Shown here: positions 1 to 46,685 of the stretch, piece after piece
Position numbering within the stretch: the stretch's first letter is position 1
How the letters are laid out: every line of letters begins with the position of its first letter
Assembly: GCA_964459435.1 (NCBI GenBank)
Contig: CAYWLU010000002.1
Location: 1 to 46,685 of the forward strand
Direction: 5' to 3'
From: an uncultured Candidatus Peribacteria bacterium
GTDB taxonomy: Bacteria > Patescibacteriota > Gracilibacteria > UBA4473
DNA: 46,685 bases
The notes under the pieces: generated by a model
Databases searched by the model: none
Seen by the model: only the letters and a program-made list of their open reading frames with translations
What the model was told of the DNA's origin: nothing
Translations under genes and position numbers: made by a program

Positions 1-387
1 TCGTTTTGTCTTTAATAAAAGCAATTGATTCTGGATTTTATTAGCAACCAAATGTTTTGATTTTTCCAAACCATCTTTCGCTAAATATTGTTTTTCTCTT
101 AATAAAAAATTTCCCTCGGTTTCACCACCGATAACTGCATAAACAGAAAAATTTATATCCATTAGAACAATAACCACTCCGAAACTAAGAGCTTTTTTTA
201 TCAATACGCTTGTTAGAGTACAATTCCCAACAATAAAAATTGAAAATATCTTATAAAATGGAACTTGATTTACTGTTTTTCCATCTTTTTGAATAATCAA
301 ATTATCATTTTTAAATTTTATATCTTTCGTTTGATAACTTTCTATAAAAATTATTTGTTTTTCACGAAAATCGGGGAGAGTTAACAT
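1..387 (-). CDS. cas1: Type V CRISPR-associated endonuclease Cas1 (5' part; runs off window edge)
   Basis: Manual translation from ATG at 387: MLTLPDFREKQIIFI...IKFKNDNLII...EGNFLLREKQY, typical N-terminus of V-A Cas1; directly downstream of cas4. Confidence 0.9.
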   Translation of the reverse strand, partial: MLTLPDFREKQIIFIESYQTKDIKFKNDNLIIQKDGKTVNQVPFYKIFSIFIVGNCTLTSVLIKKALSFGVVIVLMDINFSVYAVIGGETEGNFLLREKQYLAKDGLEKSKHLVANKIQNQLLLLKTKR

Positions 388-389
388 GG

Positions 390-944
390 TTAAAAAGGGT
401 TAGAATCACAAAGTTCTCGATAAATACATTTTTTGCATTTTTCAGGATTCTGCACGAAACCCGATTTGGTTACATCAAAACTCTTAATTTGTTCAATAAT
501 TTCTTCAAATTCCCGAATTTCTTTCTGAGTAGGTAAATCAATTTCATATCGCTTATTGTCAGAAAGCGAATGAAAAAATAATTTTTGTACTTCGTATCCC
601 ATTTCTAAAAGACAAAAATATTGAGCATAAAGCTGATAGCGATACCCATCATAAATTTTTATAATTTTGTTCTTTCTTTCAATCAGTTCTTTTTTTTCTT
701 GATCATAAATATCAATTTTTCCACAAAGGTTATATTTCTCGCTATAGACCTCTAATGCTTGAATATATCGCTTTAAACTTGAATATTTTTTCTCATCAAT
801 ACTCTCGTGTTTGATAGTGCCAATAATTTGTGGATTCTGTTTATAAAGTCGGTTATTATATCTTCCATATAATTTATGGAAGTAAATTGATTTTGGGCAA
901 AACACAAAGTCATTAAGAGTTGTAATTGTAATATAAGATTCCAT
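390..944 (-). CDS. cas4: Type V CRISPR-associated Cas4 nuclease
   Basis: LNDFVFCPKSIY, GKIDIY, IERK, QLYAQYFCL, C-terminal CKKCIYRELC Fe-S ligands; between cas12a and cas1. Confidence 0.93.
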   Translation of the reverse strand: MESYITITTLNDFVFCPKSIYFHKLYGRYNNRLYKQNPQIIGTIKHESIDEKKYSSLKRYIQALEVYSEKYNLCGKIDIYDQEKKELIERKNKIIKIYDGYRYQLYAQYFCLLEMGYEVQKLFFHSLSDNKRYEIDLPTQKEIREFEEIIEQIKSFDVTKSGFVQNPEKCKKCIYRELCDSNPF

Positions 945-971
945 AACATTATATTATAATATAATGTTATG
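942..971. repeat. 30-bp perfect palindrome containing TTATATTATAATATAA, overlapping cas4 start
   Basis: CATAACATTATATTATAATATAATGTTATG is its own reverse complement. Confidence 0.9.
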
Positions 972-1100
972 TTTTATGCAAGTCGAAAAATCGTAAGTTT
1001 TTACATTTTACCCCTCATCATCATTCTGGCTTGTCCCGAATCCAGTCACAAAAAACAAATCAAACCGATTACAAATCCAGTTACTACAAAAGTAATAATT

Positions 1101-1420
1101 ATCAGTATGTGCAATTTTTGCACTAACTGAATGTCTATCCATTTTTGAGGAGAAAGAACAAATAAATCAAAAGAGTCCCTGCCTCTCTTTTAAAGGGGTC
1201 GAATTCGACCCCTTTCACAACTCGCTATTCCATCGTCATTGCTAGTTCGCCGTGGCGAATGTGGCAATCTGTTTTCTTAATAAACTTCTACTTACTTTTA
1301 CCGCCATTGTCCAACTACCGAGGAATCCTCGGTAACTGAATCCAATTTTAAATTTGCAATGTATTCCAAAATGGAATGCACTGATTTTTCCTTTAATTCT
1401 TCGCACTCAAAGGTATTTTT
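1101..1420. pseudogene. Concatenated fragments resembling RhuM-family and KilA-N DNA-binding protein genes, centred on palindromes
   Basis: Minus-strand KNTFECEELKEKSVHSILEYIA, LDSVTEDSSVV, DRHSVSAKIAHT; plus-strand FKGVEFDPF; each sits on an imperfect or perfect palindrome. Confidence 0.55.
1235..1270. repeat. REP-like family A half element (GTCATTGC...GGCAATCT)
   Basis: Matches one arm of the family A elements at 21630, 25728, 29257, 31941. Confidence 0.65.
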
Positions 1421-1477
1421 CGAATATTTTTTGATTATTTGATGTGTATAGATGGAAAGTTGATTTTTGGAGATTAG

Positions 1478-4400
1478 TCATGATTGTTTGTTTTGGGTGA
1501 AGTTATCCCATTCAGTGTTTCCGATAAAAAGATTTGGATATTTCTTTTCTGGTTTTTCCTCTTTTTTTAACTTTTTATTATCTTTACTCCACTCATTAAT
1601 TTTTTGAAGTGTAATTACTCCCTTTCTCGCAATATTAAATGCTCCATTGTCATCCCCATTTTTTGGAAGCTTATTACCATTATCTGCACGGCTATCAAAA
1701 AATGGTGCAACTGGAGAAAGAATAAAATCATTATCATCTCCTTTTTCATCTAGATTTGTATTTCGAATCTGACAAATCAAGTTAAATAAGAAAATAAAAT
1801 CCCTAAAAAATTTCACATTTTCTTTTTCATTCAATGCCTCTATTTGTGCCTTAATATCTTTATTCCAATCAATCCCAGCATCCTCAAATAACTGCTTAAA
1901 TTCATTCGTCAAATCTCCATAATAGTCATACCCGCCCTTATTATTATTCAATCCCCTATTCCATCGAAATCGCTCTACACACGAACACACTGTCCAAATC
2001 GTATTTTTCGGAGCATCTTTCAGTTCTTTAAATTTTCCAATATCATAAGTAAACTCAAATCGATCATTCTCAAATTCTATTTTTGAAAATTTAAAAATCT
2101 CTTGTTTTGCTTTTTCTGCACTTGAATATTTCAAATACAAATTCGGTCGCCAACCAGTAATTGGATCAATTTTTGAGGTATAACTTGCAGTCGTATAAAA
2201 AATAATTCCTGTTTGTTTTCCCATATCTTTAAAAGTTTCAAATGGAGATGCTAATTGATATGCTTTTAGTAAATGACCCGCTTGTTCAGAATTCTTTTCC
2301 CCTTTGTTTACCAAGAAATTCAATTTCTCAATCAAAGCTTTTTCAAGTTGCTGATACACACTTTTTTCAATCCCTCCTCTAATTTGCTTAAATCGCATAT
2401 TTAAATCTTCAAATACAATAATAGCATTATACTTAATCGCTAAATCCGCCAGTTTTCGGACAACTTGAGAAATATATCCTTTTTTCAAGTCTTTAATCCC
2501 TTCCACCGCCTGCCAATCTTTTCTTTCTTGTTCTCGATTTTTTGCCTTTTCTTCTAGTTTTTGATGATAATCAACTCCATTTATAATATTCAAAGTTCCC
2601 GAAACAGGATTTCCATTTTTATCATGCAATATTTCTGACTTCTGATTTATCACAGAATAATACGCTAAATGCTTCTCTCCTCGATCTACTCCAATAATAT
2701 TTATATCTGGATTATGAGCCAAAAATTCATTTATCTGTTGATTAAAAGAAAACGGTTTTCCTGTTCCTCGATTGAGTGTCAAAGAAATATGAAAGAATAC
2801 TTTATTCTTTGTATAACGCTTCTTTTCAATTATTTCTCGTGGAAATTTTCGTTTAACTTTCACTGCATCAATTGCCTTTGGACGATAGAAAACTTCTGCC
2901 TGTCCATTTAATTTAAAAATAAAATTCTTTGCAATATTTTCCTCGGAAAAAAGATTTTCAAAATACATTGTATGAAGATTCTTGCTTCCTGTTGAACCTT
3001 TATTCCAATCCTTGTTTTTAATTTGAAAAAGATATAATTCACCATTTTTATTTTTTTCTTCGAGATGTTTTTCGGAAATATTATCCCAAGAGATTTTATA
3101 CCCACCTTTTTCTACTTCTCTATAAAAGCCACTAATGTCTTCATAAGAAGATGTATCAGAGAATGTAAAATCAAAATCTTTCCATTCTTTATGTTTTTTT
3201 AGAGAATTTTTAAAGAAATCAATCAAAGCATGACAGTCATTTATGTTAAAATCTTTTTTCTCAAAACCCTTTTGCGGATCCCCACCTTTTGTATGGCTTG
3301 AATGATTTCGAATTCTTAATATCTCAGCAGAAGGATTAAAAAAATCAATATTTGATTTACTGAAAAATACCTTCGGAAGCATTTTATTCGCCCCTGGTAA
3401 AAGTTTATAAACCATTTTTTCGTACTCATTTCCTGCAAATTCATCTCTATTTTTGTCATCAAAAATATGAGTATTACCTTTCTTCATCAATGCTAAAAAA
3501 TATTCCTCATCTTTACGCAAAATAACTGAAGCATTCGCACTTTCCTTATTTTTATCCCATCCATCAGAAAGAGTTGGTAAATCAAAATTCAACTTCCACT
3601 TCTGAACTTCTTCCCATGGTTTCTTTGTTAAATAATTTCTCAAAAGATTATAGGGCTGAATAATGGTTTCAAAAGTATCATGATAATATTCATCCTTGAA
3701 TAATGAATAGAAATTACTCTCTATCTCAATTGAATCATCCCATTTCTTTTTTTTCTCAATCGCAAAATACTTAGAAAATTGATATACCGACAATAAACTA
3801 TCTGCATAATCTTTAACTATAATTTTCATTTTAGGCGTTTTCTCCAACCCTTCCTCACTCAATAAATTTTTTAATTTTTCAGAAAAAATATCATACCCTA
3901 TCGTTTTTTCACCTTTATCTGTTTGAATTATTTTCTCAAAAAGTTCAGAAAATTCTATCTCAAAAATCTGCAAAAATTGACTCCAAATATCCTCCTGTAA
4001 CTTTATATTTTCTTGATACTTCTCCTTCCAGAAATTTCCCTTCATATTCAACTTCTCCAAAGATTTTTTGAGATACTCTAATGGAATAAAATCAGGAAAA
4101 GGAATTTCCCCACCCTCATTTTTCTTTAAAGTTTTCTTTTCCTCCTCCTTAAATACTTTTGCCAACGCATCAGCCCATTCATTCGTTTTATATGTCCAAC
4201 GCCGAGAAATCGTTTCAAAACCTTTCTTTGACCAATAAATTTTAGATAACTCAAACCCCTCTGGCGAATTTATAAATTTCCTAAAAAGAGCTTTAAGAAT
4301 TTGAGTCTTTTCCACCCCTGTTTTCAATAATTCTTCCAAAACTAATTTTAATCTCGTATCATCCTCTATTTCATCAATAAACTTTTCTTTTTCACTCAAA

Positions 4401-5311
4401 ATTTGTTTATCAAGTGTTTTTAAATATTGAATTTTTTCTTTTGTATCCTGTCGGTGCTTGTTTATCTTTGATTTCACCCTCCCAATAATATCATTATAAC
4501 GATTTATCCCTTTTGTCTTTTTTTCATCTCCCTGCAAAATAAATTCAACATAATTTTCAATATGACAAATTTCTTCTCTGTCCGCTATATCAAGTTTTGA
4601 TAAAAAATTAGATGGATATTTTTCTATCGTCCATATGTTTTCTACAAATCTTCGTAAATTTTGATCAATAATTCTTGTTGCCAAAGCAGTTGAAGTTCCA
4701 TCATCTTTATAAAAATTCTTTCGAGTCTCAAAAAATTTCGTAAAATATCCCGTAAAACCTTTCCATTCATCAAAAATAGATACCGTTTCTTCTGTTATTT
4801 CTCCAGTTTTTTTGTTCACATATTCTACAGAAATAAATGTCTCTGCTTCTTTCCCATATCGAACCTTTAATAATTCAGAAAACACTGCCTCTTCATCTAA
4901 AATTTTTAAATCGTTATTCTTTAATCCTAAATATTTCTCTGACCATTTTTTTGCCTGCGCATTAAAAAAACCAACAACTTCTTTCCTCAATCTTTTTTCT
5001 TCATTTTCAAGACCCTTTTTCCATTGGTCTTTTTGTTTTTTATCTGTTTCTTTCGTGATTTTTTTCACATTCTTTAGAGCATCTGCATACTGCTGAATAT
5101 TTGAAAAAGAAACATCCTTCAATGCTTCTGCAACAAATTCTCGATGTAAACGGTCAAAATACACTTTCGTTTGCTTATATTTTTTTTGAATAATTTCATC
5201 TTTCTCGAATACATGATTATCTTCTAGCATTTGCTGAGTCTTCCCCACAGGTTTCAACTCAAACCTCAAAGTCTTACTCAACTCATACAAATTTGTGAAT
5301 TCTTTAAACAT
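1478..5311 (-). CDS. cas12a: Type V-A CRISPR effector Cas12a (Cpf1), 1277 aa
   Basis: N-terminal FTNLYELSKTLRFELKP; PI motif YKLLPGANKMLPKVFFS; RuvC-I IIGVDRGEKHL, RuvC-II IVFEDL, RuvC-III NGDDNGAFNIARKG all intact; followed by cas4-cas1. Confidence 0.97.
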   Translation of the reverse strand: MFKEFTNLYELSKTLRFELKPVGKTQQMLEDNHVFEKDEIIQKKYKQTKVYFDRLHREFVAEALKDVSFSNIQQYADALKNVKKITKETDKKQKDQWKKGLENEEKRLRKEVVGFFNAQAKKWSEKYLGLKNNDLKILDEEAVFSELLKVRYGKEAETFISVEYVNKKTGEITEETVSIFDEWKGFTGYFTKFFETRKNFYKDDGTSTALATRIIDQNLRRFVENIWTIEKYPSNFLSKLDIADREEICHIENYVEFILQGDEKKTKGINRYNDIIGRVKSKINKHRQDTKEKIQYLKTLDKQILSEKEKFIDEIEDDTRLKLVLEELLKTGVEKTQILKALFRKFINSPEGFELSKIYWSKKGFETISRRWTYKTNEWADALAKVFKEEEKKTLKKNEGGEIPFPDFIPLEYLKKSLEKLNMKGNFWKEKYQENIKLQEDIWSQFLQIFEIEFSELFEKIIQTDKGEKTIGYDIFSEKLKNLLSEEGLEKTPKMKIIVKDYADSLLSVYQFSKYFAIEKKKKWDDSIEIESNFYSLFKDEYYHDTFETIIQPYNLLRNYLTKKPWEEVQKWKLNFDLPTLSDGWDKNKESANASVILRKDEEYFLALMKKGNTHIFDDKNRDEFAGNEYEKMVYKLLPGANKMLPKVFFSKSNIDFFNPSAEILRIRNHSSHTKGGDPQKGFEKKDFNINDCHALIDFFKNSLKKHKEWKDFDFTFSDTSSYEDISGFYREVEKGGYKISWDNISEKHLEEKNKNGELYLFQIKNKDWNKGSTGSKNLHTMYFENLFSEENIAKNFIFKLNGQAEVFYRPKAIDAVKVKRKFPREIIEKKRYTKNKVFFHISLTLNRGTGKPFSFNQQINEFLAHNPDINIIGVDRGEKHLAYYSVINQKSEILHDKNGNPVSGTLNIINGVDYHQKLEEKAKNREQERKDWQAVEGIKDLKKGYISQVVRKLADLAIKYNAIIVFEDLNMRFKQIRGGIEKSVYQQLEKALIEKLNFLVNKGEKNSEQAGHLLKAYQLASPFETFKDMGKQTGIIFYTTASYTSKIDPITGWRPNLYLKYSSAEKAKQEIFKFSKIEFENDRFEFTYDIGKFKELKDAPKNTIWTVCSCVERFRWNRGLNNNKGGYDYYGDLTNEFKQLFEDAGIDWNKDIKAQIEALNEKENVKFFRDFIFLFNLICQIRNTNLDEKGDDNDFILSPVAPFFDSRADNGNKLPKNGDDNGAFNIARKGVITLQKINEWSKDNKKLKKEEKPEKKYPNLFIGNTEWDNFTQNKQS

Positions 5312-5336
5312 AAAAAATAGGATTAAAAAATATTAT

Positions 5337-5372
5337 AAAAAAAAATTATGCGTTGGTTTATTACCAAACGCA
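5337..5372 (-). terminator. Hairpin plus U-tract downstream of the solitary repeat/spacer
   Basis: Minus strand TGCGTTTGGT-AATAA-ACCAACGCA followed by TAATTTTTTTTT. Confidence 0.55.
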
Positions 5373-5401
5373 ATCTCGTATAAATGGTTATAATAATTAA
5401 A

Positions 5402-5460
5402 TAAAAAACCACACAAGATAACTAATCTACAAAAGTAGAAATTGAATAAGAACAAACATT
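5402..5460 (-). CRISPR. Solitary Cas12a-type repeat plus spacer-like segment (crRNA-like unit, not an array)
   Basis: Minus 5443-5425 = AATTTCTACTTTTGTAGAT, the canonical 19-nt Cas12a handle with UUUU loop; followed by TAGTTATCTTGTGTGGTTTTTTA; same orientation as cas12a. Confidence 0.85.
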
Positions 5461-5483
5461 CCCATTCAGCTTCCACTTTTTTA

Positions 5484-5512
5484 TTGACTTTTAAAAATAC
5501 CCATTGTATAAT
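5484..5512 (+). promoter_or_regulatory. Sigma70-type promoter, divergent from cas12a
   Basis: TTGACT-17 nt-TATAAT. Confidence 0.7.
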
Positions 5513-5518
5513 TTGAAT

Positions 5519-5629
5519 ACATTGCGGTATTGCTTTTAGGTTGTCCTCTGTTGACATAAACGCTCCTTTAAGAAAGAAACAATTCACAGGCTCTGTTTCC
5601 CACATGCTAGGGAGAGGGAGCTTTTTTTT
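5519..5629 (+). ncRNA. Putative ~110-nt small RNA
   Basis: Bounded by the promoter at 5484-5512 and a terminator hairpin 5590-5621 plus T8; no convincing ORF on this strand. Confidence 0.55.
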
Positions 5630-6008
5630 ATTTACCATAATATGTAGAAATTAAAAATAATTTTTTATCTTTTTTATACAATTCTTCTCTCAAATGAATA
5701 TGTATTTTCTTTTTATCAGCAGATATTCCTAATATTTCATACCCACTTATTTTTTTTGAAACAACAGTAGCATTTTTAACAATATCAATTCCAACCCAAA
5801 ATGCTTGCATTCTATTTTTACAATTTTTTCTTTTTATAATTGCTTCTGGCAATTTATCTAAAAAAACTTTACGATTTTTTAAACTCTTACAGCGAACAAA
5901 TGGATGATCTTTTAAATATTTTTTAAACATGCCCCTAAGAGTACTTGTTCCCTGTTTTTCTATAAACTTTTTAGATTGATATATCATCTCAAACTCTTCT
6001 TTTTTCAT
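5628..6008 (-). CDS. Small basic hypothetical protein, possibly a BECR/RelE-like nuclease fold
   Basis: 126-aa Lys-rich ORF with its own promoter; C-terminal beta-rich pattern (IHIHLRE...KLFLISTY); fold assignment is inference. Confidence 0.65.
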   Translation of the reverse strand: MKKEEFEMIYQSKKFIEKQGTSTLRGMFKKYLKDHPFVRCKSLKNRKVFLDKLPEAIIKRKNCKNRMQAFWVGIDIVKNATVVSKKISGYEILGISADKKKIHIHLREELYKKDKKLFLISTYYGK

Positions 6009-6017
6009 TATAAGAAA

Positions 6018-6046
6018 ATATTACTTTCTTAAAAGACCTATGTCAA
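6018..6046 (-). promoter_or_regulatory. Sigma70-type promoter of the 126-aa gene (near-leaderless)
   Basis: TTGACA-17 nt-TAATAT, ending 9 nt before ATG at 6008. Confidence 0.7.
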
Positions 6047-6076
6047 AACTTTTTTTCTAGTTATGGGTATATAGAA

Positions 6077-6151
6077 CTAAAAATAATTTTTATCCATCAC
6101 GACAAAACTCAACTCATACAAATTCGTGAATTCGGAAAAAGCAGAAGCCAT
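6077..6151 (-). pseudogene. Remnant 5' end of a second cas12a (MASAFSEFTNLYELS...)
   Basis: 6107-6133 matches cas12a 5276-5302 at 26/27 nt in the same frame; 24-codon mini-ORF. Confidence 0.75.
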
Positions 6152-6170
6152 GTAAATTAAATATTATTTG

Positions 6171-6219
6171 TATAATTTATAGCTATTGACGAGCAAAAAA
6201 TCAATACCTGATTTTCATA
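6171..6219 (-). repeat. 49-bp promoter-like direct repeat, copy 1
   Basis: 41/49 identical to 6891-6939; minus strand TTGATT-17-TATAAA with ATTGA..TCAAT inverted repeat. Confidence 0.75.
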
Positions 6220-6225
6220 GATCTT

Positions 6226-6867
6226 TCATACTTCATGATCTCGAAACATTGAAAGTTCCTCATTTATTGCATCCATATCTACAACTGTAGGATCAAAATC
6301 TTTCGGGTCTTCTAATTCTTCAATTTCTGGAATCATCTCACACATCCATTCCACAATAGACTCTGCCTCTTCTTCATTAATACCTTCTATTTTAATCCCC
6401 TTTAAAATGTTGAGTTTATTATACCAACCCCAAAGACTCCCTGAATCCTCACAAGGTGCATGCATAGAAGCTTTTATACATTTAGGATAATCCAAATCAT
6501 AATCATCAATAATTTTTTCAAGAATAATTCCATGATGCCAATCATCCCCAAAATCATAAGTATAAGAAATTCTATCACCTTTGTTTTTAAGATAATCGAT
6601 TATTTTTTCTGTTCTACTATCAATACTTCCAATCTCTTCGTTTTCCTCAATAGATAAATCTACAATTTGCTCATCATTCCAAAGCCGTGCTCTTCCCCCT
6701 TCTTCGAAACCATACAAATGGTACCCCTCCCAATCAAAAGATGACTGAATAGCCAAATGCAAATCATGAAAAGTACAGTTTGATGGTATGACTATTCTAC
6801 GCCATATTGGTGGTTTACTATGATTGATAATAATTTTTAATTGTAAACCAGACTTTTTTTTAGACAT
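6226..6867 (-). CDS. Plasmid pRiA4b ORF-3 family protein
   Basis: PPIWRRIVIP, LHLAIQSSFDWEGYHLYGF, YTYDFGDDWHH, PCEDSG motifs; start moved to MSKKK. Confidence 0.88.
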   Translation of the reverse strand: MSKKKSGLQLKIIINHSKPPIWRRIVIPSNCTFHDLHLAIQSSFDWEGYHLYGFEEGGRARLWNDEQIVDLSIEENEEIGSIDSRTEKIIDYLKNKGDRISYTYDFGDDWHHGIILEKIIDDYDLDYPKCIKASMHAPCEDSGSLWGWYNKLNILKGIKIEGINEEEAESIVEWMCEMIPEIEELEDPKDFDPTVVDMDAINEELSMFRDHEV

Positions 6868-6890
6868 GGCATTTTGATTAGTTAGTACTT

Positions 6891-6939
6891 TATAATTCAT
6901 AGCTATTGATCATCAAAAAATCAATGACAAATTTTCATA
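6891..6939 (-). repeat. 49-bp promoter-like direct repeat, copy 2
   Basis: 41/49 identical to 6171-6219. Confidence 0.75.
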
Positions 6940-6984
6940 AAATTTTCATTTTTAAATATTTCCTATTTGAAATTCGAAGGAAGC

Positions 6985-7022
6985 AGATTGCCACACCCGC
7001 CCAAGGCGGGGTTCGCAATGAC
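6985..7022. repeat. REP-like family A half element
   Basis: AGATTGCCAC-hairpin-TTCGCAATGAC. Confidence 0.7.
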
Positions 7023-7082
7023 GATATTTTTAGATTCTTCATACTACGCATATAAAATTTGAACGCAGGCTTTTTTTAATTT

Positions 7083-7212
7083 GTCATACCGCATTTATTG
7101 CGGTATTTAACCATAAAACAAAGCAGGTGCTTAATTAACAGCCAGATCCCGCAATAAATGCGGGATGACAGAGGGTGTAATGCGGAATGACAGAGGTTAA
7201 ATGCGGGATAAC
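7083..7212. repeat. REP/MITE-like family B element with extra partial tandem ends
   Basis: GTCATACCGCATTTATTGCGG...GATCCCGCAATAAATGCGGGATGAC; internal sequence shared with 35654-35740. Confidence 0.8.
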
Positions 7213-7224
7213 ATATTATAATAC

Positions 7225-7743
7225 TCACTTTTCCAAAAAATACTCATGAATTCTAATTTCGCCAACTAATTCTGGATGAAAACTACATACTAAAAAATTA
7301 TCTTGTTCCACTAATACTGGTTCATCATTAAAACTTGCTAAAACAATACCCGTTTTACCAACCTTAAATTTAGGAGCTCGGATAAAAATCCCTTTAAGTT
7401 CTGAAAACATTTCCGATTCCAATTCAGCTTCAAAAGAATCTTTTTGAGCCCCATAACCATTTCTATCTACTTCAATATCCATCCCTAACTTGGCACATAA
7501 TATTGACCCAGCACAAGTACCAAAAACTTTTAGTCCCTTTATACTCTTTTCTAATTCTTCCCACATTCCAGACTTCTTAAGTAGTTTTTCTATAGTGGTA
7601 CTTTCTCCTCCGGGAATTATCAAATGCGTTAGATTTATTAAATCTTGTTTTGTTTTTACTAAAATAAATTCTTGTTTTAGTTTTTGCAGAACAACTTCGT
7701 GTTCTGAAAAGGAACCTTGTAGCGCTAAAATACCTACTTTCAT
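7225..7743 (-). CDS. pdxT: PLP synthase glutaminase subunit PdxT
   Basis: GILALQG, PGGESTT, GTCAG, FIRAP, FHPEL motifs. Confidence 0.95.
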   Translation of the reverse strand: MKVGILALQGSFSEHEVVLQKLKQEFILVKTKQDLINLTHLIIPGGESTTIEKLLKKSGMWEELEKSIKGLKVFGTCAGSILCAKLGMDIEVDRNGYGAQKDSFEAELESEMFSELKGIFIRAPKFKVGKTGIVLASFNDEPVLVEQDNFLVCSFHPELVGEIRIHEYFLEK

Positions 7744-7753
7744 CGTAATATAA

Positions 7754-8617
7754 TCAACGACCAGCAAATTCTGTTTCTAAATCTTCCATTTCCATTCCCT
7801 CCATTGCCTCTCCTATATTTTTCGAAACTTTTGCCAATAGTTCTGGATCTTTGAAATGAGTAGTTGCTTCCACGATGGCTCTAGCCATCTGTTTAGGATT
7901 CTCTGCCCCAAATATCCCCGAACCAACAAAAACTCCTTCTACTCCTAATTGCATCATTAAGGCGGCATCTGCTGGAGTAGCCACTCCTCCAGCAGCAAAA
8001 TTAACCACTGGTAACTTCTTTTTATTAAAAACCATGCGAACAAGTCTCTTGTCTACACCGAACTCTTTGGCTTTCCCTTCTAAATTAGAACTAGTTAGTT
8101 CTCCTATTTCTCTGTTAATACATCTTATATGTCGCACTGCTTCTACAATATTACCAGTACCTGCTTCGCCTTTAGTTCTAATCATAGCCGCTCCTTCTGC
8201 AATTCTCCGTAACGCTTCTCCTAAATTTCTCGCTCCACAAATAAAAGGAAGTTTGAACTCATTTTTATCTATATGATTTTCTTCGTCTGCCGGAGTAAGT
8301 ACTTCAGATTCATCTATAAAATCAATATCTAGCACTTCTAGAATTTGTGCCTCCACAAAATGACCAATCCGCACCTTCGCCATAACAGGAATAGAAACTG
8401 CTCGCTTAATCTCTCTAACCATTGAAGGATCTGACATCCGAGCCACTTTTTTATCTTTGCGAATAAGAAAAGGAATCCTTTCTAAAGCCATAACAGCCAC
8501 CGCACCAGCTTCTTCTGCAATTTTAGCCTGCTCTACATTCATAACATCCATAATAACTCCCCCCTTGAGCATTTGAGCAAGTCCAGATTTAAGAAGAAAA
8601 GTATTTTTTTGTACCAT
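7754..8617 (-). CDS. pdxS: PLP synthase subunit PdxS
   Basis: [43 protein letters not shown]. Confidence 0.97.
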
Positions 8618-8664
8618 GTGAAAAGATTCTAAATATTTTTTCAAAAAAATCGATTCTAATTTCT

Positions 8665-8697
8665 AACCCGGGTTCAAAATTTCCTAGAACCCGGGTT
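8665..8697. repeat. AACCCGGGTT double palindrome / hairpin
   Basis: AACCCGGGTTC...GAACCCGGGTT between the transporter gene and pdxS. Confidence 0.6.
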
Positions 8698-8701
8698 GAA
8701 A

Positions 8702-10285
8702 TTAATTTCCCATTATTTCATTTTTTCTACTTGGAATCGGTGCTTCGTCAGAAATATCTTCTACTACTTCTACTTGAGATATTTTTGGAGTTTTCTTTAA
8801 GAAAAATAAAATTGCTAAAAATGGGATAACAAAAGAAAGAACAAGTCTGCAAATCATCAGAATCCCCAGATCCTCATAATTTTGAGATACCAAAACTTTC
8901 CCTGTTTCGTCTAATACTTCCCGAGTAATAACAAAAATACGATTCAAATATTTGGTTAATAAATTACCCGCTGTTAAAGCTAAATTCATTAATGATGCCC
9001 CAATCGCAAACCAAGTTCCTCTATATCCTGCAGGAGCATAAAAAGCGATAAGCGCCAAAAGTGGCACCATTGAAATATGAGCCAGTGGACTACCTAAGGC
9101 TGTATCAAAAAGAGCGATAGTTTTAGCCTCAAATCCTAAAAACTCATGTATTCGATAAAAAAGTCCTAATTCTGGTAAAGACATTATGCTACCAAAAAAG
9201 ACTAGAAAAATAAGAACTGACCGAACTGGACGATTGGCAATAAAATCTGAGAAAAACCATAACACTAATAATGCCACCCCAGCTCCAATTTGAGCCAATA
9301 TTCCAAAGAAAGCTTGGTTAAAACCCAGGACATCTATCGTCCACCAATTAAGTCCTGGTCCTACTCCCATCAGAGCCGTTGCCCGATAAAGAAATAGGGC
9401 AATCATGGTAAAAAGTAAAACTCTAAACCTTGCTTTGGGAATATCTCTAGTAACCAAGTAAAGCATGCCAGAAAGCAATACCAAAGACACTCCAAACACA
9501 ATTTCCTGAGAGAAGGGATGATTAATTACCGCCATGACCACGGAAAATACTGCAAAAGTTAATCCCCCACCTAAAATTTTTAAATTCACTGGTTTTCTTT
9601 CGTGTTCTTCTACTTTTTCTAACCTAACAAACAGAACTCCAATACAAGAGATAACTGGAATAATCATAGTCGCCCAAAAAATAGCTTCATATGAAAAGTT
9701 CGTAGCCAACCATCCCCCAAGTCCAGCTACTAAAAATATAGCTAAGCTTAGCGCTAATCTTCCAAGTACTTGTACCATAGCTAAATCCCCTTGAACTGAT
9801 TTCTCGGTTCTTTCTACCACTTCTGTACTCATTGTGTCCGCGGTTACATCTTGAATAACAAATCCAAAAGTAGTAAAAACCGCCGAAAGTAAATAAATCG
9901 TATATTCACTTCCTATCCACATAATCCATTCATATCTACCAGCTAAACCTGCCAGCAAAACAGCACCAATCATCATAAATATTGCTCCCAAAAAGATATA
10001 TCCTTTACGATTAGAACCAAATAAAGGCACCGAATCCACCATCTGACCAAAAACCATTTTCAATGTCCATGGAATCATAATCCATACTGAAATAGAAATT
10101 AATTGCTCTGTAGATAATGAAAGACTTTCTTTTTCCCAGAAAGAAAGAGCAATCGCACTGAACCCAGAAAGACCGTAAGAAAAATAAACAAGTAAGAGCG
10201 GAATATATCTTTTCTTAAGAGCCCTAACAGGAGTCAGTAACGCTTTATTTATCTGAAAGAGAAACCAATTTTTGTTTTTATTCAT
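8702..10285 (-). CDS. MFS transporter, BT1 (folate-biopterin transporter-like) family
   Basis: About 12 TM segments; PWTLKMVFGQMVDSVPLFGSNRKGY and QDVTAD motifs. Confidence 0.75.
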   Translation of the reverse strand: MNKNKNWFLFQINKALLTPVRALKKRYIPLLLVYFSYGLSGFSAIALSFWEKESLSLSTEQLISISVWIMIPWTLKMVFGQMVDSVPLFGSNRKGYIFLGAIFMMIGAVLLAGLAGRYEWIMWIGSEYTIYLLSAVFTTFGFVIQDVTADTMSTEVVERTEKSVQGDLAMVQVLGRLALSLAIFLVAGLGGWLATNFSYEAIFWATMIIPVISCIGVLFVRLEKVEEHERKPVNLKILGGGLTFAVFSVVMAVINHPFSQEIVFGVSLVLLSGMLYLVTRDIPKARFRVLLFTMIALFLYRATALMGVGPGLNWWTIDVLGFNQAFFGILAQIGAGVALLVLWFFSDFIANRPVRSVLIFLVFFGSIMSLPELGLFYRIHEFLGFEAKTIALFDTALGSPLAHISMVPLLALIAFYAPAGYRGTWFAIGASLMNLALTAGNLLTKYLNRIFVITREVLDETGKVLVSQNYEDLGILMICRLVLSFVIPFLAILFFLKKTPKISQVEVVEDISDEAPIPSRKNEIMGN

Positions 10286-10334
10286 AAAAATCTTATTTCA
10301 CTCTAAGAAAACAAGGAATTAAAATCAATGAGTA

Positions 10335-10350
10335 TTATATTATAATATAA
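10335..10350. repeat. TTATATTATAATATAA palindrome (exact)
   Basis: Exact 16-mer, 7 nt past the stop of the FtsL-like gene. Confidence 0.85.
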
Positions 10351-10357
10351 TATAATA

Positions 10358-10711
10358 CTACTCATTAATCATCGCCACCTTTCCCTCTTTAACATACAAA
10401 TAACCTCTTTCTTCTGTTTTTTCCATTTCCTGCACCTGTTCTGAACTCTGTAAGGCATAAAGACTTAATGGTATTGCTAAAGCAATATCCCATTTCTCCG
10501 TTTGTTTTTGGATAATAATTCTTTCGGTCTTTAATTCCTCTAAAGCAAATCCCTTGGTCCCCAAAGAATTAAGAAGCATTAAGTGGAAAAATCCTAACAT
10601 TAAAGCAAGTAAAATTCCGCCTCTAATAATCCAAATAAAATAGTAACTAGTTTTTGTTCCAGTCTGAGACCTTCTGTTATTTTCTAAAGATGAATGATGA
10701 ATAATATTCAT
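10358..10711 (-). CDS. Single-TM membrane protein, FtsL-like by position
   Basis: One TM helix then coiled-coil-like segment; ATGA overlap with rsmH stop. Confidence 0.6.
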   Translation of the reverse strand: MNIIHHSSLENNRRSQTGTKTSYYFIWIIRGGILLALMLGFFHLMLLNSLGTKGFALEELKTERIIIQKQTEKWDIALAIPLSLYALQSSEQVQEMEKTEERGYLYVKEGKVAMINE

Positions 10712-11640
10712 ATTTTTTCTAAAATACGGAACTTCGCACTTCGAGAACGAGGATTATTTACAATCTCTTCTTTTGTTGGAACAATTGGTTTCCGATTCAA
10801 AAGCTGAAATCTTGCTGGTGCAATCTCAGTATGCAGTGATTTTTCTGTCTCAACCGTTTCTGGCTTGGAATTAAGTATAAAAAGCTTTTTTACAATTCGA
10901 TCTTCTAAAGAATGATAAGAAATAACTCCCAAACGATCCCCTTCTTTCATAATCTCTAAAGCCGATTCTACTGTTTTTTGTAAAACATTTAACTCGTCAT
11001 TAACTGCGATTCGAAAAGCCTGAAAAACCCTCATTAAAGATTTTTTTGTGTCTTTAGGATGACTTCCTGCTTCCGCTACAGAACGAAGATCAAAAGTAGT
11101 TTTAAATTCTTTTTCTTCTCTATATTCCAAAATCTTACTAACAATTTTTTGAGTGTGAGGCTCTTCTCCATATTCCTGTAATATTTTTATAAGTTCCTCT
11201 TTTGAAGCTTTATTTAAAATATCAGCACAAGCATTCTTTTTCTTAGAATCAAAAGCCATACAAAGTGGTCCATCTTCTTTAAAACTAAACCCCCTCTCTA
11301 CATCATCAACATGATGAGAACAAAGCCCTAGATCCAATAAAATAACTAATGGTCTTTTTGTTTTTTCATTTAAAAGCTCTTTTAGTTGAGCAAAATTCTG
11401 ATGATAAAAATAAGTCTTGTCTTTCCATTCTCCAAGTCTCTTTTTAGCAAACTCCAAATGTTCAGTATCTAAATCACAAGCAATGTAAGTCGTAACTTGG
11501 GGGAATTCCTGCAAAATTACTTCAGCATGTCCCCCCAAACCCACAGTACCATCAAAAACAGTTTCAACCTCTTTAAATAGAAGCAATGCTAAAATTTCTT
11601 TTTTGAGGACAGGCTCGTGAAACAAGTTATTTTGGGTCAT
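10708..11640 (-). CDS. rsmH: 16S rRNA m4C1402 methyltransferase RsmH
   Basis: HEPVL, DGTVGLGGHA, LDLGLCS, ISYHSLEDRIVK, NPRSRSAKFR. Confidence 0.96.
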   Translation of the reverse strand: MTQNNLFHEPVLKKEILALLLFKEVETVFDGTVGLGGHAEVILQEFPQVTTYIACDLDTEHLEFAKKRLGEWKDKTYFYHQNFAQLKELLNEKTKRPLVILLDLGLCSHHVDDVERGFSFKEDGPLCMAFDSKKKNACADILNKASKEELIKILQEYGEEPHTQKIVSKILEYREEKEFKTTFDLRSVAEAGSHPKDTKKSLMRVFQAFRIAVNDELNVLQKTVESALEIMKEGDRLGVISYHSLEDRIVKKLFILNSKPETVETEKSLHTEIAPARFQLLNRKPIVPTKEEIVNNPRSRSAKFRILEKI

Positions 11641-11830
11641 TTTTTGTTCTCTTTTTGTGTAAATGTGCAAAAGTTGTGTGCAATTAGTGGAAAAAGACCA
11701 ATCCCAGCTATTATACTTTATAAGCACACAACATCCCCCTTTTGAATAATTTTAGAACAAAAATTGTGTTTGCACAATGTTTTTTTATAGTTTTAGATTG
11801 ACCTTGGGGTTTTTCTGTTTTCTTTTTTTG

Positions 11831-11938
11831 TTCACCCCGCACCTTTTTTATATTAACCTCTAATTTAAATCATGCCCGCATTAACAATGCAAACACAAAT
11901 TAATACTCAAGAATTACATAAAAAAGGTGCGGGGTGAA
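11831..11938. mobile_element. 108-bp MITE-like element with 21-bp perfect terminal inverted repeats
   Basis: TTCACCCCGCACCTTTTTTAT ... ATAAAAAAGGTGCGGGGTGAA. Confidence 0.7.
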
Positions 11939-11992
11939 TCTTTTCTACTTAATTCTCTTTCCAAAAAAAAAATTCGTACTAGAATACCGCCA

Positions 11993-12478
11993 ATGCTTGG
12001 TCCGTATTACCTCACCTTCCTCTGGTCAATAGCTCCTTTTTTAGAGCTTAGAGCCTCTATCCCATTGGGACATTTGCGTTTTGGTTTATCTATTTATGAA
12101 GCCACTGCCATTTCTATTGTTGGAAGTATTTTAACGGCTGCTGTTTTACTTCTTTTGTTACCTACTATCGTTCGACTAGCAGAAAGATTTATTCCCGCCT
12201 TTCATCGTTTTATGCTTAAAATCTTTGAAAAAACTAGAACCCGTCATTCTAAAAAAATAGCTGTTATTGGTGAAATCGCTTTAATTACTTTTGTTGCTAT
12301 TCCACTTCCTGGAAGCGGTGCATGGACAGGTGTTCTTATTTCATATCTTTTCGGAATTCCCTACAAAAAAGCTCTTCTTTTTGTTGGAACAGGAGTTTTA
12401 ATTAGTGGAATAATTGTTGCCATACTCACCCTTTTCGGACAAGGTCTTTGGGAAATTTTCACCGAACGCGTTGTTTAA
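11993..12478 (+). CDS. COG2426 small multi-drug export family membrane protein
   Basis: PFLELRASIP and FVAIPLPGSGAWTG motifs. Confidence 0.88.
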   Translation: MLGPYYLTFLWSIAPFLELRASIPLGHLRFGLSIYEATAISIVGSILTAAVLLLLLPTIVRLAERFIPAFHRFMLKIFEKTRTRHSKKIAVIGEIALITFVAIPLPGSGAWTGVLISYLFGIPYKKALLFVGTGVLISGIIVAILTLFGQGLWEIFTERVV

Positions 12479-12974
12479 TTCCTTCTTTCGTAAAATCCCA
12501 TATTTCCGAAGCTTCCTTTTTTTCTAGTACCTCAATCCCTGAAAAAATTTTCACCTGATCTCCAAAAATTTCAGTTACTTTATAGCTATCAAAAACAGGT
12601 TCTTGTCCCGTTAGATTCGCAGAAGTCGCAGTAATGGGGTAGTCTATCTGTTCTGATACTTCTGGAATTGTAGCCACCCTAAAGGCTACGCTCTGTTTTG
12701 GCCAAAACTTGGATACTGGAAGCAAAAAAGTTGGTTTAAGTATTGCTGTCCTAGGTTCTTCCATAAAAAAATCTGCCTGAAACCCCACTGGTACTTCCGC
12801 AAATTCTTTAAGCATCTCTAAATCTCTAACCATCAAAGAAAAATACTGTTTAGATGTCCTTCCTTTTAAAATAGCTAATCTTTCTAGAGTTCCTTCATCA
12901 TCTGCCCGCACCCCTAGTCCAAAACTAGTGTCTGTCGGATATGCCCAAATTTCCCCTTTAGAAAATATTTTCAT
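12459..12974 (-). CDS. tsaC: Sua5/YrdC threonylcarbamoyl-AMP synthase
   Basis: YPTDTSFGLG, LKGR, TATSANLTG. Confidence 0.85.
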   Translation of the reverse strand: MKIFSKGEIWAYPTDTSFGLGVRADDEGTLERLAILKGRTSKQYFSLMVRDLEMLKEFAEVPVGFQADFFMEEPRTAILKPTFLLPVSKFWPKQSVAFRVATIPEVSEQIDYPITATSANLTGQEPVFDSYKVTEIFGDQVKIFSGIEVLEKKEASEIWDFTKEGIKQRVR

Positions 12975-13063
12975 ATTGAGAAAGTATCATAAAAACAGTT
13001 CTCTTTGAAATACTTTTATTTTTAAGGAAAAACATTATTTTTAGGAAAGTAAAAATTCCATAC

Positions 13064-13921
13064 ATGCCAGAACTACCAGAAATCGAGACCATTAAAAATG
13101 ATTTAAATCAAAAAATCTTGAACAAAAAAATTGTTCAAATAGATATTCGTTTACCGAAAATTGTCAAGAGTCCTCTCTCTAGATTCAAAACAACTCTTAA
13201 AAACCAAACCTTCAAAAGAGTAGGTCGTCGTGGCAAATTAATGATTTTAGAAATTAATAATGATTTATTTTTGCTAATTCATCTAAGGATGACCGGCCAA
13301 TTAATCTACCAGGAAAAAAATGGAATTATTGCTGGTGGTCACAGTGACGCAAAACTAGATTTTAATTTACCTGGTAAACATACTCATCTTTTCTTCACCT
13401 TTGATGACAAAAGTCAGTTATTCTTTAACGATCTCCGCCAGTTTGGCTACGCACAACTCGTTAATAAAAAAGAATTAGCCCCTATTCTTCTTAAATTCGG
13501 AGTAGAGCCTTTGGAGAAAGAATTCACCCTTAACAAACTCCAAGAACTTCTAAAAAACAAAAAAAGAAACATTAAGGCTTTTCTCTTAGACCAAAGCATA
13601 ATTGCTGGTATTGGTAATATTTACGCCGATGAAATCCTTTTTGCATCTAGCGTGTCACCTCTTCGTCGCACCGACACCTTAACTGCAAAAGAGATTTCTA
13701 ACATTCACACCAACACGAAAAAAATTCTCCAGAAAGCTATTAAGTATCGAGGCACAACTTTTAACAACTATGTAGATTCTGAAGGCAAAAAAGGATCTTT
13801 CCTAAATTTCCTCCAAGTTTACCAAAGAGCGAATAAACCTTGTTTAAAATGCAAAAACCTAATCCAAAAAACTAAAGTTGCGGGAAGAGGCACAAGTTTT
13901 TGTCAGAAATGCCAATTTTAA
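13064..13921 (+). CDS. mutM: Formamidopyrimidine-DNA glycosylase
   Basis: MPELPE start, RRGK, HLRMTG, GIGNIYADE, C-terminal zinc finger. Confidence 0.97.
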   Translation: MPELPEIETIKNDLNQKILNKKIVQIDIRLPKIVKSPLSRFKTTLKNQTFKRVGRRGKLMILEINNDLFLLIHLRMTGQLIYQEKNGIIAGGHSDAKLDFNLPGKHTHLFFTFDDKSQLFFNDLRQFGYAQLVNKKELAPILLKFGVEPLEKEFTLNKLQELLKNKKRNIKAFLLDQSIIAGIGNIYADEILFASSVSPLRRTDTLTAKEISNIHTNTKKILQKAIKYRGTTFNNYVDSEGKKGSFLNFLQVYQRANKPCLKCKNLIQKTKVAGRGTSFCQKCQF

Positions 13922-13945
13922 ATCCGAGTTCAAAATATCTCCTTT

Positions 13946-13993
13946 TTCAACTTTTCCAGTTCGAACTCTAGAGTTCGAACTGGAAAAGTTGAA
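13946..13993. repeat. 48-bp perfect palindrome
   Basis: TTCAACTTTTCCAGTTCGAACTCTAGAGTTCGAACTGGAAAAGTTGAA. Confidence 0.9.
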
Positions 13994-14059
13994 GATACTG
14001 TCAATCCCCAATTCTTAGAAATACTTGAAAAGTATAATTAGATAGAATAAATTCAGGAT

Positions 14060-14941
14060 ATGAATAATACCAAAATCAATGCCAAGCTTATGGTCAAGAT
14101 TTATTTAGCCCAAAAGAGTGAAATTACGGAATTTCATGTCTATTCCAGACTAGCTAAATCAATGAAAGGCAAGAATAAAAAAATCTTACAAAAAATTGCC
14201 AACGAAGAAAACTCCCACGCTGAATTTTGGAAAAGATATTCCCAGAAAGATATTAAACCTAGTCAATGGAAAATATTTAAGTTTTTCTGGATAGCAAAAA
14301 TCTTAGGATTTACTTTTGCTATAAAACTTATGGAAAAGGGCGAAGAAGTCGCCCAAATAAACTACGAGGAAATGTCCAAAGATATCCCTGAAGCTAGAAA
14401 ATTAGTAGATGAGGAAGAAGAACATGAAAAACAATTAATTGAACTTCTTAACGAAGAACGATTAGATTACATTGGATCTATAGTCTTAGGACTAAATGAT
14501 GCTCTCGTTGAACTTACTGGAGCTTTAGCTGGCTTCACTCTTGCTTTCCAAAATACACATATTATTGCTTTGGCCGGCCTTATTACCGGTATTGCTGCCT
14601 CGTTTTCTATGGCTTCTTCCGAATACTTGTCTAACAAAGCAGACGGGCAAGAAGCAGAAAAAGCTTTTAAAGCCGCTATTTATACCGGAATAGCCTATAT
14701 TCTTACTGTTATTTTACTAGTACTTCCCTTCTTTCTTGTTCATAATTATTTGATTTGCATGGGACTTACTTTACTAATTGCTATTCTAATAATTCTCTTC
14801 TTTAATCTCTATGTCTCTATCGCTAAAGATGTTCCTTTCCGGAAAAGATTCTTAGAGATGGTTACGATTAGTATGGGAGTAGCTGGATTCTCCTTCTTTG
14901 TGGGATATCTAATCAGAGTAGTTTTTGGAATAGATATCTAA
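14060..14941 (+). CDS. Rubrerythrin-like domain plus VIT1/CCC1 iron transporter
   Basis: EENSH/EEEH di-iron motifs; GLNDALVELTGALAG and SMASSEYLS. Confidence 0.88.
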   Translation: MNNTKINAKLMVKIYLAQKSEITEFHVYSRLAKSMKGKNKKILQKIANEENSHAEFWKRYSQKDIKPSQWKIFKFFWIAKILGFTFAIKLMEKGEEVAQINYEEMSKDIPEARKLVDEEEEHEKQLIELLNEERLDYIGSIVLGLNDALVELTGALAGFTLAFQNTHIIALAGLITGIAASFSMASSEYLSNKADGQEAEKAFKAAIYTGIAYILTVILLVLPFFLVHNYLICMGLTLLIAILIILFFNLYVSIAKDVPFRKRFLEMVTISMGVAGFSFFVGYLIRVVFGIDI

Positions 14942-14950
14942 AAAACACTC

Positions 14951-14983
14951 TGGAGCTCCTGGCTGGAGGTTAATCTAACTTTT
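14951..14983. repeat. att-like 33-bp direct repeat, copy 1 (resembles tRNA-Gly 3' end)
   Basis: 31/33 identical to 15606-15638; first 17 nt 14/17 identical to 16225-16241. Confidence 0.75.
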
Positions 14984-14991
14984 CTAGAATA

Positions 14992-15258
14992 TTATTTATA
15001 AATAGAATGACGACCTATACTAATAAACAAAATATTACCATCCTCTAAAGGTTCAAAAATAATCCGATAACTTCTGTCTAAAGAAATACTCCAAAGTCCT
15101 GCCATTTTCCCTTTCAGCTTATGAAGACGAAGGGAAGGATGTAAAGGATTGTCTCTAAATAACTTTTCTGCTTTTATAGCTTTCTTTTGAATATATTTTG
15201 GAAGAGATTGAAATTGATTTACAAGGTTTTTATCTGAATGAATCTCCTGTACTTTCAT
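14992..15258 (-). CDS. RelE/YafQ-superfamily type II toxin
   Basis: NPLHPSLRLHKLKG, WSISLDRSYRIIF, IGRHSIY. Confidence 0.88.
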   Translation of the reverse strand: MKVQEIHSDKNLVNQFQSLPKYIQKKAIKAEKLFRDNPLHPSLRLHKLKGKMAGLWSISLDRSYRIIFEPLEDGNILFISIGRHSIYK

Positions 15259-15261
15259 AAG

Positions 15262-15489
15262 TTAAGTTGTTAAATCAGCTAAAGACTTAATAACTTTTGT
15301 TTTTCCTCTTTTATAATTTGATCGTGCCTTATCACGCATAACAATAATTTCTTCTTCACTAATCATATCTTTCTCTATTTCATACAAGTAAAGGAAATAA
15401 GAACTAACTGTAACTTTTTTCTTTTTAGCACGTCTCTTTATGTCAGTTACAACGTTAGTTGGGAATGAAGCGGACAGGACTTGTCTCAT
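15262..15489 (-). CDS. Cognate antitoxin, ribbon-helix-helix-like
   Basis: Small ORF just upstream of toxin; RQVLSASFP beta-strand, C-terminal GKTKVIKSLADL. Confidence 0.75.
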   Translation of the reverse strand: MRQVLSASFPTNVVTDIKRRAKKKKVTVSSYFLYLYEIEKDMISEEEIIVMRDKARSNYKRGKTKVIKSLADLTT

Positions 15490-15496
15490 AATTTTG

Positions 15497-15512
15497 TATT
15501 ACAACTGTAATA
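15497..15512. promoter_or_regulatory. Probable TA operator inverted repeat
   Basis: TATTACA-AC-TGTAATA just upstream of the antitoxin ATG. Confidence 0.55.
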
Positions 15513-15605
15513 ATTATGTCACATCTCAATAAAAAAGTAAAGAAGAAATTTTAATTCTAAATTAAAGATATCCAAAAAATGCTTTATTTATGCAGTTAAA
15601 TACCT

Positions 15606-15638
15606 TGGAGCTCCTGGATGGAGGTTAATCAAACTTTT
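15606..15638. repeat. att-like 33-bp direct repeat, copy 2
   Basis: TGGAGCTCCTGGATGGAGGTTAATCAAACTTTT. Confidence 0.75.
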
Positions 15639-15660
15639 TTGAGGGATTTTGGGGCTTGTA

Positions 15661-16170
15661 CTATTGCTTAACAGAATAGTGTAGTTCAACAACTCCATTC
15701 TTGTATTTGTTCATATCAATTAGAGATAGTACTGGCTTCGCTTCAAGTTTTTGGAACAAAGGAATTCCTTCACCAAGTAAAGTTGGCATGACAAATATCA
15801 TGAATTTATCTACCAAACCCTCATTAATAAATTCAGATAATAAAGTAGGCCCACCCACTAACCATATATTGTGATGAGTATCTTTATCCAGATTTTCTAT
15901 AAATGCACGTAGATTGCCTTTCACAAAAGTTGTTCCCGCCTCTGAATACTTTTCCGGATGCCTCGTAAAGACATAGCTATTTTTTCCTTCATATTTAGGT
16001 TTGAATTGCTGATAGGTCGTATTCCCCTGAACTACCGTATCAATACTTTTCATAAAGGAATCCATTCCATATTCCTCATCAAAATAAGGATTCAACCACA
16101 CAACGCTTTGGTCTGGTGTCGCCACAAATCCATCAAGACTTTCGGCAATATAAAGAATCACTTTTTTCAT
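15661..16170 (-). CDS. Dihydrofolate reductase / RibD C-terminal domain family protein
   Basis: YIAESLDGFVA, IWLVGG, PTLLGEGIPLF. Confidence 0.88.
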   Translation of the reverse strand: MKKVILYIAESLDGFVATPDQSVVWLNPYFDEEYGMDSFMKSIDTVVQGNTTYQQFKPKYEGKNSYVFTRHPEKYSEAGTTFVKGNLRAFIENLDKDTHHNIWLVGGPTLLSEFINEGLVDKFMIFVMPTLLGEGIPLFQKLEAKPVLSLIDMNKYKNGVVELHYSVKQ

Positions 16171-16191
16171 ATAGAAATTGTATCACAATAT

Positions 16192-16216
16192 AAAAAAACC
16201 GCACTATAAGCGGTTT
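16192..16216 (-). terminator. Intrinsic terminator downstream of tRNA-Gly
   Basis: Minus AAACCGC-TTATAGT-GCGGTTTTTTT. Confidence 0.75.
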
Positions 16217-16224
16217 AAGTATGC

Positions 16225-16300
16225 TGGAGCGCGTGGCGGGAATCGAACCCGCGTCACCAGCTTGGAAGGCTGGGGTAATAAGCCGTTATACGACACGCGC
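16225..16300 (-). tRNA. tRNA-Gly (TCC)
   Basis: 76-nt cloverleaf: GCGCGTG acceptor, anticodon arm CCAGC-CTTCCAA-GCTGG, GGTTCGATTCC T-arm, encoded CCA. Confidence 0.96.
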
Positions 16301-16536
16301 GTCGCCAGAAGACTGCATTGCCTTCGTGAATTGCTACGCAATCAACTCAGCTTATTTCGTCTTCGCTCCTTTTCACTCGTACAGAGATCTTCACACTCAT
16401 TTACAAAATTTCTCGCTACACTCGAAATTCCTATTCGTGCTCAGCTACCCTGTACTCGTGGTTTTAAAACTCAAAAGAACGAATAGATTTTAGAAAAATA
16501 TCAGAAAGGGTCAACTATTTTAATAGTATAATAAAG

Positions 16537-16750
16537 AACCCCGACCCAAGGGTACGGGGTATTAAATAAGAAAAATACTTTTCATTTCGCCCCAAGGGGC
16601 GGGGAAATGCCCTCAAAATCCTTCGACTCGCTTTCGCTCGCTCTCGTTCGAGCCTGAGCGACGAGGTCGTCAGACCTCAGAGCCGAATGGCAGGATCAAT
16701 TCTGCCAACGATTCTGATCAAATGCTTCGCATTTGTCTTCATCGGGCATC
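16537..16750. repeat. Cluster of GC-rich hairpins (IS200/IS605-end-like and REP-like remnants)
   Basis: ACCCCGACCCAAGGGTACGGGGT, CGCCCCAAGGGGCG, CCTTCGACTCGC..GCTC; no transposase. Confidence 0.45.
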
Positions 16751-16768
16751 ATTGATTATAATATACTA

Positions 16769-18148
16769 TTAGAAATAAAGATCCCGCTCCCCTGCTTCAA
16801 TTTTCTTTAAACGATCAATCGTTTCTTGTTTTCTATTTCCTTTATCAGAAATCTGAGCTAAATATTTCTGAATAATTTTTTCGCCAAGCTCTTTCACTTC
16901 CTCCGTTGCATAATCTATTAAATATTCTTTGAGAGTCAAAATTGCGTTAGGTCTGCATAAATTGTGTATTTCTCCTGGTTTTGCAATATGCATAAAATCC
17001 TCTCCTGTTCTACCTTTCCGATAACAAGCAGTGCAAAAACTTGGTAAAAGTCCTTGTTCCATTATTCCTTTAATTACTTCACTTAAATTACGATGATCCG
17101 ACAGATTAAACTGTTCTAGATTCTTTTCTTTTCCATATCCTCCTGGAGAAGTACAAGAAGCTGCACTAGTTTGAGAAATACCAAGTTCAAAAGCTTTACT
17201 TCTAGTTTCTGGTTTTTCTCTGGTAGAAATAATCATGCCCGTATAAGGAACGGCTAAACGCAAAATCGCAATTATCTTTAACAATTCATCTGAATTTATT
17301 TCATGCTCTAATTTTAAATCCACTGTATCTGCTGGCTGGAATCTTGGAACAGATAAAGTATGCGGTCCGACATTATATTTCTTATCCAAATATTTAGCGT
17401 GAGACACTAAAGAAAGAACTTCAAATTTGTAATCATAAAGACCGAAAAGAACTCCTAGTCCGATATCATCTATTCCTCCTGCAAATGCTCGGTCATGCGC
17501 AAATAGTTGTCTTTCGTAATCAGATTTTGGACCACGTGGATGCATTTTCTCATAAGTCTGCCGGTGATAAGTTTCTTGAAATAACTGATAAGTTCCAATC
17601 CCTACTTCTTGTAATTTCTTATAATCTTCCACAGTAGTCGCTGCAATATTAACATTTACCCTCCTAATTTCTCCATTTTTATGTTTAGTAGCATAAATCG
17701 TCTTAATAACATCGATAATATAATCAATATCATTAGTTGGATGTTCTCCAAATTCTAATAACAACCTTTTATGTCCCATATCTACTAATTGTTTTGTTTG
17801 TTCTTCTACTTCTTTAAGAGTTAATTTCTTTCTCGGAATACTATTCCGACAATGAAACGCACAATATTCACAATCATTCACGCAATAACTAGAAACATAA
17901 AGCGGAGCAAAAAAGACTAACCTCTCTCCGTAAATATCTTCTTTTATTTCTTTAGCAGTAGCAAAAATTTTCTCTAAAAGAGTTTTATCATCTGTGTACA
18001 ATAAATAACCAATTTCTTCTAAATCTAACCCTTTTTGTTTAGAAGCTTTGGTCAATATTTCTAGAATTTTTTCTTTTGTAGGAAATTTTGTTTTTTCTAA
18101 AATTCCGTTTATTTTTCTCTCGTCTATAATATCTGTAATTTCTGTCAT
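16769..18148 (-). CDS. hydG: [FeFe]-hydrogenase H-cluster radical SAM maturase HydG
   Basis: FAPLYVSSYCVNDCEYC, LFQETYH, C-terminal CTAC-X22-C auxiliary cluster motif (distinguishes it from ThiH). Confidence 0.93.
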   Translation of the reverse strand: MTEITDIIDERKINGILEKTKFPTKEKILEILTKASKQKGLDLEEIGYLLYTDDKTLLEKIFATAKEIKEDIYGERLVFFAPLYVSSYCVNDCEYCAFHCRNSIPRKKLTLKEVEEQTKQLVDMGHKRLLLEFGEHPTNDIDYIIDVIKTIYATKHKNGEIRRVNVNIAATTVEDYKKLQEVGIGTYQLFQETYHRQTYEKMHPRGPKSDYERQLFAHDRAFAGGIDDIGLGVLFGLYDYKFEVLSLVSHAKYLDKKYNVGPHTLSVPRFQPADTVDLKLEHEINSDELLKIIAILRLAVPYTGMIISTREKPETRSKAFELGISQTSAASCTSPGGYGKEKNLEQFNLSDHRNLSEVIKGIMEQGLLPSFCTACYRKGRTGEDFMHIAKPGEIHNLCRPNAILTLKEYLIDYATEEVKELGEKIIQKYLAQISDKGNRKQETIDRLKKIEAGERDLYF

Positions 18149-18235
18149 GTTAAACTAAATTAGTATTAAGTATTATGTATAAAGTATAGGACAGGATAAT
18201 AAGATTACAAAATAATGAAATTCGAACTTTAATTG

Positions 18236-18251
18236 TTATATTATAATATAC
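18236..18251. repeat. TTATATTATAATATAA variant (15/16)
   Basis: TTATATTATAATATAC in the divergent hydG/hydE gap. Confidence 0.7.
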
Positions 18252-18299
18252 TAATAACTACATCCTAATTTCTAAACACTAATAGCTAACTACTAAACA

Positions 18300-19418
18300 A
18301 TGAACGACTCTGATCTTAAAAAATACCTTCAAGCAAAAAGAACTCTCCAAACAGAGCTTTTTAATAAAGCTAACAAAATAAGAGAGCAAGTTATTGGAAA
18401 TAATGTTTATTTTCGAGGAATTATAGAATTCTCTAGTTATTGTGAAAAAAACTGTAATTACTGTGGGATTAGAAGCGGAAATAAAAAAGTAGAACGATAC
18501 TGTATGACTTTAGCAGAAATAAAAGAAAGTTTGAATTTTATAGATAAAGTAAAATACGGATCAGTAGTTCTTCAATCTGGAGAATTAACTTCCCCTTCAG
18601 CTAAAAAATTCTTACTAGATATGGTTAAGCTTATTAATCAAAATTACCCAAACATGGGTATAACTCTTTCTTGTGGAGAGCTAGATTACAATTTTTTAAA
18701 AGAGTTGAAAGATGCCGGAGCTCATCGTTACTTATTAAGAATAGAAACCAGTAATCCCGAGTTATACAAAAAAATTCATCCCGCTTCTCATTCCTTTGAA
18801 CACCGAATCCAAACGCTCAAAAATCTCAAAAAACTAGATTATCAAGTAGGTTGTGGGAATATGATTGGAATTCCAGAACAAACCATAGAAGACTTAATTG
18901 CCGATCTTCACTTCTTCCAAACCATGGATTTTGATATGTTTGGGCTAGGACCATATGTCATTCATGAAGATACTCCATTAGGTAATACTAAAAATAAAAA
19001 ATGGTGGGAAGAAAATAAAGAAGAAATTTTCAATACCACTCTTAATTTTATTGCCCTCCTAAGAATCCTAATGCCCACCGTCAATATTGCTACTGCTACC
19101 GCCCTAGATGTGTTTAAACCCCAAGGAAGAATTTTAGCCCTGAAAGCAGGAGCAAATGTAATTATGCCCTCGGTTACCCCTAAAAAATTCCGATACAAAT
19201 ATTTGTTATACCAAGATAAACCTTGTGTGGACGAAGACCCTTCAGACTGCATTGAATGTACTATTGGAAAGGTCAAAATGGCTAAACTAAATCCCGTTCT
19301 TGATAAACAAGGAAATTCTCTTCATTATACAGATAGATTAAAAGTTAAAAAGATGAAAAGTCTAAAAGCAAAAACACACTGTCATGCTGGATTTATTCCG
19401 GCATCTAACTATAAATAA
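18300..19418 (+). CDS. hydE: [FeFe]-hydrogenase radical SAM maturase HydE
   Basis: VYFRGIIEFSSYCEKNCNYCG, RYLLRIET, GANVIMP, YLLYQDK, CX7CX2C. Confidence 0.9.
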   Translation: MNDSDLKKYLQAKRTLQTELFNKANKIREQVIGNNVYFRGIIEFSSYCEKNCNYCGIRSGNKKVERYCMTLAEIKESLNFIDKVKYGSVVLQSGELTSPSAKKFLLDMVKLINQNYPNMGITLSCGELDYNFLKELKDAGAHRYLLRIETSNPELYKKIHPASHSFEHRIQTLKNLKKLDYQVGCGNMIGIPEQTIEDLIADLHFFQTMDFDMFGLGPYVIHEDTPLGNTKNKKWWEENKEEIFNTTLNFIALLRILMPTVNIATATALDVFKPQGRILALKAGANVIMPSVTPKKFRYKYLLYQDKPCVDEDPSDCIECTIGKVKMAKLNPVLDKQGNSLHYTDRLKVKKMKSLKAKTHCHAGFIPASNYK

Positions 19419-19465
19419 AGCAATATTTAACTCACCGCTAAATCCCGAAATAAATTCGGGATGAC
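19381..19465. repeat. Family B element overlapping hydE 3' end
   Basis: GTCATGCTGGATTTATTCCGGCAT...ATCCCGAAATAAATTCGGGATGAC. Confidence 0.75.
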
Positions 19466-19540
19466 AATATTAGATGTAAAAATTGCTAAGTCCTCCCTCG
19501 CAATCTTGTTGTCTTATAATCTCGTTATCTATTAAAAATA

Positions 19541-20791
19541 ATGTCTAAACGAAAAGAACGAAGTATCATCGCCATTATTGGTCGTACTAATGTCGGCAAA
19601 TCTAGCCTGCTTAATTTAATTAGTGATCAAAAAGAATACGCTATTACGGATCCAACTCCAGGTACTACCGCCGACACCGTTACCTGCCTGATGGAAATCC
19701 ATGATCTAGGACCATTTAAGATACTAGATACCGCTGGAGTAGATGAAATGTCTAAATTAGGAGATAAAAAAAGACAAAAAACACATGAAGCCATAGCAGA
19801 AGCCGATTTAAGTCTGCTAGTTATAGATCCAAAAAATAAAGATCTAGATTTAGAATTAGATTTAATTAAACGAGCTCAAAAACATAATAAACAAGTCTTG
19901 ATAATCTTGAACAATTTTAGTGTTCAAGAGAAAGAAGTATTAGAAACTATAGAAAAAAAACTAGGTTTCCCCTGTCTTTCTCTCCAAGCTAACAACAAAG
20001 AAGATCATCAACACCTTATTGATTTTATTCATACCTTTTTCCAAAAAGAATCTCGTGATATTGATCTAATCCCCTCCCTAAAAGAAAAAGGATTTGTCTT
20101 GCTTGTTATTCCTATGGATGAAGAAACTCCAACTCAGAGACTTCTTCGTCCTCAAGGCATGATCATGGAGTATTTACTAAGAAATTTCATTACACCTGTT
20201 CTCTTTCGTCCAGATCTAAAAAAAGCTCGCGGTAAAAATTCTAAATCAGAAAAAAAACGCTTTTTAAAATTAGTAGATCACCTCCAAAAAACTCCAGAGG
20301 GGACACAACTGATTATCACCGATAGCCAAGCTTTTGATATAATAGCTCCTTGGACCCCAAACAACATTCCCCTGACCTCTTTTTCAGTCATGATGGCTCA
20401 TCATATGACTTTCGGAAAATTAAATTTACTTCTAGAGGGAGTTAAACAAATAGATAAATTAAAATCCAACGACAATATTTTGGTTGTAGAAGCCTGTAAT
20501 CATAATCGAATATGTGACGATATTGGCACTGTCCAAATTCCTAAACTACTAGAAAAAAAAGTCGGCGGTAAGTTAAATTTCTCCTTTAATTTTGGACAAC
20601 CTTTCCCTAAAGACCTAACAAAATTCAAACTAATTATTCATTGTGGCGGATGCATGATAGATCGTCAAAAATTCTCTCATAGAACAAATAAAGCCCAAGA
20701 ATCCAATATTCCTTTTACCAATTACGGCTTTGTTTTAGCTTATTTACAAAACAAAAAGGTTTTAGAAAGAGTGCTTAAACCGTTTGCGTAG
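19541..20791 (+). CDS. hydF: [FeFe]-hydrogenase maturation GTPase HydF
   Basis: GRTNVGKS, GTTAD, DTAG, ITDSQ, EACNH and HCGGCM Fe-S ligands. Confidence 0.93.
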   Translation: MSKRKERSIIAIIGRTNVGKSSLLNLISDQKEYAITDPTPGTTADTVTCLMEIHDLGPFKILDTAGVDEMSKLGDKKRQKTHEAIAEADLSLLVIDPKNKDLDLELDLIKRAQKHNKQVLIILNNFSVQEKEVLETIEKKLGFPCLSLQANNKEDHQHLIDFIHTFFQKESRDIDLIPSLKEKGFVLLVIPMDEETPTQRLLRPQGMIMEYLLRNFITPVLFRPDLKKARGKNSKSEKKRFLKLVDHLQKTPEGTQLIITDSQAFDIIAPWTPNNIPLTSFSVMMAHHMTFGKLNLLLEGVKQIDKLKSNDNILVVEACNHNRICDDIGTVQIPKLLEKKVGGKLNFSFNFGQPFPKDLTKFKLIIHCGGCMIDRQKFSHRTNKAQESNIPFTNYGFVLAYLQNKKVLERVLKPFA

Positions 20792-20853
20792 TCACTACAT
20801 TATAATATAACAAAAATTGGCTTTTAGCTTTTAGCTAATATATAATTCAGCTA

Positions 20854-21630
20854 ATGAAATCAGATTTCTTGGATATTAATGGCGTTAAAACTCATGTTCT
20901 GAGAATTGGACAAGGAAAACAAAAAATAATTTTTCTCCATGGTTGGGGAGGAGAAAGTAAAAATTTCATAAATATTGCTTCTCTTTTAGTGAAAAAAAAT
21001 AAACTAGAGGCTGTTCTTATAGATCTACCTGGATTTGGCAAAACAGATCTTCCTCCCAAGTCTGGTTGGTCAACTCATGATTATGAAGAGTGGTTAGAGA
21101 AAGTTCTTGGTAAATTAAAAATCAATAAAGCTTCTTTCTATGGCCATAGTTTTGGTTGCCGGATAATTGTTCGTTTGCTGCTAAAATCCCCTCGCCTAGC
21201 AGATAAAGTTATCCTTACAGGAGCCGCTGGAATAAAATGGCCATTATCTCTTCGTCAGAAAATATCTGTTTTCTTGAGCAAGAAATTCTCTCTAGCCAAA
21301 AGACTAATTCCTCAGAAAATCCAAAAAATAATTATGTGTCGTATTTTTGGTGCTCGAGACTGGGGTTCTGTTAGTTCAGAATTAAAATCTACCCTAAGAA
21401 AAACCCTGGAAGAACCATGCTTTAGAGAAGAATTACCGAAAATTAAAGCTCCTATGTTTTTAATTTGGGGAAAAAATGATAGTTATACTCCATTAAAATC
21501 TGGTCGAGTTTTTGCTGACAAACTACCTAACTCTCGTTTAAAAATCTTTTCTGATGGAAAACACGGTTTACACTACACTCACAAAAAGAAAATAGTAAAA
21601 CTTGTTTCTGAATTCCTTAAAAAAACATAG
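20854..21630 (+). CDS. Alpha/beta hydrolase
   Basis: FLHGWG, DLPGFG, GHSFG nucleophile elbow, WGKND, catalytic His. Confidence 0.9.
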   Translation: MKSDFLDINGVKTHVLRIGQGKQKIIFLHGWGGESKNFINIASLLVKKNKLEAVLIDLPGFGKTDLPPKSGWSTHDYEEWLEKVLGKLKINKASFYGHSFGCRIIVRLLLKSPRLADKVILTGAAGIKWPLSLRQKISVFLSKKFSLAKRLIPQKIQKIIMCRIFGARDWGSVSSELKSTLRKTLEEPCFREELPKIKAPMFLIWGKNDSYTPLKSGRVFADKLPNSRLKIFSDGKHGLHYTHKKKIVKLVSEFLKKT

Positions 21631-21720
21631 TCATTGCGAGGAGTCCCGCTTAGCGGGACGACACGGCAATCTCCTGATGAATATGAGATTGCTTCACTCC
21701 TTTTAGTCGCTCGCAATGAC
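21630..21720. repeat. REP-like family A element
   Basis: GTCATTGCGAG...GCAATCTC...GAGATTGC...CTCGCAATGAC. Confidence 0.85.
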
Positions 21721-21731
21721 AATACAATAAA

Positions 21732-23186
21732 ATGAATCTCTTAGAATTTATCTTCACAACTGTATTTCTCCTCTTAGGAATAAGAACTACCTCTTGGTGG
21801 TTGCAGAATTGGCAATTGCGAGAATATCGTTGGGATAGACTCAAGGCTAATTTCTCTACTAAAGACGGATTTCTAAACCTTATTAATCTCTGGTTTTTCA
21901 AAGGAATTCTACCTCGCCCGCAAAAATCTGGTCGAGTTCTCATGATTCTCGGAATATTTGTTTTCTTGAGTGGAACGCTTTTTTCGTTTAATCAAGACAC
22001 AAACCTCCTCCCTCTTTATCTCATAACTATTATTTGGGAAAGAACTATTTGGCTTAGTTTAGGAGTCGCCGTACTCATTTCTAAAATACCTGTTTGGATT
22101 GCTCAAAGAGTTCTGTTTCATTTGGCTAAAAAGATTATTAATGAATCTAATAATGTAACTAGAGTTGGTATTACTGGTAGTTTCGGTAAATCTTCCACGA
22201 AAGAACTACTGGTCCACTTATTGAAATCCAAATTTAACTCAGAAAATGTTTTGTGGAACCCAGAGAATCAGAACAATGAGATTGCTATTGCTCGTTTAGT
22301 TATCAAAAACAAACTCTTTTTCAAAGGAGATAAACAGAAAATATTCGTAGTAGAGATTGGGGCTTATCGTCTAGGAGAAATTAAAAGAGTTTGTGAATTT
22401 ATTCAACCGCAAATTGGTATACTTACCGGACTTAACGCTCAACATATCGCACTTTTCGGTTCTCAACGAAATATCCAAAAAGCCAAATTCGAACTCGCAG
22501 AAAGTGCCTCAGATAAAGTATTCTTTAATTCTGACAACAAACTCCTTAATGAAATTTTTGCAGATAAGAAAATCAAAGCTACTAAACTTCCTATCTCTAA
22601 ACTAGCTGCCAAAAACATTGAAAGCGAAATAAATAAAACAAACTTTACTGTCTATGGCCAAGACATGATTCTGCCTTGGGCAGGAGAATTCTTTGTTTAC
22701 AACGGCTTACTTGCTATGGAGGTAGCTCGGGAGTTTGGAATGACTCCAAAAGAAATAGCCCTGTCTCTTACAAATCTGCCTCCCCTACCTAGAGCTTTAA
22801 CAATAGAAAAACATTATTCTGGAGCAACAATCATAAAAGACCTCTATTCTGCTAATCCGGATGGAGTTTTTAGTGCTATCGATCACTTAGGAAAATTCAA
22901 AGGAAAGAAAATTTTTATCGCCATTCCCCTCCTTGAATTAGGAAAAAAATCCAAAGAAATTCATGCGGAAATATTTCAAAAGTTAAAAAATATTGAAGCA
23001 GAAATATTCTGGCTCAAAAAGGATTTTAGAGATTTAGGGTGCAAAACTTGTGGAAAAAATTTCCACGGATCTGATCTTCTGAAATTACGAAATATGTTAA
23101 AAGATTTAAGTAAAGATGATGCCATCTTACTAGAATCCAGATTGCCTAAAAATGTCCTACAGATCCTAAAGGAAACTCTTAAATGA
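21732..23186 (+). CDS. murF: MurF-like Mur ligase with N-terminal membrane segments
   Basis: GITGSFGKSSTKE, NQNNEI, VEIGA, DLYSANPDG, ELG, LLESR. Confidence 0.8.
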   Translation: MNLLEFIFTTVFLLLGIRTTSWWLQNWQLREYRWDRLKANFSTKDGFLNLINLWFFKGILPRPQKSGRVLMILGIFVFLSGTLFSFNQDTNLLPLYLITIIWERTIWLSLGVAVLISKIPVWIAQRVLFHLAKKIINESNNVTRVGITGSFGKSSTKELLVHLLKSKFNSENVLWNPENQNNEIAIARLVIKNKLFFKGDKQKIFVVEIGAYRLGEIKRVCEFIQPQIGILTGLNAQHIALFGSQRNIQKAKFELAESASDKVFFNSDNKLLNEIFADKKIKATKLPISKLAAKNIESEINKTNFTVYGQDMILPWAGEFFVYNGLLAMEVAREFGMTPKEIALSLTNLPPLPRALTIEKHYSGATIIKDLYSANPDGVFSAIDHLGKFKGKKIFIAIPLLELGKKSKEIHAEIFQKLKNIEAEIFWLKKDFRDLGCKTCGKNFHGSDLLKLRNMLKDLSKDDAILLESRLPKNVLQILKETLK

Positions 23187-24364
23187 AAAAACTAGTCTCT
23201 AATCAAATATCTCCCAATTTTACTTTTACAGACAGTCTGTATGCAGTAAAACAGATATTTGTTTCTAATTCTCAAAAAAATACAGCATATTATAATATAC
23301 TATTCACTAAACACTTTGGTACAGAAAATTTCTTCTTAACTAACGCCATTCGTACTGGACTAGCTAAAATCATAGAAGCAACTAATCCCTCTAAAAAGAA
23401 AAAAATAGGCATACCTGCTTTTATTTGTGCCGTGGTGGCTACCCCCTTTTTAAAGGAAAACTATGAAATAGAGTGGTTAGATACCGACAATAATGGAGTC
23501 ATTTCTTTGGAAGAATTCAAGAAAAAAGCAGATAAGCTTTCTGTTATCGTAGTTCCTCACATTTTCGGACAAAAAGCACCTTTAGAAAGAATTTTTAGCA
23601 TAGCCCAAGAGAAAAATATTCTAGTTATAGAAGACTGTGCTCATCTTTTTGAACTCCAAAATCACCCTCCTATGCATTGCGATGTCAGAATCGCAAGTTT
23701 CGGAAGAGAAAAAGTCTTTTCTTGTGTGTCTGGTGGAGCAGTAATTTGGAATAAAAAATCTCAATTTTTTACGAATAAAACCTTTAAATTAGAAAAGGCT
23801 AGCAAAGGCTGGACTATCCGTCATGCCCTGCAACCCTTAATTTTTGCTTTAGCTATTCCTTGGTGGAACTGGGGAGGTAAAATAATCCCTTATTTAGCTA
23901 GTAAAACAAAATTATTGCCCAGAGCAGTCACAAACTCAGAAAAGAAAGGAAAAGAAGACTTCCCTCTTTATGCTCTTCCCGTAACTCAACAAAAAATCTT
24001 GTTAAGTAAATTACAAAAAGCAGACCAAATCATTGCTCACCGCAAGAAACTAGCTATCGCTTGGAAAAAAACTCTCACTAAACTTTTTCCAGAAGCCAAA
24101 ATAATTGTGCCAGATAATGCTTTTCGAGTAATTCTAAAAACAGAACGCAAACAAATAGTATCTAAGGCTAAAAAATCAGGATTCAATCTCCACGAATGGG
24201 ATGGTATTCCTATTTCTCCTGCTGGTACAGATTTAAAGAAATTCAACTATCAACTTGGACAATGCCCAAAAGCAGAACACTTTGCCCAAAATTATGTTAC
24301 TTTTCCGACAAATATCAGAACCAGTTTGAAGGATATCGAAATTTTTGAGAAACTCTGGTCATAG
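23183..24364 (+). CDS. DegT/DnrJ/EryC1/StrS family PLP-dependent aminotransferase
   Basis: HIFG, IEDCAH, SFGREK..SGG, CPKAE. Confidence 0.85.
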   Translation: MKKLVSNQISPNFTFTDSLYAVKQIFVSNSQKNTAYYNILFTKHFGTENFFLTNAIRTGLAKIIEATNPSKKKKIGIPAFICAVVATPFLKENYEIEWLDTDNNGVISLEEFKKKADKLSVIVVPHIFGQKAPLERIFSIAQEKNILVIEDCAHLFELQNHPPMHCDVRIASFGREKVFSCVSGGAVIWNKKSQFFTNKTFKLEKASKGWTIRHALQPLIFALAIPWWNWGGKIIPYLASKTKLLPRAVTNSEKKGKEDFPLYALPVTQQKILLSKLQKADQIIAHRKKLAIAWKKTLTKLFPEAKIIVPDNAFRVILKTERKQIVSKAKKSGFNLHEWDGIPISPAGTDLKKFNYQLGQCPKAEHFAQNYVTFPTNIRTSLKDIEIFEKLWS

Positions 24365-24408
24365 CTAAACAAAAATAAAATGGCACAAATAAAAAATATG
24401 CATATGCA

Positions 24409-24543
24409 GTCATTCTGGCTTGTCCAGAATCCTGTCCATAAATATCCTGCATGGGAATGTTCGTGCCTATCCCAACATAATTGCCGTGCTAACGCTTATA
24501 AATATGATAAATTCACTTCTGATTCTGGACAAGCCAGAATGAC
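24409..24543. mobile_element. 135-bp MITE-like element (family B subtype) with 23-bp perfect TIR
   Basis: GTCATTCTGGCTTGTCCAGAATC...GATTCTGGACAAGCCAGAATGAC; inverted homolog at 43736-43870. Confidence 0.8.
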
Positions 24544-24582
24544 TACTAACTGTGATAGACTGTGTTCCTAATCATCCTTTAA

Positions 24583-25716
24583 ATGAATTTTTTCTTACAA
24601 AAAATCCCCGCTTCTCAACTAGATAATTTCTATAACAGTTTTTCTAGAGATAAAACGTTCTTGCAAACATCTAAATACGGAGATTTCCGAGAACAACTAG
24701 GAGAAAAAAACTTCCGTTTTGGAATCTTTTTTGGTGACCAACTTGTAGGAATTGTTCAACTTCAAAAAATCAAAGCTAGGCGAGGAACTTATCTTCATGT
24801 TCCACATGGACCACTAATTAACCTTAAACATCAAGACCCAGCTCTCAGCCTCTTTCTGCAAGAATATAAAAACTTAGGAAAAAAAGAGAAATGTGATTTT
24901 GTTCGTATCTCTCCACTGGTTTCTCCAGACACAAAAAATATATTTAAAAAAGAAAAATTCATCTCTGCTCCAGTACATTTAGTTAATCCAGAACTTACTT
25001 GGGTACTGGATCTAAAACCAAAAGAAGAAGAGCTTCTAAAGAATATGAAAAAATCTACTCGTTATGAAGTAAGACGCATCGAAAAAGTAGGAATCAAAGT
25101 CACCCAAGGAAATTCTAAAAAAGAATTAGATACTTTTTGGCAACTTCATGAAGAAACTGTTAAAAGACAGCATTTCATTCCTTTTGCCCGCGCAACTACG
25201 GAAAAAGAATTAGAAATTTTTGGAAACGACCTACAGATATTTTCTTCTTATATGGAATTTGATGATTCTACTGAATCTCCTGAATTTGATGAAAGTAAAG
25301 GAAAAATCGAGGAACGGAGTAAGCCGTATTGTAGTCATACTGCGTCGAGTACCGCAGATTTTGACAAAGAACTTCGCAAATTCAGGAGATTCTATTCAAG
25401 TTCTATTATTCTTTTTGATAACCACGCTGCCTACTACCACCAAGGAGCCTCTATTTACTCCAAACTACCTGTATCTCACGCCACTCTTTGGACAGCAATT
25501 CTAGAAGCTAAAAAGAGAGGTTGTCAGGAATTTAATTTCTGGGGAGTTTGTCCAGAAAACAATAAAAAACATCCTTGGTATGGATTATCTAGGTTTAAAC
25601 GAGGTTTTGGTGGAGAAGAACGAGAATTTATTCATGTACAAGATTATCCATTAACAACGAAATATTGGCTTAATTGGCTAATAGAAAAATGGCGTAAATG
25701 GAAACGAGGGTATTAA
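24583..25716 (+). CDS. FemAB/FemX-family peptidoglycan bridge aminoacyltransferase, with 40-aa insertion
   Basis: FLQT, VPHGP, LDL, MKKSTRYEVR, FNFWG, GLSRFKRGFGG. Confidence 0.9.
   Translation: MNFFLQKIPASQLDNFYNSFSRDKTFLQTSKYGDFREQLGEKNFRFGIFFGDQLVGIVQLQKIKARRGTYLHVPHGPLINLKHQDPALSLFLQEYKNLGKKEKCDFVRISPLVSPDTKNIFKKEKFISAPVHLVNPELTWVLDLKPKEEELLKNMKKSTRYEVRRIEKVGIKVTQGNSKKELDTFWQLHEETVKRQHFIPFARATTEKELEIFGNDLQIFSSYMEFDDSTESPEFDESKGKIEERSKPYCSHTASSTADFDKELRKFRRFYSSSIILFDNHAAYYHQGASIYSKLPVSHATLWTAILEAKKRGCQEFNFWGVCPENNKKHPWYGLSRFKRGFGGEEREFIHVQDYPLTTKYWLNWLIEKWRKWKRGY
25273..25392 (+). mobile_element. 120-bp palindromic element inserted in frame in femX
   Basis: 16-bp perfect TIR GAATCTCCTGAATTTG; 99/120 identical (ungapped, inverted) to 27858-27977. 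Confidence 0.88.
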
Positions 25717-25727
25717 ACCTCAGTGTC

Positions 25728-25848
25728 GTCATTGCGATCGGGATGATTTTTAGACGAGGAACGAGTCGAAAAGCATGCCGAGAAGCAATCTATTATTTAT
25801 TTTAACAAAAAAAACAGATTGCCACGTCGCCTTGCTCCTCGCAATGAC
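25728..25848. repeat. REP-like family A element
   Basis: GTCATTGCGA...GAAGCAATCT...AGATTGCCACG...CTCGCAATGAC; close to 29257-29374. Confidence 0.85.
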
Positions 25849-25921
25849 GATGTTGTAGTACGAGAGGCTACTTGCTCATATTTATTTTTTCTATACAATT
25901 TCAAAAATTAACTTTTAAAAT

Positions 25922-26224
25922 ATGCCTAAAGTAAAAATAACTGACAAATCTGGAAAAAAGATAACCGAATTCGAAGGTAACTCCAAAGATTCTCTTGGAA
26001 CTCAAGCTCAAGAAAATGGTTGTCCTATTTCTATGCCCTGCATGGCTGGAGCTTGCGGAGGATGTATTGCTAAAATCAAACAAGGAAAAGAATGTTTAGA
26101 TCCAGAAGCTCTAGGACCTGCTCATTTTCCAGTAGAAGACGATGAAGTTTTAGCTTGTATTTGTGGAATAAAGAAGGATACCTCTAAAGACTCTGAAATA
26201 GAAATCGAAGTAGATAACGTCTAA
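25922..26224 (+). CDS. 2Fe-2S ferredoxin
   Basis: CMAGACGGC...LAC motif. Confidence 0.9.
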   Translation: MPKVKITDKSGKKITEFEGNSKDSLGTQAQENGCPISMPCMAGACGGCIAKIKQGKECLDPEALGPAHFPVEDDEVLACICGIKKDTSKDSEIEIEVDNV

Positions 26225-26297
26225 AAAATTGACAATCCTTCTATTTTTCATAGAATTCTCACGCTTCTAAAATAAGAAGGTTGATAATTAAACAACA

Positions 26298-26507
26298 ATG
26301 GCTCGAGCAACTAAAAAACGATCTTTCTTCTCTCTCTTTTGTACTGTTTGTAAAGAAAAAGACGGAAAACAACGAGAAAATTATAAAATTTTAATTAATA
26401 CTCAAAACCAAAATCCTAAAGAGTTTCAACTAAGAAAATTTTGTCCTACTTGTAGAAAGCATAATATTCACAAGGCTAAACAAATATCTCGAGCACAAAA
26501 TAAGTAG
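26298..26507 (+). CDS. rpmG: 50S ribosomal protein L33 (Zn-ribbon type)
   Basis: CTVC...ENY...LRKFCPTCRKHNIH. Confidence 0.9.
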   Translation: MARATKKRSFFSLFCTVCKEKDGKQRENYKILINTQNQNPKEFQLRKFCPTCRKHNIHKAKQISRAQNK

Positions 26508-26548
26508 AAATTAGATAACAAGATCATAAGATTACGAGATAACAAGTA

Positions 26549-26564
26549 GTATATTATAATATAA
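26549..26564. repeat. TTATATTATAATATAA variant (15/16) inside a longer inverted repeat
   Basis: CAAGTAGTATATTATAATATAATATACTACTACTTG. Confidence 0.7.
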
Positions 26565-26633
26565 TATACTACTACTTGTGATCTTGTCTCATATCCCTTG
26601 TCCCTTTGTTTTTTTTATGTAAAATTTAAATTG

Positions 26634-27854
26634 ATGAAAAAATTTTTTGAAACCATTTCCGAAAAAATCAGTGAAATAAATGAAATAAGAGAAAAACATT
26701 TAAATAAAAAGATAAAGAAAACAATGGAACAAAAAAAGAGTCTTTTTAATAATCAACCTAAAGTAAAAAAAGAAAAACTAGAAATAGAAATAGCCGCAGG
26801 AACAGTAGTAAAAATACTAATTATTATTGCCATCTTCTTTGCTTTAGGAGAAATATTTATTCAATTAAAGAGTATTTTAATAGTCACTATTATTTGTTTC
26901 TTTTTAGCCATGGGCTTATCTCCTATAGTTTCTGCCATAGAGAAAAAACACATTCCTCGTCCAATAGCCATCCTAATTCTCTATATTTTATTTTTAGGAG
27001 TTATAACTATTTTATTTGTTCAAATTATTCCGATTCTAGCAGAACAACTCTTTTCTATTGCCTATGACCTTAAAGAATTTTTTGCTACTAACGAACATAC
27101 TGAAATTCCTTTCTTAAATAAAATTTTCACAATCTTTCAATTTGATCCACTGGAAGCCGAAAAATTTATTGCAGATAATCTAACTGCTATTTCTAAAAAT
27201 CTACAAAGCGTAGCCGGATCAACATTTTTAATTCTAAGTGAAATATTTCAAGGAGTATTTAATTTTATTTTTGCACTAGTAGTTTTATTTTTTATTTTAA
27301 TGGAAAGAGAGCAAATAGGTCACTTCTTTCTAGCACTTATTCCAGGAAAAGAACGAAAATACTTTTTAGATAAAACCCTTGTCATTCAAAAGAAAATGTC
27401 TGATTGGTTTAGAGGACAAATTATTCTCATGATATCTATTGGACTAGCAATGTATGTCGGAATGAAGATTTTTGAACATTTTTTTGACATGCCATATGCA
27501 GCCACTATTGGACTCTTGGCTGGAATTATGGAACTTTTCCCCTATGTGGGAGTTTTAATCACCGGAATCCTTTCTGGATTAATTGCTCTAAATGTTTCTT
27601 GGATATTAATGTTACTGGTTATTGCTTGGATGATACTTATCCAATTTTTAGAAGGAAATTTACTAGTTCCACTTGTTATGGAAAAAGTGACGGGACTTCC
27701 TTCTGTAGTAGTAATTCTTGCTTTAGCTGTTGGTGGAGTATTAGGAAATGCCGCAGGAGGCGTTCCTTTGTCTATTCTAGGTATGATTTTATCAATTCCG
27801 ATAGCAGCATCTGTAGGGATATTTGTAGATGAATATGCGAAAAAGAAACACTAA
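26634..27854 (+). CDS. AI-2E family (PerM-like) transporter
   Basis: Multiple TMs; WFRGQ, ELFPYVG, QFLEGNLLVP, ILSIP. Confidence 0.9.
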   Translation: MKKFFETISEKISEINEIREKHLNKKIKKTMEQKKSLFNNQPKVKKEKLEIEIAAGTVVKILIIIAIFFALGEIFIQLKSILIVTIICFFLAMGLSPIVSAIEKKHIPRPIAILILYILFLGVITILFVQIIPILAEQLFSIAYDLKEFFATNEHTEIPFLNKIFTIFQFDPLEAEKFIADNLTAISKNLQSVAGSTFLILSEIFQGVFNFIFALVVLFFILMEREQIGHFFLALIPGKERKYFLDKTLVIQKKMSDWFRGQIILMISIGLAMYVGMKIFEHFFDMPYAATIGLLAGIMELFPYVGVLITGILSGLIALNVSWILMLLVIAWMILIQFLEGNLLVPLVMEKVTGLPSVVVILALAVGGVLGNAAGGVPLSILGMILSIPIAASVGIFVDEYAKKKH

Positions 27855-27857
27855 ATA

Positions 27858-27977
27858 GGGGTTGCTGAATTTGCGAATTTCTTCGTCAAAACCTGCTGTA
27901 CTCGACGCAGTATGAGTACAATACAGCTTACTCCGTTCCTCTCTTTTTCCTCGACTTTCATTAAATTCAGCAACCCC
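27858..27977 (-). mobile_element. 120-bp palindromic element, TA-flanked, second copy
   Basis: TA-GGGGTTGCTGAATTT...AAATTCAGCAACCCC-TA; supplies the prmC stop codon. Confidence 0.88.
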
Positions 27978-28791
27978 TAAATATTCTGCTAAACCTAGTT
28001 TCTTCATTCAGATCTTCAAAAAACTCTATTTCATAATCAGAAAAAATCTGAGATATTTCCTCTTTTTGCAATGGCAAAAACTCTAACCATAATTCATTGA
28101 ACACAATCTGTTTATCTTTGATTTGAACGGCTAATTCTCTAATTAACCCTAAACCATCTCTTCCTGCAAAAATAGCCCCTCTGGGCTCTTTTTCGACCTC
28201 TGGGGAAACTTCTATTTCTTCTGGAACATAGGGAAGGTTAGCAGTAATAATATTAAAAGAAGAATTTAATGAAATTTTAGATAAAAGATCCGATTTAATA
28301 AACTTATTATTCTTTATCTCTAGATTCTGAATATTATATTTTGCTACCTTTAAAGCTTTTGATGACTTATCTAAAAGATAAATACTTACTTCTGGAAACT
28401 TTTTAGCTAAAAATATAGCTATATTCCCCGACCCAGTCCCAATATCTAGAATAGATTCTATTTTAAAATCCCTCTTTATTGAACAAATTTTTTGTACAAG
28501 AATCTCTGTTTCGTCGCGAGGAATCAAAACATTCTTATTTACTTTTATTCTAAACCCAGCCCAATTTTTATATCCTAAAATGTAAGCTAAAGGAATTCTC
28601 TTCTTTCTTTGTTGAACAAAAAATTTGTTCAAGAAATATTGCCACCAAGATATTTTTTTATGAGAATTCGTTTTTAAAAATATGCGATTGCAATGTAAAA
28701 CCTCACAAAGTAAAACTTCCGCCTCTAATTTTGGATTGTCTAAATCTTTTAATTCTCTTGTTGCCAAACCCAAAACATTTTGTATTTCCAT
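27967..28791 (-). CDS. prmC: Release factor glutamine methyltransferase PrmC/HemK
   Basis: PLAYILG, VLIPRDETE, LDIGTGSGNIA, ANLPY, GRDGL. Confidence 0.93.
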   Translation of the reverse strand: MEIQNVLGLATRELKDLDNPKLEAEVLLCEVLHCNRIFLKTNSHKKISWWQYFLNKFFVQQRKKRIPLAYILGYKNWAGFRIKVNKNVLIPRDETEILVQKICSIKRDFKIESILDIGTGSGNIAIFLAKKFPEVSIYLLDKSSKALKVAKYNIQNLEIKNNKFIKSDLLSKISLNSSFNIITANLPYVPEEIEVSPEVEKEPRGAIFAGRDGLGLIRELAVQIKDKQIVFNELWLEFLPLQKEEISQIFSDYEIEFFEDLNEETRFSRIFRGC

Positions 28792-28850
28792 GTATCTCAA
28801 AAAAGTATAGAAAAAAATACATTATTCAACAAGCTAGAAGTTACACGAAC

Positions 28851-28981
28851 TAAGATCTTGCTAAAAAATACCGTTATGCGAGGCGTAGAACGAAAAGCAA
28901 AGCGATGGCGTACATAAACTGTACGAAGAGCTGCTTTTTGATCTACAACGAAGGAAAAGGGTGTTTTTTAGCAGATCCCTA
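28851..28981. mobile_element. ~130-bp TA-flanked palindromic element
   Basis: Imperfect TIR TGCTAAAAAATACC / GGTGTTTTTTAGCA; central CGTACA..TGTACG hairpin; right end coincides with rpsU stop. Confidence 0.65.
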
Positions 28982-29185
28982 GCTCAAAAACTGTTTCTTT
29001 TTAGTCTCAGCTCTATGTTTCTCTCTAACCACTGCCGCATTACGAACATCTATTTTACGAGGACTCTGTCTAAAATAACGGAGCGTTCTAAACTTTTGAA
29101 GAAGTCTTCTAGATTTAATATGATTAGAAAATCGCTTGAGCAATTTATCACCAGATTCACCGTCTCGTTTCAATACCTTTATCAT
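28979..29185 (-). CDS. rpsU: 30S ribosomal protein S21
   Basis: MIKVLKRDGESGDKLLKRF...RYF basic S21 pattern. Confidence 0.8.
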   Translation of the reverse strand: MIKVLKRDGESGDKLLKRFSNHIKSRRLLQKFRTLRYFRQSPRKIDVRNAAVVREKHRAETKKKQFLS

Positions 29186-29256
29186 CGGGAAAGAGTTTAG
29201 TTTTTGCTTTAATCTTGTCAATATTTTTTATAATTTCTCACAGCTTTTTATCAACC

Positions 29257-29374
29257 GTCATTGCGATCAGGATGATCTTGCAATGAACGAAGTGAATTGG
29301 AAGAGCTTGCCGAGAAGTAATCTGTTATTTATTAAGAAAATAGATTGCCACGTCGCTCCGCTCCTCGCAATGAC
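29257..29374. repeat. REP-like family A element
   Basis: GTCATTGCGATC...AGATTGCCACGTCGC...CTCGCAATGAC. Confidence 0.85.
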
Positions 29375-29399
29375 AATACTGAAAACTTTTATTTTATAC

Positions 29400-30623
29400 T
29401 TAATCTAAGGGACTAAACGTAAAAACTGCAAAATCTCTATTTTCAAATCCTATAGGAGCAGATCTCAAACTTCCCGTTCTTTCTGAATTTTCTTTATTAA
29501 AAACACTGATCATTGAAGCATCTGCCTGCAAAACAGATATTTTCCCTAGTCCAGTTCTAGCATAATAACTTTCTTCAGGATTAAATTTAAGTTTTACTCT
29601 AAAAACCTTCTCTTCTTCAGGTTCTATGTTCATATCAATCCCACCAAAGAAAATCGTACCTGTTCTATTTACTGCTTCTTCTAAAATCACCCCAGCACCT
29701 CGAAGCTGAACTAAAAAACTACTAGTAGGACCCTGATTAGTTGATTCAAAACGAAGTCTCAGTTCCATTGAATGCAAAACAACTCGATCATCTAAAGTAT
29801 TTTTCATTCGTATTGTCCCAAAATCTACCCAATCAGAACTCAATAAAACTTCTAATTCTTCTTCTCTAGGAACGACATCAAGTGAAACCTGTTTTTTTTC
29901 AATATCAAAACCTTGTTTATTAGGATTAAAATCTCTTGGTTTTATGGCTGTACGCCTCGCATCTCGTCTATTTCCGGTAGCAAACTCATTACTTTTAGAC
30001 TCACCCATTAAACGAGGTTTTTGAACAATTTCTGAAATCATCCAAGCAGCATCAGCTCTACTTACTGGGTCGGAAGGATTGAATTTATTCGATTTTTCCC
30101 GAATAAGCCCATTAGCCGATAAATTAAAAACTGGCTCCGCAAACCAAATCCCTGCTGGTACATCTTCAAACCCAGGGTCTTCCTCTTTTTCTAGCTCAAA
30201 AGCACGCATGATTAAAGTCGCCCATTCTGCCCGATTCACAATTTTCTCTGGACGAATTGTTCCATCAGGAAAGCCCTTTATCCACCCTCTATTTGCCGCT
30301 TCTATCACCGCCCCAGAAAACCACTCTCCGCGAGGAACATCCGAAAACTCTATGTCTTTAACTCGTCCACTATCCTCAAAATCAATTCCCTTTGTCCGAA
30401 AAATAATAACTAAAGCCTCAGCCCTATTCAATTCTTTATTAGGCTTGAAAGTACCATCCCCAAATCCAGTAATAATTTCCTTTTCTTTCACTCTTTCTAC
30501 AGCTGAAATTGCCCATTGTGGAATATCTGCATCATCTTGATAACGAAAAACTTGAGCAAAAACAGTAGAAAAAAATCCTAAAATTACAACAACCGTTCCC
30601 AGTAAAAAATGCGATCTAAACAT
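29400..30623 (-). CDS. S-layer homology (SLH) domain secreted protein
   Basis: Signal peptide; three SLH repeats (GFGDGTFKPN..NRAE, FSDV..WF, GFPDGTIRP..NRAE, SRAD). Confidence 0.9.
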   Translation of the reverse strand: MFRSHFLLGTVVVILGFFSTVFAQVFRYQDDADIPQWAISAVERVKEKEIITGFGDGTFKPNKELNRAEALVIIFRTKGIDFEDSGRVKDIEFSDVPRGEWFSGAVIEAANRGWIKGFPDGTIRPEKIVNRAEWATLIMRAFELEKEEDPGFEDVPAGIWFAEPVFNLSANGLIREKSNKFNPSDPVSRADAAWMISEIVQKPRLMGESKSNEFATGNRRDARRTAIKPRDFNPNKQGFDIEKKQVSLDVVPREEELEVLLSSDWVDFGTIRMKNTLDDRVVLHSMELRLRFESTNQGPTSSFLVQLRGAGVILEEAVNRTGTIFFGGIDMNIEPEEEKVFRVKLKFNPEESYYARTGLGKISVLQADASMISVFNKENSERTGSLRSAPIGFENRDFAVFTFSPLD

Positions 30624-30700
30624 GGTTTTTACACTAAAAATCTCTCTAAAGAAGATTATCTACATTTGATTATTTTTGCAAATTCTGATACAAATAATTC

Positions 30701-31819
30701 GTGAAAAAACAAAACATCGTCCTCGTTGGTTTCCGCGGTTGTGGAAAAACCAGATTCGGACAAGCTATCGCCAAAGTGACTGGACTACCTTTTGCTGATC
30801 TTGATCTAGAAGTAGAATTCATAATTGGAGAAAAAATAGCCAGTTTTGTAAAAAAACATGGTTGGCAAGTCTTCCGAGAAGTAGAACAAAGAGTAACTCA
30901 TGACTTTTGTCGTAATTTCTCTGGAATTCTAGCAACTGGAAGCGGTACCATTGAAAACTCTAAAAATTTCCAAAATCTCAAAAAAACTGGAACTTTTGTT
31001 TTTTTAAATCCTAATTTTAGTAATGTTAAAAAATATCTTCTTAGTCAAGAAGGAACAGACACTACACCTAGAATGAATCCTGATATCTCTTTCTCTCAAG
31101 AAATAGATCAAATGTGGGAACAAAGAAAGGGAATTTATTCTGCTAGTAGTGAAATAGAAATAAATCCTGACCTAAAAAGCGATTTAAAAAAAGAAGCCGC
31201 CAAAATAGCAGAAACTCTAAAACCCTTGCTCCCAAATATCCCTACACCCAAAAGAATAGCTATTTTTTCTTCTAGTAACGGTAGTACTCTACAAGGAATT
31301 TTAGATGCTAAAGAACGAGGTCGTATTCCTAATACTGAAATATGTCTTTTCCTTACTGATAAAAAAGAAGCTGGTTCTTTAGATAAAGCTAAAAAATTCA
31401 AAATATCACATATTGAAATTCTTGAACCCCAAAAAGGACAAGAAAAAGAAGATTATGATCGTCAATTAATCAATATTCTCCGCGAAGACAACCCTGATTT
31501 AATTCTCCTTGCTGGTTGGATGAGAATTCTTTCACCCCTGTATTGTGAACAATTTGGTCAAATCACCTTAAATGTTCACCCTTCCCTGCTTCCTCAATTT
31601 GCAGGACTAAAGGGAGATGAGGCTCACCAGAAAGTTTTAGAATACGAAGAAAGATATACTGGATGTACAATCCATCGTGTCTCTCAAGAATTAGATGCCG
31701 GAGAGACAGTCTTGCAAAGAAAAGTCTTGGTAGATGAAAATGATTCTGTAGAAACATTGCGACACAAGGTACAAAAACAAGAAATTTTAGGTTTTTGTGA
31801 AATATTGGAGAAAAGATAA
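30701..31819 (+). CDS. Shikimate kinase - phosphoribosylglycinamide formyltransferase (AroK-PurN) fusion
   Basis: N-half GFRGCGKT, DLD, FREVE; C-half IAIFSSSNGS, LAGWMRIL, NVHPSLLP, GCTIHRV, ELDAG. Confidence 0.88.
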   Translation: MKKQNIVLVGFRGCGKTRFGQAIAKVTGLPFADLDLEVEFIIGEKIASFVKKHGWQVFREVEQRVTHDFCRNFSGILATGSGTIENSKNFQNLKKTGTFVFLNPNFSNVKKYLLSQEGTDTTPRMNPDISFSQEIDQMWEQRKGIYSASSEIEINPDLKSDLKKEAAKIAETLKPLLPNIPTPKRIAIFSSSNGSTLQGILDAKERGRIPNTEICLFLTDKKEAGSLDKAKKFKISHIEILEPQKGQEKEDYDRQLINILREDNPDLILLAGWMRILSPLYCEQFGQITLNVHPSLLPQFAGLKGDEAHQKVLEYEERYTGCTIHRVSQELDAGETVLQRKVLVDENDSVETLRHKVQKQEILGFCEILEKR

Positions 31820-31870
31820 CAAGTTATAAATCTTCAATCTACAATTATCAATCTTCAATTTAAGGATAGA

Positions 31871-31890
31871 TATTATATTATAATATAATA
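31871..31890. repeat. 20-bp perfect palindrome containing TTATATTATAATATAA
   Basis: TATTATATTATAATATAATA. Confidence 0.85.
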
Positions 31891-31940
31891 GGACTTAGGA
31901 TTTAGAACTTAAAGCTTAGATTAAAAATTAAGAAACTAAT

Positions 31941-32025
31941 GTCATTGCGAGGAACGAAGTGACGAAGCAATCTCATTATTTCAAATAAGAGATTGCCACA
32001 TCCGCCACGGCGGATTCGCAATGAC
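31941..32025. repeat. REP-like family A element
   Basis: GTCATTGCGAGG...GAAGCAATCTC...GAGATTGCCAC...TTCGCAATGAC. Confidence 0.85.
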
Positions 32026-32112
32026 AGCTTATAGGGATGATGTAAAAACTTTTTCTCATTGATAATTGTAGATTGTAGTTTGAAAATTTAATTTCTCATT
32101 CTCCATTCTCCA

Positions 32113-33969
32113 TTACCTCTCCCCTCCTATATACCGTATTTGACTATTAGTTGAAATGCCTGACAACAGGTAGCCACTTAACCAATCCGTAGAATCTGTT
32201 CGATGAGGTCGACTAGAATGATCCGACCAAATAAAATTAGCTCCACTCGTTCGAATATCAGCTAAAGTCCCCGTATTATAATTTGAATCTCTTAGAAAAC
32301 TAACACTCACTGAATCCAAATCAGAATTACCATTTAAATCTGTAAGTTTCAGTTTAAGAACGAATTCAAATTCTGAAGTTCTATTTAAAAGTAATGGATT
32401 AACCGCCTCAAAAATAACTATATCCCCTGCCCCAAGAGAAGGTTCAAAACTAACTCCACTCGTCTCCCTTCCTCCAATAAGCTGTTTTAATTCGAAATCA
32501 TCCGCAGACCTTCCTCCTGAAAATTCTAAACCAGATGAACGAACAACTAAAGACATTCTACCAAGAGAGATATCTCTAGCATCCGAATTAATGATCTTAA
32601 ACTTATAAACCTGAGTTAAATTTTCGTTTGTAGAAAATCCTTGCGGTTGGTTTTCAGAAGGTTCCATACTTAATTCCCCTCCCGCACGAACAGCTATAAA
32701 AGTTTCTGAATTTGTTAAAAAATTCTTATTAGCAGTTGGTACTTCTCGTCCAGATCCATATCCATAAACTATTAAATCTTCTGGAGATATTTCTAACTTA
32801 AATCTTGTATCTTGAGTTTCATGATTTACTCGATCGGACAATCTAACTTCGAAAGCAATTCGACGACTATCTTCCCGATCAACTCGTACCGAAGGACTAA
32901 AATGAAATTTTGCTCTACCCCCAGAAAAACGAGATTCACCCAATACTAAACCTGTTTCCTGATCTAACGCCCTTATCCTATTCACAAAAGAATCAATATC
33001 ATTACCATAAAAATTTTCTATCGTAACTTCTTGGATAAACATATCATCGTAATGAGCCTCAAAATTAAAAGCTAAGGCAATCGTACTTTCACTACTAGAA
33101 ACCGCTTTCCCATATATTTGTTGTTGAGTCTGACTAGTAATAACTGGGTTACCTGAAGTTTGTGGAGCAGGATTAAAAGCAATAACTTCTGAAGCCATGT
33201 CTCCGCTATTAACAGCTTTTACTTCTGTTTGCGCTAATTCTTTGACACCAACCGCCTCCAACAATCTAATCTGAAACGATCCAGGAATATTGGGAGTTAT
33301 CTCTGGATTATGGATTTTTAAATCAATACCAAATCTTAAATCCTCGCCTTTCGCCATTCGTGCCTGACGAAATTTAAGAGTAACTTTTCCATCTGAATTA
33401 AACTGAAAAGATTCTTCTACGGTCTGTAAATTACCAGTTTCTGCAAACTCTTCAAAATTAACACTCAAATCAAATTTAGTAGGGTCTTCTGCCAACCCAC
33501 TACTCGCAAACATCTGAAAAGTTAAAGTATCTAATAACAAAGCTTCCACAAAATCAGTAGAACGAGTGTTATTAGCATGAGAAAGACCTATTTCAAAAAC
33601 ATGAACTGGAGTTGCATCAATTACTGAGAATGGTTGTTTAGGTCTAATAGGATTTACGCTCACTCGCAAATTACTTACTTTAACGGAACTATAGACTCTT
33701 TTATTAGAACGCTGAACTGTATTAGTTTTCCGAGAAGGTTCCTCTGGAACAACAGTACTCACACTTCTATTCCGATTGCTATAATATCCTGGCCCCCAAG
33801 TAGGAGTATTTCTTTTAATAGAACGATAAGTCCTTCTCGTTTTATTCACTCTTCTGATCCAATTTTCCCAATATTCTGGACCATAAGTAGAGTAAGTCAC
33901 TGCCTCAACCACTTCTAAAGCAAAACAGAACACAAAAAGTCCAAATAATGATAAAATGATTTTTTTCAT
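32113..33969 (-). CDS. Secreted protein with Arg-rich N-terminus and repeated beta-sandwich-like domains
   Basis: Signal peptide MKKIILSLFGLF...VEA; start moved because 34051-34078 is a terminator. Confidence 0.75.
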   Translation of the reverse strand: MKKIILSLFGLFVFCFALEVVEAVTYSTYGPEYWENWIRRVNKTRRTYRSIKRNTPTWGPGYYSNRNRSVSTVVPEEPSRKTNTVQRSNKRVYSSVKVSNLRVSVNPIRPKQPFSVIDATPVHVFEIGLSHANNTRSTDFVEALLLDTLTFQMFASSGLAEDPTKFDLSVNFEEFAETGNLQTVEESFQFNSDGKVTLKFRQARMAKGEDLRFGIDLKIHNPEITPNIPGSFQIRLLEAVGVKELAQTEVKAVNSGDMASEVIAFNPAPQTSGNPVITSQTQQQIYGKAVSSSESTIALAFNFEAHYDDMFIQEVTIENFYGNDIDSFVNRIRALDQETGLVLGESRFSGGRAKFHFSPSVRVDREDSRRIAFEVRLSDRVNHETQDTRFKLEISPEDLIVYGYGSGREVPTANKNFLTNSETFIAVRAGGELSMEPSENQPQGFSTNENLTQVYKFKIINSDARDISLGRMSLVVRSSGLEFSGGRSADDFELKQLIGGRETSGVSFEPSLGAGDIVIFEAVNPLLLNRTSEFEFVLKLKLTDLNGNSDLDSVSVSFLRDSNYNTGTLADIRTSGANFIWSDHSSRPHRTDSTDWLSGYLLSGISTNSQIRYIGGER

Positions 33970-34047
33970 ACATATAGTATAACGAAAATAAATTAAATTT
34001 GTGACATTATTCTCACAGAAAACAAAAAGTCTCCAATTTTTTGTTTT

Positions 34048-34078
34048 AAAAAACCGCCTCAATTATTTGAGGCGGTTT
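34048..34078 (-). terminator. Intrinsic terminator
   Basis: AAACCGCCTCAA-loop-TTGAGGCGGTTT with T-run on the minus strand. Confidence 0.75.
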
Positions 34079-34105
34079 ATACTTTCTATTACTCAGTAAA
34101 ATTTC

Positions 34106-34996
34106 TTATGCTCCCTGTAAAAAAATTCTAAAAGAATCAAAAATCTTTTTAGATACTCCAATAAATCTAGACGCATTCCTTACGGAAGTTTTTGTTTCGA
34201 TAATATACATACCACCTTCCAAGTCAGCAACAATATAACGGTTGATATATCGTTCCGTACCTTCTTCTGTGCCAACAAAACTTTCAGTATAAGTTTTAGT
34301 CTGAATGTTTTCACCTAAAATAGTATCTGAAAAATGGGTTTGTCGCGTAATAGGGGGAGTAATAATTATCTTATCCCGAGAAGTTTTGTAATTTTCATTT
34401 CTAGATAAAGTAATAGCACAAGCCATAAATCCGCTCATACAACTAGATTCCGCTCTTTTAATAGAAACTGTAAAATCACTGTAATTAGAAGTGAAAAAAT
34501 GACCTTCATCTCCAGATAGATTCCAAGATTTTGGAATTTGAACAGAAAACGAATCATTCTCAAAAGTTTCAAAAACTTCTACTGCATCTTGAATTTTCTG
34601 GAAAGAAATAGCCTCCACTTTATTTAGGTTTGATTTCCAAGCTAAAGTTCTATCTCCTGTTGCCCGCAAAGGACGACGAAGATTGGCTTCTGCCTCCAAA
34701 GAACCTCCTTCGGAAAAAGCATTGCGAGTATCATGTAAAGAATAGCGAAGATTTCTACTAGTATTAACACCACGACGGCGTGAATTTTTTTGAGTAGAAA
34801 TTAAAGATCTTCTTACTGTTCCTTTTCTTTGTGTAAAAGTTCGCACTTTATAGATAGAAGTAGGAACCTTTTTTTGTCGTTCTAATTTCTGACGATACAA
34901 ATAAGTATGATAAGTATCACGAGAAGCATCTGTAAAAGGAATTACAGCACTGACTACAAGAGCTAAGCCGAGACCGATAGAAAGTAATTTATTCAT
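34106..34996 (-). CDS. Secreted protein, Arg-rich N-terminus plus PsbP-like C-terminal domain
   Basis: Signal peptide; FSVQIPKSW...KKIFDSFRI pattern. Confidence 0.7.
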   Translation of the reverse strand: MNKLLSIGLGLALVVSAVIPFTDASRDTYHTYLYRQKLERQKKVPTSIYKVRTFTQRKGTVRRSLISTQKNSRRRGVNTSRNLRYSLHDTRNAFSEGGSLEAEANLRRPLRATGDRTLAWKSNLNKVEAISFQKIQDAVEVFETFENDSFSVQIPKSWNLSGDEGHFFTSNYSDFTVSIKRAESSCMSGFMACAITLSRNENYKTSRDKIIITPPITRQTHFSDTILGENIQTKTYTESFVGTEEGTERYINRYIVADLEGGMYIIETKTSVRNASRFIGVSKKIFDSFRIFLQGA

Positions 34997-35011
34997 GGTA
35001 TGAAAAATTAT

Positions 35012-35524
35012 TTAAGAAGTTAAAGAATTATTTTTAGTATATGTTTCTTTTGTATTTGCTGAATCAATTCGTAAATCAATACGAACTTTAGAATTTATAG
35101 TTTTTGAAATAGCTAATTTAGTTTTCGCACTCATTTGAGAAGCTCGATAATCTAAAAAACTTTCTCTAACTAAAGAATATCTTCCATTATTTGCCAAACA
35201 ACGATCACAACGATTCAGTTCTCTTTCGTTAGGCCGACGATACTTGAAAGATCCACGCCGATCAGTAAATGTTCTTAATTTCCGTGTTGGAGCATAACAA
35301 CAATTTATCTTAGAATTGGGAAAATAAGTTCTAATATCCACATAATTACGAGGACAACGAACCATTTCTGGTCCAAAACGATTTTCTTCTTCCGCCCAAA
35401 CCTGATTTGGTTGAGCAGTCTTGGTAGAAGGATACGGAAGTACAACCCCCTCTGCTTCTATATTAGCTATTAAAGCTGAAGCAGATAATCCTAGTCCGAG
35501 AATAAAAAAGTAAATTTTGTTCAT
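35012..35524 (-). CDS. Secreted hypothetical protein, Cys/Arg-rich
   Basis: Signal peptide ending EA; five Cys. Confidence 0.6.
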   Translation of the reverse strand: MNKIYFFILGLGLSASALIANIEAEGVVLPYPSTKTAQPNQVWAEEENRFGPEMVRCPRNYVDIRTYFPNSKINCCYAPTRKLRTFTDRRGSFKYRRPNERELNRCDRCLANNGRYSLVRESFLDYRASQMSAKTKLAISKTINSKVRIDLRIDSANTKETYTKNNSLTS

Positions 35525-35653
35525 CTCTATAAAATATAAACCAACCAGCTGACTTACATAAATCAGCTTTTTTGTTTTTTATTTTTATTCGACAATCTTT
35601 TTAAATGAAAAACAGAATTTTGTCAAACTTTTTCTATACTTTTTTAATTTTTT

Positions 35654-35740
35654 GTCATGCCAGATTTATTCTGGTATCTAACCACAAAGCAAAGCAGATG
35701 CTTAATCGACAGCCAGATCCCGCAATAAATGCGGGATGAC
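35654..35740. repeat. Family B element
   Basis: Near copy of 7083-7169 including interior. Confidence 0.8.
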
Positions 35741-35804
35741 AAAGGGTGAAATCCATGATGACAAACAATATCCCCCCGATGCAAGCATCGGGTAAATCTT
35801 CCAA

Positions 35805-35820
35805 TTATATTATAATATAA
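35805..35820. repeat. TTATATTATAATATAA palindrome (exact)
   Basis: 6 nt past the stop at 35827. Confidence 0.85.
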
Positions 35821-35826
35821 CACCTT

Positions 35827-37275
35827 TTACTCTACGTCTACAGCTTTAAACAACAAAGAAGAAAACGTTTTTTTCTTCTGTCGAACATCATTCAAAAAGT
35901 AATCTAATCCTTCTGGAACTTCAATTTTAATTTTCCAAACAAAACTATTATTAGGTTCTACAAAAGTAAATACTCCGACCCTTTTCCCTTCCATTCTCAT
36001 AACAAACAATCTTCCCAAATGACTTTTAGACATTGAAGTTTGTCGCGAATTATTATTAGCATTAGCTATATCTTCCAACTGGATTTGCATATTAGAATCT
36101 TGCAAAATATTACCTTTAGGAAATTCTTTTTTTGTTTCTATGGCAAATTTCCCTGCTGTTGTTTCCATACACCTGCGTTTAAGACGAGGCGTTTGATCTG
36201 AACAAACAGTACTAGTAGCAGTTATTTCGACAAGCCCTTCTTCGCTTTCAAAACGAGCAGTCCCCTCACTCCAATCTAAATTATCAGAAATAAGAACAAA
36301 GTCCTTTGGTAATTCCACAGAAAAAGGAATTTTTTCTGCCTCAAATGTTAAGATTTGATCACTACCAAAAGTTATAGGATTTTTTGTTCTAGGAGCAACT
36401 CCGACCGTACTTTTTTTGTTAGTTGTAGTATTAGTAATCTTTTGCGGTATTTTCTCGTTTGTAGAATTAATTTCTAATAAAGAAGAAAACACCTGATAAA
36501 GAACCTTATTATCATCTAAAATTGTTTTTCCTGTCCCTGCCGAAGTAATACGCATCAACCAAACAAAATTATTGATCGGATCAAAAAAAGTCAATTGACC
36601 AGCTTTGTAGTTTAAAGAATTAAGTCCCACGAACCAACCTCTGTTTTTAGAAGTTAATTGCACAGTATTAGGATCTAGAGAAACTCCTTCATTCTTATTT
36701 AATTCCAAAAAAGGTAATTCTTTCTTAAATTCTTTCAAATAACTATCTGATTTTGCTTGCAAACAACTTCTAATAAATGTATCTCCACCTTCACAGCGAT
36801 CTTCTGTGGCCTGAATTTTTACAATCGCATTCCCTTGACGCAATTTCAAACTTCCTGTTGAACGATCTAAATTGTCTTCTAATAAAACAAAAGTATTTGG
36901 TAATAAAATATTAAAAGGAATTTTTGAGGCAGAAAACAACTTTAGATCTTCTTGTTTCTCAACAACTTGTATTGAATTTTTAATATTACTAGTAGTAGAA
37001 TAAATTCTTCTGGTAGAAGGCCTAGCTGTATATCTTGAAGTACTTTTTCTAATAGAAGTTTTTCTAGTAGTTGTTCTCCTAGAATCCCTTCTCCGATATG
37101 AACGCCTACTCATATTCTGCTTAATAGTAGCAGCAGCTTTTTCTATATTTTGGATATAAGAACTAATCCTACCTCCAGAAGCTCTAAAACGACTGGTTTT
37201 ACTAGATGCTTCTACTTCCAAAGAAGCCCCAACAGTGGCTAAAATCATAAAAACGACAATAAGAATTTTTTTCAT
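35827..37275 (-). CDS. Secreted protein with Arg/Ser/Thr-rich N-terminus and two tandem homologous domains
   Basis: Signal peptide ending VEA; repeated KIPF..LP..FVL..DNLD...C...C...FVW...FSSL. Confidence 0.75.
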   Translation of the reverse strand: MKKILIVVFMILATVGASLEVEASSKTSRFRASGGRISSYIQNIEKAAATIKQNMSRRSYRRRDSRRTTTRKTSIRKSTSRYTARPSTRRIYSTTSNIKNSIQVVEKQEDLKLFSASKIPFNILLPNTFVLLEDNLDRSTGSLKLRQGNAIVKIQATEDRCEGGDTFIRSCLQAKSDSYLKEFKKELPFLELNKNEGVSLDPNTVQLTSKNRGWFVGLNSLNYKAGQLTFFDPINNFVWLMRITSAGTGKTILDDNKVLYQVFSSLLEINSTNEKIPQKITNTTTNKKSTVGVAPRTKNPITFGSDQILTFEAEKIPFSVELPKDFVLISDNLDWSEGTARFESEEGLVEITATSTVCSDQTPRLKRRCMETTAGKFAIETKKEFPKGNILQDSNMQIQLEDIANANNNSRQTSMSKSHLGRLFVMRMEGKRVGVFTFVEPNNSFVWKIKIEVPEGLDYFLNDVRQKKKTFSSLLFKAVDVE

Positions 37276-37391
37276 GTTTGTTTTCAAAAAAGTACCCGTA
37301 GAGTATGGATTCAAAAGAGAAAAGTCAAACTTAGCTGTTAACTATTAACTATTACAGAATCTAACTTTTTAGCTTTTTAGCTTTTAGGCTT

Positions 37392-37853
37392 TTAGACCGT
37401 CTTTATAACAAACTGTCGATAAAGTTGTTCTAATTTATCTCCTGCCATAGAAATAAGTTCGGCCAAGAGCTTTTGTAAATATCTAATTTGAGCAACAACT
37501 TCTTCTAATTTGTTAGCCGAAAAATTCCTTTTTTGTTGAAGTTTTTTAGCCTGACTAATCAAGTTATCTGTTTCTTTTTCTAAAGAAGAACGGACTTTCT
37601 TCTGTTGCACTTCAAAAGAAGGTAGAGAAACTTGTTTTCGTTCTTTAGAGAAAAGAAGATCTTTTACTTTATTAGAAATAACAGAAAAACCCGTTTTAGT
37701 AGTAACAACAGAACCTGTAGATACATCTTCTCCCGCATTCTCCCCCACTAGTTCTGAAACCTTTTTCGTACTAGACAAAACTTCACTCAAGGCTTCTCCG
37801 CCACCTTGAGCTACGATTTCCGTACTAAGTCTCTTTTCAAATTTGTTATCCAT
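37392..37853 (-). CDS. Hypothetical helical protein
   Basis: 153-aa ORF, no recognised motif. Confidence 0.6.
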   Translation of the reverse strand: MDNKFEKRLSTEIVAQGGGEALSEVLSSTKKVSELVGENAGEDVSTGSVVTTKTGFSVISNKVKDLLFSKERKQVSLPSFEVQQKKVRSSLEKETDNLISQAKKLQQKRNFSANKLEEVVAQIRYLQKLLAELISMAGDKLEQLYRQFVIKTV

Positions 37854-37931
37854 TTAGCTAAATGTAGAAATTTTTTAATTTTTGTCAAAACTTTAGCAGA
37901 GTTTAACACATTTTTTTAAAAAAAGCAATAC

Positions 37932-38666
37932 CTAAACAATAACTTTGTGTTCTTTAACATCATGAATTCGTAAGAATCTAGCGCCAGATTCAATTGCCAT
38001 CTTAGCTGCCTCCAAATTAGGCTGCACATCAAAACGATTTTCTCCCAAAAAACGCTTACAAGAATGACCAATCATTATCTTTTCTCCTGGAACAAATTCG
38101 GCAAAACGAAGTAATTCCCTATTGAGTTCCATTGTTTTCCCAAAACCAATCCCAGGATCTAAAACAATCTTATCTAGATCTACTCCAGACTTAATTAATT
38201 CTTCTTTACGAGCTAATAACTCATCCTTTACTTGATTTATTGAACAAATTTCTTGTTCATGCACTTCTCCTATAGTTTTCCCTGGAAAGTGGTTAACAAT
38301 AACCATAGAAAACAAAGGAGCCAATTCGCTCATCCGCGGATCCCCAAAGCCAGAAACATCATTTAATATTCTACCTCCAAAATCCAAAAACTTCTGAGCT
38401 ACTTCTGGATGTTTAGTATCTAAAGATATCTTATCTGACATTATCTCTTTTAATACTAACTCTATTCTCCCCCACTCCTCCTCTCCTTCTATTTCTCTAG
38501 CTCCTGGACGAGTACTTTGTCCTCCCACATCTACAAAATCTGCTCCATCTGCAAATAATTTATTAGCTTGTGCTATCGCCTTCTTTGGATCTATAAATTC
38601 TCCGCCATCAAAAAAAGAGTCTGGAGTTATATTCAAAATACCAAAAAGTTTTATTATTTTATTCAC
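37932..38666 (-). CDS. folP: Dihydropteroate synthase
   Basis: GILNITPDSF.DGG, DVGGQSTRPGA, LDPGIGFGK, RIHDV. Confidence 0.94.
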   Translation of the reverse strand: MNKIIKLFGILNITPDSFFDGGEFIDPKKAIAQANKLFADGADFVDVGGQSTRPGAREIEGEEEWGRIELVLKEIMSDKISLDTKHPEVAQKFLDFGGRILNDVSGFGDPRMSELAPLFSMVIVNHFPGKTIGEVHEQEICSINQVKDELLARKEELIKSGVDLDKIVLDPGIGFGKTMELNRELLRFAEFVPGEKIMIGHSCKRFLGENRFDVQPNLEAAKMAIESGARFLRIHDVKEHKVIV

Positions 38667-38723
38667 AGTTGAATTATAAACTTTTTAAAGCTAAAAGCAT
38701 TTTCATATACCAAATATTGAATT

Positions 38724-39461
38724 TTATTCTGACACTTTAAATAAACGTGCCCATTCTTTGTCAGCATTTAGATTACTTATCCCTTTACTAAGAAGATCAT
38801 TTTTAACCGCATCCTTCATACTATAAGTATCATGAACTTTTAGGAAATCCTCTGCTTTTCCGAAATAACGAACTGCTGCCAGAAAATTCAGATCACTAAG
38901 ACTGCGTTTATTAAAATACTTAATATTACTTACGTCTACACCTTCCTTAGAAAGTTGCAAAATTGCCTCTCCCCAACCGCCAAGTCTATCATTATCGCCT
39001 GGTAACATTCCCACAAATCTTTCATCAACATTTATCCCCACTTCCACAAAACGAATTAAATCCTTTTTTAATTGCCACTTTTTAAGAAATCCAAATTTTT
39101 TCCCTTTCAGTAAACCTTTTATTTTCTCCTTTATTTGTTTTTTTTCTCCTCGATTAGCTGACTCCAAAAATTCCTGATGTGCTTTTCCTGTATCTATGGT
39201 TGTGTTATCTGCATCCGCTTCTAACCACTCTCCTTCTAATATTTTATTGGGATCGGCAGAACTTGACTTGTCAGATTGTTCATTTTTTCGTATTTCCCCC
39301 ATAACCTCCGCCCTTTTTTCACAATTTCCACCATTATTTTCTGGCTTTTCATTCTGCTCAGAAGGAATATTTTCTACTTGCTGATAACGAGATGGTTGTT
39401 CTGCTGCCATATTTAGAATATTAAATCTTTTCATTATATCATATTTATACATATTAGACAA
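38724..39461 (-). CDS. Hypothetical protein (start uncertain, possibly 39410)
   Basis: Long ORF, charged N-terminus, no recognised motif. Confidence 0.55.
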   Translation of the reverse strand: MSNMYKYDIMKRFNILNMAAEQPSRYQQVENIPSEQNEKPENNGGNCEKRAEVMGEIRKNEQSDKSSSADPNKILEGEWLEADADNTTIDTGKAHQEFLESANRGEKKQIKEKIKGLLKGKKFGFLKKWQLKKDLIRFVEVGINVDERFVGMLPGDNDRLGGWGEAILQLSKEGVDVSNIKYFNKRSLSDLNFLAAVRYFGKAEDFLKVHDTYSMKDAVKNDLLSKGISNLNADKEWARLFKVSE

Positions 39462-39497
39462 ATTGATTTTCTGTTAATTTTCCATAAAGTAAGAGAG

Positions 39498-40163
39498 ATG
39501 AAAGCCCCTATCATTGTTCTCGAAGGCCTAGATGCTTGTGGAAAGACAACTCAAACAGAACTTTTATTAGAGAATCTAAAAGAGAAGGGTTTAAAAGTTG
39601 GCTGGAAAAGATTCCCTAGTTATGACACCAATCCTGCTGGATCTAGGATTGCTGCTTATCTTCGAGGAGAACTTGGCAGTATGACAGATATAGATCCCCG
39701 GATGATCGCTAATCTATATGCAGCTGACCGCATTTTTGCCATAGAAGAAATAGAAAAATCACGAGAAGAAAATGATGTCGTTATTTTTGACCGTGGAGTC
39801 AGTTCTAATCTCATCTACACTCCATCTAGAGGAACAAACGACAAAGAGGTTAAAGAACTGGAAGATTTTGTAGAAAAATTAGAATATGAAGTCTTTGGTT
39901 TCCCTAGAGAAAGTTTAGTTATCTTTTTAGATGCAACAGATGAAGCCAGACAAAAAATCCATGCTGCTAAAAATAGACTAGCTGACCTTCATGAATCTGA
40001 CGAAGAGTATCTCAAAAAAGTAAGAAAAGTTGCTTTGACTAGATGTGATAATGATTTCCGTTGGGTCAAGATTCCCGTAGACAAAAATGGAGACCTGCGA
40101 AGAAGGGAAGAGCTGGGTCAAGAAATATTGACTTTGGTATTAGAAAAATTACAAAAGAAATAG
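39498..40163 (+). CDS. tmk: Thymidylate kinase
   Basis: LEGLDACGKTTQ, LYAADR, IFDR, VIFLD. Confidence 0.92.
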   Translation: MKAPIIVLEGLDACGKTTQTELLLENLKEKGLKVGWKRFPSYDTNPAGSRIAAYLRGELGSMTDIDPRMIANLYAADRIFAIEEIEKSREENDVVIFDRGVSSNLIYTPSRGTNDKEVKELEDFVEKLEYEVFGFPRESLVIFLDATDEARQKIHAAKNRLADLHESDEEYLKKVRKVALTRCDNDFRWVKIPVDKNGDLRRREELGQEILTLVLEKLQKK

Positions 40164-40164
40164 A

Positions 40165-40180
40165 TTATATTATAATATAA
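40165..40180. repeat. TTATATTATAATATAA palindrome (exact)
   Basis: Fills most of the 21-bp tmk-folD gap. Confidence 0.85.
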
Positions 40181-40184
40181 CGAC

Positions 40185-41039
40185 ATGACTGCCGAAATAA
40201 TCTCTGGAAAAGAAATTGCCCAACAAATAATAAAAGAAGAACTTAAACCCCAAGTAGAACTTTTGAACAAAAAAAGTATTCAACCCAAACTGGTTGTAGT
40301 CTTTGTTGGAGAGAACCCTGCCTCACAAAGTTATATTCGTCAAAAAGAGAAGTTCGCAGAACAATCTGGAGTAATTTCTGAAGTTCGTCGCTTTCCAGAT
40401 ACTATACTAGAAGCAGAACTCTTGGCAGAAATAGACAACATAAATAACGACGATTCTATTCATGGAGTTATTGTCCAACTCCCATTGCCAGAGGGAATAG
40501 ATGTCGATCGAGTTATTAACGCCATTTCTACTAATAAAGACGTAGATGGATTTACAGATGTAAATAATAAAAACTTAGATACTAGGGAAGCACTCCTTGC
40601 CCCTTGTACACCGAAAGGCATCATTACCATGCTAGACAAAACTAAGGTAGACATAAAAGGTAAAGAAGCCGTCGTTATGGGAAGATCTAGAATTGTAGGA
40701 CGACCAGTATCAGAAATGCTTCGTTTCCGAGGAGCTAACGTTACTGTTCTCCATTCCAAATCTACAGATGAAGAAAGGTCGTCTGCTCTCAAGAAGGCAG
40801 ATATTCTAGTAGTTGCCGTTGGTAAACAAGAACTCGTTCACGGAGAAAGTCTTCGTTCAGGAGTTGTAATAGTAGATGTGGGAATCCACCGGAAAGAAGA
40901 TGGTAAACTATGTGGTGATGTTCATTTTGATAGTTGCTCTACTGTTGCCTCTAAAATCACCCCAGTTCCAGGTGGAGTAGGACCAATGACGGTTGTTACT
41001 CTTATAGCAAACACCATCAAAGCTGCCAAATTATCTTAG
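40185..41039 (+). CDS. folD: Methylenetetrahydrofolate dehydrogenase/cyclohydrolase
   Basis: GVIVQLPLP, KDVDGF, PCTPKG, GRSRIVGRP, TPVPGGVGPMT. Confidence 0.96.
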   Translation: MTAEIISGKEIAQQIIKEELKPQVELLNKKSIQPKLVVVFVGENPASQSYIRQKEKFAEQSGVISEVRRFPDTILEAELLAEIDNINNDDSIHGVIVQLPLPEGIDVDRVINAISTNKDVDGFTDVNNKNLDTREALLAPCTPKGIITMLDKTKVDIKGKEAVVMGRSRIVGRPVSEMLRFRGANVTVLHSKSTDEERSSALKKADILVVAVGKQELVHGESLRSGVVIVDVGIHRKEDGKLCGDVHFDSCSTVASKITPVPGGVGPMTVVTLIANTIKAAKLS

Positions 41040-41872
41040 ATTTTTCTTCCCACGTGCTCTGCCCTCTCTAAAGCTGCAACATCTAGTTGTTCACCGCAAT
41101 TTTTACAAAATTTAGCATCATGATCATGATGCGGATAATGACAAAATGAACAATGGTGAAGCCTTTTTCCAAAGAAGTGATCTATGAATATTTTGGTTAC
41201 AATCGCCGTCATGATGGCAAAAGTCAGCAACCCCAAAAACATAATAATAACAGCCAAAACTTTACCCATAACCGTCATTGGAACCATATCACCATAACCA
41301 ACTGTAGTCATGGTAACAACTGCCAACCAAAGAGAATTGGGAATTGTACCAAATTCAGGATTCACGACATGTTCAAAATAATAAAGACCAAAAGAACTAA
41401 GGATCAAAACTAGAAAAAATGTTAAAGCAAAAATCCGTATTTCATCTTTGTAGTATCTAAATGATTTAAAGAACGAGGTCATTACCTCAGAGTAACGAAT
41501 CACCTTAAGAACTTGCAGAATTCTAAAAATCCTAAACCCTCTCAAAAAAGATAAATTCAAAAAATGAAAGAAGAAAGGAAGTACAACTAGTAAATCAATT
41601 ATTCCTAAGGGAGAAAAAATGAATTTCTTCTTATCTCGTGCCATTATAACTCGCAAAACATATTCCACTGCAAAGAAAGCCAATACTCCAACCTCAATTC
41701 CCCGAAAAAGCCAGTGCCATTTAAAATCTAAAGAAGTTGTTTCCAACATAAAAGAAACAGTAGAAATAGTGATTAAAACAATCAATAAATAGCCAAAGAA
41801 CTTACCTCCTTTAGATTTATGATGCTCCAACCAGTCAGTCAGAGTTAATTCTATTTTCTCCCAAATTTTCAT
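41036..41872 (-). CDS. Voltage-gated-type potassium channel / ion transporter with C-terminal Zn ribbon
   Basis: S4-like LRGFRIFRILQVLK, TMTTVGYGD filter, CSFC..CKNCG. Confidence 0.92.
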   Translation of the reverse strand: MKIWEKIELTLTDWLEHHKSKGGKFFGYLLIVLITISTVSFMLETTSLDFKWHWLFRGIEVGVLAFFAVEYVLRVIMARDKKKFIFSPLGIIDLLVVLPFFFHFLNLSFLRGFRIFRILQVLKVIRYSEVMTSFFKSFRYYKDEIRIFALTFFLVLILSSFGLYYFEHVVNPEFGTIPNSLWLAVVTMTTVGYGDMVPMTVMGKVLAVIIMFLGLLTFAIMTAIVTKIFIDHFFGKRLHHCSFCHYPHHDHDAKFCKNCGEQLDVAALERAEHVGRKI

Positions 41873-42020
41873 AACTTAATTTTGGCGGGAAACTAAAAGA
41901 GAAGCAAGCAGAATTTTAACTCTTAGACATTAGCTCTTAGTTGTTAATGATTTACAAGGTTTCTGTGAAATATACTATTGTTTATTTTTATGTATCATGT
42001 GTTCACTCTTAAATTAAAAT

Positions 42021-42422
42021 ATGTTTGAAGATTCATGGATTTATTCTCCAGAAGTAGAGGATCACTTCTTTCATCCTCGCAATCTATGCGAAGAAGACGA
42101 ACCAGAAGAATTTGATGGTGTTGGAGAAGTTGGTTCTATGGCTTGTGGAGACATTATGAAAATGTGGATCAAAGTAAAAGACGATAGAATTATAGACTGT
42201 AAATGGAAAACTTTCGGTTGTGCTAGTGCCTTAGCCTCTACTTCCATGCTTTCAGAAATTGTCACCGAAAAAGGCGGTATGAAACTAGAAGACGCCATAA
42301 AAATTAAACCAAATGACATCGTAGAACGACTAGGTGGTCTTCCCCAAAGAAAAATTCATTGTAGTGTTCTAGGAGATCAAGCTATCCAAGCTGCCATTAA
42401 GGATTATGAAAAAAAAGTCTAA
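42021..42422 (+). CDS. iscU: Fe-S cluster scaffold IscU/NifU
   Basis: HFFHPRN, ACGD, FGCASA, KIHCSVL. Confidence 0.93.
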   Translation: MFEDSWIYSPEVEDHFFHPRNLCEEDEPEEFDGVGEVGSMACGDIMKMWIKVKDDRIIDCKWKTFGCASALASTSMLSEIVTEKGGMKLEDAIKIKPNDIVERLGGLPQRKIHCSVLGDQAIQAAIKDYEKKV

Positions 42423-42505
42423 AAGCTTAAAAGCTAAATAGCTGAAAAAATAAATAGTCAAAAATAGCTAATAGCTAATGACTATAGACTAATAACTAAT
42501 AACTA

Positions 42506-43690
42506 ATGACTAACATTTTTCTTGATAACGCCGCTACCACAAAAACAGACCCTAGGGTTGTTGAAAAAATGCTGCCTTTTTTTACCGAAAACTTTGGCAA
42601 TCCCTCTGGAATGCATATATTTTCCAGACAAGCCAAATACGCATTAAATGAAGCCCGTCAGACAGTAGCAGATATTCTTAACTGTAATCCAACTGAAATA
42701 ATATTTACTGGTAGTGGCACAGAAAGCGATAACCTCGCTATTTTTGGTACAGTAGAGGCAAATTCAACCCAAGATAAAAGTCATCTTATTACTTCTAGCA
42801 TAGAGCACCATGCAGTTCTCTATCCCTTTGAAAAACTAAAAAAACAAGGACAAGAGGTAGATATTATTTCTCCTAATAAAGAAGGAGAAATTACTCCAGA
42901 GATATTTAAGAATTCTATTAAACCAAATACCTTATTCGCCAGTATAGCCCTGGCTAACAACGAAATTGGTACCGTTAATGATCTCCCCCACCTCGCTAAA
43001 ATCGCCCAAGATAATGATATTATTTTCCATACAGATGCCTGTCAGGGGGGTGGTACTTATGATCTGGATGTACAAAAACTAGGTGTAGATCTCCTAACTC
43101 TTAATGGTTCTAAAATTTCTGGACCAAAAGGAGTAGGACTACTCTTTAAAAGAAAAGGATTAAAGATTGCTCCTCAGGTCATTGGAGGGGCTCAAGAATG
43201 GGGTCTAAGAGCTGGAACAGAGAATGTAGCTGGAATTATAGGTTTTACCGAAGCTCTCCGTCTCTCGCAAGAAAACAGGGAAGAAAAGAATAAGAAGTTA
43301 GAACAATTGCGAGATAAATTAATTAAGGGGCTTTTAGAAATTCCCCTAACCCGACTCAACGGCCATCCCACAAAAAGACTTCCTAATAATATCCATGTTT
43401 CCTTCCTCAACACCGAAGGAGAATCTCTCCTTCTAATGTTAGACAAATTAGGCTTTGCGGTTGCCACCGGAAGCGCTTGTAGCACCGAATCTCTCCAACC
43501 TTCTCATGTCCTTACTGGTGTTGGCATGCCTCACGAAGTAGCTCATGGAAGCTTAAGGATAACTTTAGGAAAAGGAACTACTGAAGAAAATGTAAATAGT
43601 TTCCTCAAAGCTATCCCTGAAATAGTAGGAAAAGTACGAAAAATGTCTCCAGTGAGTTTTACGGACAAAGAGTTTAAGGGGTGGTTTTAA
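42506..43690 (+). CDS. iscS: Cysteine desulfurase IscS/NifS
   Basis: LDNAATT, GNPS, HTDACQ, GSKISGPKG, TGSACS. Confidence 0.94.
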   Translation: MTNIFLDNAATTKTDPRVVEKMLPFFTENFGNPSGMHIFSRQAKYALNEARQTVADILNCNPTEIIFTGSGTESDNLAIFGTVEANSTQDKSHLITSSIEHHAVLYPFEKLKKQGQEVDIISPNKEGEITPEIFKNSIKPNTLFASIALANNEIGTVNDLPHLAKIAQDNDIIFHTDACQGGGTYDLDVQKLGVDLLTLNGSKISGPKGVGLLFKRKGLKIAPQVIGGAQEWGLRAGTENVAGIIGFTEALRLSQENREEKNKKLEQLRDKLIKGLLEIPLTRLNGHPTKRLPNNIHVSFLNTEGESLLLMLDKLGFAVATGSACSTESLQPSHVLTGVGMPHEVAHGSLRITLGKGTTEENVNSFLKAIPEIVGKVRKMSPVSFTDKEFKGWF

Positions 43691-43735
43691 AATAGAACTT
43701 AGAAAATAAGTAACTTTTTACACCTCTAGCACTTG

Positions 43736-43870
43736 GTCATTCCCGCTTGTCTGGAATCATAAGCAAATTTATCATGCTTATGAGCGTTAGCACTGTACTT
43801 ATGTTGAGAAAAGCACTGGCGTTTTTATACGGGATATTTACCAACAGGATTCCCGACAAGCGGGAATGAC
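43736..43870. mobile_element. 135-bp MITE-like element, inverted homolog of 24409-24543
   Basis: Same length, colinear interior, TIR GTCATTCCCGCTTGTC.. Confidence 0.8.
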
Positions 43871-43984
43871 TGCGTGTGTGTATATGTTCTAGGTGTAAAA
43901 AATTACTTATTTTCTCCTTAATTGAAGATTGTAGTTTGAAGTTTGAAAATTTGTTTTTCATTCATCATTCTACATTCTTCATTT

Positions 43985-44041
43985 ACCCCGTGAAATTCCG
44001 CAAAGCGGAAGATTCGCCTTGGCGAATCTATTTCACTGGGG
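43985..44041. repeat. Family C palindrome (CCCCGTGAAAT...ATTTCACTGGGG)
   Basis: Nested hairpins immediately after pnp stop. Confidence 0.7.
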
Positions 44042-46147
44042 TTATTTCGCTTGCTTCATAGAAAGTTGAGTTCTACCCATCTTATCTGTTCCCATAATCT
44101 TTACTTTTACTTTATCGCCTTCTTTAACCACGCTAGATGGATGATCTACTCGCTCATTAGCCATTTCAGAAACATGCACTAGAGCTTCTTTCCCAGGTAA
44201 GAATTCTACAAAGGCTCCAAAATCCATAATCGACTTCACGGTACCCTCAAAGACATCTCCTGTTTTAGGTTCATAAGTCATAGCCTCTATTTCTGCTCTA
44301 GCTTTCTTTCCATTCTCCTGATTAGTAGAAGAGATCATAACTAGTCCATCGTCTTCAATATCAATCTTAACATCATAATCATCAGAAAGACGATGTATTG
44401 TTTCTCCTCCCTTACCAATAACTATTCGAATAAATTCTGGATTAATCTGTAAAGCATCTACTCGCGGAGCAAAATCACTCATTTCTTTTCTTACTTCTGG
44501 GATAGCCTTTAACATAGCTGATAAAATATGTGCTCTGGCTATCTTAGCCTTTTCTAAAGCTTCTTTCAGTAAAGACATCTTTAGTCCCTTGACCTTAATA
44601 TCTAACTGCAAAGCCGTAATAGAATTTGCATCTCCAGTGACCTTGAAGTCCATGTCACCATCAAAATCTTCAAAACCCATAATATCGGTCAAAATCCGGT
44701 AATCTCCACCTTCTTCCATCATTAGTCCCATCGCTACTCCAGATATTGGAGTTTTAATTGGTATTCCTGCATCCATAAGAGTCAAAGTAGATCCACAAAC
44801 TGCTGCCATAGAACTAGATCCGTTACAAGTCAGGATTTCTGATACGACCCTAATGGTATATGGGAAATTATCATTCTCTCGGTTTGGCATAACATATTTA
44901 AGAGCTCTTTCTCCTAACATTCCATGTCCTATCTCTCGTCTCCCAGTACCTCTCATTGGACGAACTTCTCCCACAGAATATGGAGGGAAATTATAGTGAT
45001 GCATGTAATACTTTTTCACCTCATCTTGATCTGGATCATTCAAAATTTGATGATCTCCCGGAGAACCAACGGTTGCAATAGATAAGGACTGAGTTTCTCC
45101 TCTTTGAAAAAGAGCAGAACCATGTAGCCGTGGAAAAAGACCGACTTCACACACCAAAGGTCTTACTTCATCTACTTCCCTATTATCTATCCTCTTCCCT
45201 GTCTTAAATACTTGAGATCGCATAGTACTCGCAAACCGTTTCTCAAAGAAATACATTAAGTCTTTCTTAGACACTTCTTCTGCTTCTATCTGGTCTGCAC
45301 AAGCAACCATTAATTTATCTTCTGCGATATGCATCGCTTCTTTAATTTCTGATTTCAAAACACCTTTAATAGCTTCAAAATCTTTGTCAGTTAAATGCTG
45401 TTCTACAAGTTTCTTTGCTTCTTCATCATGTTCTGCAAGTACTGCTTCTTTCTTTTCTATTTTCACCTTAGCGACTAAGTCTTTTTGTAATTTACAAATC
45501 TTCTTGATTTCTTCGTGTCCAAATTCTAGAGCTTTAAGCATTTCTTCGTCAGAAATAAGATTGGCACCAGCTTCAACCATAAGAATGGCATCTTCTGTTC
45601 CAGCTAATACCAAGTCTAATTTTCCATTTTCTATTTCATCAAAATCAGGATCTAAATAAAATCCTCCATCATCTTTTATTCCAACTCTTACAGCTCCTAC
45701 TGGTGCTTCTATCGGAAAACCTCCTAACTGACAAGCCATAGATGCGGCATTAATCATTGTTGCAGCCGGACTATTTTGTCCATTGGCTTGCAATAAAGTT
45801 CCTACAATTTGAATATTATTTCTAGTCTCTTTATTAAAAAGAGGACGAAGGGGACGATCTGTCATCCGAGAAATCAAAATCGCAGATTCTGGTGGTCGCG
45901 CTTCTCTTTTCAAAAAACGAGAACTTTTTATCTTCCCTGTTGCATAAAACTTAGGATCGAAATCAACCATTAAAGGGAAGAAATCGCATCCTTCTCTGGC
46001 ACCCTCAGTCATACAAGCACTCGCAAGAATAACCACATCACCATAAGTGGCGACCGTCGCCCCATCTGCCTGCAAAGCCAACTTACCTGTCTCGAAAGAC
46101 AAAGTTTTTTCTCCTATTTTTGCCGATACCGATTCTATTTTTGCCAT
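44042..46147 (-). CDS. pnp: Polyribonucleotide nucleotidyltransferase
   Basis: FETGKLALQADG, RRE(I)GHG, NGSSSMA, GDMDFKV, KH and S1 domains. Confidence 0.97.
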   Translation of the reverse strand: MAKIESVSAKIGEKTLSFETGKLALQADGATVATYGDVVILASACMTEGAREGCDFFPLMVDFDPKFYATGKIKSSRFLKREARPPESAILISRMTDRPLRPLFNKETRNNIQIVGTLLQANGQNSPAATMINAASMACQLGGFPIEAPVGAVRVGIKDDGGFYLDPDFDEIENGKLDLVLAGTEDAILMVEAGANLISDEEMLKALEFGHEEIKKICKLQKDLVAKVKIEKKEAVLAEHDEEAKKLVEQHLTDKDFEAIKGVLKSEIKEAMHIAEDKLMVACADQIEAEEVSKKDLMYFFEKRFASTMRSQVFKTGKRIDNREVDEVRPLVCEVGLFPRLHGSALFQRGETQSLSIATVGSPGDHQILNDPDQDEVKKYYMHHYNFPPYSVGEVRPMRGTGRREIGHGMLGERALKYVMPNRENDNFPYTIRVVSEILTCNGSSSMAAVCGSTLTLMDAGIPIKTPISGVAMGLMMEEGGDYRILTDIMGFEDFDGDMDFKVTGDANSITALQLDIKVKGLKMSLLKEALEKAKIARAHILSAMLKAIPEVRKEMSDFAPRVDALQINPEFIRIVIGKGGETIHRLSDDYDVKIDIEDDGLVMISSTNQENGKKARAEIEAMTYEPKTGDVFEGTVKSIMDFGAFVEFLPGKEALVHVSEMANERVDHPSSVVKEGDKVKVKIMGTDKMGRTQLSMKQAK

Positions 46148-46228
46148 GAAGCAAGAGATTATAATTTTTAATCTCCGCTCGAGTTATCTCTTTATGTCCC
46201 TGGGATAAAGTTGAGGAATTTTTCCCTG

Positions 46229-46263
46229 CCCTATGAAATTCTCTTGAGAATATTTCATGGGGG
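46229..46263. repeat. Family C palindrome in rpsO-pnp gap
   Basis: CCCTATGAAAT-TCTCTTGAGA-ATATTTCATGGGG. Confidence 0.65.
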
Positions 46264-46303
46264 TGAAAAATGCCTGGATTTTACCCCAAGTACTTTTGGA
46301 AAA

Positions 46304-46624
46304 CTATTTGCGGAGTTTAAGAGCTTGAACAATTTTTGTGTACATCTCTTGAGATGTCATCTGTAAATATCTTAAAAGTTTTCTTCTTTTCCCAACCATA
46401 CCGATAAGACCTCTTCTAGAATGCTTATCTTGTGGATGAATTTTAAGATGAGCTGCTAAAATATTAATTTTCTCAGTCAGAATAGCAATCTGAACTGGAG
46501 AAGATCCAGTATCCTTTGCGTGTACTTGGTGAGTCTTAATAACTTCCTTCTTTTCCTGTTTAACATGTACAGGTTCTGCTTTTTTTACAGCAGCTTTCTT
46601 CGTAGTCTTTTTAACGGTAGTCAT
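46304..46624 (-). CDS. rpsO: 30S ribosomal protein S15
   Basis: DTGSSPVQIAILT, HPQDKHSRRGL, VGKRRKLLRYL; upstream of pnp. Confidence 0.95.
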   Translation of the reverse strand: MTTVKKTTKKAAVKKAEPVHVKQEKKEVIKTHQVHAKDTGSSPVQIAILTEKINILAAHLKIHPQDKHSRRGLIGMVGKRRKLLRYLQMTSQEMYTKIVQALKLRK

Positions 46625-46685
46625 ACGGTGTAAATAAATTATTCGCGAGGATTGTAAAAGTTTACAATACTTCGTCAAGGAAAAA

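Follow-up and report, generated by a model that had tools for sequence, protein, structure and literature searches.

The sites of the chromosome organisers, parS of ParB, NBS of Noc, SBS of SlmA and matS of MatP, are palindromes of 12-16 bp that occur in tens of tightly conserved copies and are read by dimers. Each of them is shared by whole families, and most copies are intragenic. REP elements, mobilised by RAYT transposases, form imperfect GC-rich hairpins, carry a conserved tetranucleotide of the GTAG type and have a cognate Y1 transposase. HIP1 of the cyanobacteria is an 8-bp, GC-rich word that is abundant in genes and that others have connected with methyltransferase sites. The USS of the Pasteurellaceae are evenly spaced. 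Candidate phyla radiation (CPR) bacteria are very small, for the most part uncultured and reliant on DNA and nucleotides from outside. Natural competence, dependent on comEC, was shown in another CPR group only recently (PMC10633639); that paper does not use the term "uptake sequence", and literature searches found no uptake sequence in this phylum. In the Neisseriaceae, the DUS dialects are species-specific and the intergenic DUS are inverted pairs at gene ends (PMC3630211). Bidirectional promoters of bacteria have their two -10 elements in a reciprocal -7/-11 geometry with start sites 18 bp apart (PMC10268837).

A dispersed palindrome of 20 bp

The window is a stretch of 46,685 nt from the genome of an uncultured Candidatus Peribacteria bacterium (G000; 0.94 Mb, 937,885 bases, 95.6% complete). 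An earlier note on this DNA described a 16-bp palindrome with five exact copies marking gene boundaries. All five were recovered (Table 1), and each of 100 dinucleotide-preserving shuffles of the window contained none. With up to two mismatches, the window holds 10 matches compared with 0.18 expected; these are eight places and two re-reads shifted by 5 nt (10340 and 26554). The degenerate copies of that note were found at the reported strengths, including the 13/16 copy, which reads GCATATTATAATATAC, and the two weaker relatives. The distances reported for the copies (7, 3, 6 and 1 nt from stop codons and 4 nt before two ATGs) agree with the list of ORFs, which are crude calls (longest, at least 60 aa, greedy resolution) and not curated annotation.

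Table 1. Copies and weaker relatives of the palindrome in the window, with their gene context
Feature	Position	Context
Exact copy	949..964	cas4 ATG (minus strand) 4 nt away, copy upstream; cas12a stop 513 nt upstream of copy
Weak relative, ~11/16	7211..7226	At pdxT stop
Exact copy	10335..10350	7 nt past stop of 117-aa gene; 49 nt upstream of BT1-family transporter start (minus strand)
Degenerate copy, ~12/16	16751..16766	2 nt past stop of hydG-like radical-SAM gene
15/16 copy, ends ...ATAC	18236..18251	Divergent spacer of two radical-SAM genes; starts 87 and 48 nt away
14/16 copy, CTACATT...	20795..20810	3 nt past hydF stop; hydrolase start 43 nt on
13/16 copy, GCA...TAC form	23285..23300	First 40 codons of crude DegT-family ORF, in its sole stop-free frame
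15/16 copy, GTATATT...	26549..26564	AI-2E transporter ORF 33 nt downstream
Exact copy	31873..31888	Convergent spacer; stops 53 nt and 224 nt away; runs of 7-nt repeats flank copy
Exact copy	35805..35820	6 nt past stop of 495-aa gene; within ~150 nt absent from orthologous G002 junction
Exact copy	40165..40180	Fills tmk-folD gap: 1 nt past tmk stop, 4 nt before folD ATG

Across the whole genome, the exact 16-mer occurs 46 times, and 134 copies are found with up to two mismatches. The count against a Markov background, proposed in the earlier note, rejects low-order AT composition as the explanation, because the 12-mer core occurs exactly 121 times compared with 0, 0 and 1 times in three genomes simulated with a third-order Markov model. 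The core with one mismatch occurs 58 times (8-19 expected), and with two mismatches the genome shows no excess over the Markov expectation. The copies are all-or-none and their conservation is tight. Extreme over-representation of one exact word on both strands is a trait of uptake sequences that is also seen here; the strand balance is trivial, since the word is a palindrome.

The true unit is a 20-bp palindrome of all-A/T type, with YR-[TT/GT/GC]ATATTA in one half and TAATAT[AA/AC/GC]-YR in the other. The two 10-bp halves vary independently of each other. Half-site variants and flanks combine freely (the TTA...TGC form is common, and GCA...TGC occurs only twice compared with 5 expected), showing none of the hairpin covariation or compensatory variation of REP/RAYT elements. 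The half-sites are almost never alone, with 250 of 278 (~90%) inside a full palindrome, and the YR of positions 17-18 is present in 237 and 221 of these 250. The word carries a perfect TATAAT on both strands and, all A/T as it is, has stop codons in four of the six frames. The symmetry and the independent half-sites are compatible with a site for a global regulator or nucleoid protein, one of the options raised earlier.

Placement between genes and promoter-like features

The density of copies is proportional to spacer length in all three spacer types. Co-directional, divergent and convergent spacers hold 1.02, 0.86 and 1.24 copies per kb in G000 (chi2 1.47, 2 df) and 1.50, 0.99 and 1.53 in a sample of the sister species G002 (chi2 1.01). 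The overall density in G000 is ~0.14 copies per kb. Analysis of the spacing showed 83 sites in 83 spacers of G000, with no spacer holding two or more copies (null 10.6 +/- 2.3). Gaps shorter than 1.5 kb number two in G000 (10.4 +/- 2.7 expected) and zero in G002 (3.6 expected), and the gap CV in G002 is 0.50 compared with 0.82 expected. The copies are more evenly spaced than chance and repel one another, without clustering. They are preferentially placed close to the upstream stop codon (9 vs. 2.7 expected in G000; 9 of 13 vs. 1.3 expected in G002), and some fill gaps of 14-26 nt flanked by two stop codons. Ten of the 134 copies in G000 lie inside ORFs, nine of them in the single stop-free frame.

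One site per spacer, the even spacing and the closeness to upstream stops would fit a dimeric DNA-binding protein that is specific to the lineage and acts on the chromosome, as would the tight conservation and the independent halves of the palindrome. Such a protein could work in the nucleoid or at domain boundaries, block transcription where genes end or, as a global repressor, occupy a symmetric -10, and one site per few kb would organise or insulate transcription units. The convergent spacers are the densest, which would suit this reading, though not significantly. However, no mutual exclusion between the copies and intrinsic terminators was found, no candidate protein was found, PF02195 (ParB family) has no match in G000, G002 or a second congener, G001, and the counts of sigma factors are uninformative. 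A chromosomal protein of this kind is a possible but unlikely explanation of the word.

The earlier note also proposed a bidirectional -10 element for leaderless transcripts, which is supported locally but not as a general function. Shine-Dalgarno signals are absent from G000, a TAnnnT peak lies 6-9 nt before its start codons, and at cas4 and folD the TATAAT of the palindrome is 8 nt before the ATG. When the geometry is derived from the sequence, the TATAAT of positions 7-12 on one strand is opposite the TATTAT of 13-8 on the other and the mirror pair is present too, which gives the reciprocal -7/-11 register described for bidirectional promoters (PMC10268837). The ORF starts cluster at motif positions 16 (6 cases) and 18-24 (10 cases); only four fall in the next 18 positions, with near-absence until position 43, leaving two peaks of ATG distances. 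In G002, the starts of uvrA and pdxT fall on position 16, and one copy has a tRNA beginning 3 nt past it. The GC-ended half points toward the downstream gene 19 times compared with 6. These features, together with the YR step at positions 17-18, would fit a -35-independent symmetric bidirectional promoter from which transcripts with a short leader or none would start in both directions.

That this would be the primary role of the word is, however, improbable. The bidirectional -10 is not supported as a general function: the density is blind to gene orientation, without the depletion between convergent genes expected of promoters, copies lie between two stop codons, and half-sites seldom stand alone. 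All-or-none conservation and restriction to two species are likewise unlike promoters. Ordinary promoters in G000 carry a -35 box (TTGAnn) or a TGn extension, and at one site found only in G002 a conserved promoter, TTGATY-N17-TGCTACAAT, separates the palindrome from the gene. In addition, the distance from the motif to the ATG differs for one and the same gene, being 108 nt in G000 (C3:44317) and abutting in G002.

Private words of relatives and turnover between sister species

Among 41 related genomes, the 16-mer was found in two only, G000 (46 copies) and its congener and sister species G002 (78 copies). It is absent from G001, which has a 17-mer of its own in 76 copies (at most one mismatch) that is absent from the 40 others. 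The G001 word has complementary flanks and a hairpin-like look. All its frames are free of stop codons, and yet it is mostly intergenic, with 6 of 24 sampled sites in ORFs. The genome G004, from genus g3, contains a private 13-mer in 659 copies (332 forward, 327 reverse) with a single copy elsewhere. This word resembles an uptake sequence, with a density of 0.8 per kb, and its 10-mer core occurs 251 times in a 194-kb sample, 64% inside ORFs and in all frames. A density of ~1 per kb with many copies in genes, as in known uptake sequences, is thus seen in G004, but not in G000. A private word was not found in small samples of five other relatives (G003, 200 kb; G012, 100 kb; G006, 68 kb; G005, 40 kb; G017, 20 kb). 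The privacy to two species and the different counterpart in a congener were not foreseen by the earlier note. In these genomes, as with uptake sequences, the word is specific to a species or clade and relatives have dialects of their own. In comparison, a housekeeping architectural protein is not expected to switch its word completely between congeners, which counts against the dimeric chromosomal protein.

Comparison of 115 syntenic junctions of G000 and G002 gave 5 shared, 10 G000-only and 10 G002-only sites when scored by script, and ~9, ~8 and ~7 after reading by eye. About a third of the sites are common to both species. The shared copies keep the core within flanks that cannot be aligned, which suggests turnover under selection. 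This retention amid diverged flanks agrees with the chromosomal protein; the roughly two thirds of sites that are unshared do not. At the pdxS-pdxT junction (~7754-7767), G000 has only the left half, TTATATTACG, and G002 the full word; at the tmk-folD junction, G000 has the full word and G002 only TTATAATACAAT. Judged from these two junctions, sites arise in place via small changes.

This origin in place, the lack of target-site duplication and the lack of a Y1 transposase in G000 speak against the proposal that the word is a mobile system's target or scar. A selfish mini-repeat, either similar to REP/RAYT or a MITE of which only two abutting terminal repeats are left, would copy itself into intergenic DNA and leave many near-identical copies of a species-private word. 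The G000-only sites do lie within blocks of 130-260 nt that are absent from G002, some copies have at least 20 nt of flank in common, within a module of 7-nt runs that recurs around the GC-ended form, and other small repeats are plentiful in G000. However, direct repeats in the flanks of the genome copies (34 vs. 29.8 expected) and inverted repeats (31 vs. 30.2 expected) reveal neither target-site duplication nor complementary flanks, and insertion as a unit was not seen. PF01797 (Y1 transposase) has no match in G000 at 95.6% completeness, with matches in G001 and fragments in G002. The missing hairpin covariation and the mutual repulsion of the copies also speak against a mini-repeat, and G002 is richer in copies and yet has compact spacers without extra blocks. 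A selfish repeat is therefore very unlikely.

A candidate uptake word and its relation to known systems

The species-private word resembles an "identity word", which a paired protein would read, more closely than it resembles a normal promoter or a jumping element. The best explanation, though a tentative one, is a self word of the DNA-uptake-sequence kind that would be read by a symmetric protein. In favour of it are the privacy of the word and its dialects, the all-or-none conservation, the indifference of its density to gene orientation, the even spacing, the origin in place, the turnover between the sister species and the position of nearly all intragenic copies in the single stop-free frame. 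Competence genes are also present: ComEC and DprA have matches above the curated cut-offs in G000-G004. The nearest known mechanism is the DNA uptake sequence. In the proposed mechanism, a symmetric, presumably dimeric, reader would recognise the double-stranded word, and the competence machinery would favour DNA carrying the word of its own species, with a corresponding effect on transformation. Copies would accumulate in permissive non-coding DNA through small mutations in place followed by preferential retention. Recombination would spread new copies and keep them letter-perfect, at about one per fragment-sized stretch, wherever they are harmless; for an all-A/T word with stops in four of six frames, the harmless places would be the spacers and the positions directly after stop codons. 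The TATAAT boxes on both strands probably also turn the word, as a by-product, into a leaderless promoter for start codons that fall at positions 16-24, as at cas4 and folD and at uvrA and pdxT of G002.

Several observations count against the uptake word. The density of the word is low, known uptake sequences are not palindromes, none has been reported from this phylum, and no reader protein for the word was found. The YR step at positions 17-18, the two-peaked ATG distances, the tRNA of G002 and the bias of the GC-ended half fit a promoter and would not be expected of an uptake word. The G001 word is mostly intergenic although free of stops, and the small samples of five other relatives yielded no private word. 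Because the G001 word is hairpin-like and G001 has Y1-transposase matches, the private words of the genus may be REP-like rather than uptake-like.

It is doubtful, but conceivable, that the two sister species use a 20-bp all-A/T palindrome as an uptake word to label their DNA as self, while the congener and a neighbouring genus use quite different words. If true, the candidate phyla radiation would gain its first uptake-sequence system, with dialects, and the uptake words their first palindrome, read by a symmetric receptor. Private words specific to congeners would help to show at the sequence level who exchanges DNA with whom in the radiation, and such a word, added to transforming DNA, would be a practical lever for genetics. 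If the word is instead the site of a boundary protein or a self-contained two-way promoter, it would still be a compact, sharply defined 20-bp part from an SD-less, partly leaderless organism.

Comparisons with known systems show partial likeness in each case. The chromosome-organiser sites share with the word the form of a tightly conserved dispersed palindrome; they are family-wide and mostly intragenic, whereas the word is private and intergenic, in genomes (G000-G002) that lack a ParB-family protein. REP elements are likewise extragenic palindromes in hundreds of copies, species-specific and often behind genes, but they have the hairpin and the Y1 transposase that this word lacks. HIP1 is also a lineage-specific palindrome, kept at very high copy number by some drive or selection, although it is short, GC-rich and genic in contrast to a word of 20 bp, all A/T and between genes. 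The symmetric bidirectional sigma-70 promoters resemble the word in their pseudo-symmetric -10, where -7T and -11A form reciprocal pairs, in the 18-bp distance of the predicted start sites and in possible antisense output (Warman et al. 2021, via PMC10268837 and PMC12825309). These promoters are degenerate and ubiquitous, whereas the word is a rigid 20-mer private to two species, all-or-none and equally dense between convergent genes. The DUS and USS are asymmetric 10-12-mers at ~1 or more per kb, in contrast to a perfect palindrome that is almost confined to spacers; the DUS density, computed from copy numbers and one genome size, is ~1-2.5 per kb (PMC3630211) compared with ~0.14 here. Like the word, however, the DUS and USS are short, species-specific, over-represented and letter-perfect, have dialects in close relatives, and favour permissive regions and gene ends, where the DUS stand as inverted pairs (PMC3630211).

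Copy number and anatomy of the palindrome

The earlier note had reported a dispersed all-A/T 16-mer (the word) in five exact copies, two copies at 15/16 and one at 14/16, and all of these positions were confirmed in the window, dinucleotide-preserving shuffles of which gave 0 exact 16-mers and 0.18 copies at ≤2 mismatches. The fragmented source assembly (937,885 bases in 119 contigs including the window as contig C2, 35% GC, completeness 95.6%), which the standard genetic code fits, contains 46 exact copies and, with overlapping re-reads merged, 134 places at ≤2 mismatches (46 exact, 39 with one mismatch and 49 with two). The 12-mer core ATATTATAATAT is present in 121 copies vs. 0, 0 and 1 in three third-order-Markov simulated genomes. 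Its one-mismatch forms number 58 vs. 8–19 simulated, and its two-mismatch forms show no excess (238 vs. 204–236). It follows that copies are all-or-none and leave no tail of decayed forms, and the shuffles and simulations reject a composition artefact as the source of the word. Across all species genomes the 16-mer was found in at least 119 stretches, nearly all of them single copies in unrelated taxa, and full-text literature searches for the 16-, 14- and 12-mers returned chance matches alone (chloroplast, Plasmodium and similar papers). Contigs from two DNA runs over window positions 26000–45999 come from the same organism, and their joints, found at the motif and in the 7-nt runs, are driven by repeats.

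There are 127 instances of the 10-mer centre TATTATAATA in the source genome, and ~120 of them are bounded on both sides by an outer triplet of one of three kinds (TTA 153, GCA 50 and GTA 35 over half-sites). The triplets pair independently (TTA/GCA 34 vs. 31 expected, GCA/GCA 2 vs. 5). In the numbering of the 16-mer, 237 of the 250 half-sites have a pyrimidine at position 17 and 221 a purine at position 18; the information content past position 18 (beyond ±10 from the centre) is nil, so there is neither a fixed −35 box nor any other conserved flank. Comparisons of the left and right flanks gave 34 direct repeats vs. 29.8 expected and 31 complementary pairs vs. 30.2. The unrelated flanks and the independent triplets indicate that the unit is a 20-bp palindrome of two independently varying 10-bp halves, with no sign of hairpin selection and no target-site duplication. 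Over both strands there are 278 halves of the form TATAATAT(AA/GC/AC), 250 of them inside a full palindrome; the whole palindrome, rather than a −10 box plus discriminator, is the unit.

An RNA or single-stranded DNA hairpin, or an intrinsic terminator, was rejected because covariation is missing; terminators themselves neither avoid the motif nor preferentially accompany it. Canonical terminators (hairpin plus T-run) are rare, a simple finder placing them in about 3–7% of the co-directional and 14–20% of the convergent spacers of ≥25 nt. A GTCAT...-type family of GC hairpins is abundant in many spacers, and its 14-mer AAATGCGGGATGAC was counted 61 times on the two strands together. There are also longer GTCATTGCGAG...CTCGCAATGAC structures, two of which begin 3–4 nt past a copy of the palindrome.

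Coordinates of features in the window (contig C2), on other contigs and in congeners
Feature	Sequence	Position	Remark
cas4	C2	390-944	
Stretch without an ORF ≥80 aa	C2	965-1477	513 nt, between cas12a and cas4
cas12a	C2	1478-5311	
tRNA-Gly	C2	16225-16300	
tRNA leader block	C2	16301-16470	minus strand, upstream of tRNA-Gly
7-nt-repeat module	C2	31820-31872, 31889-31940	examples
GTCAT...-type GC hairpins	C2	35560-35800	
GTCATTGCGAG...CTCGCAATGAC structures	C1, C7	C1:13498, C7:1683	3-4 nt past a copy
Gene between two copies	C30	195-1163	YceG/MltG-like by eye
Locus with the word 108 nt upstream of a gene	C3	44317	
TTGATY-N17-TGCTACAAT	G002 C7	35088	between palindrome and gene
Inserted gene at tmk-folD	L005 (G001 DNA)	1100-1480	between 7-nt-repeat runs

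Distribution and turnover among relatives

The exact 16-mer was searched in 41 genomes (members of the same genus, of 22 further genera in its family and of 16 further families in its class) and is confined to two of them, the source genome (46 copies) and its congener G002 (78 copies, with the same variants and YR flanks). The other congener, G001 (70% complete), has 0 exact copies. The source genome and G002 are syntenic, with a DNA identity of 72–81% and a mean protein identity of 79% over 201 reciprocal best hits; about a third each of G001 and G002 was read. Script scoring of 115 syntenic junctions found the word in both genomes at 5, in the source genome only at 10, in G002 only at 10 and in neither at 90. 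Individual inspection of all 25 word-bearing junctions showed that four one-sided calls were artefacts of the ORF calls or of the pattern, and the corrected counts are ~9 shared, 8 specific to the source genome (one uncertain) and 7 specific to G002. The shared copies keep their core amid unalignable spacer, which argues for their maintenance.

The pdxS-pdxT junction reads TGA-TTATATTACG-ATG in the source genome vs. TAA-TTATATTATAATATA-ATG in G002, and the tmk-folD junction has the full word vs. TTATAATACAAT. The copies at both junctions thus arose by small local changes rather than by insertion of a unit. The tmk-folD junction of G001 holds a small inserted gene, whose product presumably resembles the four-helix-bundle proteins of 23S rRNA intervening sequences. 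Upstream of one gene on contig C3, the word lies 108 nt away in the source genome and adjoins the ATG in G002. Most copies specific to the source genome lie in blocks of 130–260 nt (7-nt-repeat run, word, 7-nt-repeat run), where G002 has 1–48 nt. Around many copies of the source genome this recurs as a module of (CAATCTT)n, ATTAAGGAT, ~4 nt, the often GC-ended palindrome, TAAAGAAAGCT and (AAAAGYT)n, in which the C-rich run comes after the stop of the upstream gene while the A-rich run extends toward the next gene; the G002 word is mostly without 7-nt runs. A paper on heptamer repeats (PMC4679880) contains no palindrome.

Some GC-ended copies have ≥20 nt of flank in common, as the recurring module, so limited segmental copying occurs. 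The word as a selfish repeat is nevertheless improbable, since for REP/RAYT or MITE behaviour neither target duplication nor hairpin covariation was found, no Y1 transposase was found in the source genome (95.6% complete) and the origin at pdxS-pdxT and tmk-folD is in place. By eye, the translation of a gene between two copies on contig C30 resembles a YceG/MltG-type cell-wall enzyme and not a transposase.

Placement in the genome and the promoter question

Crude ORF calls of our own (970 ORFs covering 86% of the source genome) place 10–11 of the 134 sites inside genes and 10 at contig edges, the remainder lying in spacers. By a later count, 9 of 10 intragenic copies use the sole stop-free frame, and several are probably mis-called ORF starts. 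The densities per kb of co-directional, divergent and convergent spacer are 1.02, 0.86 and 1.24 in the source genome (χ2 1.47, 2 df) and 1.50, 0.99 and 1.53 in a 300-kb sample of G002 (χ2 1.01); the word ignores how its neighbours are oriented for transcription. Single copies fill the entire gap between converging stop codons (26 nt in the source genome, 14 and 17 nt in G002). In spacers with ≥40 nt of freedom, copies gather ≤7 nt past the upstream stop (9 vs. 2.7 expected in the source genome, 9 of 13 vs. 1.3 in G002), with no pull toward the downstream start (4 vs. 2.7 and 0 vs. 1.3). The copies also avoid one another. On the 30 contigs of ≥10 kb of the source genome, each of 83 spacer copies has a spacer to itself (83 spacers in all; spacers with two or more copies 0 vs. 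10.6 ± 2.3 under the null). Neighbouring copies <1.5 kb apart number 2 vs. 10.4 ± 2.7 under a one-per-spacer null, and 0 vs. 3.6 ± 1.7 in G002, where the gap CV is 0.50 vs. 0.82 ± 0.13. This mutual repulsion is a further point against REP/RAYT or MITE behaviour.

Shine-Dalgarno-like 4-mers precede 10% of the starts in the source genome vs. 14% of random windows, i.e. without signal, and TAnnnT boxes ending 6–9 nt before start codons number 57, 54, 66 and 71 vs. ~30–40 at flanking positions, which makes leaderless mRNAs likely. Across the genome there are canonical TTGAnn-N16-18-TAnnnT promoters, and also TGnTAnnnT ones, positioned to give leaderless starts. A generic promoter scan of window positions 30000–42000 gave 38 sites vs. 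38.4 in shuffles. The palindrome carries TATAAT at positions 7–12 and TATTAT at 4–9 on each strand, and our mapping sets TATAAT opposite TATTAT of the other strand with −7 and −11 reciprocally paired. The same reciprocal geometry, with start sites 18 bp apart, is described for bacterial two-way promoters in PMC10268837, summarising Warman et al. 2021. A long ATG-ORF begins ≤80 nt away in 55 of 268 site-directions, and these starts fall at motif position 16 (6), at 18–24 (10), over the next 18 positions (4) and thereafter at ~1 per position. The distance from TATAAT to ATG is 8 nt at cas4 and folD of the window, fitting this pattern; the ATG of uvrA and pdxT of G002 lies at position 16, a G002 tRNA begins 3 nt past a copy, and the half ending in GC points to the downstream gene in 19 cases vs. 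6. Thus, where a gene abuts the word, the word is very probably its promoter, as predicted from these positions.

That two-way promotion is the selected function of the word in general is, however, unlikely. Convergent spacers are equally dense in copies, half-sites are not found alone, conservation is all-or-none, no more than two species have the word and a −35 TTGAnn or a TGn extension marks the ordinary promoters of the source genome. In addition, a conserved TTGATY-N17-TGCTACAAT lies between palindrome and gene at one G002 locus and is found in the source genome without the palindrome. Because of these six points, a promoter role fails as the general reason for the word. Of the 36 tRNAs of the source genome, one has the motif ≤160 nt directly upstream. 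Genome-wide, ~18 of the 36 tRNA/tmRNA genes, the tmRNA gene among them, have a conserved leader block directly at their 5′ end, running ...GGGGTAGCTGA... to ...AGTCCTCACCGACGA and taking up most of the 160 upstream nt that were inspected; Rfam found the tRNA-Gly alone in the window, the leader block having no match at gathering score.

Private words of relatives and the uptake-sequence reading

A k-mer survey of sequence samples unexpectedly showed that two other relatives have private words of their own. G001 carries a 17-mer, GTATACTGGG(A/G)GTATAC, in 76 copies at ≤1 mismatch (40 forward, 36 reverse) and 0 in the other 40 genomes. Like the word of the source genome, it is mostly intergenic and often lies between 7-nt runs, and its outer GTATA...TATAC is shared with the GTA-type variant of that genome. 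It differs from the word of the source genome in having complementary flanks and a hairpin-like appearance, and Y1-transposase matches are present in G001. G001 DNA also has a perfect 24-bp palindrome, AACAAGGGGTTTAAACCCCTTGTT, dispersed in 9 copies over 280 kb. G004, of another genus of the family, carries the private 13-mer AATCCCGCGAAAT in 659 copies over ~0.8 Mb (332 forward and 327 reverse), and the 40 other genomes together have 1; its wider consensus is AAAATCCCGCGAAATTT. Its 10-mer core has 251 copies in a 194-kb sample, and 64% of these are intragenic, in all six frame/strand combinations. Statistically, this is the textbook picture of an uptake signal sequence, in a candidate-phylum bacterium. 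Comparable words are absent from samples of further relatives (G003 200 kb, G012 100 kb, G006 68 kb, G005 40 kb and G017 20 kb).

The likeliest mechanism for the word is, by analogy, that of a DNA uptake sequence, a tentative choice held at less than an even chance. Biased uptake and recombination, rather than transposition or gene regulation, would multiply and polish it. ComEC and DprA are encoded in the source genome. Another CPR lineage is demonstrably competent (PMC10633639, which does not mention uptake sequences), and the top 12 full-text matches included no paper joining uptake sequences and Patescibacteria. As readers of the word, RAYT, ParB and an extra sigma factor were not found or were uninformative. 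A site for an architectural or regulatory dimer would be a possible but somewhat unlikely reading of the palindrome. The private words of the genus are possibly REP-like, as that of G001 may be, which would count against an uptake sequence.

From known uptake sequences the word differs by its low density and its palindromic form, and these points, together with a reader that is only putative, stand against the uptake reading. The uptake sequence is favoured because one known class would join a private word with dialects, letter-perfect and evenly spaced copies, origin in place, orientation-blind placement in permissive DNA at gene ends and a sole tolerated coding frame. Even spacing is a known trait of uptake signal sequences (USS). 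Dialects, exceptional over-representation, permissive intergenic placement and inverted pairs at terminators are all described for DNA uptake sequences in PMC3630211.

Follow-up and report, generated by a model that had tools for sequence, protein, structure and literature searches.

The window, that is, the whole stretch of 46,685 nucleotides analysed here, belongs to a Candidatus Peribacteria genome of 938 kb in 119 contigs and opens with part of a type V-A cas operon read from the minus strand. Upstream of cas12a lies a short crRNA-like element, followed by an open reading frame, ORF126, and its convergent sRNA-like partner. The features of this region, in the order of their coordinates, are listed below.

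1..387, minus strand: N-terminal part of cas1 (first 129 aa) at the window edge, assigned by Pfam.
390..944, minus strand: cas4, assigned by Pfam.
1478..5311, minus strand: full-length cas12a (1277 aa), with Pfam RuvC_1 (1e-80), Cpf1_PI-like, NUC and REC1 and with PDB Cas12a matches at E 2e-206.
5337..5371, minus strand: rho-independent terminator, predicted from sequence and fold; stem 5371..5350 (GCGTTTGGT / ACCAACGC) with one bulge, then AUAA and U9 (5345..5337).
5399..5424, minus strand: pseudo-spacer (psiS), beginning TAGTTATCTTGTGTGG at 5424, with the seed TAGTTAT (5424..5418) and the core CTTGTGTGG (5417..5409), the latter kept in a related locus, L018.
5425..5443, minus strand: pseudo-repeat (psiR), the mature-crRNA 5' handle AATTTCTACTTTTGTAGAT, equal to the 3' 19 nt of the array repeat.
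5441..5468, minus strand: 11-bp hairpin directly 5' of the handle, from RNA folding; the last base of the hairpin is the first base of the handle.
5484..5629, plus strand: convergent sRNA-like gene paired with ORF126; promoter TTGACT-17-TATAAT at 5484-5512, RNA at about 5515-5629, ending in a hairpin and T8.
5628..6008, minus strand: ORF126, of an unnamed family of about 120 aa whose relatives elsewhere are not CRISPR-linked.
6018..6046, minus strand: promoter-like TTGACA-17-TAATAT (10/12) upstream of ORF126, from a promoter scan.
6054..6081, plus strand: candidate CreR target, from a seed scan; PAM TTTC at 6054-6057, 7-nt seed match TAGTTAT at 6058-6064, no pairing past the seed.
6077..6151, minus strand: remnant of a cas12a 5' end (ATG and 24 codons), upstream of ORF126.

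The operon goes on in another contig, C28, with the 3' part of cas1, cas2, a leader and a canonical array whose 36-nt repeat, ATCTAACCCGCCCATTGAATTTCTACTTTTGTAGAT, is present in 15 exact copies and one copy with a single mismatch (16 repeats). A previous reading of the region 5337-5460, made from the sequence only, had described one perfect 19-nt Cas12a handle on the minus strand (5443..5425) with TATTC directly 5' of it, next a spacer-like stretch and then a hairpin with a U9 that ends about 25 nt before the cas12a ATG. The sequence reads precisely so, all of these parts are present, and the gap between the U-run and the ATG (5311) is 25 nt. The comparison with the array repeat beyond the left edge, which that reading had proposed, gives 19/19 identity to the 3' end of the C28 repeat. 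Elsewhere in the genome the handle 19-mer occurs in the array copies of C28, plus one look-alike with two mismatches on contig C3 (C3:20255-20273, plus strand), which we rejected as a second element and ascribe to chance because it is part of a long ORF with the look of a penicillin-binding protein gene. Since the handle recurs in an array only on C28 after cas2, the element stands alone at the end of the operon farthest from the array, where it had been placed before.

The handle is unique in the window even when up to three mismatches are allowed. By chance, 0.15 matches would be expected at this stringency and at least one match was found in 14 of 100 shuffles, an exact match being far rarer. 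The claim that there is no second intact repeat thus stands. The suggestion that CATTTATACGAGAT (5386..5373) is a decayed second repeat was abandoned, as this stretch has 7/14 positions in common with the 3' end of the handle by our own count, gives no match at up to three mismatches, and pairs with the pseudo-spacer in the predicted fold. An orphan or decayed array would hold at least two repeats and a spacer that matches a mobile element. The window contains no second handle, no significant psiS protospacers were found in phage collections, and the search of viral contigs returned one 16-mer match with neither a PAM nor any extension. The full match to a phage or plasmid, which the sequence-only reading had named as the sign of an array remnant, was therefore found neither in the phage collections nor among the viral contigs, and the lack of a protospacer in the phage collections makes psiS unlike an ordinary captured spacer.

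The 159-nt region of the element folds far better than expected from its composition (z = -4.8, with 0/200 shuffles equally good) into four hairpins, which comprise the one 5' of the handle, the repeat hairpin, a hairpin of psiS with the supposed decayed repeat, and the terminator; a simple terminator scan, which listed 0 terminator-like sites under its criteria, missed the terminator hairpin of the element. Rfam assigned no family to the element, its two matches (E 0.4-0.8) being far below the gathering scores. A small ORF that runs across it (P0002, 74 aa) has no family matches and was judged spurious, and the ORF over the corresponding element of L018 reads the handle in a different frame. 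The 17 nt that stand in place of the 5' part of the array repeat are identical to it at 5/17 positions, which is the random level (own count), as against 19/19 in the handle. This difference points to selection on the handle, and the element looks like a chromosomal crRNA-like regulatory RNA gene under selection, apparently loadable into Cas12a, and not like a repeat in decay.

The named relatives of this Cas12a come from CPR/Patescibacteria MAGs (Peribacteria, Gracilibacteria, Saccharibacteria, Dojkabacteria). The scan of cas12a upstream regions covered four same-family loci that include the cas12a start and 32 loci on genome or metagenome contigs (210 to 3000 nt upstream). On the cas12a strand, 1/32 and 0/4 of these loci carry a solitary handle, the one locus being L018 of a Gracilibacteria MAG, whose Cas12a is 50% identical to the present one over the N-terminal 400 aa. 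The available upstream sequence of the other 31 loci and of all four family loci has no handle on that strand, and the closer Cas12a relatives (56-60% identity) are among those without the element in the scanned sequence. The L018 handle matches the array repeat of its own genome at 18/19 positions. It stands on the cas12a strand, 331 nt upstream of that gene, and is followed by a pseudo-spacer, a terminator (GAAAGC..GCTTTC and T8) and then a promoter-like TTGACT-18-TATATT (10/12). As here, a long hairpin directly precedes the handle on its 5' side, psiS forms a local hairpin, and the counterpart of the 5' 17 nt of the repeat is at the random level. In both genomes the array stands downstream of the cas genes; the array repeats are alike, and so, by eye, are the leaders.

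Handle and psiS together form the sole significant non-coding homology of the two upstream regions (43 nt, 79% identity, E 3.8e-7 in a small search). Anchored at the end of the handle, the two pseudo-spacers are identical at 16/26 positions, unevenly distributed, with 2/7 in the seed and 14/18 at positions 8-25, and they have in common the core CTYGTGTGG at positions 8-16. This second, by its sequence homologous, element upstream of a distant cas12a is a new finding. Strict and relaxed patterns built on handle and psiS retrieved no further true copies from 400 phylum, 42 family, 60 L018-relative and 400 class genomes or from viral contigs. Nine other pattern matches in the class were rejected, the ORF calls and the verdicts on G775, G787 and G795 being our own reading. 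One (G731) is an array, five lie inside an Hsp70-like ORF, one (G775) would be coding only if TGA is read as Gly, one (G787) stands alone, has an unmatched core and shows no cas12a-like ORF up to 900 nt away, and in the last (G795) the stem is broken. Among the scanned loci, the match in L040 is an array, and L044 carries one handle on the opposite strand at position ~51, at the locus edge and 2950 nt upstream of cas12a, which may be an array end or another solitary unit. A motif AARGTGGAA, present 5' of both solitary repeats and in both leaders, was dropped because it has 27 occurrences in this genome.

Candidate targets were sought in the 1 kb upstream of each cas12a as a TTTV followed by a contiguous match to the seed. 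The locus in the window yielded one 7-nt match, at 6058-6064 (next best 3 nt), and L018 one 6-nt match, TTTC with AGAATA (next best 2 nt), where pairing likewise ends at the seed. The PAM of the former lies 8 nt from the -35 edge of the promoter-like 6046..6018, the best of its kind on the cas12a strand in 5200-6400, and the L018 match sits between the -35 and the -10 of the promoter-like site after the terminator. The probability of such a match by chance anywhere in the 1 kb is 0.015-0.03 for the own locus and 0.02-0.03 for L018, and within 40 nt of the promoter-like site 0.0015 and 0.012, respectively; these values are optimistic, because the promoter windows and the target sites were chosen after seeing the data. 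When the array spacers served as a control, 0/15 had a match as long as 7 nt in that 1 kb, the longest being 6 nt. That a TTTC-flanked match to each seed stands at the promoter-like site of its own locus, either next to it or within it, so that seed and predicted target vary together, is likewise a new finding. Both target sites share TTTC-N7-GGGYATATA (6065-6073, plus strand; L018 2795-2803), a likeness noticed after the fact; the motifs GGGYATATA and CTYGTGTGG are not complementary to each other.

Genome-wide, 11 of the 57,984 TTTV sites are followed by a seed match of at least 7 nt; nine of these lie inside ORFs of at least 80 aa, and the 6058 site is among the other two. The search for TTTV with the beginning of the spacer, also proposed by the sequence-only reading, has thus brought a 7-nt site near a predicted promoter and no credible target of greater length. 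Longer matches of 10 nt at C15:14937 (PAM CTTT, in a membrane-protein ORF), C2:39916 and C3:395 (the latter two with no T-rich PAM) were judged to be chance, and TTTA with TAATATT in the interval between terminator and ATG was discarded for seed mismatches at positions 3, 5 and 6. The promoter scan, by its criteria, gave no promoter-like site on that strand either immediately 5' of the solitary repeat or in the interval from its terminator to the ATG. The candidate target precedes the solitary repeat by about 610 nt, and the way from the promoter-like 6046..6018 to cas12a leads through two terminator-like hairpins.

The reading that we favour, at roughly even chances of being right, is that the element is a type V-A CreR-type gene whose RNA would load Cas12a and, through a short seed, hold it near a promoter, damping the unit that runs into cas12a. 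The transcript of the element would be cut by Cas12a 5' of the handle, or just bound there. The resulting crRNA-like RNA, with UAGUUAU as its first 7 nt, would pair with the TTTC-flanked site at 6054-6064, 8 nt upstream of the -35 of the predicted promoter. Pairing stops after the seed, for which reason binding without cutting is proposed, and Cas12a bound in this way would damp transcription through ORF126 and the solitary repeat into cas12a. The outcome would be a negative feedback that also senses competition from the array crRNAs. Expression, loading, binding and repression, as well as read-through of the two terminators into cas12a, are steps that we infer.

Processing by Cas12a itself deserves a separate comment. 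At residues ~810-835 (window ~2810-2860, minus strand), alignments place a 14-aa loop, from FYRPK to KKRY, that contains no histidine, and the same His-less loop of 14 aa is common to six other CPR Cas12a (L012, L022, L027, L031, L035, L041). In Fn, As and Mb Cas12a the loop at this place is longer and carries the pre-crRNA RNase histidine, so self-processing of pre-crRNA by the present Cas12a is not assured. The His-less loop, the seeds of 6-7 nt, the distance and the two terminators that separate the target from cas12a, and the restriction to two loci are the main weaknesses of the CreR reading. The conserved psiS core CTYGTGTGG is also left unexplained by a model that relies on the seed only.

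If the CreR reading is true, RNA-guided autorepression of Cas12a reaches the ultra-small CPR bacteria. The two loci would then be a natural pair of homologous regulators in which the seeds have diverged with their targets while the 9-nt psiS core has stayed fixed, a handle on the evolution of such regulators. It would also bear on the minimal complementarity (6-7 nt with a PAM) needed for repression by Cas12a, which is relevant to off-target binding of Cas12a tools. If it is false, the element is one more solitary repeat beside cas12a, a common thing.

The architecture itself is in print. According to the available text of two reports (Liu et al., bioRxiv 10.1101/2023.03.10.532045; bioRxiv 10.1101/2024.10.29.618823), the genes for CreR RNAs lie upstream of cas genes of types I and V-A, and the RNAs guide the effector to its own promoter via partial complementarity. 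In the parts of these reports that are accessible, the target of the Moraxella bovoculi Cas12a CreR has a TTTA PAM "very adjacent" to the -35, and the CreR/Cracr of Ruminococcus consists of one pseudo-repeat with a pseudo-spacer and a rho-independent terminator and matches its target at 10 consecutive nt, the screen having required at least 9 PAM-proximal pairs (10.1101/2023.03.10.532045; 10.1101/2024.10.29.618823). Several marks of a V-A CreR are found here as well: the same handle as in the array repeat, a position upstream on the cas12a strand, and a predicted 3' end formed by a hairpin and U9. As far as these sources describe them, the V-A CreRs of M. bovoculi and Ruminococcus sp. resemble the present element in lying upstream of cas12a on the same strand, in a psiR that gives the array-repeat handle and in having a psiS; the Ruminococcus CreR resembles it further in the single psiR with a rho-independent terminator. 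A PAM-flanked partial match at or next to a -35 may be a further point in common, the site here being a candidate beside a predicted promoter. The differences, on the same limited view of the sources, are the seed of 7 nt here and 6 nt in L018 versus 10 in the validated Ruminococcus case (9-10 nt in the published cases), the target lying upstream of the inserted ORF126 and not directly in the cas12a promoter, the CPR host, and the fact that the element is known from sequence alone.

The sequence-only reading had regarded the locus as an undescribed system. With V-A CreR and solitary repeat units upstream of cas12a already described in the accessible parts of the literature, that claim falls, and the element is probably a further CreR-type example from a new host group. 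The idea of a Cas12a-guided regulatory RNA fares better, with selection on the handle, the L018 homologue with its conserved psiS core and the PAM-flanked seed match near a promoter-like site all in its favour. A literature text search that joined Cas12a, crRNA-like RNA and CPR had no Cas12a paper among the matches listed. Other non-canonical guides are more distant relatives. Like the present element, tracr-L of type II-A and the scaRNA of Francisella Cas9 turn an effector into a repressor through short complementarity, but they differ in effector and RNA architecture, there being no tracrRNA in V-A. Viral RNAs of a single repeat with a terminator hijack V-A systems, as stated in the portions available of 10.1101/2023.03.10.532045 and 10.1101/2024.10.29.618823; these Racr/Cracr share with our element the single repeat, short spacer and terminator, but they are carried by phages and plasmids, whereas the element here is chromosomal, inside a cas locus and with a homologue in another cas12a locus.

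A possible, though doubtful, alternative is that the RNA binds Cas12a by its handle and has no DNA target. It would then titrate Cas12a, as a buffer or decoy, or serve as a processing or binding site within the ORF126-cas12a transcript that sets the 5' end or the fate of the cas12a mRNA. Solitary repeats adjoin cas12a in about 34% of V-A loci in the analysis of Shmakov et al. (bioRxiv 10.1101/2023.03.03.530964), and in a third to half across reports, as far as their available text goes. Shmakov et al. (10.1101/2023.03.03.530964), in the part that is accessible, see no conserved targeting pattern, propose binding or inhibition of the effector and discuss recombination sites. What marks a standalone repeat unit was found here too, namely the 19-nt exact match and the homologous copy in L018. 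Judged from the same partial text, their units (SRUs) are alike in being solitary repeat-like sequences next to cas12a, with no second repeat and kept in at least one related locus; they are unlike in their low repeat identity and lack of detectable targeting, against an exact handle and a seed/target pattern in two loci here, and their clades are Francisella, Moraxella, Ruminococcus and Eubacteriales, against CPR here. The shortness of the seed matches, the local psiS hairpin in both loci and a core conserved independently of the seed agree with a non-targeting RNA. It is at odds with the observation that two different seeds each have a TTTC-flanked match at their own promoter-like site, as a pure decoy has no need of seed and target co-variation.

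A second alternative starts from ORF126 and is, in our judgement, improbable. The RNA would guide Cas12a onto the promoter of ORF126, taken as a toxin of RelE/BrnT fold, and loss or inhibition of Cas12a would free the toxin, a V-A safeguard in the manner of CreTA. In CreTA, too, a crRNA-like RNA adjoins a toxin gene and partially matches the promoter of that gene. CreTA is known for type I Cascade, however; in the present locus Cas12a would be the effector, and the candidate toxin comes with an sRNA of its own and is found apart from CRISPR. The candidate target does stand beside the promoter-like site directly upstream of ORF126. The structural model of ORF126 has a pLDDT of 94.6, and a wide structural aligner places RelE, BrnT, YoeB, HigB, ParE, MqsR and CdiA-CT toxins on top. 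These fold matches are weak, with Z of 3-5 (best 5.0, below the stated noise level of the tool), and Foldseek with the same model found nothing at E <= 0.001. The family has 80 representatives at E <= 1e-3, its alignment shows near-invariant H105, R107 and E108, and searches of ORF126 against Pfam, PHROG and PADLOC gave no match. A RelE/BrnT-like toxin is therefore a lead from the model and not a finding.

The surroundings of ORF126 in other genomes also speak against such a safeguard. Relatives of ORF126 occur in 4/42 other family genomes, none of the four with a cas12a match, and for this reason the ORF126-sRNA pair looks self-contained. In 3/3 downstream regions examined (L052, L053, L054) a convergent sRNA-like gene of 108-122 nt follows the relative, as here. 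Across the four loci these genes have a -10-like box and a terminator, with compensatory changes in 7/12 predicted stem pairs, and ORF126 with its sRNA may be a toxin-antitoxin-like module. The "divergent sRNA" to which the sequence-only reading had linked the element hence belongs to ORF126, which it also accompanies in genomes without a cas12a match, and not to the CRISPR system. No handle was found near the ORF126 modules elsewhere in the 230 nt examined downstream, and the L018 element is beside a cas12a promoter-like site with no ORF126 nearby. A seed of just 7 nt is a further point against the safeguard. Equally unlikely, to our mind, is its fullest form, in which a guide with a 7-nt seed would act on the promoter of an inserted RelE-fold toxin gene heading the cas12a transcript, combining autoregulation with an addiction or anti-anti-CRISPR safeguard in a CPR host with a His-less Cas12a.

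The element might also be an inert remnant or recombination scar, a repeat left over from a rearrangement of the locus and devoid of function, and this too has little probability. The rearrangement is plain to see: the copies of a 27-nt direct repeat at 5276-5302 and 6107-6133 (26/27, at a distance of 831 nt) flank ORF126, the sRNA and the solitary repeat, and together with the cas12a remnant they suggest an insertion or recombination at the cas12a start. Solitary repeats are, in the accessible text of Shmakov et al. (10.1101/2023.03.03.530964), discussed as recombination sites, and the absence of the element beside the closer Cas12a relatives fits a scar as well. A scar is hard to reconcile with a perfect handle in an otherwise randomised repeat, with the strong structure of the region, and with a homologue of handle, psiS and terminator kept where Cas12a is just 50% identical. 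That the element is a mobile-element RNA anti-CRISPR of the Racr/Cracr type, which arrived with the ORF126-sRNA cassette and sequesters or silences Cas12a, is very unlikely, since, although the 831-nt unit between direct repeats looks inserted and viral single-repeat RNAs with terminators that hijack V-A are known from the available text of 10.1101/2023.03.10.532045 and 10.1101/2024.10.29.618823, the L018 homologue has no ORF126 cassette, the ORF126 modules elsewhere have no handle in the stretch examined, and viral contigs gave 0 matches to the handle and psiS pattern.

The arrangement around the solitary repeat is also present in a Logan contig of 2173 nt from another assembler, which spans 4991-6900 with no differences; as it is probably from the source sample, it supports the assembly and is not independent. 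The corresponding site of a same-genus genome (G028:C7, locus L073), compared with window 6226-8644, has pdxS-pdxT and then an unrelated 134-aa ORF and an SNase-like lipoprotein gene, and no PRiA4-like gene, ORF126 or cas genes. From this empty site, the whole CRISPR island here is an insertion. The 134-aa ORF was considered as a relative of ORF126 and rejected (hhalign probability 0.7%). The ORF after the array on C28 starts, by eye, like the SNase-like lipoprotein of G028, and a PRiA4_ORF3-like gene (Pfam 6.8e-45; 6226-6900, minus strand) adjoins the cas12a remnant on its upstream side, within the island.

Follow-up and report, generated by a model that had tools for sequence, protein, structure and literature searches.

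The window, that is, the whole 46,685-nt stretch of DNA analysed here, belongs to a Candidate Phyla Radiation (CPR) bacterium of the Gracilibacteria class, whose assembly is in 119 contigs and is 95.6% complete. The genes and repeats of interest are collected in Table 1. Because homologues of its FemX protein are named Candidatus Gracilibacteria, we considered genetic code 25, in which TGA is sense; this was rejected, since in long ORFs TGA is confined to the extreme ends, and table 11 therefore applies, with TGA read as stop. The femX product has both hallmarks of the FemAB family, the Pfam domain (PF02388, E = 5.5e-35) and the tandem-GNAT Fem fold, the best Foldseek matches to its model being 6snr (E = 1.4e-20), 1lrz and 1ne9. 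It is 377 aa long, versus 335 aa for its orthologues. The genome encodes a second FemAB paralogue (C8:6683-7720), and a tRNA scan 3' of femX found none.

Table 1. Genes and repeat copies around femX and prmC (positions in the window)
Feature	Position	Strand	Description
femX	24583..25716	+	FemAB-family aminoacyl-tRNA-dependent peptidoglycan branch transferase; 377 aa, ORF intact with the insert
Remodelled left junction	25258..25272	+	Codons FDDST in place of the orthologues' 3-residue loop
Putative MITE, copy 1	25273..25392	+	120 bp; perfect 16-bp TIR; in frame as FemX residues 231-270
AI-2E family transporter gene	26598..27854	+	TAA stop 3 nt short of copy 2
Putative MITE, copy 2	27858..27977	-	120 bp; TA at 27856-27857 and 27978-27979; between convergent genes
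prmC	27967..28800	-	Release-factor glutamine methyltransferase; PrmC_N and methyltransferase domains

The 120 nt of copy 1 supply 40 open codons in the femX frame (ESPEFDESKGKIEERSKPYCSHTASSTADFDKELRKFRRF). A preliminary description had claimed these codons, the perfect terminal inverted repeat (TIR) and an ungapped match at 99 of 120 positions to the reverse complement of the TA-flanked copy 2, and all are present in the sequence. Its five compensatory stem pairs were confirmed as well: ten of the 21 differences between the copies pair positions 2, 3, 4, 5 and 7 of the terminal stem with positions 114, 116, 117, 118 and 119. The core (positions 8-113) is 89.6% identical by BLASTN (E = 1.7e-35 against the 937,885-base genome). 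Copy 2 has a perfect TIR of 15 bp and, read in the equivalent frame, is likewise open (GVAEF...KFSNP); the differences fall 7/9/5 at codon positions 1/2/3, so the comparison of the femX and prmC copies gives no sign of protein-level selection. Both copies fold as long hairpins (-40.8 kcal/mol, z = -4.9, for copy 1; -43.1 kcal/mol, z = -5.8, for copy 2; 0/200 shuffles as good in either case). The prmC ORF reaches 11 nt into copy 2, so that its last three codons and TGA stop come from the element.

The element belongs to a family. With nhmmer we found 16 copies of the 119-120 bp hairpin in the 0.94-Mb genome (937,885 bases), 12 of them complete (each 119-120 bp), with TA on the left in 11/12 and on the right in 11/12 of the complete copies. 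Pairwise identity among copies is 73-88% (median 80%). The hairpin, evaluated over 13 copies, comprises 40 pairs; 95% of cells are paired, and at 17 of the 40 pairs both partners have changed. This was equalled in none of 500 shuffles, and slid controls were only 27-46% paired. Variation is greatest in the outermost 7 bp of the element, which also co-vary. We rejected the idea that these outer 7 bp derive from pre-existing target hairpins, since they form a graded homologous series in which positions 1 and 6 are invariant. Rfam gave no credible match at E <= 1 for positions 24000-29000 and none at gathering score for positions 25650-26650.

The preliminary description likened the femX insert to the Rickettsia palindromic elements (RPEs), and with 16 copies the core of that claim held: a repeated, palindromic, gene-less element lies in frame in femX and adds a peptide. 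Its further proposal of a coding-compatible family did not hold. The suggested genome-wide search for other host genes did bring up 15 further copies, but none is inside a gene; 15 of the 16 copies are intergenic, and only the femX copy is genic. Most of the intergenic copies either lie 0-24 nt from the 3' end of a gene or share 1 or 11 nt with the gene. The frame equivalent to that in femX is open in just 6/12 complete copies, and the element together with a TA duplication comes to 121 or 122 nt, neither of them divisible by three. Nor is the peptide found elsewhere: in a 5.8-billion-cluster collection, searched over proteins from 30 up to 660 aa, the insert peptide (residues 229-270) occurs among the 207-660 aa proteins only in this FemX (P0001) and one other protein (P0004), and among those of 30-206 aa not at all.

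The position of nearly all copies directly after stop codons, often between convergent genes, raises the possibility that the repeats are functional structured elements (bidirectional terminators or mRNA-stabilising hairpins) rather than transposon relics, with the femX copy accidental or regulatory. Such a function would suit the strong covariation over all 120 nt, beyond the ends, and the TAAATA and TATTTA-like tracts that flank the hairpin. On the other hand, orientation to the neighbouring genes is mixed (among tandem cases, sense at C33 and antisense at C4b and C19), and a simple terminator/promoter scan flagged neither window copy. No copy is present in genomes of the same genus, and syntenic sites are empty, so the element is dispensable; the TA flanks, the TIRs and the two copies at contig ends are the signature of a mobile repeat. 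We therefore consider it unlikely that such a function explains the family; a secondary terminator role is compatible with a mobile origin.

Is the femX copy a gain, or have other lineages lost it? The loop in question has three residues in 57/63 aligned FemX orthologues, and a long insert is found in only 2/63 (45 residues in P0001 and 42 in P0004); the orthologue alignment called for in the preliminary description thus finds the 40-aa segment absent from the orthologues. We also found an empty femX site, on a contig of run X4, where position 25244 is joined to 25393 by 22 other letters (..GAA CAA AAA ATG TAT TCA..). This site has a single TA (ATG TAT), the same as the right flank of copy 1, and the left junction of copy 1 has been remodelled: CT stands where TA is expected, the left TA being lost, and 25255-25265 is an 11-nt direct repeat of the inner TIR of the element (GAATTTGATGA). 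In the closest relative without the element (L016), synteny is kept and both window copies are absent, with the spacer at the copy 2 site too diverged to align; among contigs of the same strain, none has an empty femX site. The orthologue loops and the two empty sites show the insertion in femX to be derived. Had it occurred at the Tyr codon of the empty site with plain duplication of the TA, the gene would have gained a TAG in frame and 122 nt in length, and an additional frame-restoring change must therefore be assumed.

A possible objection is that the element is in femX only through a chimeric join that the repeats induced during assembly. Repeats do break this assembly: two copies lie at contig ends, and contigs of run X2 end at the element. 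Against this, run X1 has a contig that covers the full stretch without difference, although it may be the source; in P0004, an independent assembly, the same insert occupies the same position; and the frame runs into conserved FemX sequence on either side. An artefact is almost certainly not the explanation.

A second objection is that femX is dead or dying, that the insert is disruptive and its frame still open by chance, and that the C8 paralogue does the work. A second FemAB-family ORF could indeed buffer a weakened enzyme, and a plain TA insertion would have brought a TAG and a frameshift. However, the ORF of 377 codons is intact and retains 43/43 family-invariant columns, and the model has high confidence everywhere but in the loop. 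Relative-rate counts against the insert-free P0005 are 14 vs 14 for P0001 and 12 vs 17 for P0004, so insert-bearing FemX shows no acceleration relative to insert-free orthologues. Furthermore, a second lineage, with an identity of 298/332, keeps gene and insert intact: P0004 is 90% identical to P0001 outside the insert (204/224 on its N-terminal side, 93/107 on its C-terminal side), and the insert is in frame in both, with 34/40 identity in the element and junctions that differ by an in-frame 9 nt. We consider it very unlikely that femX is dead or dying.

The same two carriers bear on a third alternative, in which the insert is removed before or during translation (the hairpin being processed or spliced out of the RNA, or bypassed by the ribosome), so that mature FemX lacks the 40 residues. 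The sense-strand hairpin is very stable (-40.8 kcal/mol), and across copies G-T wobbles outnumber A-C mismatches on that strand by 33 to 9. Yet the open frame means that nothing requires excision, there is no Rfam match, intron families included, and the frame has been kept in both carriers (the 9-nt in-frame difference and the 34/40 peptide identity), which would be needless if the insert were excised. RNase III-type cutting of hairpins, moreover, severs an mRNA without rejoining it. Removal by any of these routes is highly improbable. The whole-length covariation and the same 33:9 excess might mean, in a separate and bold reading that we regard as rather unlikely, that the family is kept as a strand-specific structured nucleic acid, and not through transposase-binding ends.

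If the insert is translated, where does it lie? The AlphaFold2 model of FemX has a pLDDT of 91.2. Residues 238-247 and 249-261, between the strands 217-227 and 266-278, fall below 50, and the insert is modelled with almost no secondary structure. The prediction fits a low-confidence surface loop that the enzyme tolerates, and in this respect the preliminary description, which had offered tolerance in a surface loop, agrees with both the model and the conservation data. HMMER alignments place query residue 230 at FemA residue 249 and query residue 270 at residue 303 of S. aureus FemX, so that query residues 230-270 correspond approximately to residues 235-303 of S. aureus FemX; the coiled coil of the latter is given as residues 235-297 in PMC8280954. 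The arm of staphylococcal FemA/FemX and pneumococcal MurM, like the insert, leaves subdomain 1B of the Fem fold at this place. In staphylococci the arm folds as a domain of two antiparallel helices, about 60-63 residues long, whereas the insert has ~42 residues at pLDDT < 50 and appears to derive from mobile DNA; the two show no homology. Since the loop lies at the site of the Fem/MurM coiled-coil arm and is conserved like the enzyme itself (34/40), it might have been exapted as a new surface arm, for instance for tRNA, membrane or partner contact. We regard this as rather unlikely; if it were true, domain accretion from selfish DNA would have been caught in the act in a minimal-genome CPR bacterium.

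A DNA search of 40 relatives, including two genomes of the same genus, did not find the element. Among 400 genomes of the class, one full copy was found, in G262 only (122 bp, with a perfect 16-bp TIR, intergenic and without TA flanks); G303 gave a weak partial match, and the remaining seven listed matches are short (E 0.002-0.009). Two 25-nt matches in G262 (L066 and L067) lie inside a coding gene and were rejected as chance. A pattern scan of genome contigs gave two matches, of which L052 was set aside as chance; the other, L053, is intergenic in a Candidatus Nomurabacteria MAG and has only the subterminal arms in common with the element (nhmmer E = 2.6e-5). The same scan of viral contigs gave 0 matches. 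A metagenome scan did not recover the contig that encodes P0004.

We also searched for a transposase. PF13358 (DDE_3), PF01797 (Y1_Tnp), PF01609 (DDE_Tnp_1) and PF00665 (rve) had no match, which, in an assembly that is 95.6% complete, does not prove a transposase to be absent from the genome. PF01359 (Transposase_1) had none here but none in any control genome either, and so is uninformative; PF07282 gave one sub-threshold zinc-ribbon match (C3:41617-41715). Beyond the 16 copies there are no TIR matches in the genome, and no partner IS has matching ends. Neither a partner IS nor a DDE_3/mariner transposase, either of which would mark a MITE derived from IS630/Tc1-mariner, was thus found in this assembly.

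Taken together, the evidence makes it probable that this is a MITE family of which one copy landed in femX and is read in frame as a tolerated, disordered loop. We propose that the family formerly dispersed, probably by means of a TA-duplicating enzyme, through a transposase that is now missing from the assembly or was never present. The surviving copies would be almost all in short spacers 3' of genes, and survival there may have been favoured by the ends of the element: TA followed by G gives TAG, and in the frame after that the sequence is AGG-GGY-TRC-TGA, so two of the three incoming frames are closed within 11 nt. In femX, one copy would have inserted at a beta-hairpin tip, in a loop that has three residues in most orthologues; some remodelling of the junction would then have brought it into frame, and it would since have been transcribed and translated with the gene, giving the enzyme a tolerated surface loop of ~42 residues that is mostly disordered.

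This reading documents a MITE family in the Gracilibacteria class of the CPR and indicates that selfish repeats are carried and tolerated even at a genome size of 0.94 Mb. The insertion in femX is a clean natural experiment, marking a place where the Fem fold accommodates long segments, the same site as that of the Gram-positive Fem/MurM arm. For annotation, the family accounts for a 42-residue insert in a cell-wall enzyme, an altered PrmC C-terminus and several contig breaks. It reveals no new mechanism.

How does the element compare with known repeat families? Bacterial MITEs are described as TA-ended hairpins of <200 bp that can form in-frame ORF fusions (PMC2229807, PMC10969869); examples with TA termini include Correia/NEMIS of Neisseria, ERIC/IRU of enterobacteria and RUP of the pneumococcus (Delihas 2008, PMC2229807; PMC10969869). 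Our element shares the features set out in PMC2229807: it is short, multicopy and without a transposase gene (119-120 bp, 16 copies); it has terminal inverted repeats (perfect over 16 and 15 bp in the window copies, with the terminal helix 95% paired over 13 copies) and 5'-TA-3' termini (11/12 left, 11/12 right); a strand is predicted to form one long stem-loop, supported here by covariation; and it is mainly intergenic with a rare in-frame ORF fusion. It differs in its host, a CPR bacterium with a 0.94-Mb genome, and in lacking Rfam similarity, the comparison with Correia, ERIC and RUP being by description only. RUP is tied to IS630-Spn1 (PMC2229807), whereas no partner IS was found for the femX element family. 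The concentration of co-varying change in the outermost 7 bp is unusual for the ends of a cut-and-paste transposase substrate.

Like the RPEs, our element is a palindrome in the range of ~100-150 bp that lies in frame in a housekeeping enzyme gene, with an added peptide compatible with the fold. In R. conorii, almost half of 44 RPE copies are in ORFs, and each family has a conserved peptide (PMC10969869, on Ogata et al. 2000). Here, by contrast, in an unrelated lineage and with the RPEs compared by description, just one copy of the 16 is genic, and 6/12 complete copies have the frame open; neither frequent in-frame insertion nor a family-wide conserved ORF was found, the peptide being confined to P0001 and P0004. 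The suggestion that the element was possibly undescribed stands in part: we found no description of MITEs in CPR bacteria in the literature searched, but the TA-ended MITE as a kind is known (PMC2229807, PMC10969869). We conclude that the element is an undescribed member of the known class of TA-flanked bacterial MITEs, set beside the named families by description; the kind of event was already known, and what is new here is the bacterial lineage.

The element within femX (copy 1) is one of a family of repeats that we take up here as a MITE (a gene-less mobile hairpin repeat) family. We confirmed the preliminary description of its sequence: copy 1 is exactly 40 codons (120 nt) in the frame of the femX ORF, with a perfect 16-bp terminal inverted repeat (TIR). 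Copy 2, adjoining prmC, carries TA on either flank; its reverse complement aligns to copy 1 gap-free, with 99 of 120 positions identical, and shares the open frame. Of the 21 differences, ten make up five compensatory pairs in the terminal stem. The hairpin energies (-40.8 kcal/mol for copy 1, -43.1 for copy 2) were matched by none of 200 dinucleotide shuffles.

Iterated nhmmer searching found 16 copies in the genome: 12 complete (119 or 120 bp), two at contig ends, one half and one degenerate. TA flanks 11 of the 12 complete copies on the left and 11 of 12 on the right. Pairwise identity among copies is 73-88% (median 80%), which marks the family as old. When the 12 complete copies were aligned with one from another genus, the whole element formed a single rod-like hairpin of 40 pairs, with 95% of cells paired and 17 pairs in which both partners had changed. 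Not one column shuffle out of 500 attained any of five hairpin measures, and sliding the partner by 1-3 columns lowered pairing to 27-46%. The aligned strand has 33 G-T pairs against 9 A-C mismatches; the orientation of copies to neighbouring genes is mixed. Two contigs start inside a copy (C13:1-100 and C6:1-97). The repeat thus contributes to the fragmentation of the assembly, and the genome may hold more than 16 copies.

The genome, of which the window is contig C2, comprises 937,885 bases in 119 contigs (35% G+C, 95.6% complete). The names on its FemX homologues are Candidatus Gracilibacteria, and this group is known to read TGA as glycine. We rejected that code here: TGA is restricted to the extreme ends of long ORFs, so the standard bacterial code (table 11) applies, and it was used for all ORF calls.

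The preliminary description had proposed a coding-compatible family. This did not hold up: the femX frame is open in just six of the 12 complete copies, element plus TA measures 121 or 122 nt, and the genome-wide search for other host genes left femX as the only one, with one genic copy in 16. Copies 1 and 2 form a sub-lineage with GAAAGT instead of GAAGTT, which happens to be open in two forward frames. The 15 copies outside femX are all intergenic, often between convergent genes. For most, the distance to a gene 3' end is 0-24 nt, or there is an overlap of exactly 1 or 11 nt. These overlaps are explained by stops at the element end: TA plus the element's first G makes TAG, and the next frame reads AGG-GGY-TRC-TGA, so that two of the three incoming frames are shut within 11 nt. 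The third is the frame in which femX reads through copy 1.

Features of the window around the two copies
Feature	Positions	Strand	Remarks
femX ORF	24583-25716		FemAB family, Pfam PF02388, E = 5.5e-35
Copy 1	25273-25392	+	within femX
Repeat core	25816-25848		~33 nt, downstream of femX
AI-2E transporter gene			ends 3 nt before copy 2
Copy 2	27858-27977	-	adjoins prmC
prmC	27967-28800	-	3' end inside copy 2, via element-end stop
407-aa ORF	29400-30623	-	three S-layer homology (SLH) domains, Pfam E = 1e-29

Elsewhere, the copy at C8:8411-8529 gives the last codons and stop to a convergent 504-aa gene (C8:8519-10033). The degenerate copy (C35:190-311) extends over the predicted start of a 245-aa ORF and includes its first start codon, at 265; the promoter or start region of this ORF may thus come from the element.

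Searches of 40 relatives, two same-genus genomes included, did not turn up the element. Among 400 genomes of the class, one clear copy was detected, in G262 (same family, another genus), its arms likewise compensated; a second genome, G303, gave a weak partial match. A Candidatus Nomurabacteria MAG has only the subterminal arms in common with the element, and viral contigs gave no match. No DDE_3, Y1, DDE_Tnp_1 or rve transposase was found in this assembly, a fragmented MAG that could have missed one; mariner transposase PF01359 had no match there, nor in any control genome, so its negative is uninformative.

Copy 1 had been described as an insert in femX, and the alignment of 63 FemX orthologues bears this out. 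The corresponding loop has three residues in 57 orthologues, six in two, and four and 11 in one each; it reaches 45 in the window FemX (P0001) and 42 in P0004, a protein of another assembly whose insert is the same and identically placed. The closest element-free relative, L016 (encoding the 335-aa P0005), reads GAA CAA AAA ATG TGT TCA at the site, and its syntenic AI-2E/prmC spacer is without copy 2. A contig from an independent run (X4), which joins window position 25244 to 25393 by 22 other letters, has an empty site (..GAA CAA AAA ATG TAT TCA..) with a single TA in the Tyr codon. Judged from these sequences, copy 1 in femX is a derived insertion.

Had the element simply entered with its 120 nt and duplicated TA at the Tyr codon, femX would be 122 nt longer and interrupted by an in-frame TAG, so the left junction must have been remodelled. 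The net gain over insert-free orthologues is 126 nt for the window gene and 117 nt for P0004, both multiples of three and 9 nt apart, and the left junction now reads TTT GAT GAT TCT ACT, without the left TA. An 11-nt sequence, GAATTTGATGA, occurs twice, 27 nt apart (window 25255-25292), in the junction upstream of the element and at element positions 10-20 (inner arm); the stretch upstream of copy 1 ends GATTC-TA, resembling the element's right end. This upstream stretch could be left over from remodelling of the junction, or from an older copy.

The AlphaFold2 model of FemX, built on the 63-sequence alignment, has a mean pLDDT of 91.2 and a pTM of 0.88. It places the insert in a low-confidence loop between two strands (217-227 and 266-278); pLDDT drops below 50 at residues 238-247 and 249-261, and the rest of the model is confident. 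The top Foldseek matches are S. aureus FemX (6snr), FemA (1lrz) and Weissella FemX (1ne9). HMMER alignments to solved chains halt at query residue 230 (FemA 249) and restart at 270 (S. aureus FemX 303); the coiled-coil domain of S. aureus FemX is residues 235-297 (PMC8280954). Sequence alignment and published domain limits together indicate that the MITE landed at the fold's one site where other Fem members have a large excursion.

P0004 and P0001 are identical at 204 of 224 residues before the insert, 34 of 40 in the element and 93 of 107 after it. In Tajima-type counts of unique changes with P0007 as outgroup, the insert-bearing proteins are on a par with or below insert-free P0005 (P0001, 14 vs 14; P0004, 12 vs 17) and slower than P0006 (9 vs 20 and 10 vs 26). 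P0001 also retains all 43 invariant columns of the alignment. Relative rates and invariant columns thus give no sign of relaxed constraint on femX. A FemAB-family paralogue (C8:6683-7720, a 345-aa ORF), 690 nt upstream of the C8:8411-8529 copy, may provide some functional buffering. Across a 5.8-billion-cluster collection, P0001 and P0004 are the only proteins of 207-660 aa to carry the insert peptide, and it was not found among those of 30-206 aa.

The surrounding sequence has repeats of other kinds. The conserved core downstream of femX (...ATTGCCACGTCGCCTTGCTCCTCGCAATGACG..., with an inverted partner at ~25727-25738) has summed contig depths of 146-418 in four of four metagenome runs; the many unrelated contigs covering it, which diverge on both sides, make it a very widespread short repeat module. 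Window 25725-25900 contains no tRNA and no Rfam match. In place of the MITE, the AI-2E/prmC spacer of L016 (13275-13330) has TTAGTTA/TTAGCTT-type heptamer repeats and that of another relative, L017, has GGATAGAA-type repeats; short tandem repeats thus pad this spacer in relatives. The SLH-domain ORF lies near a cell-wall cluster (Mur ligase, DegT-type aminotransferase, femX).

Three conclusions are well supported: that these TA-flanked hairpins are a MITE family, undescribed but of a known kind, in a candidate phyla radiation (CPR) bacterium; that one old copy has been kept in frame in a permissive FemX loop; and that another, copy 2, donates the prmC stop codon. We make no IS630-type assignment, which would call for a partner element, of which the searches gave none, and for a demonstrated duplication of the target. 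Titles and abstract beginnings of the literature matches listed gave no account of MITEs in the CPR/Patescibacteria, and the MITE term was absent from the 15 listed of 625 papers on the CPR. Bacterial MITEs, as defined by Delihas (PMC2229807), are <200 bp and A+T-rich, with TIRs, 5'-TA-3' termini and target duplications; their transcripts form long stem-loops, and their ORFs are often fused in frame to genes. The present family agrees with bacterial MITEs in its small size, TIRs, TA termini and long stem-loop fold. In-frame MITE fusions are 'not unusual' according to a 2024 review (PMC10969869), which singles out Rickettsia palindromic elements (RPEs) for their frequency; frequent genic insertion is the hallmark of RPEs, and the present family, unlike them, lacks it.
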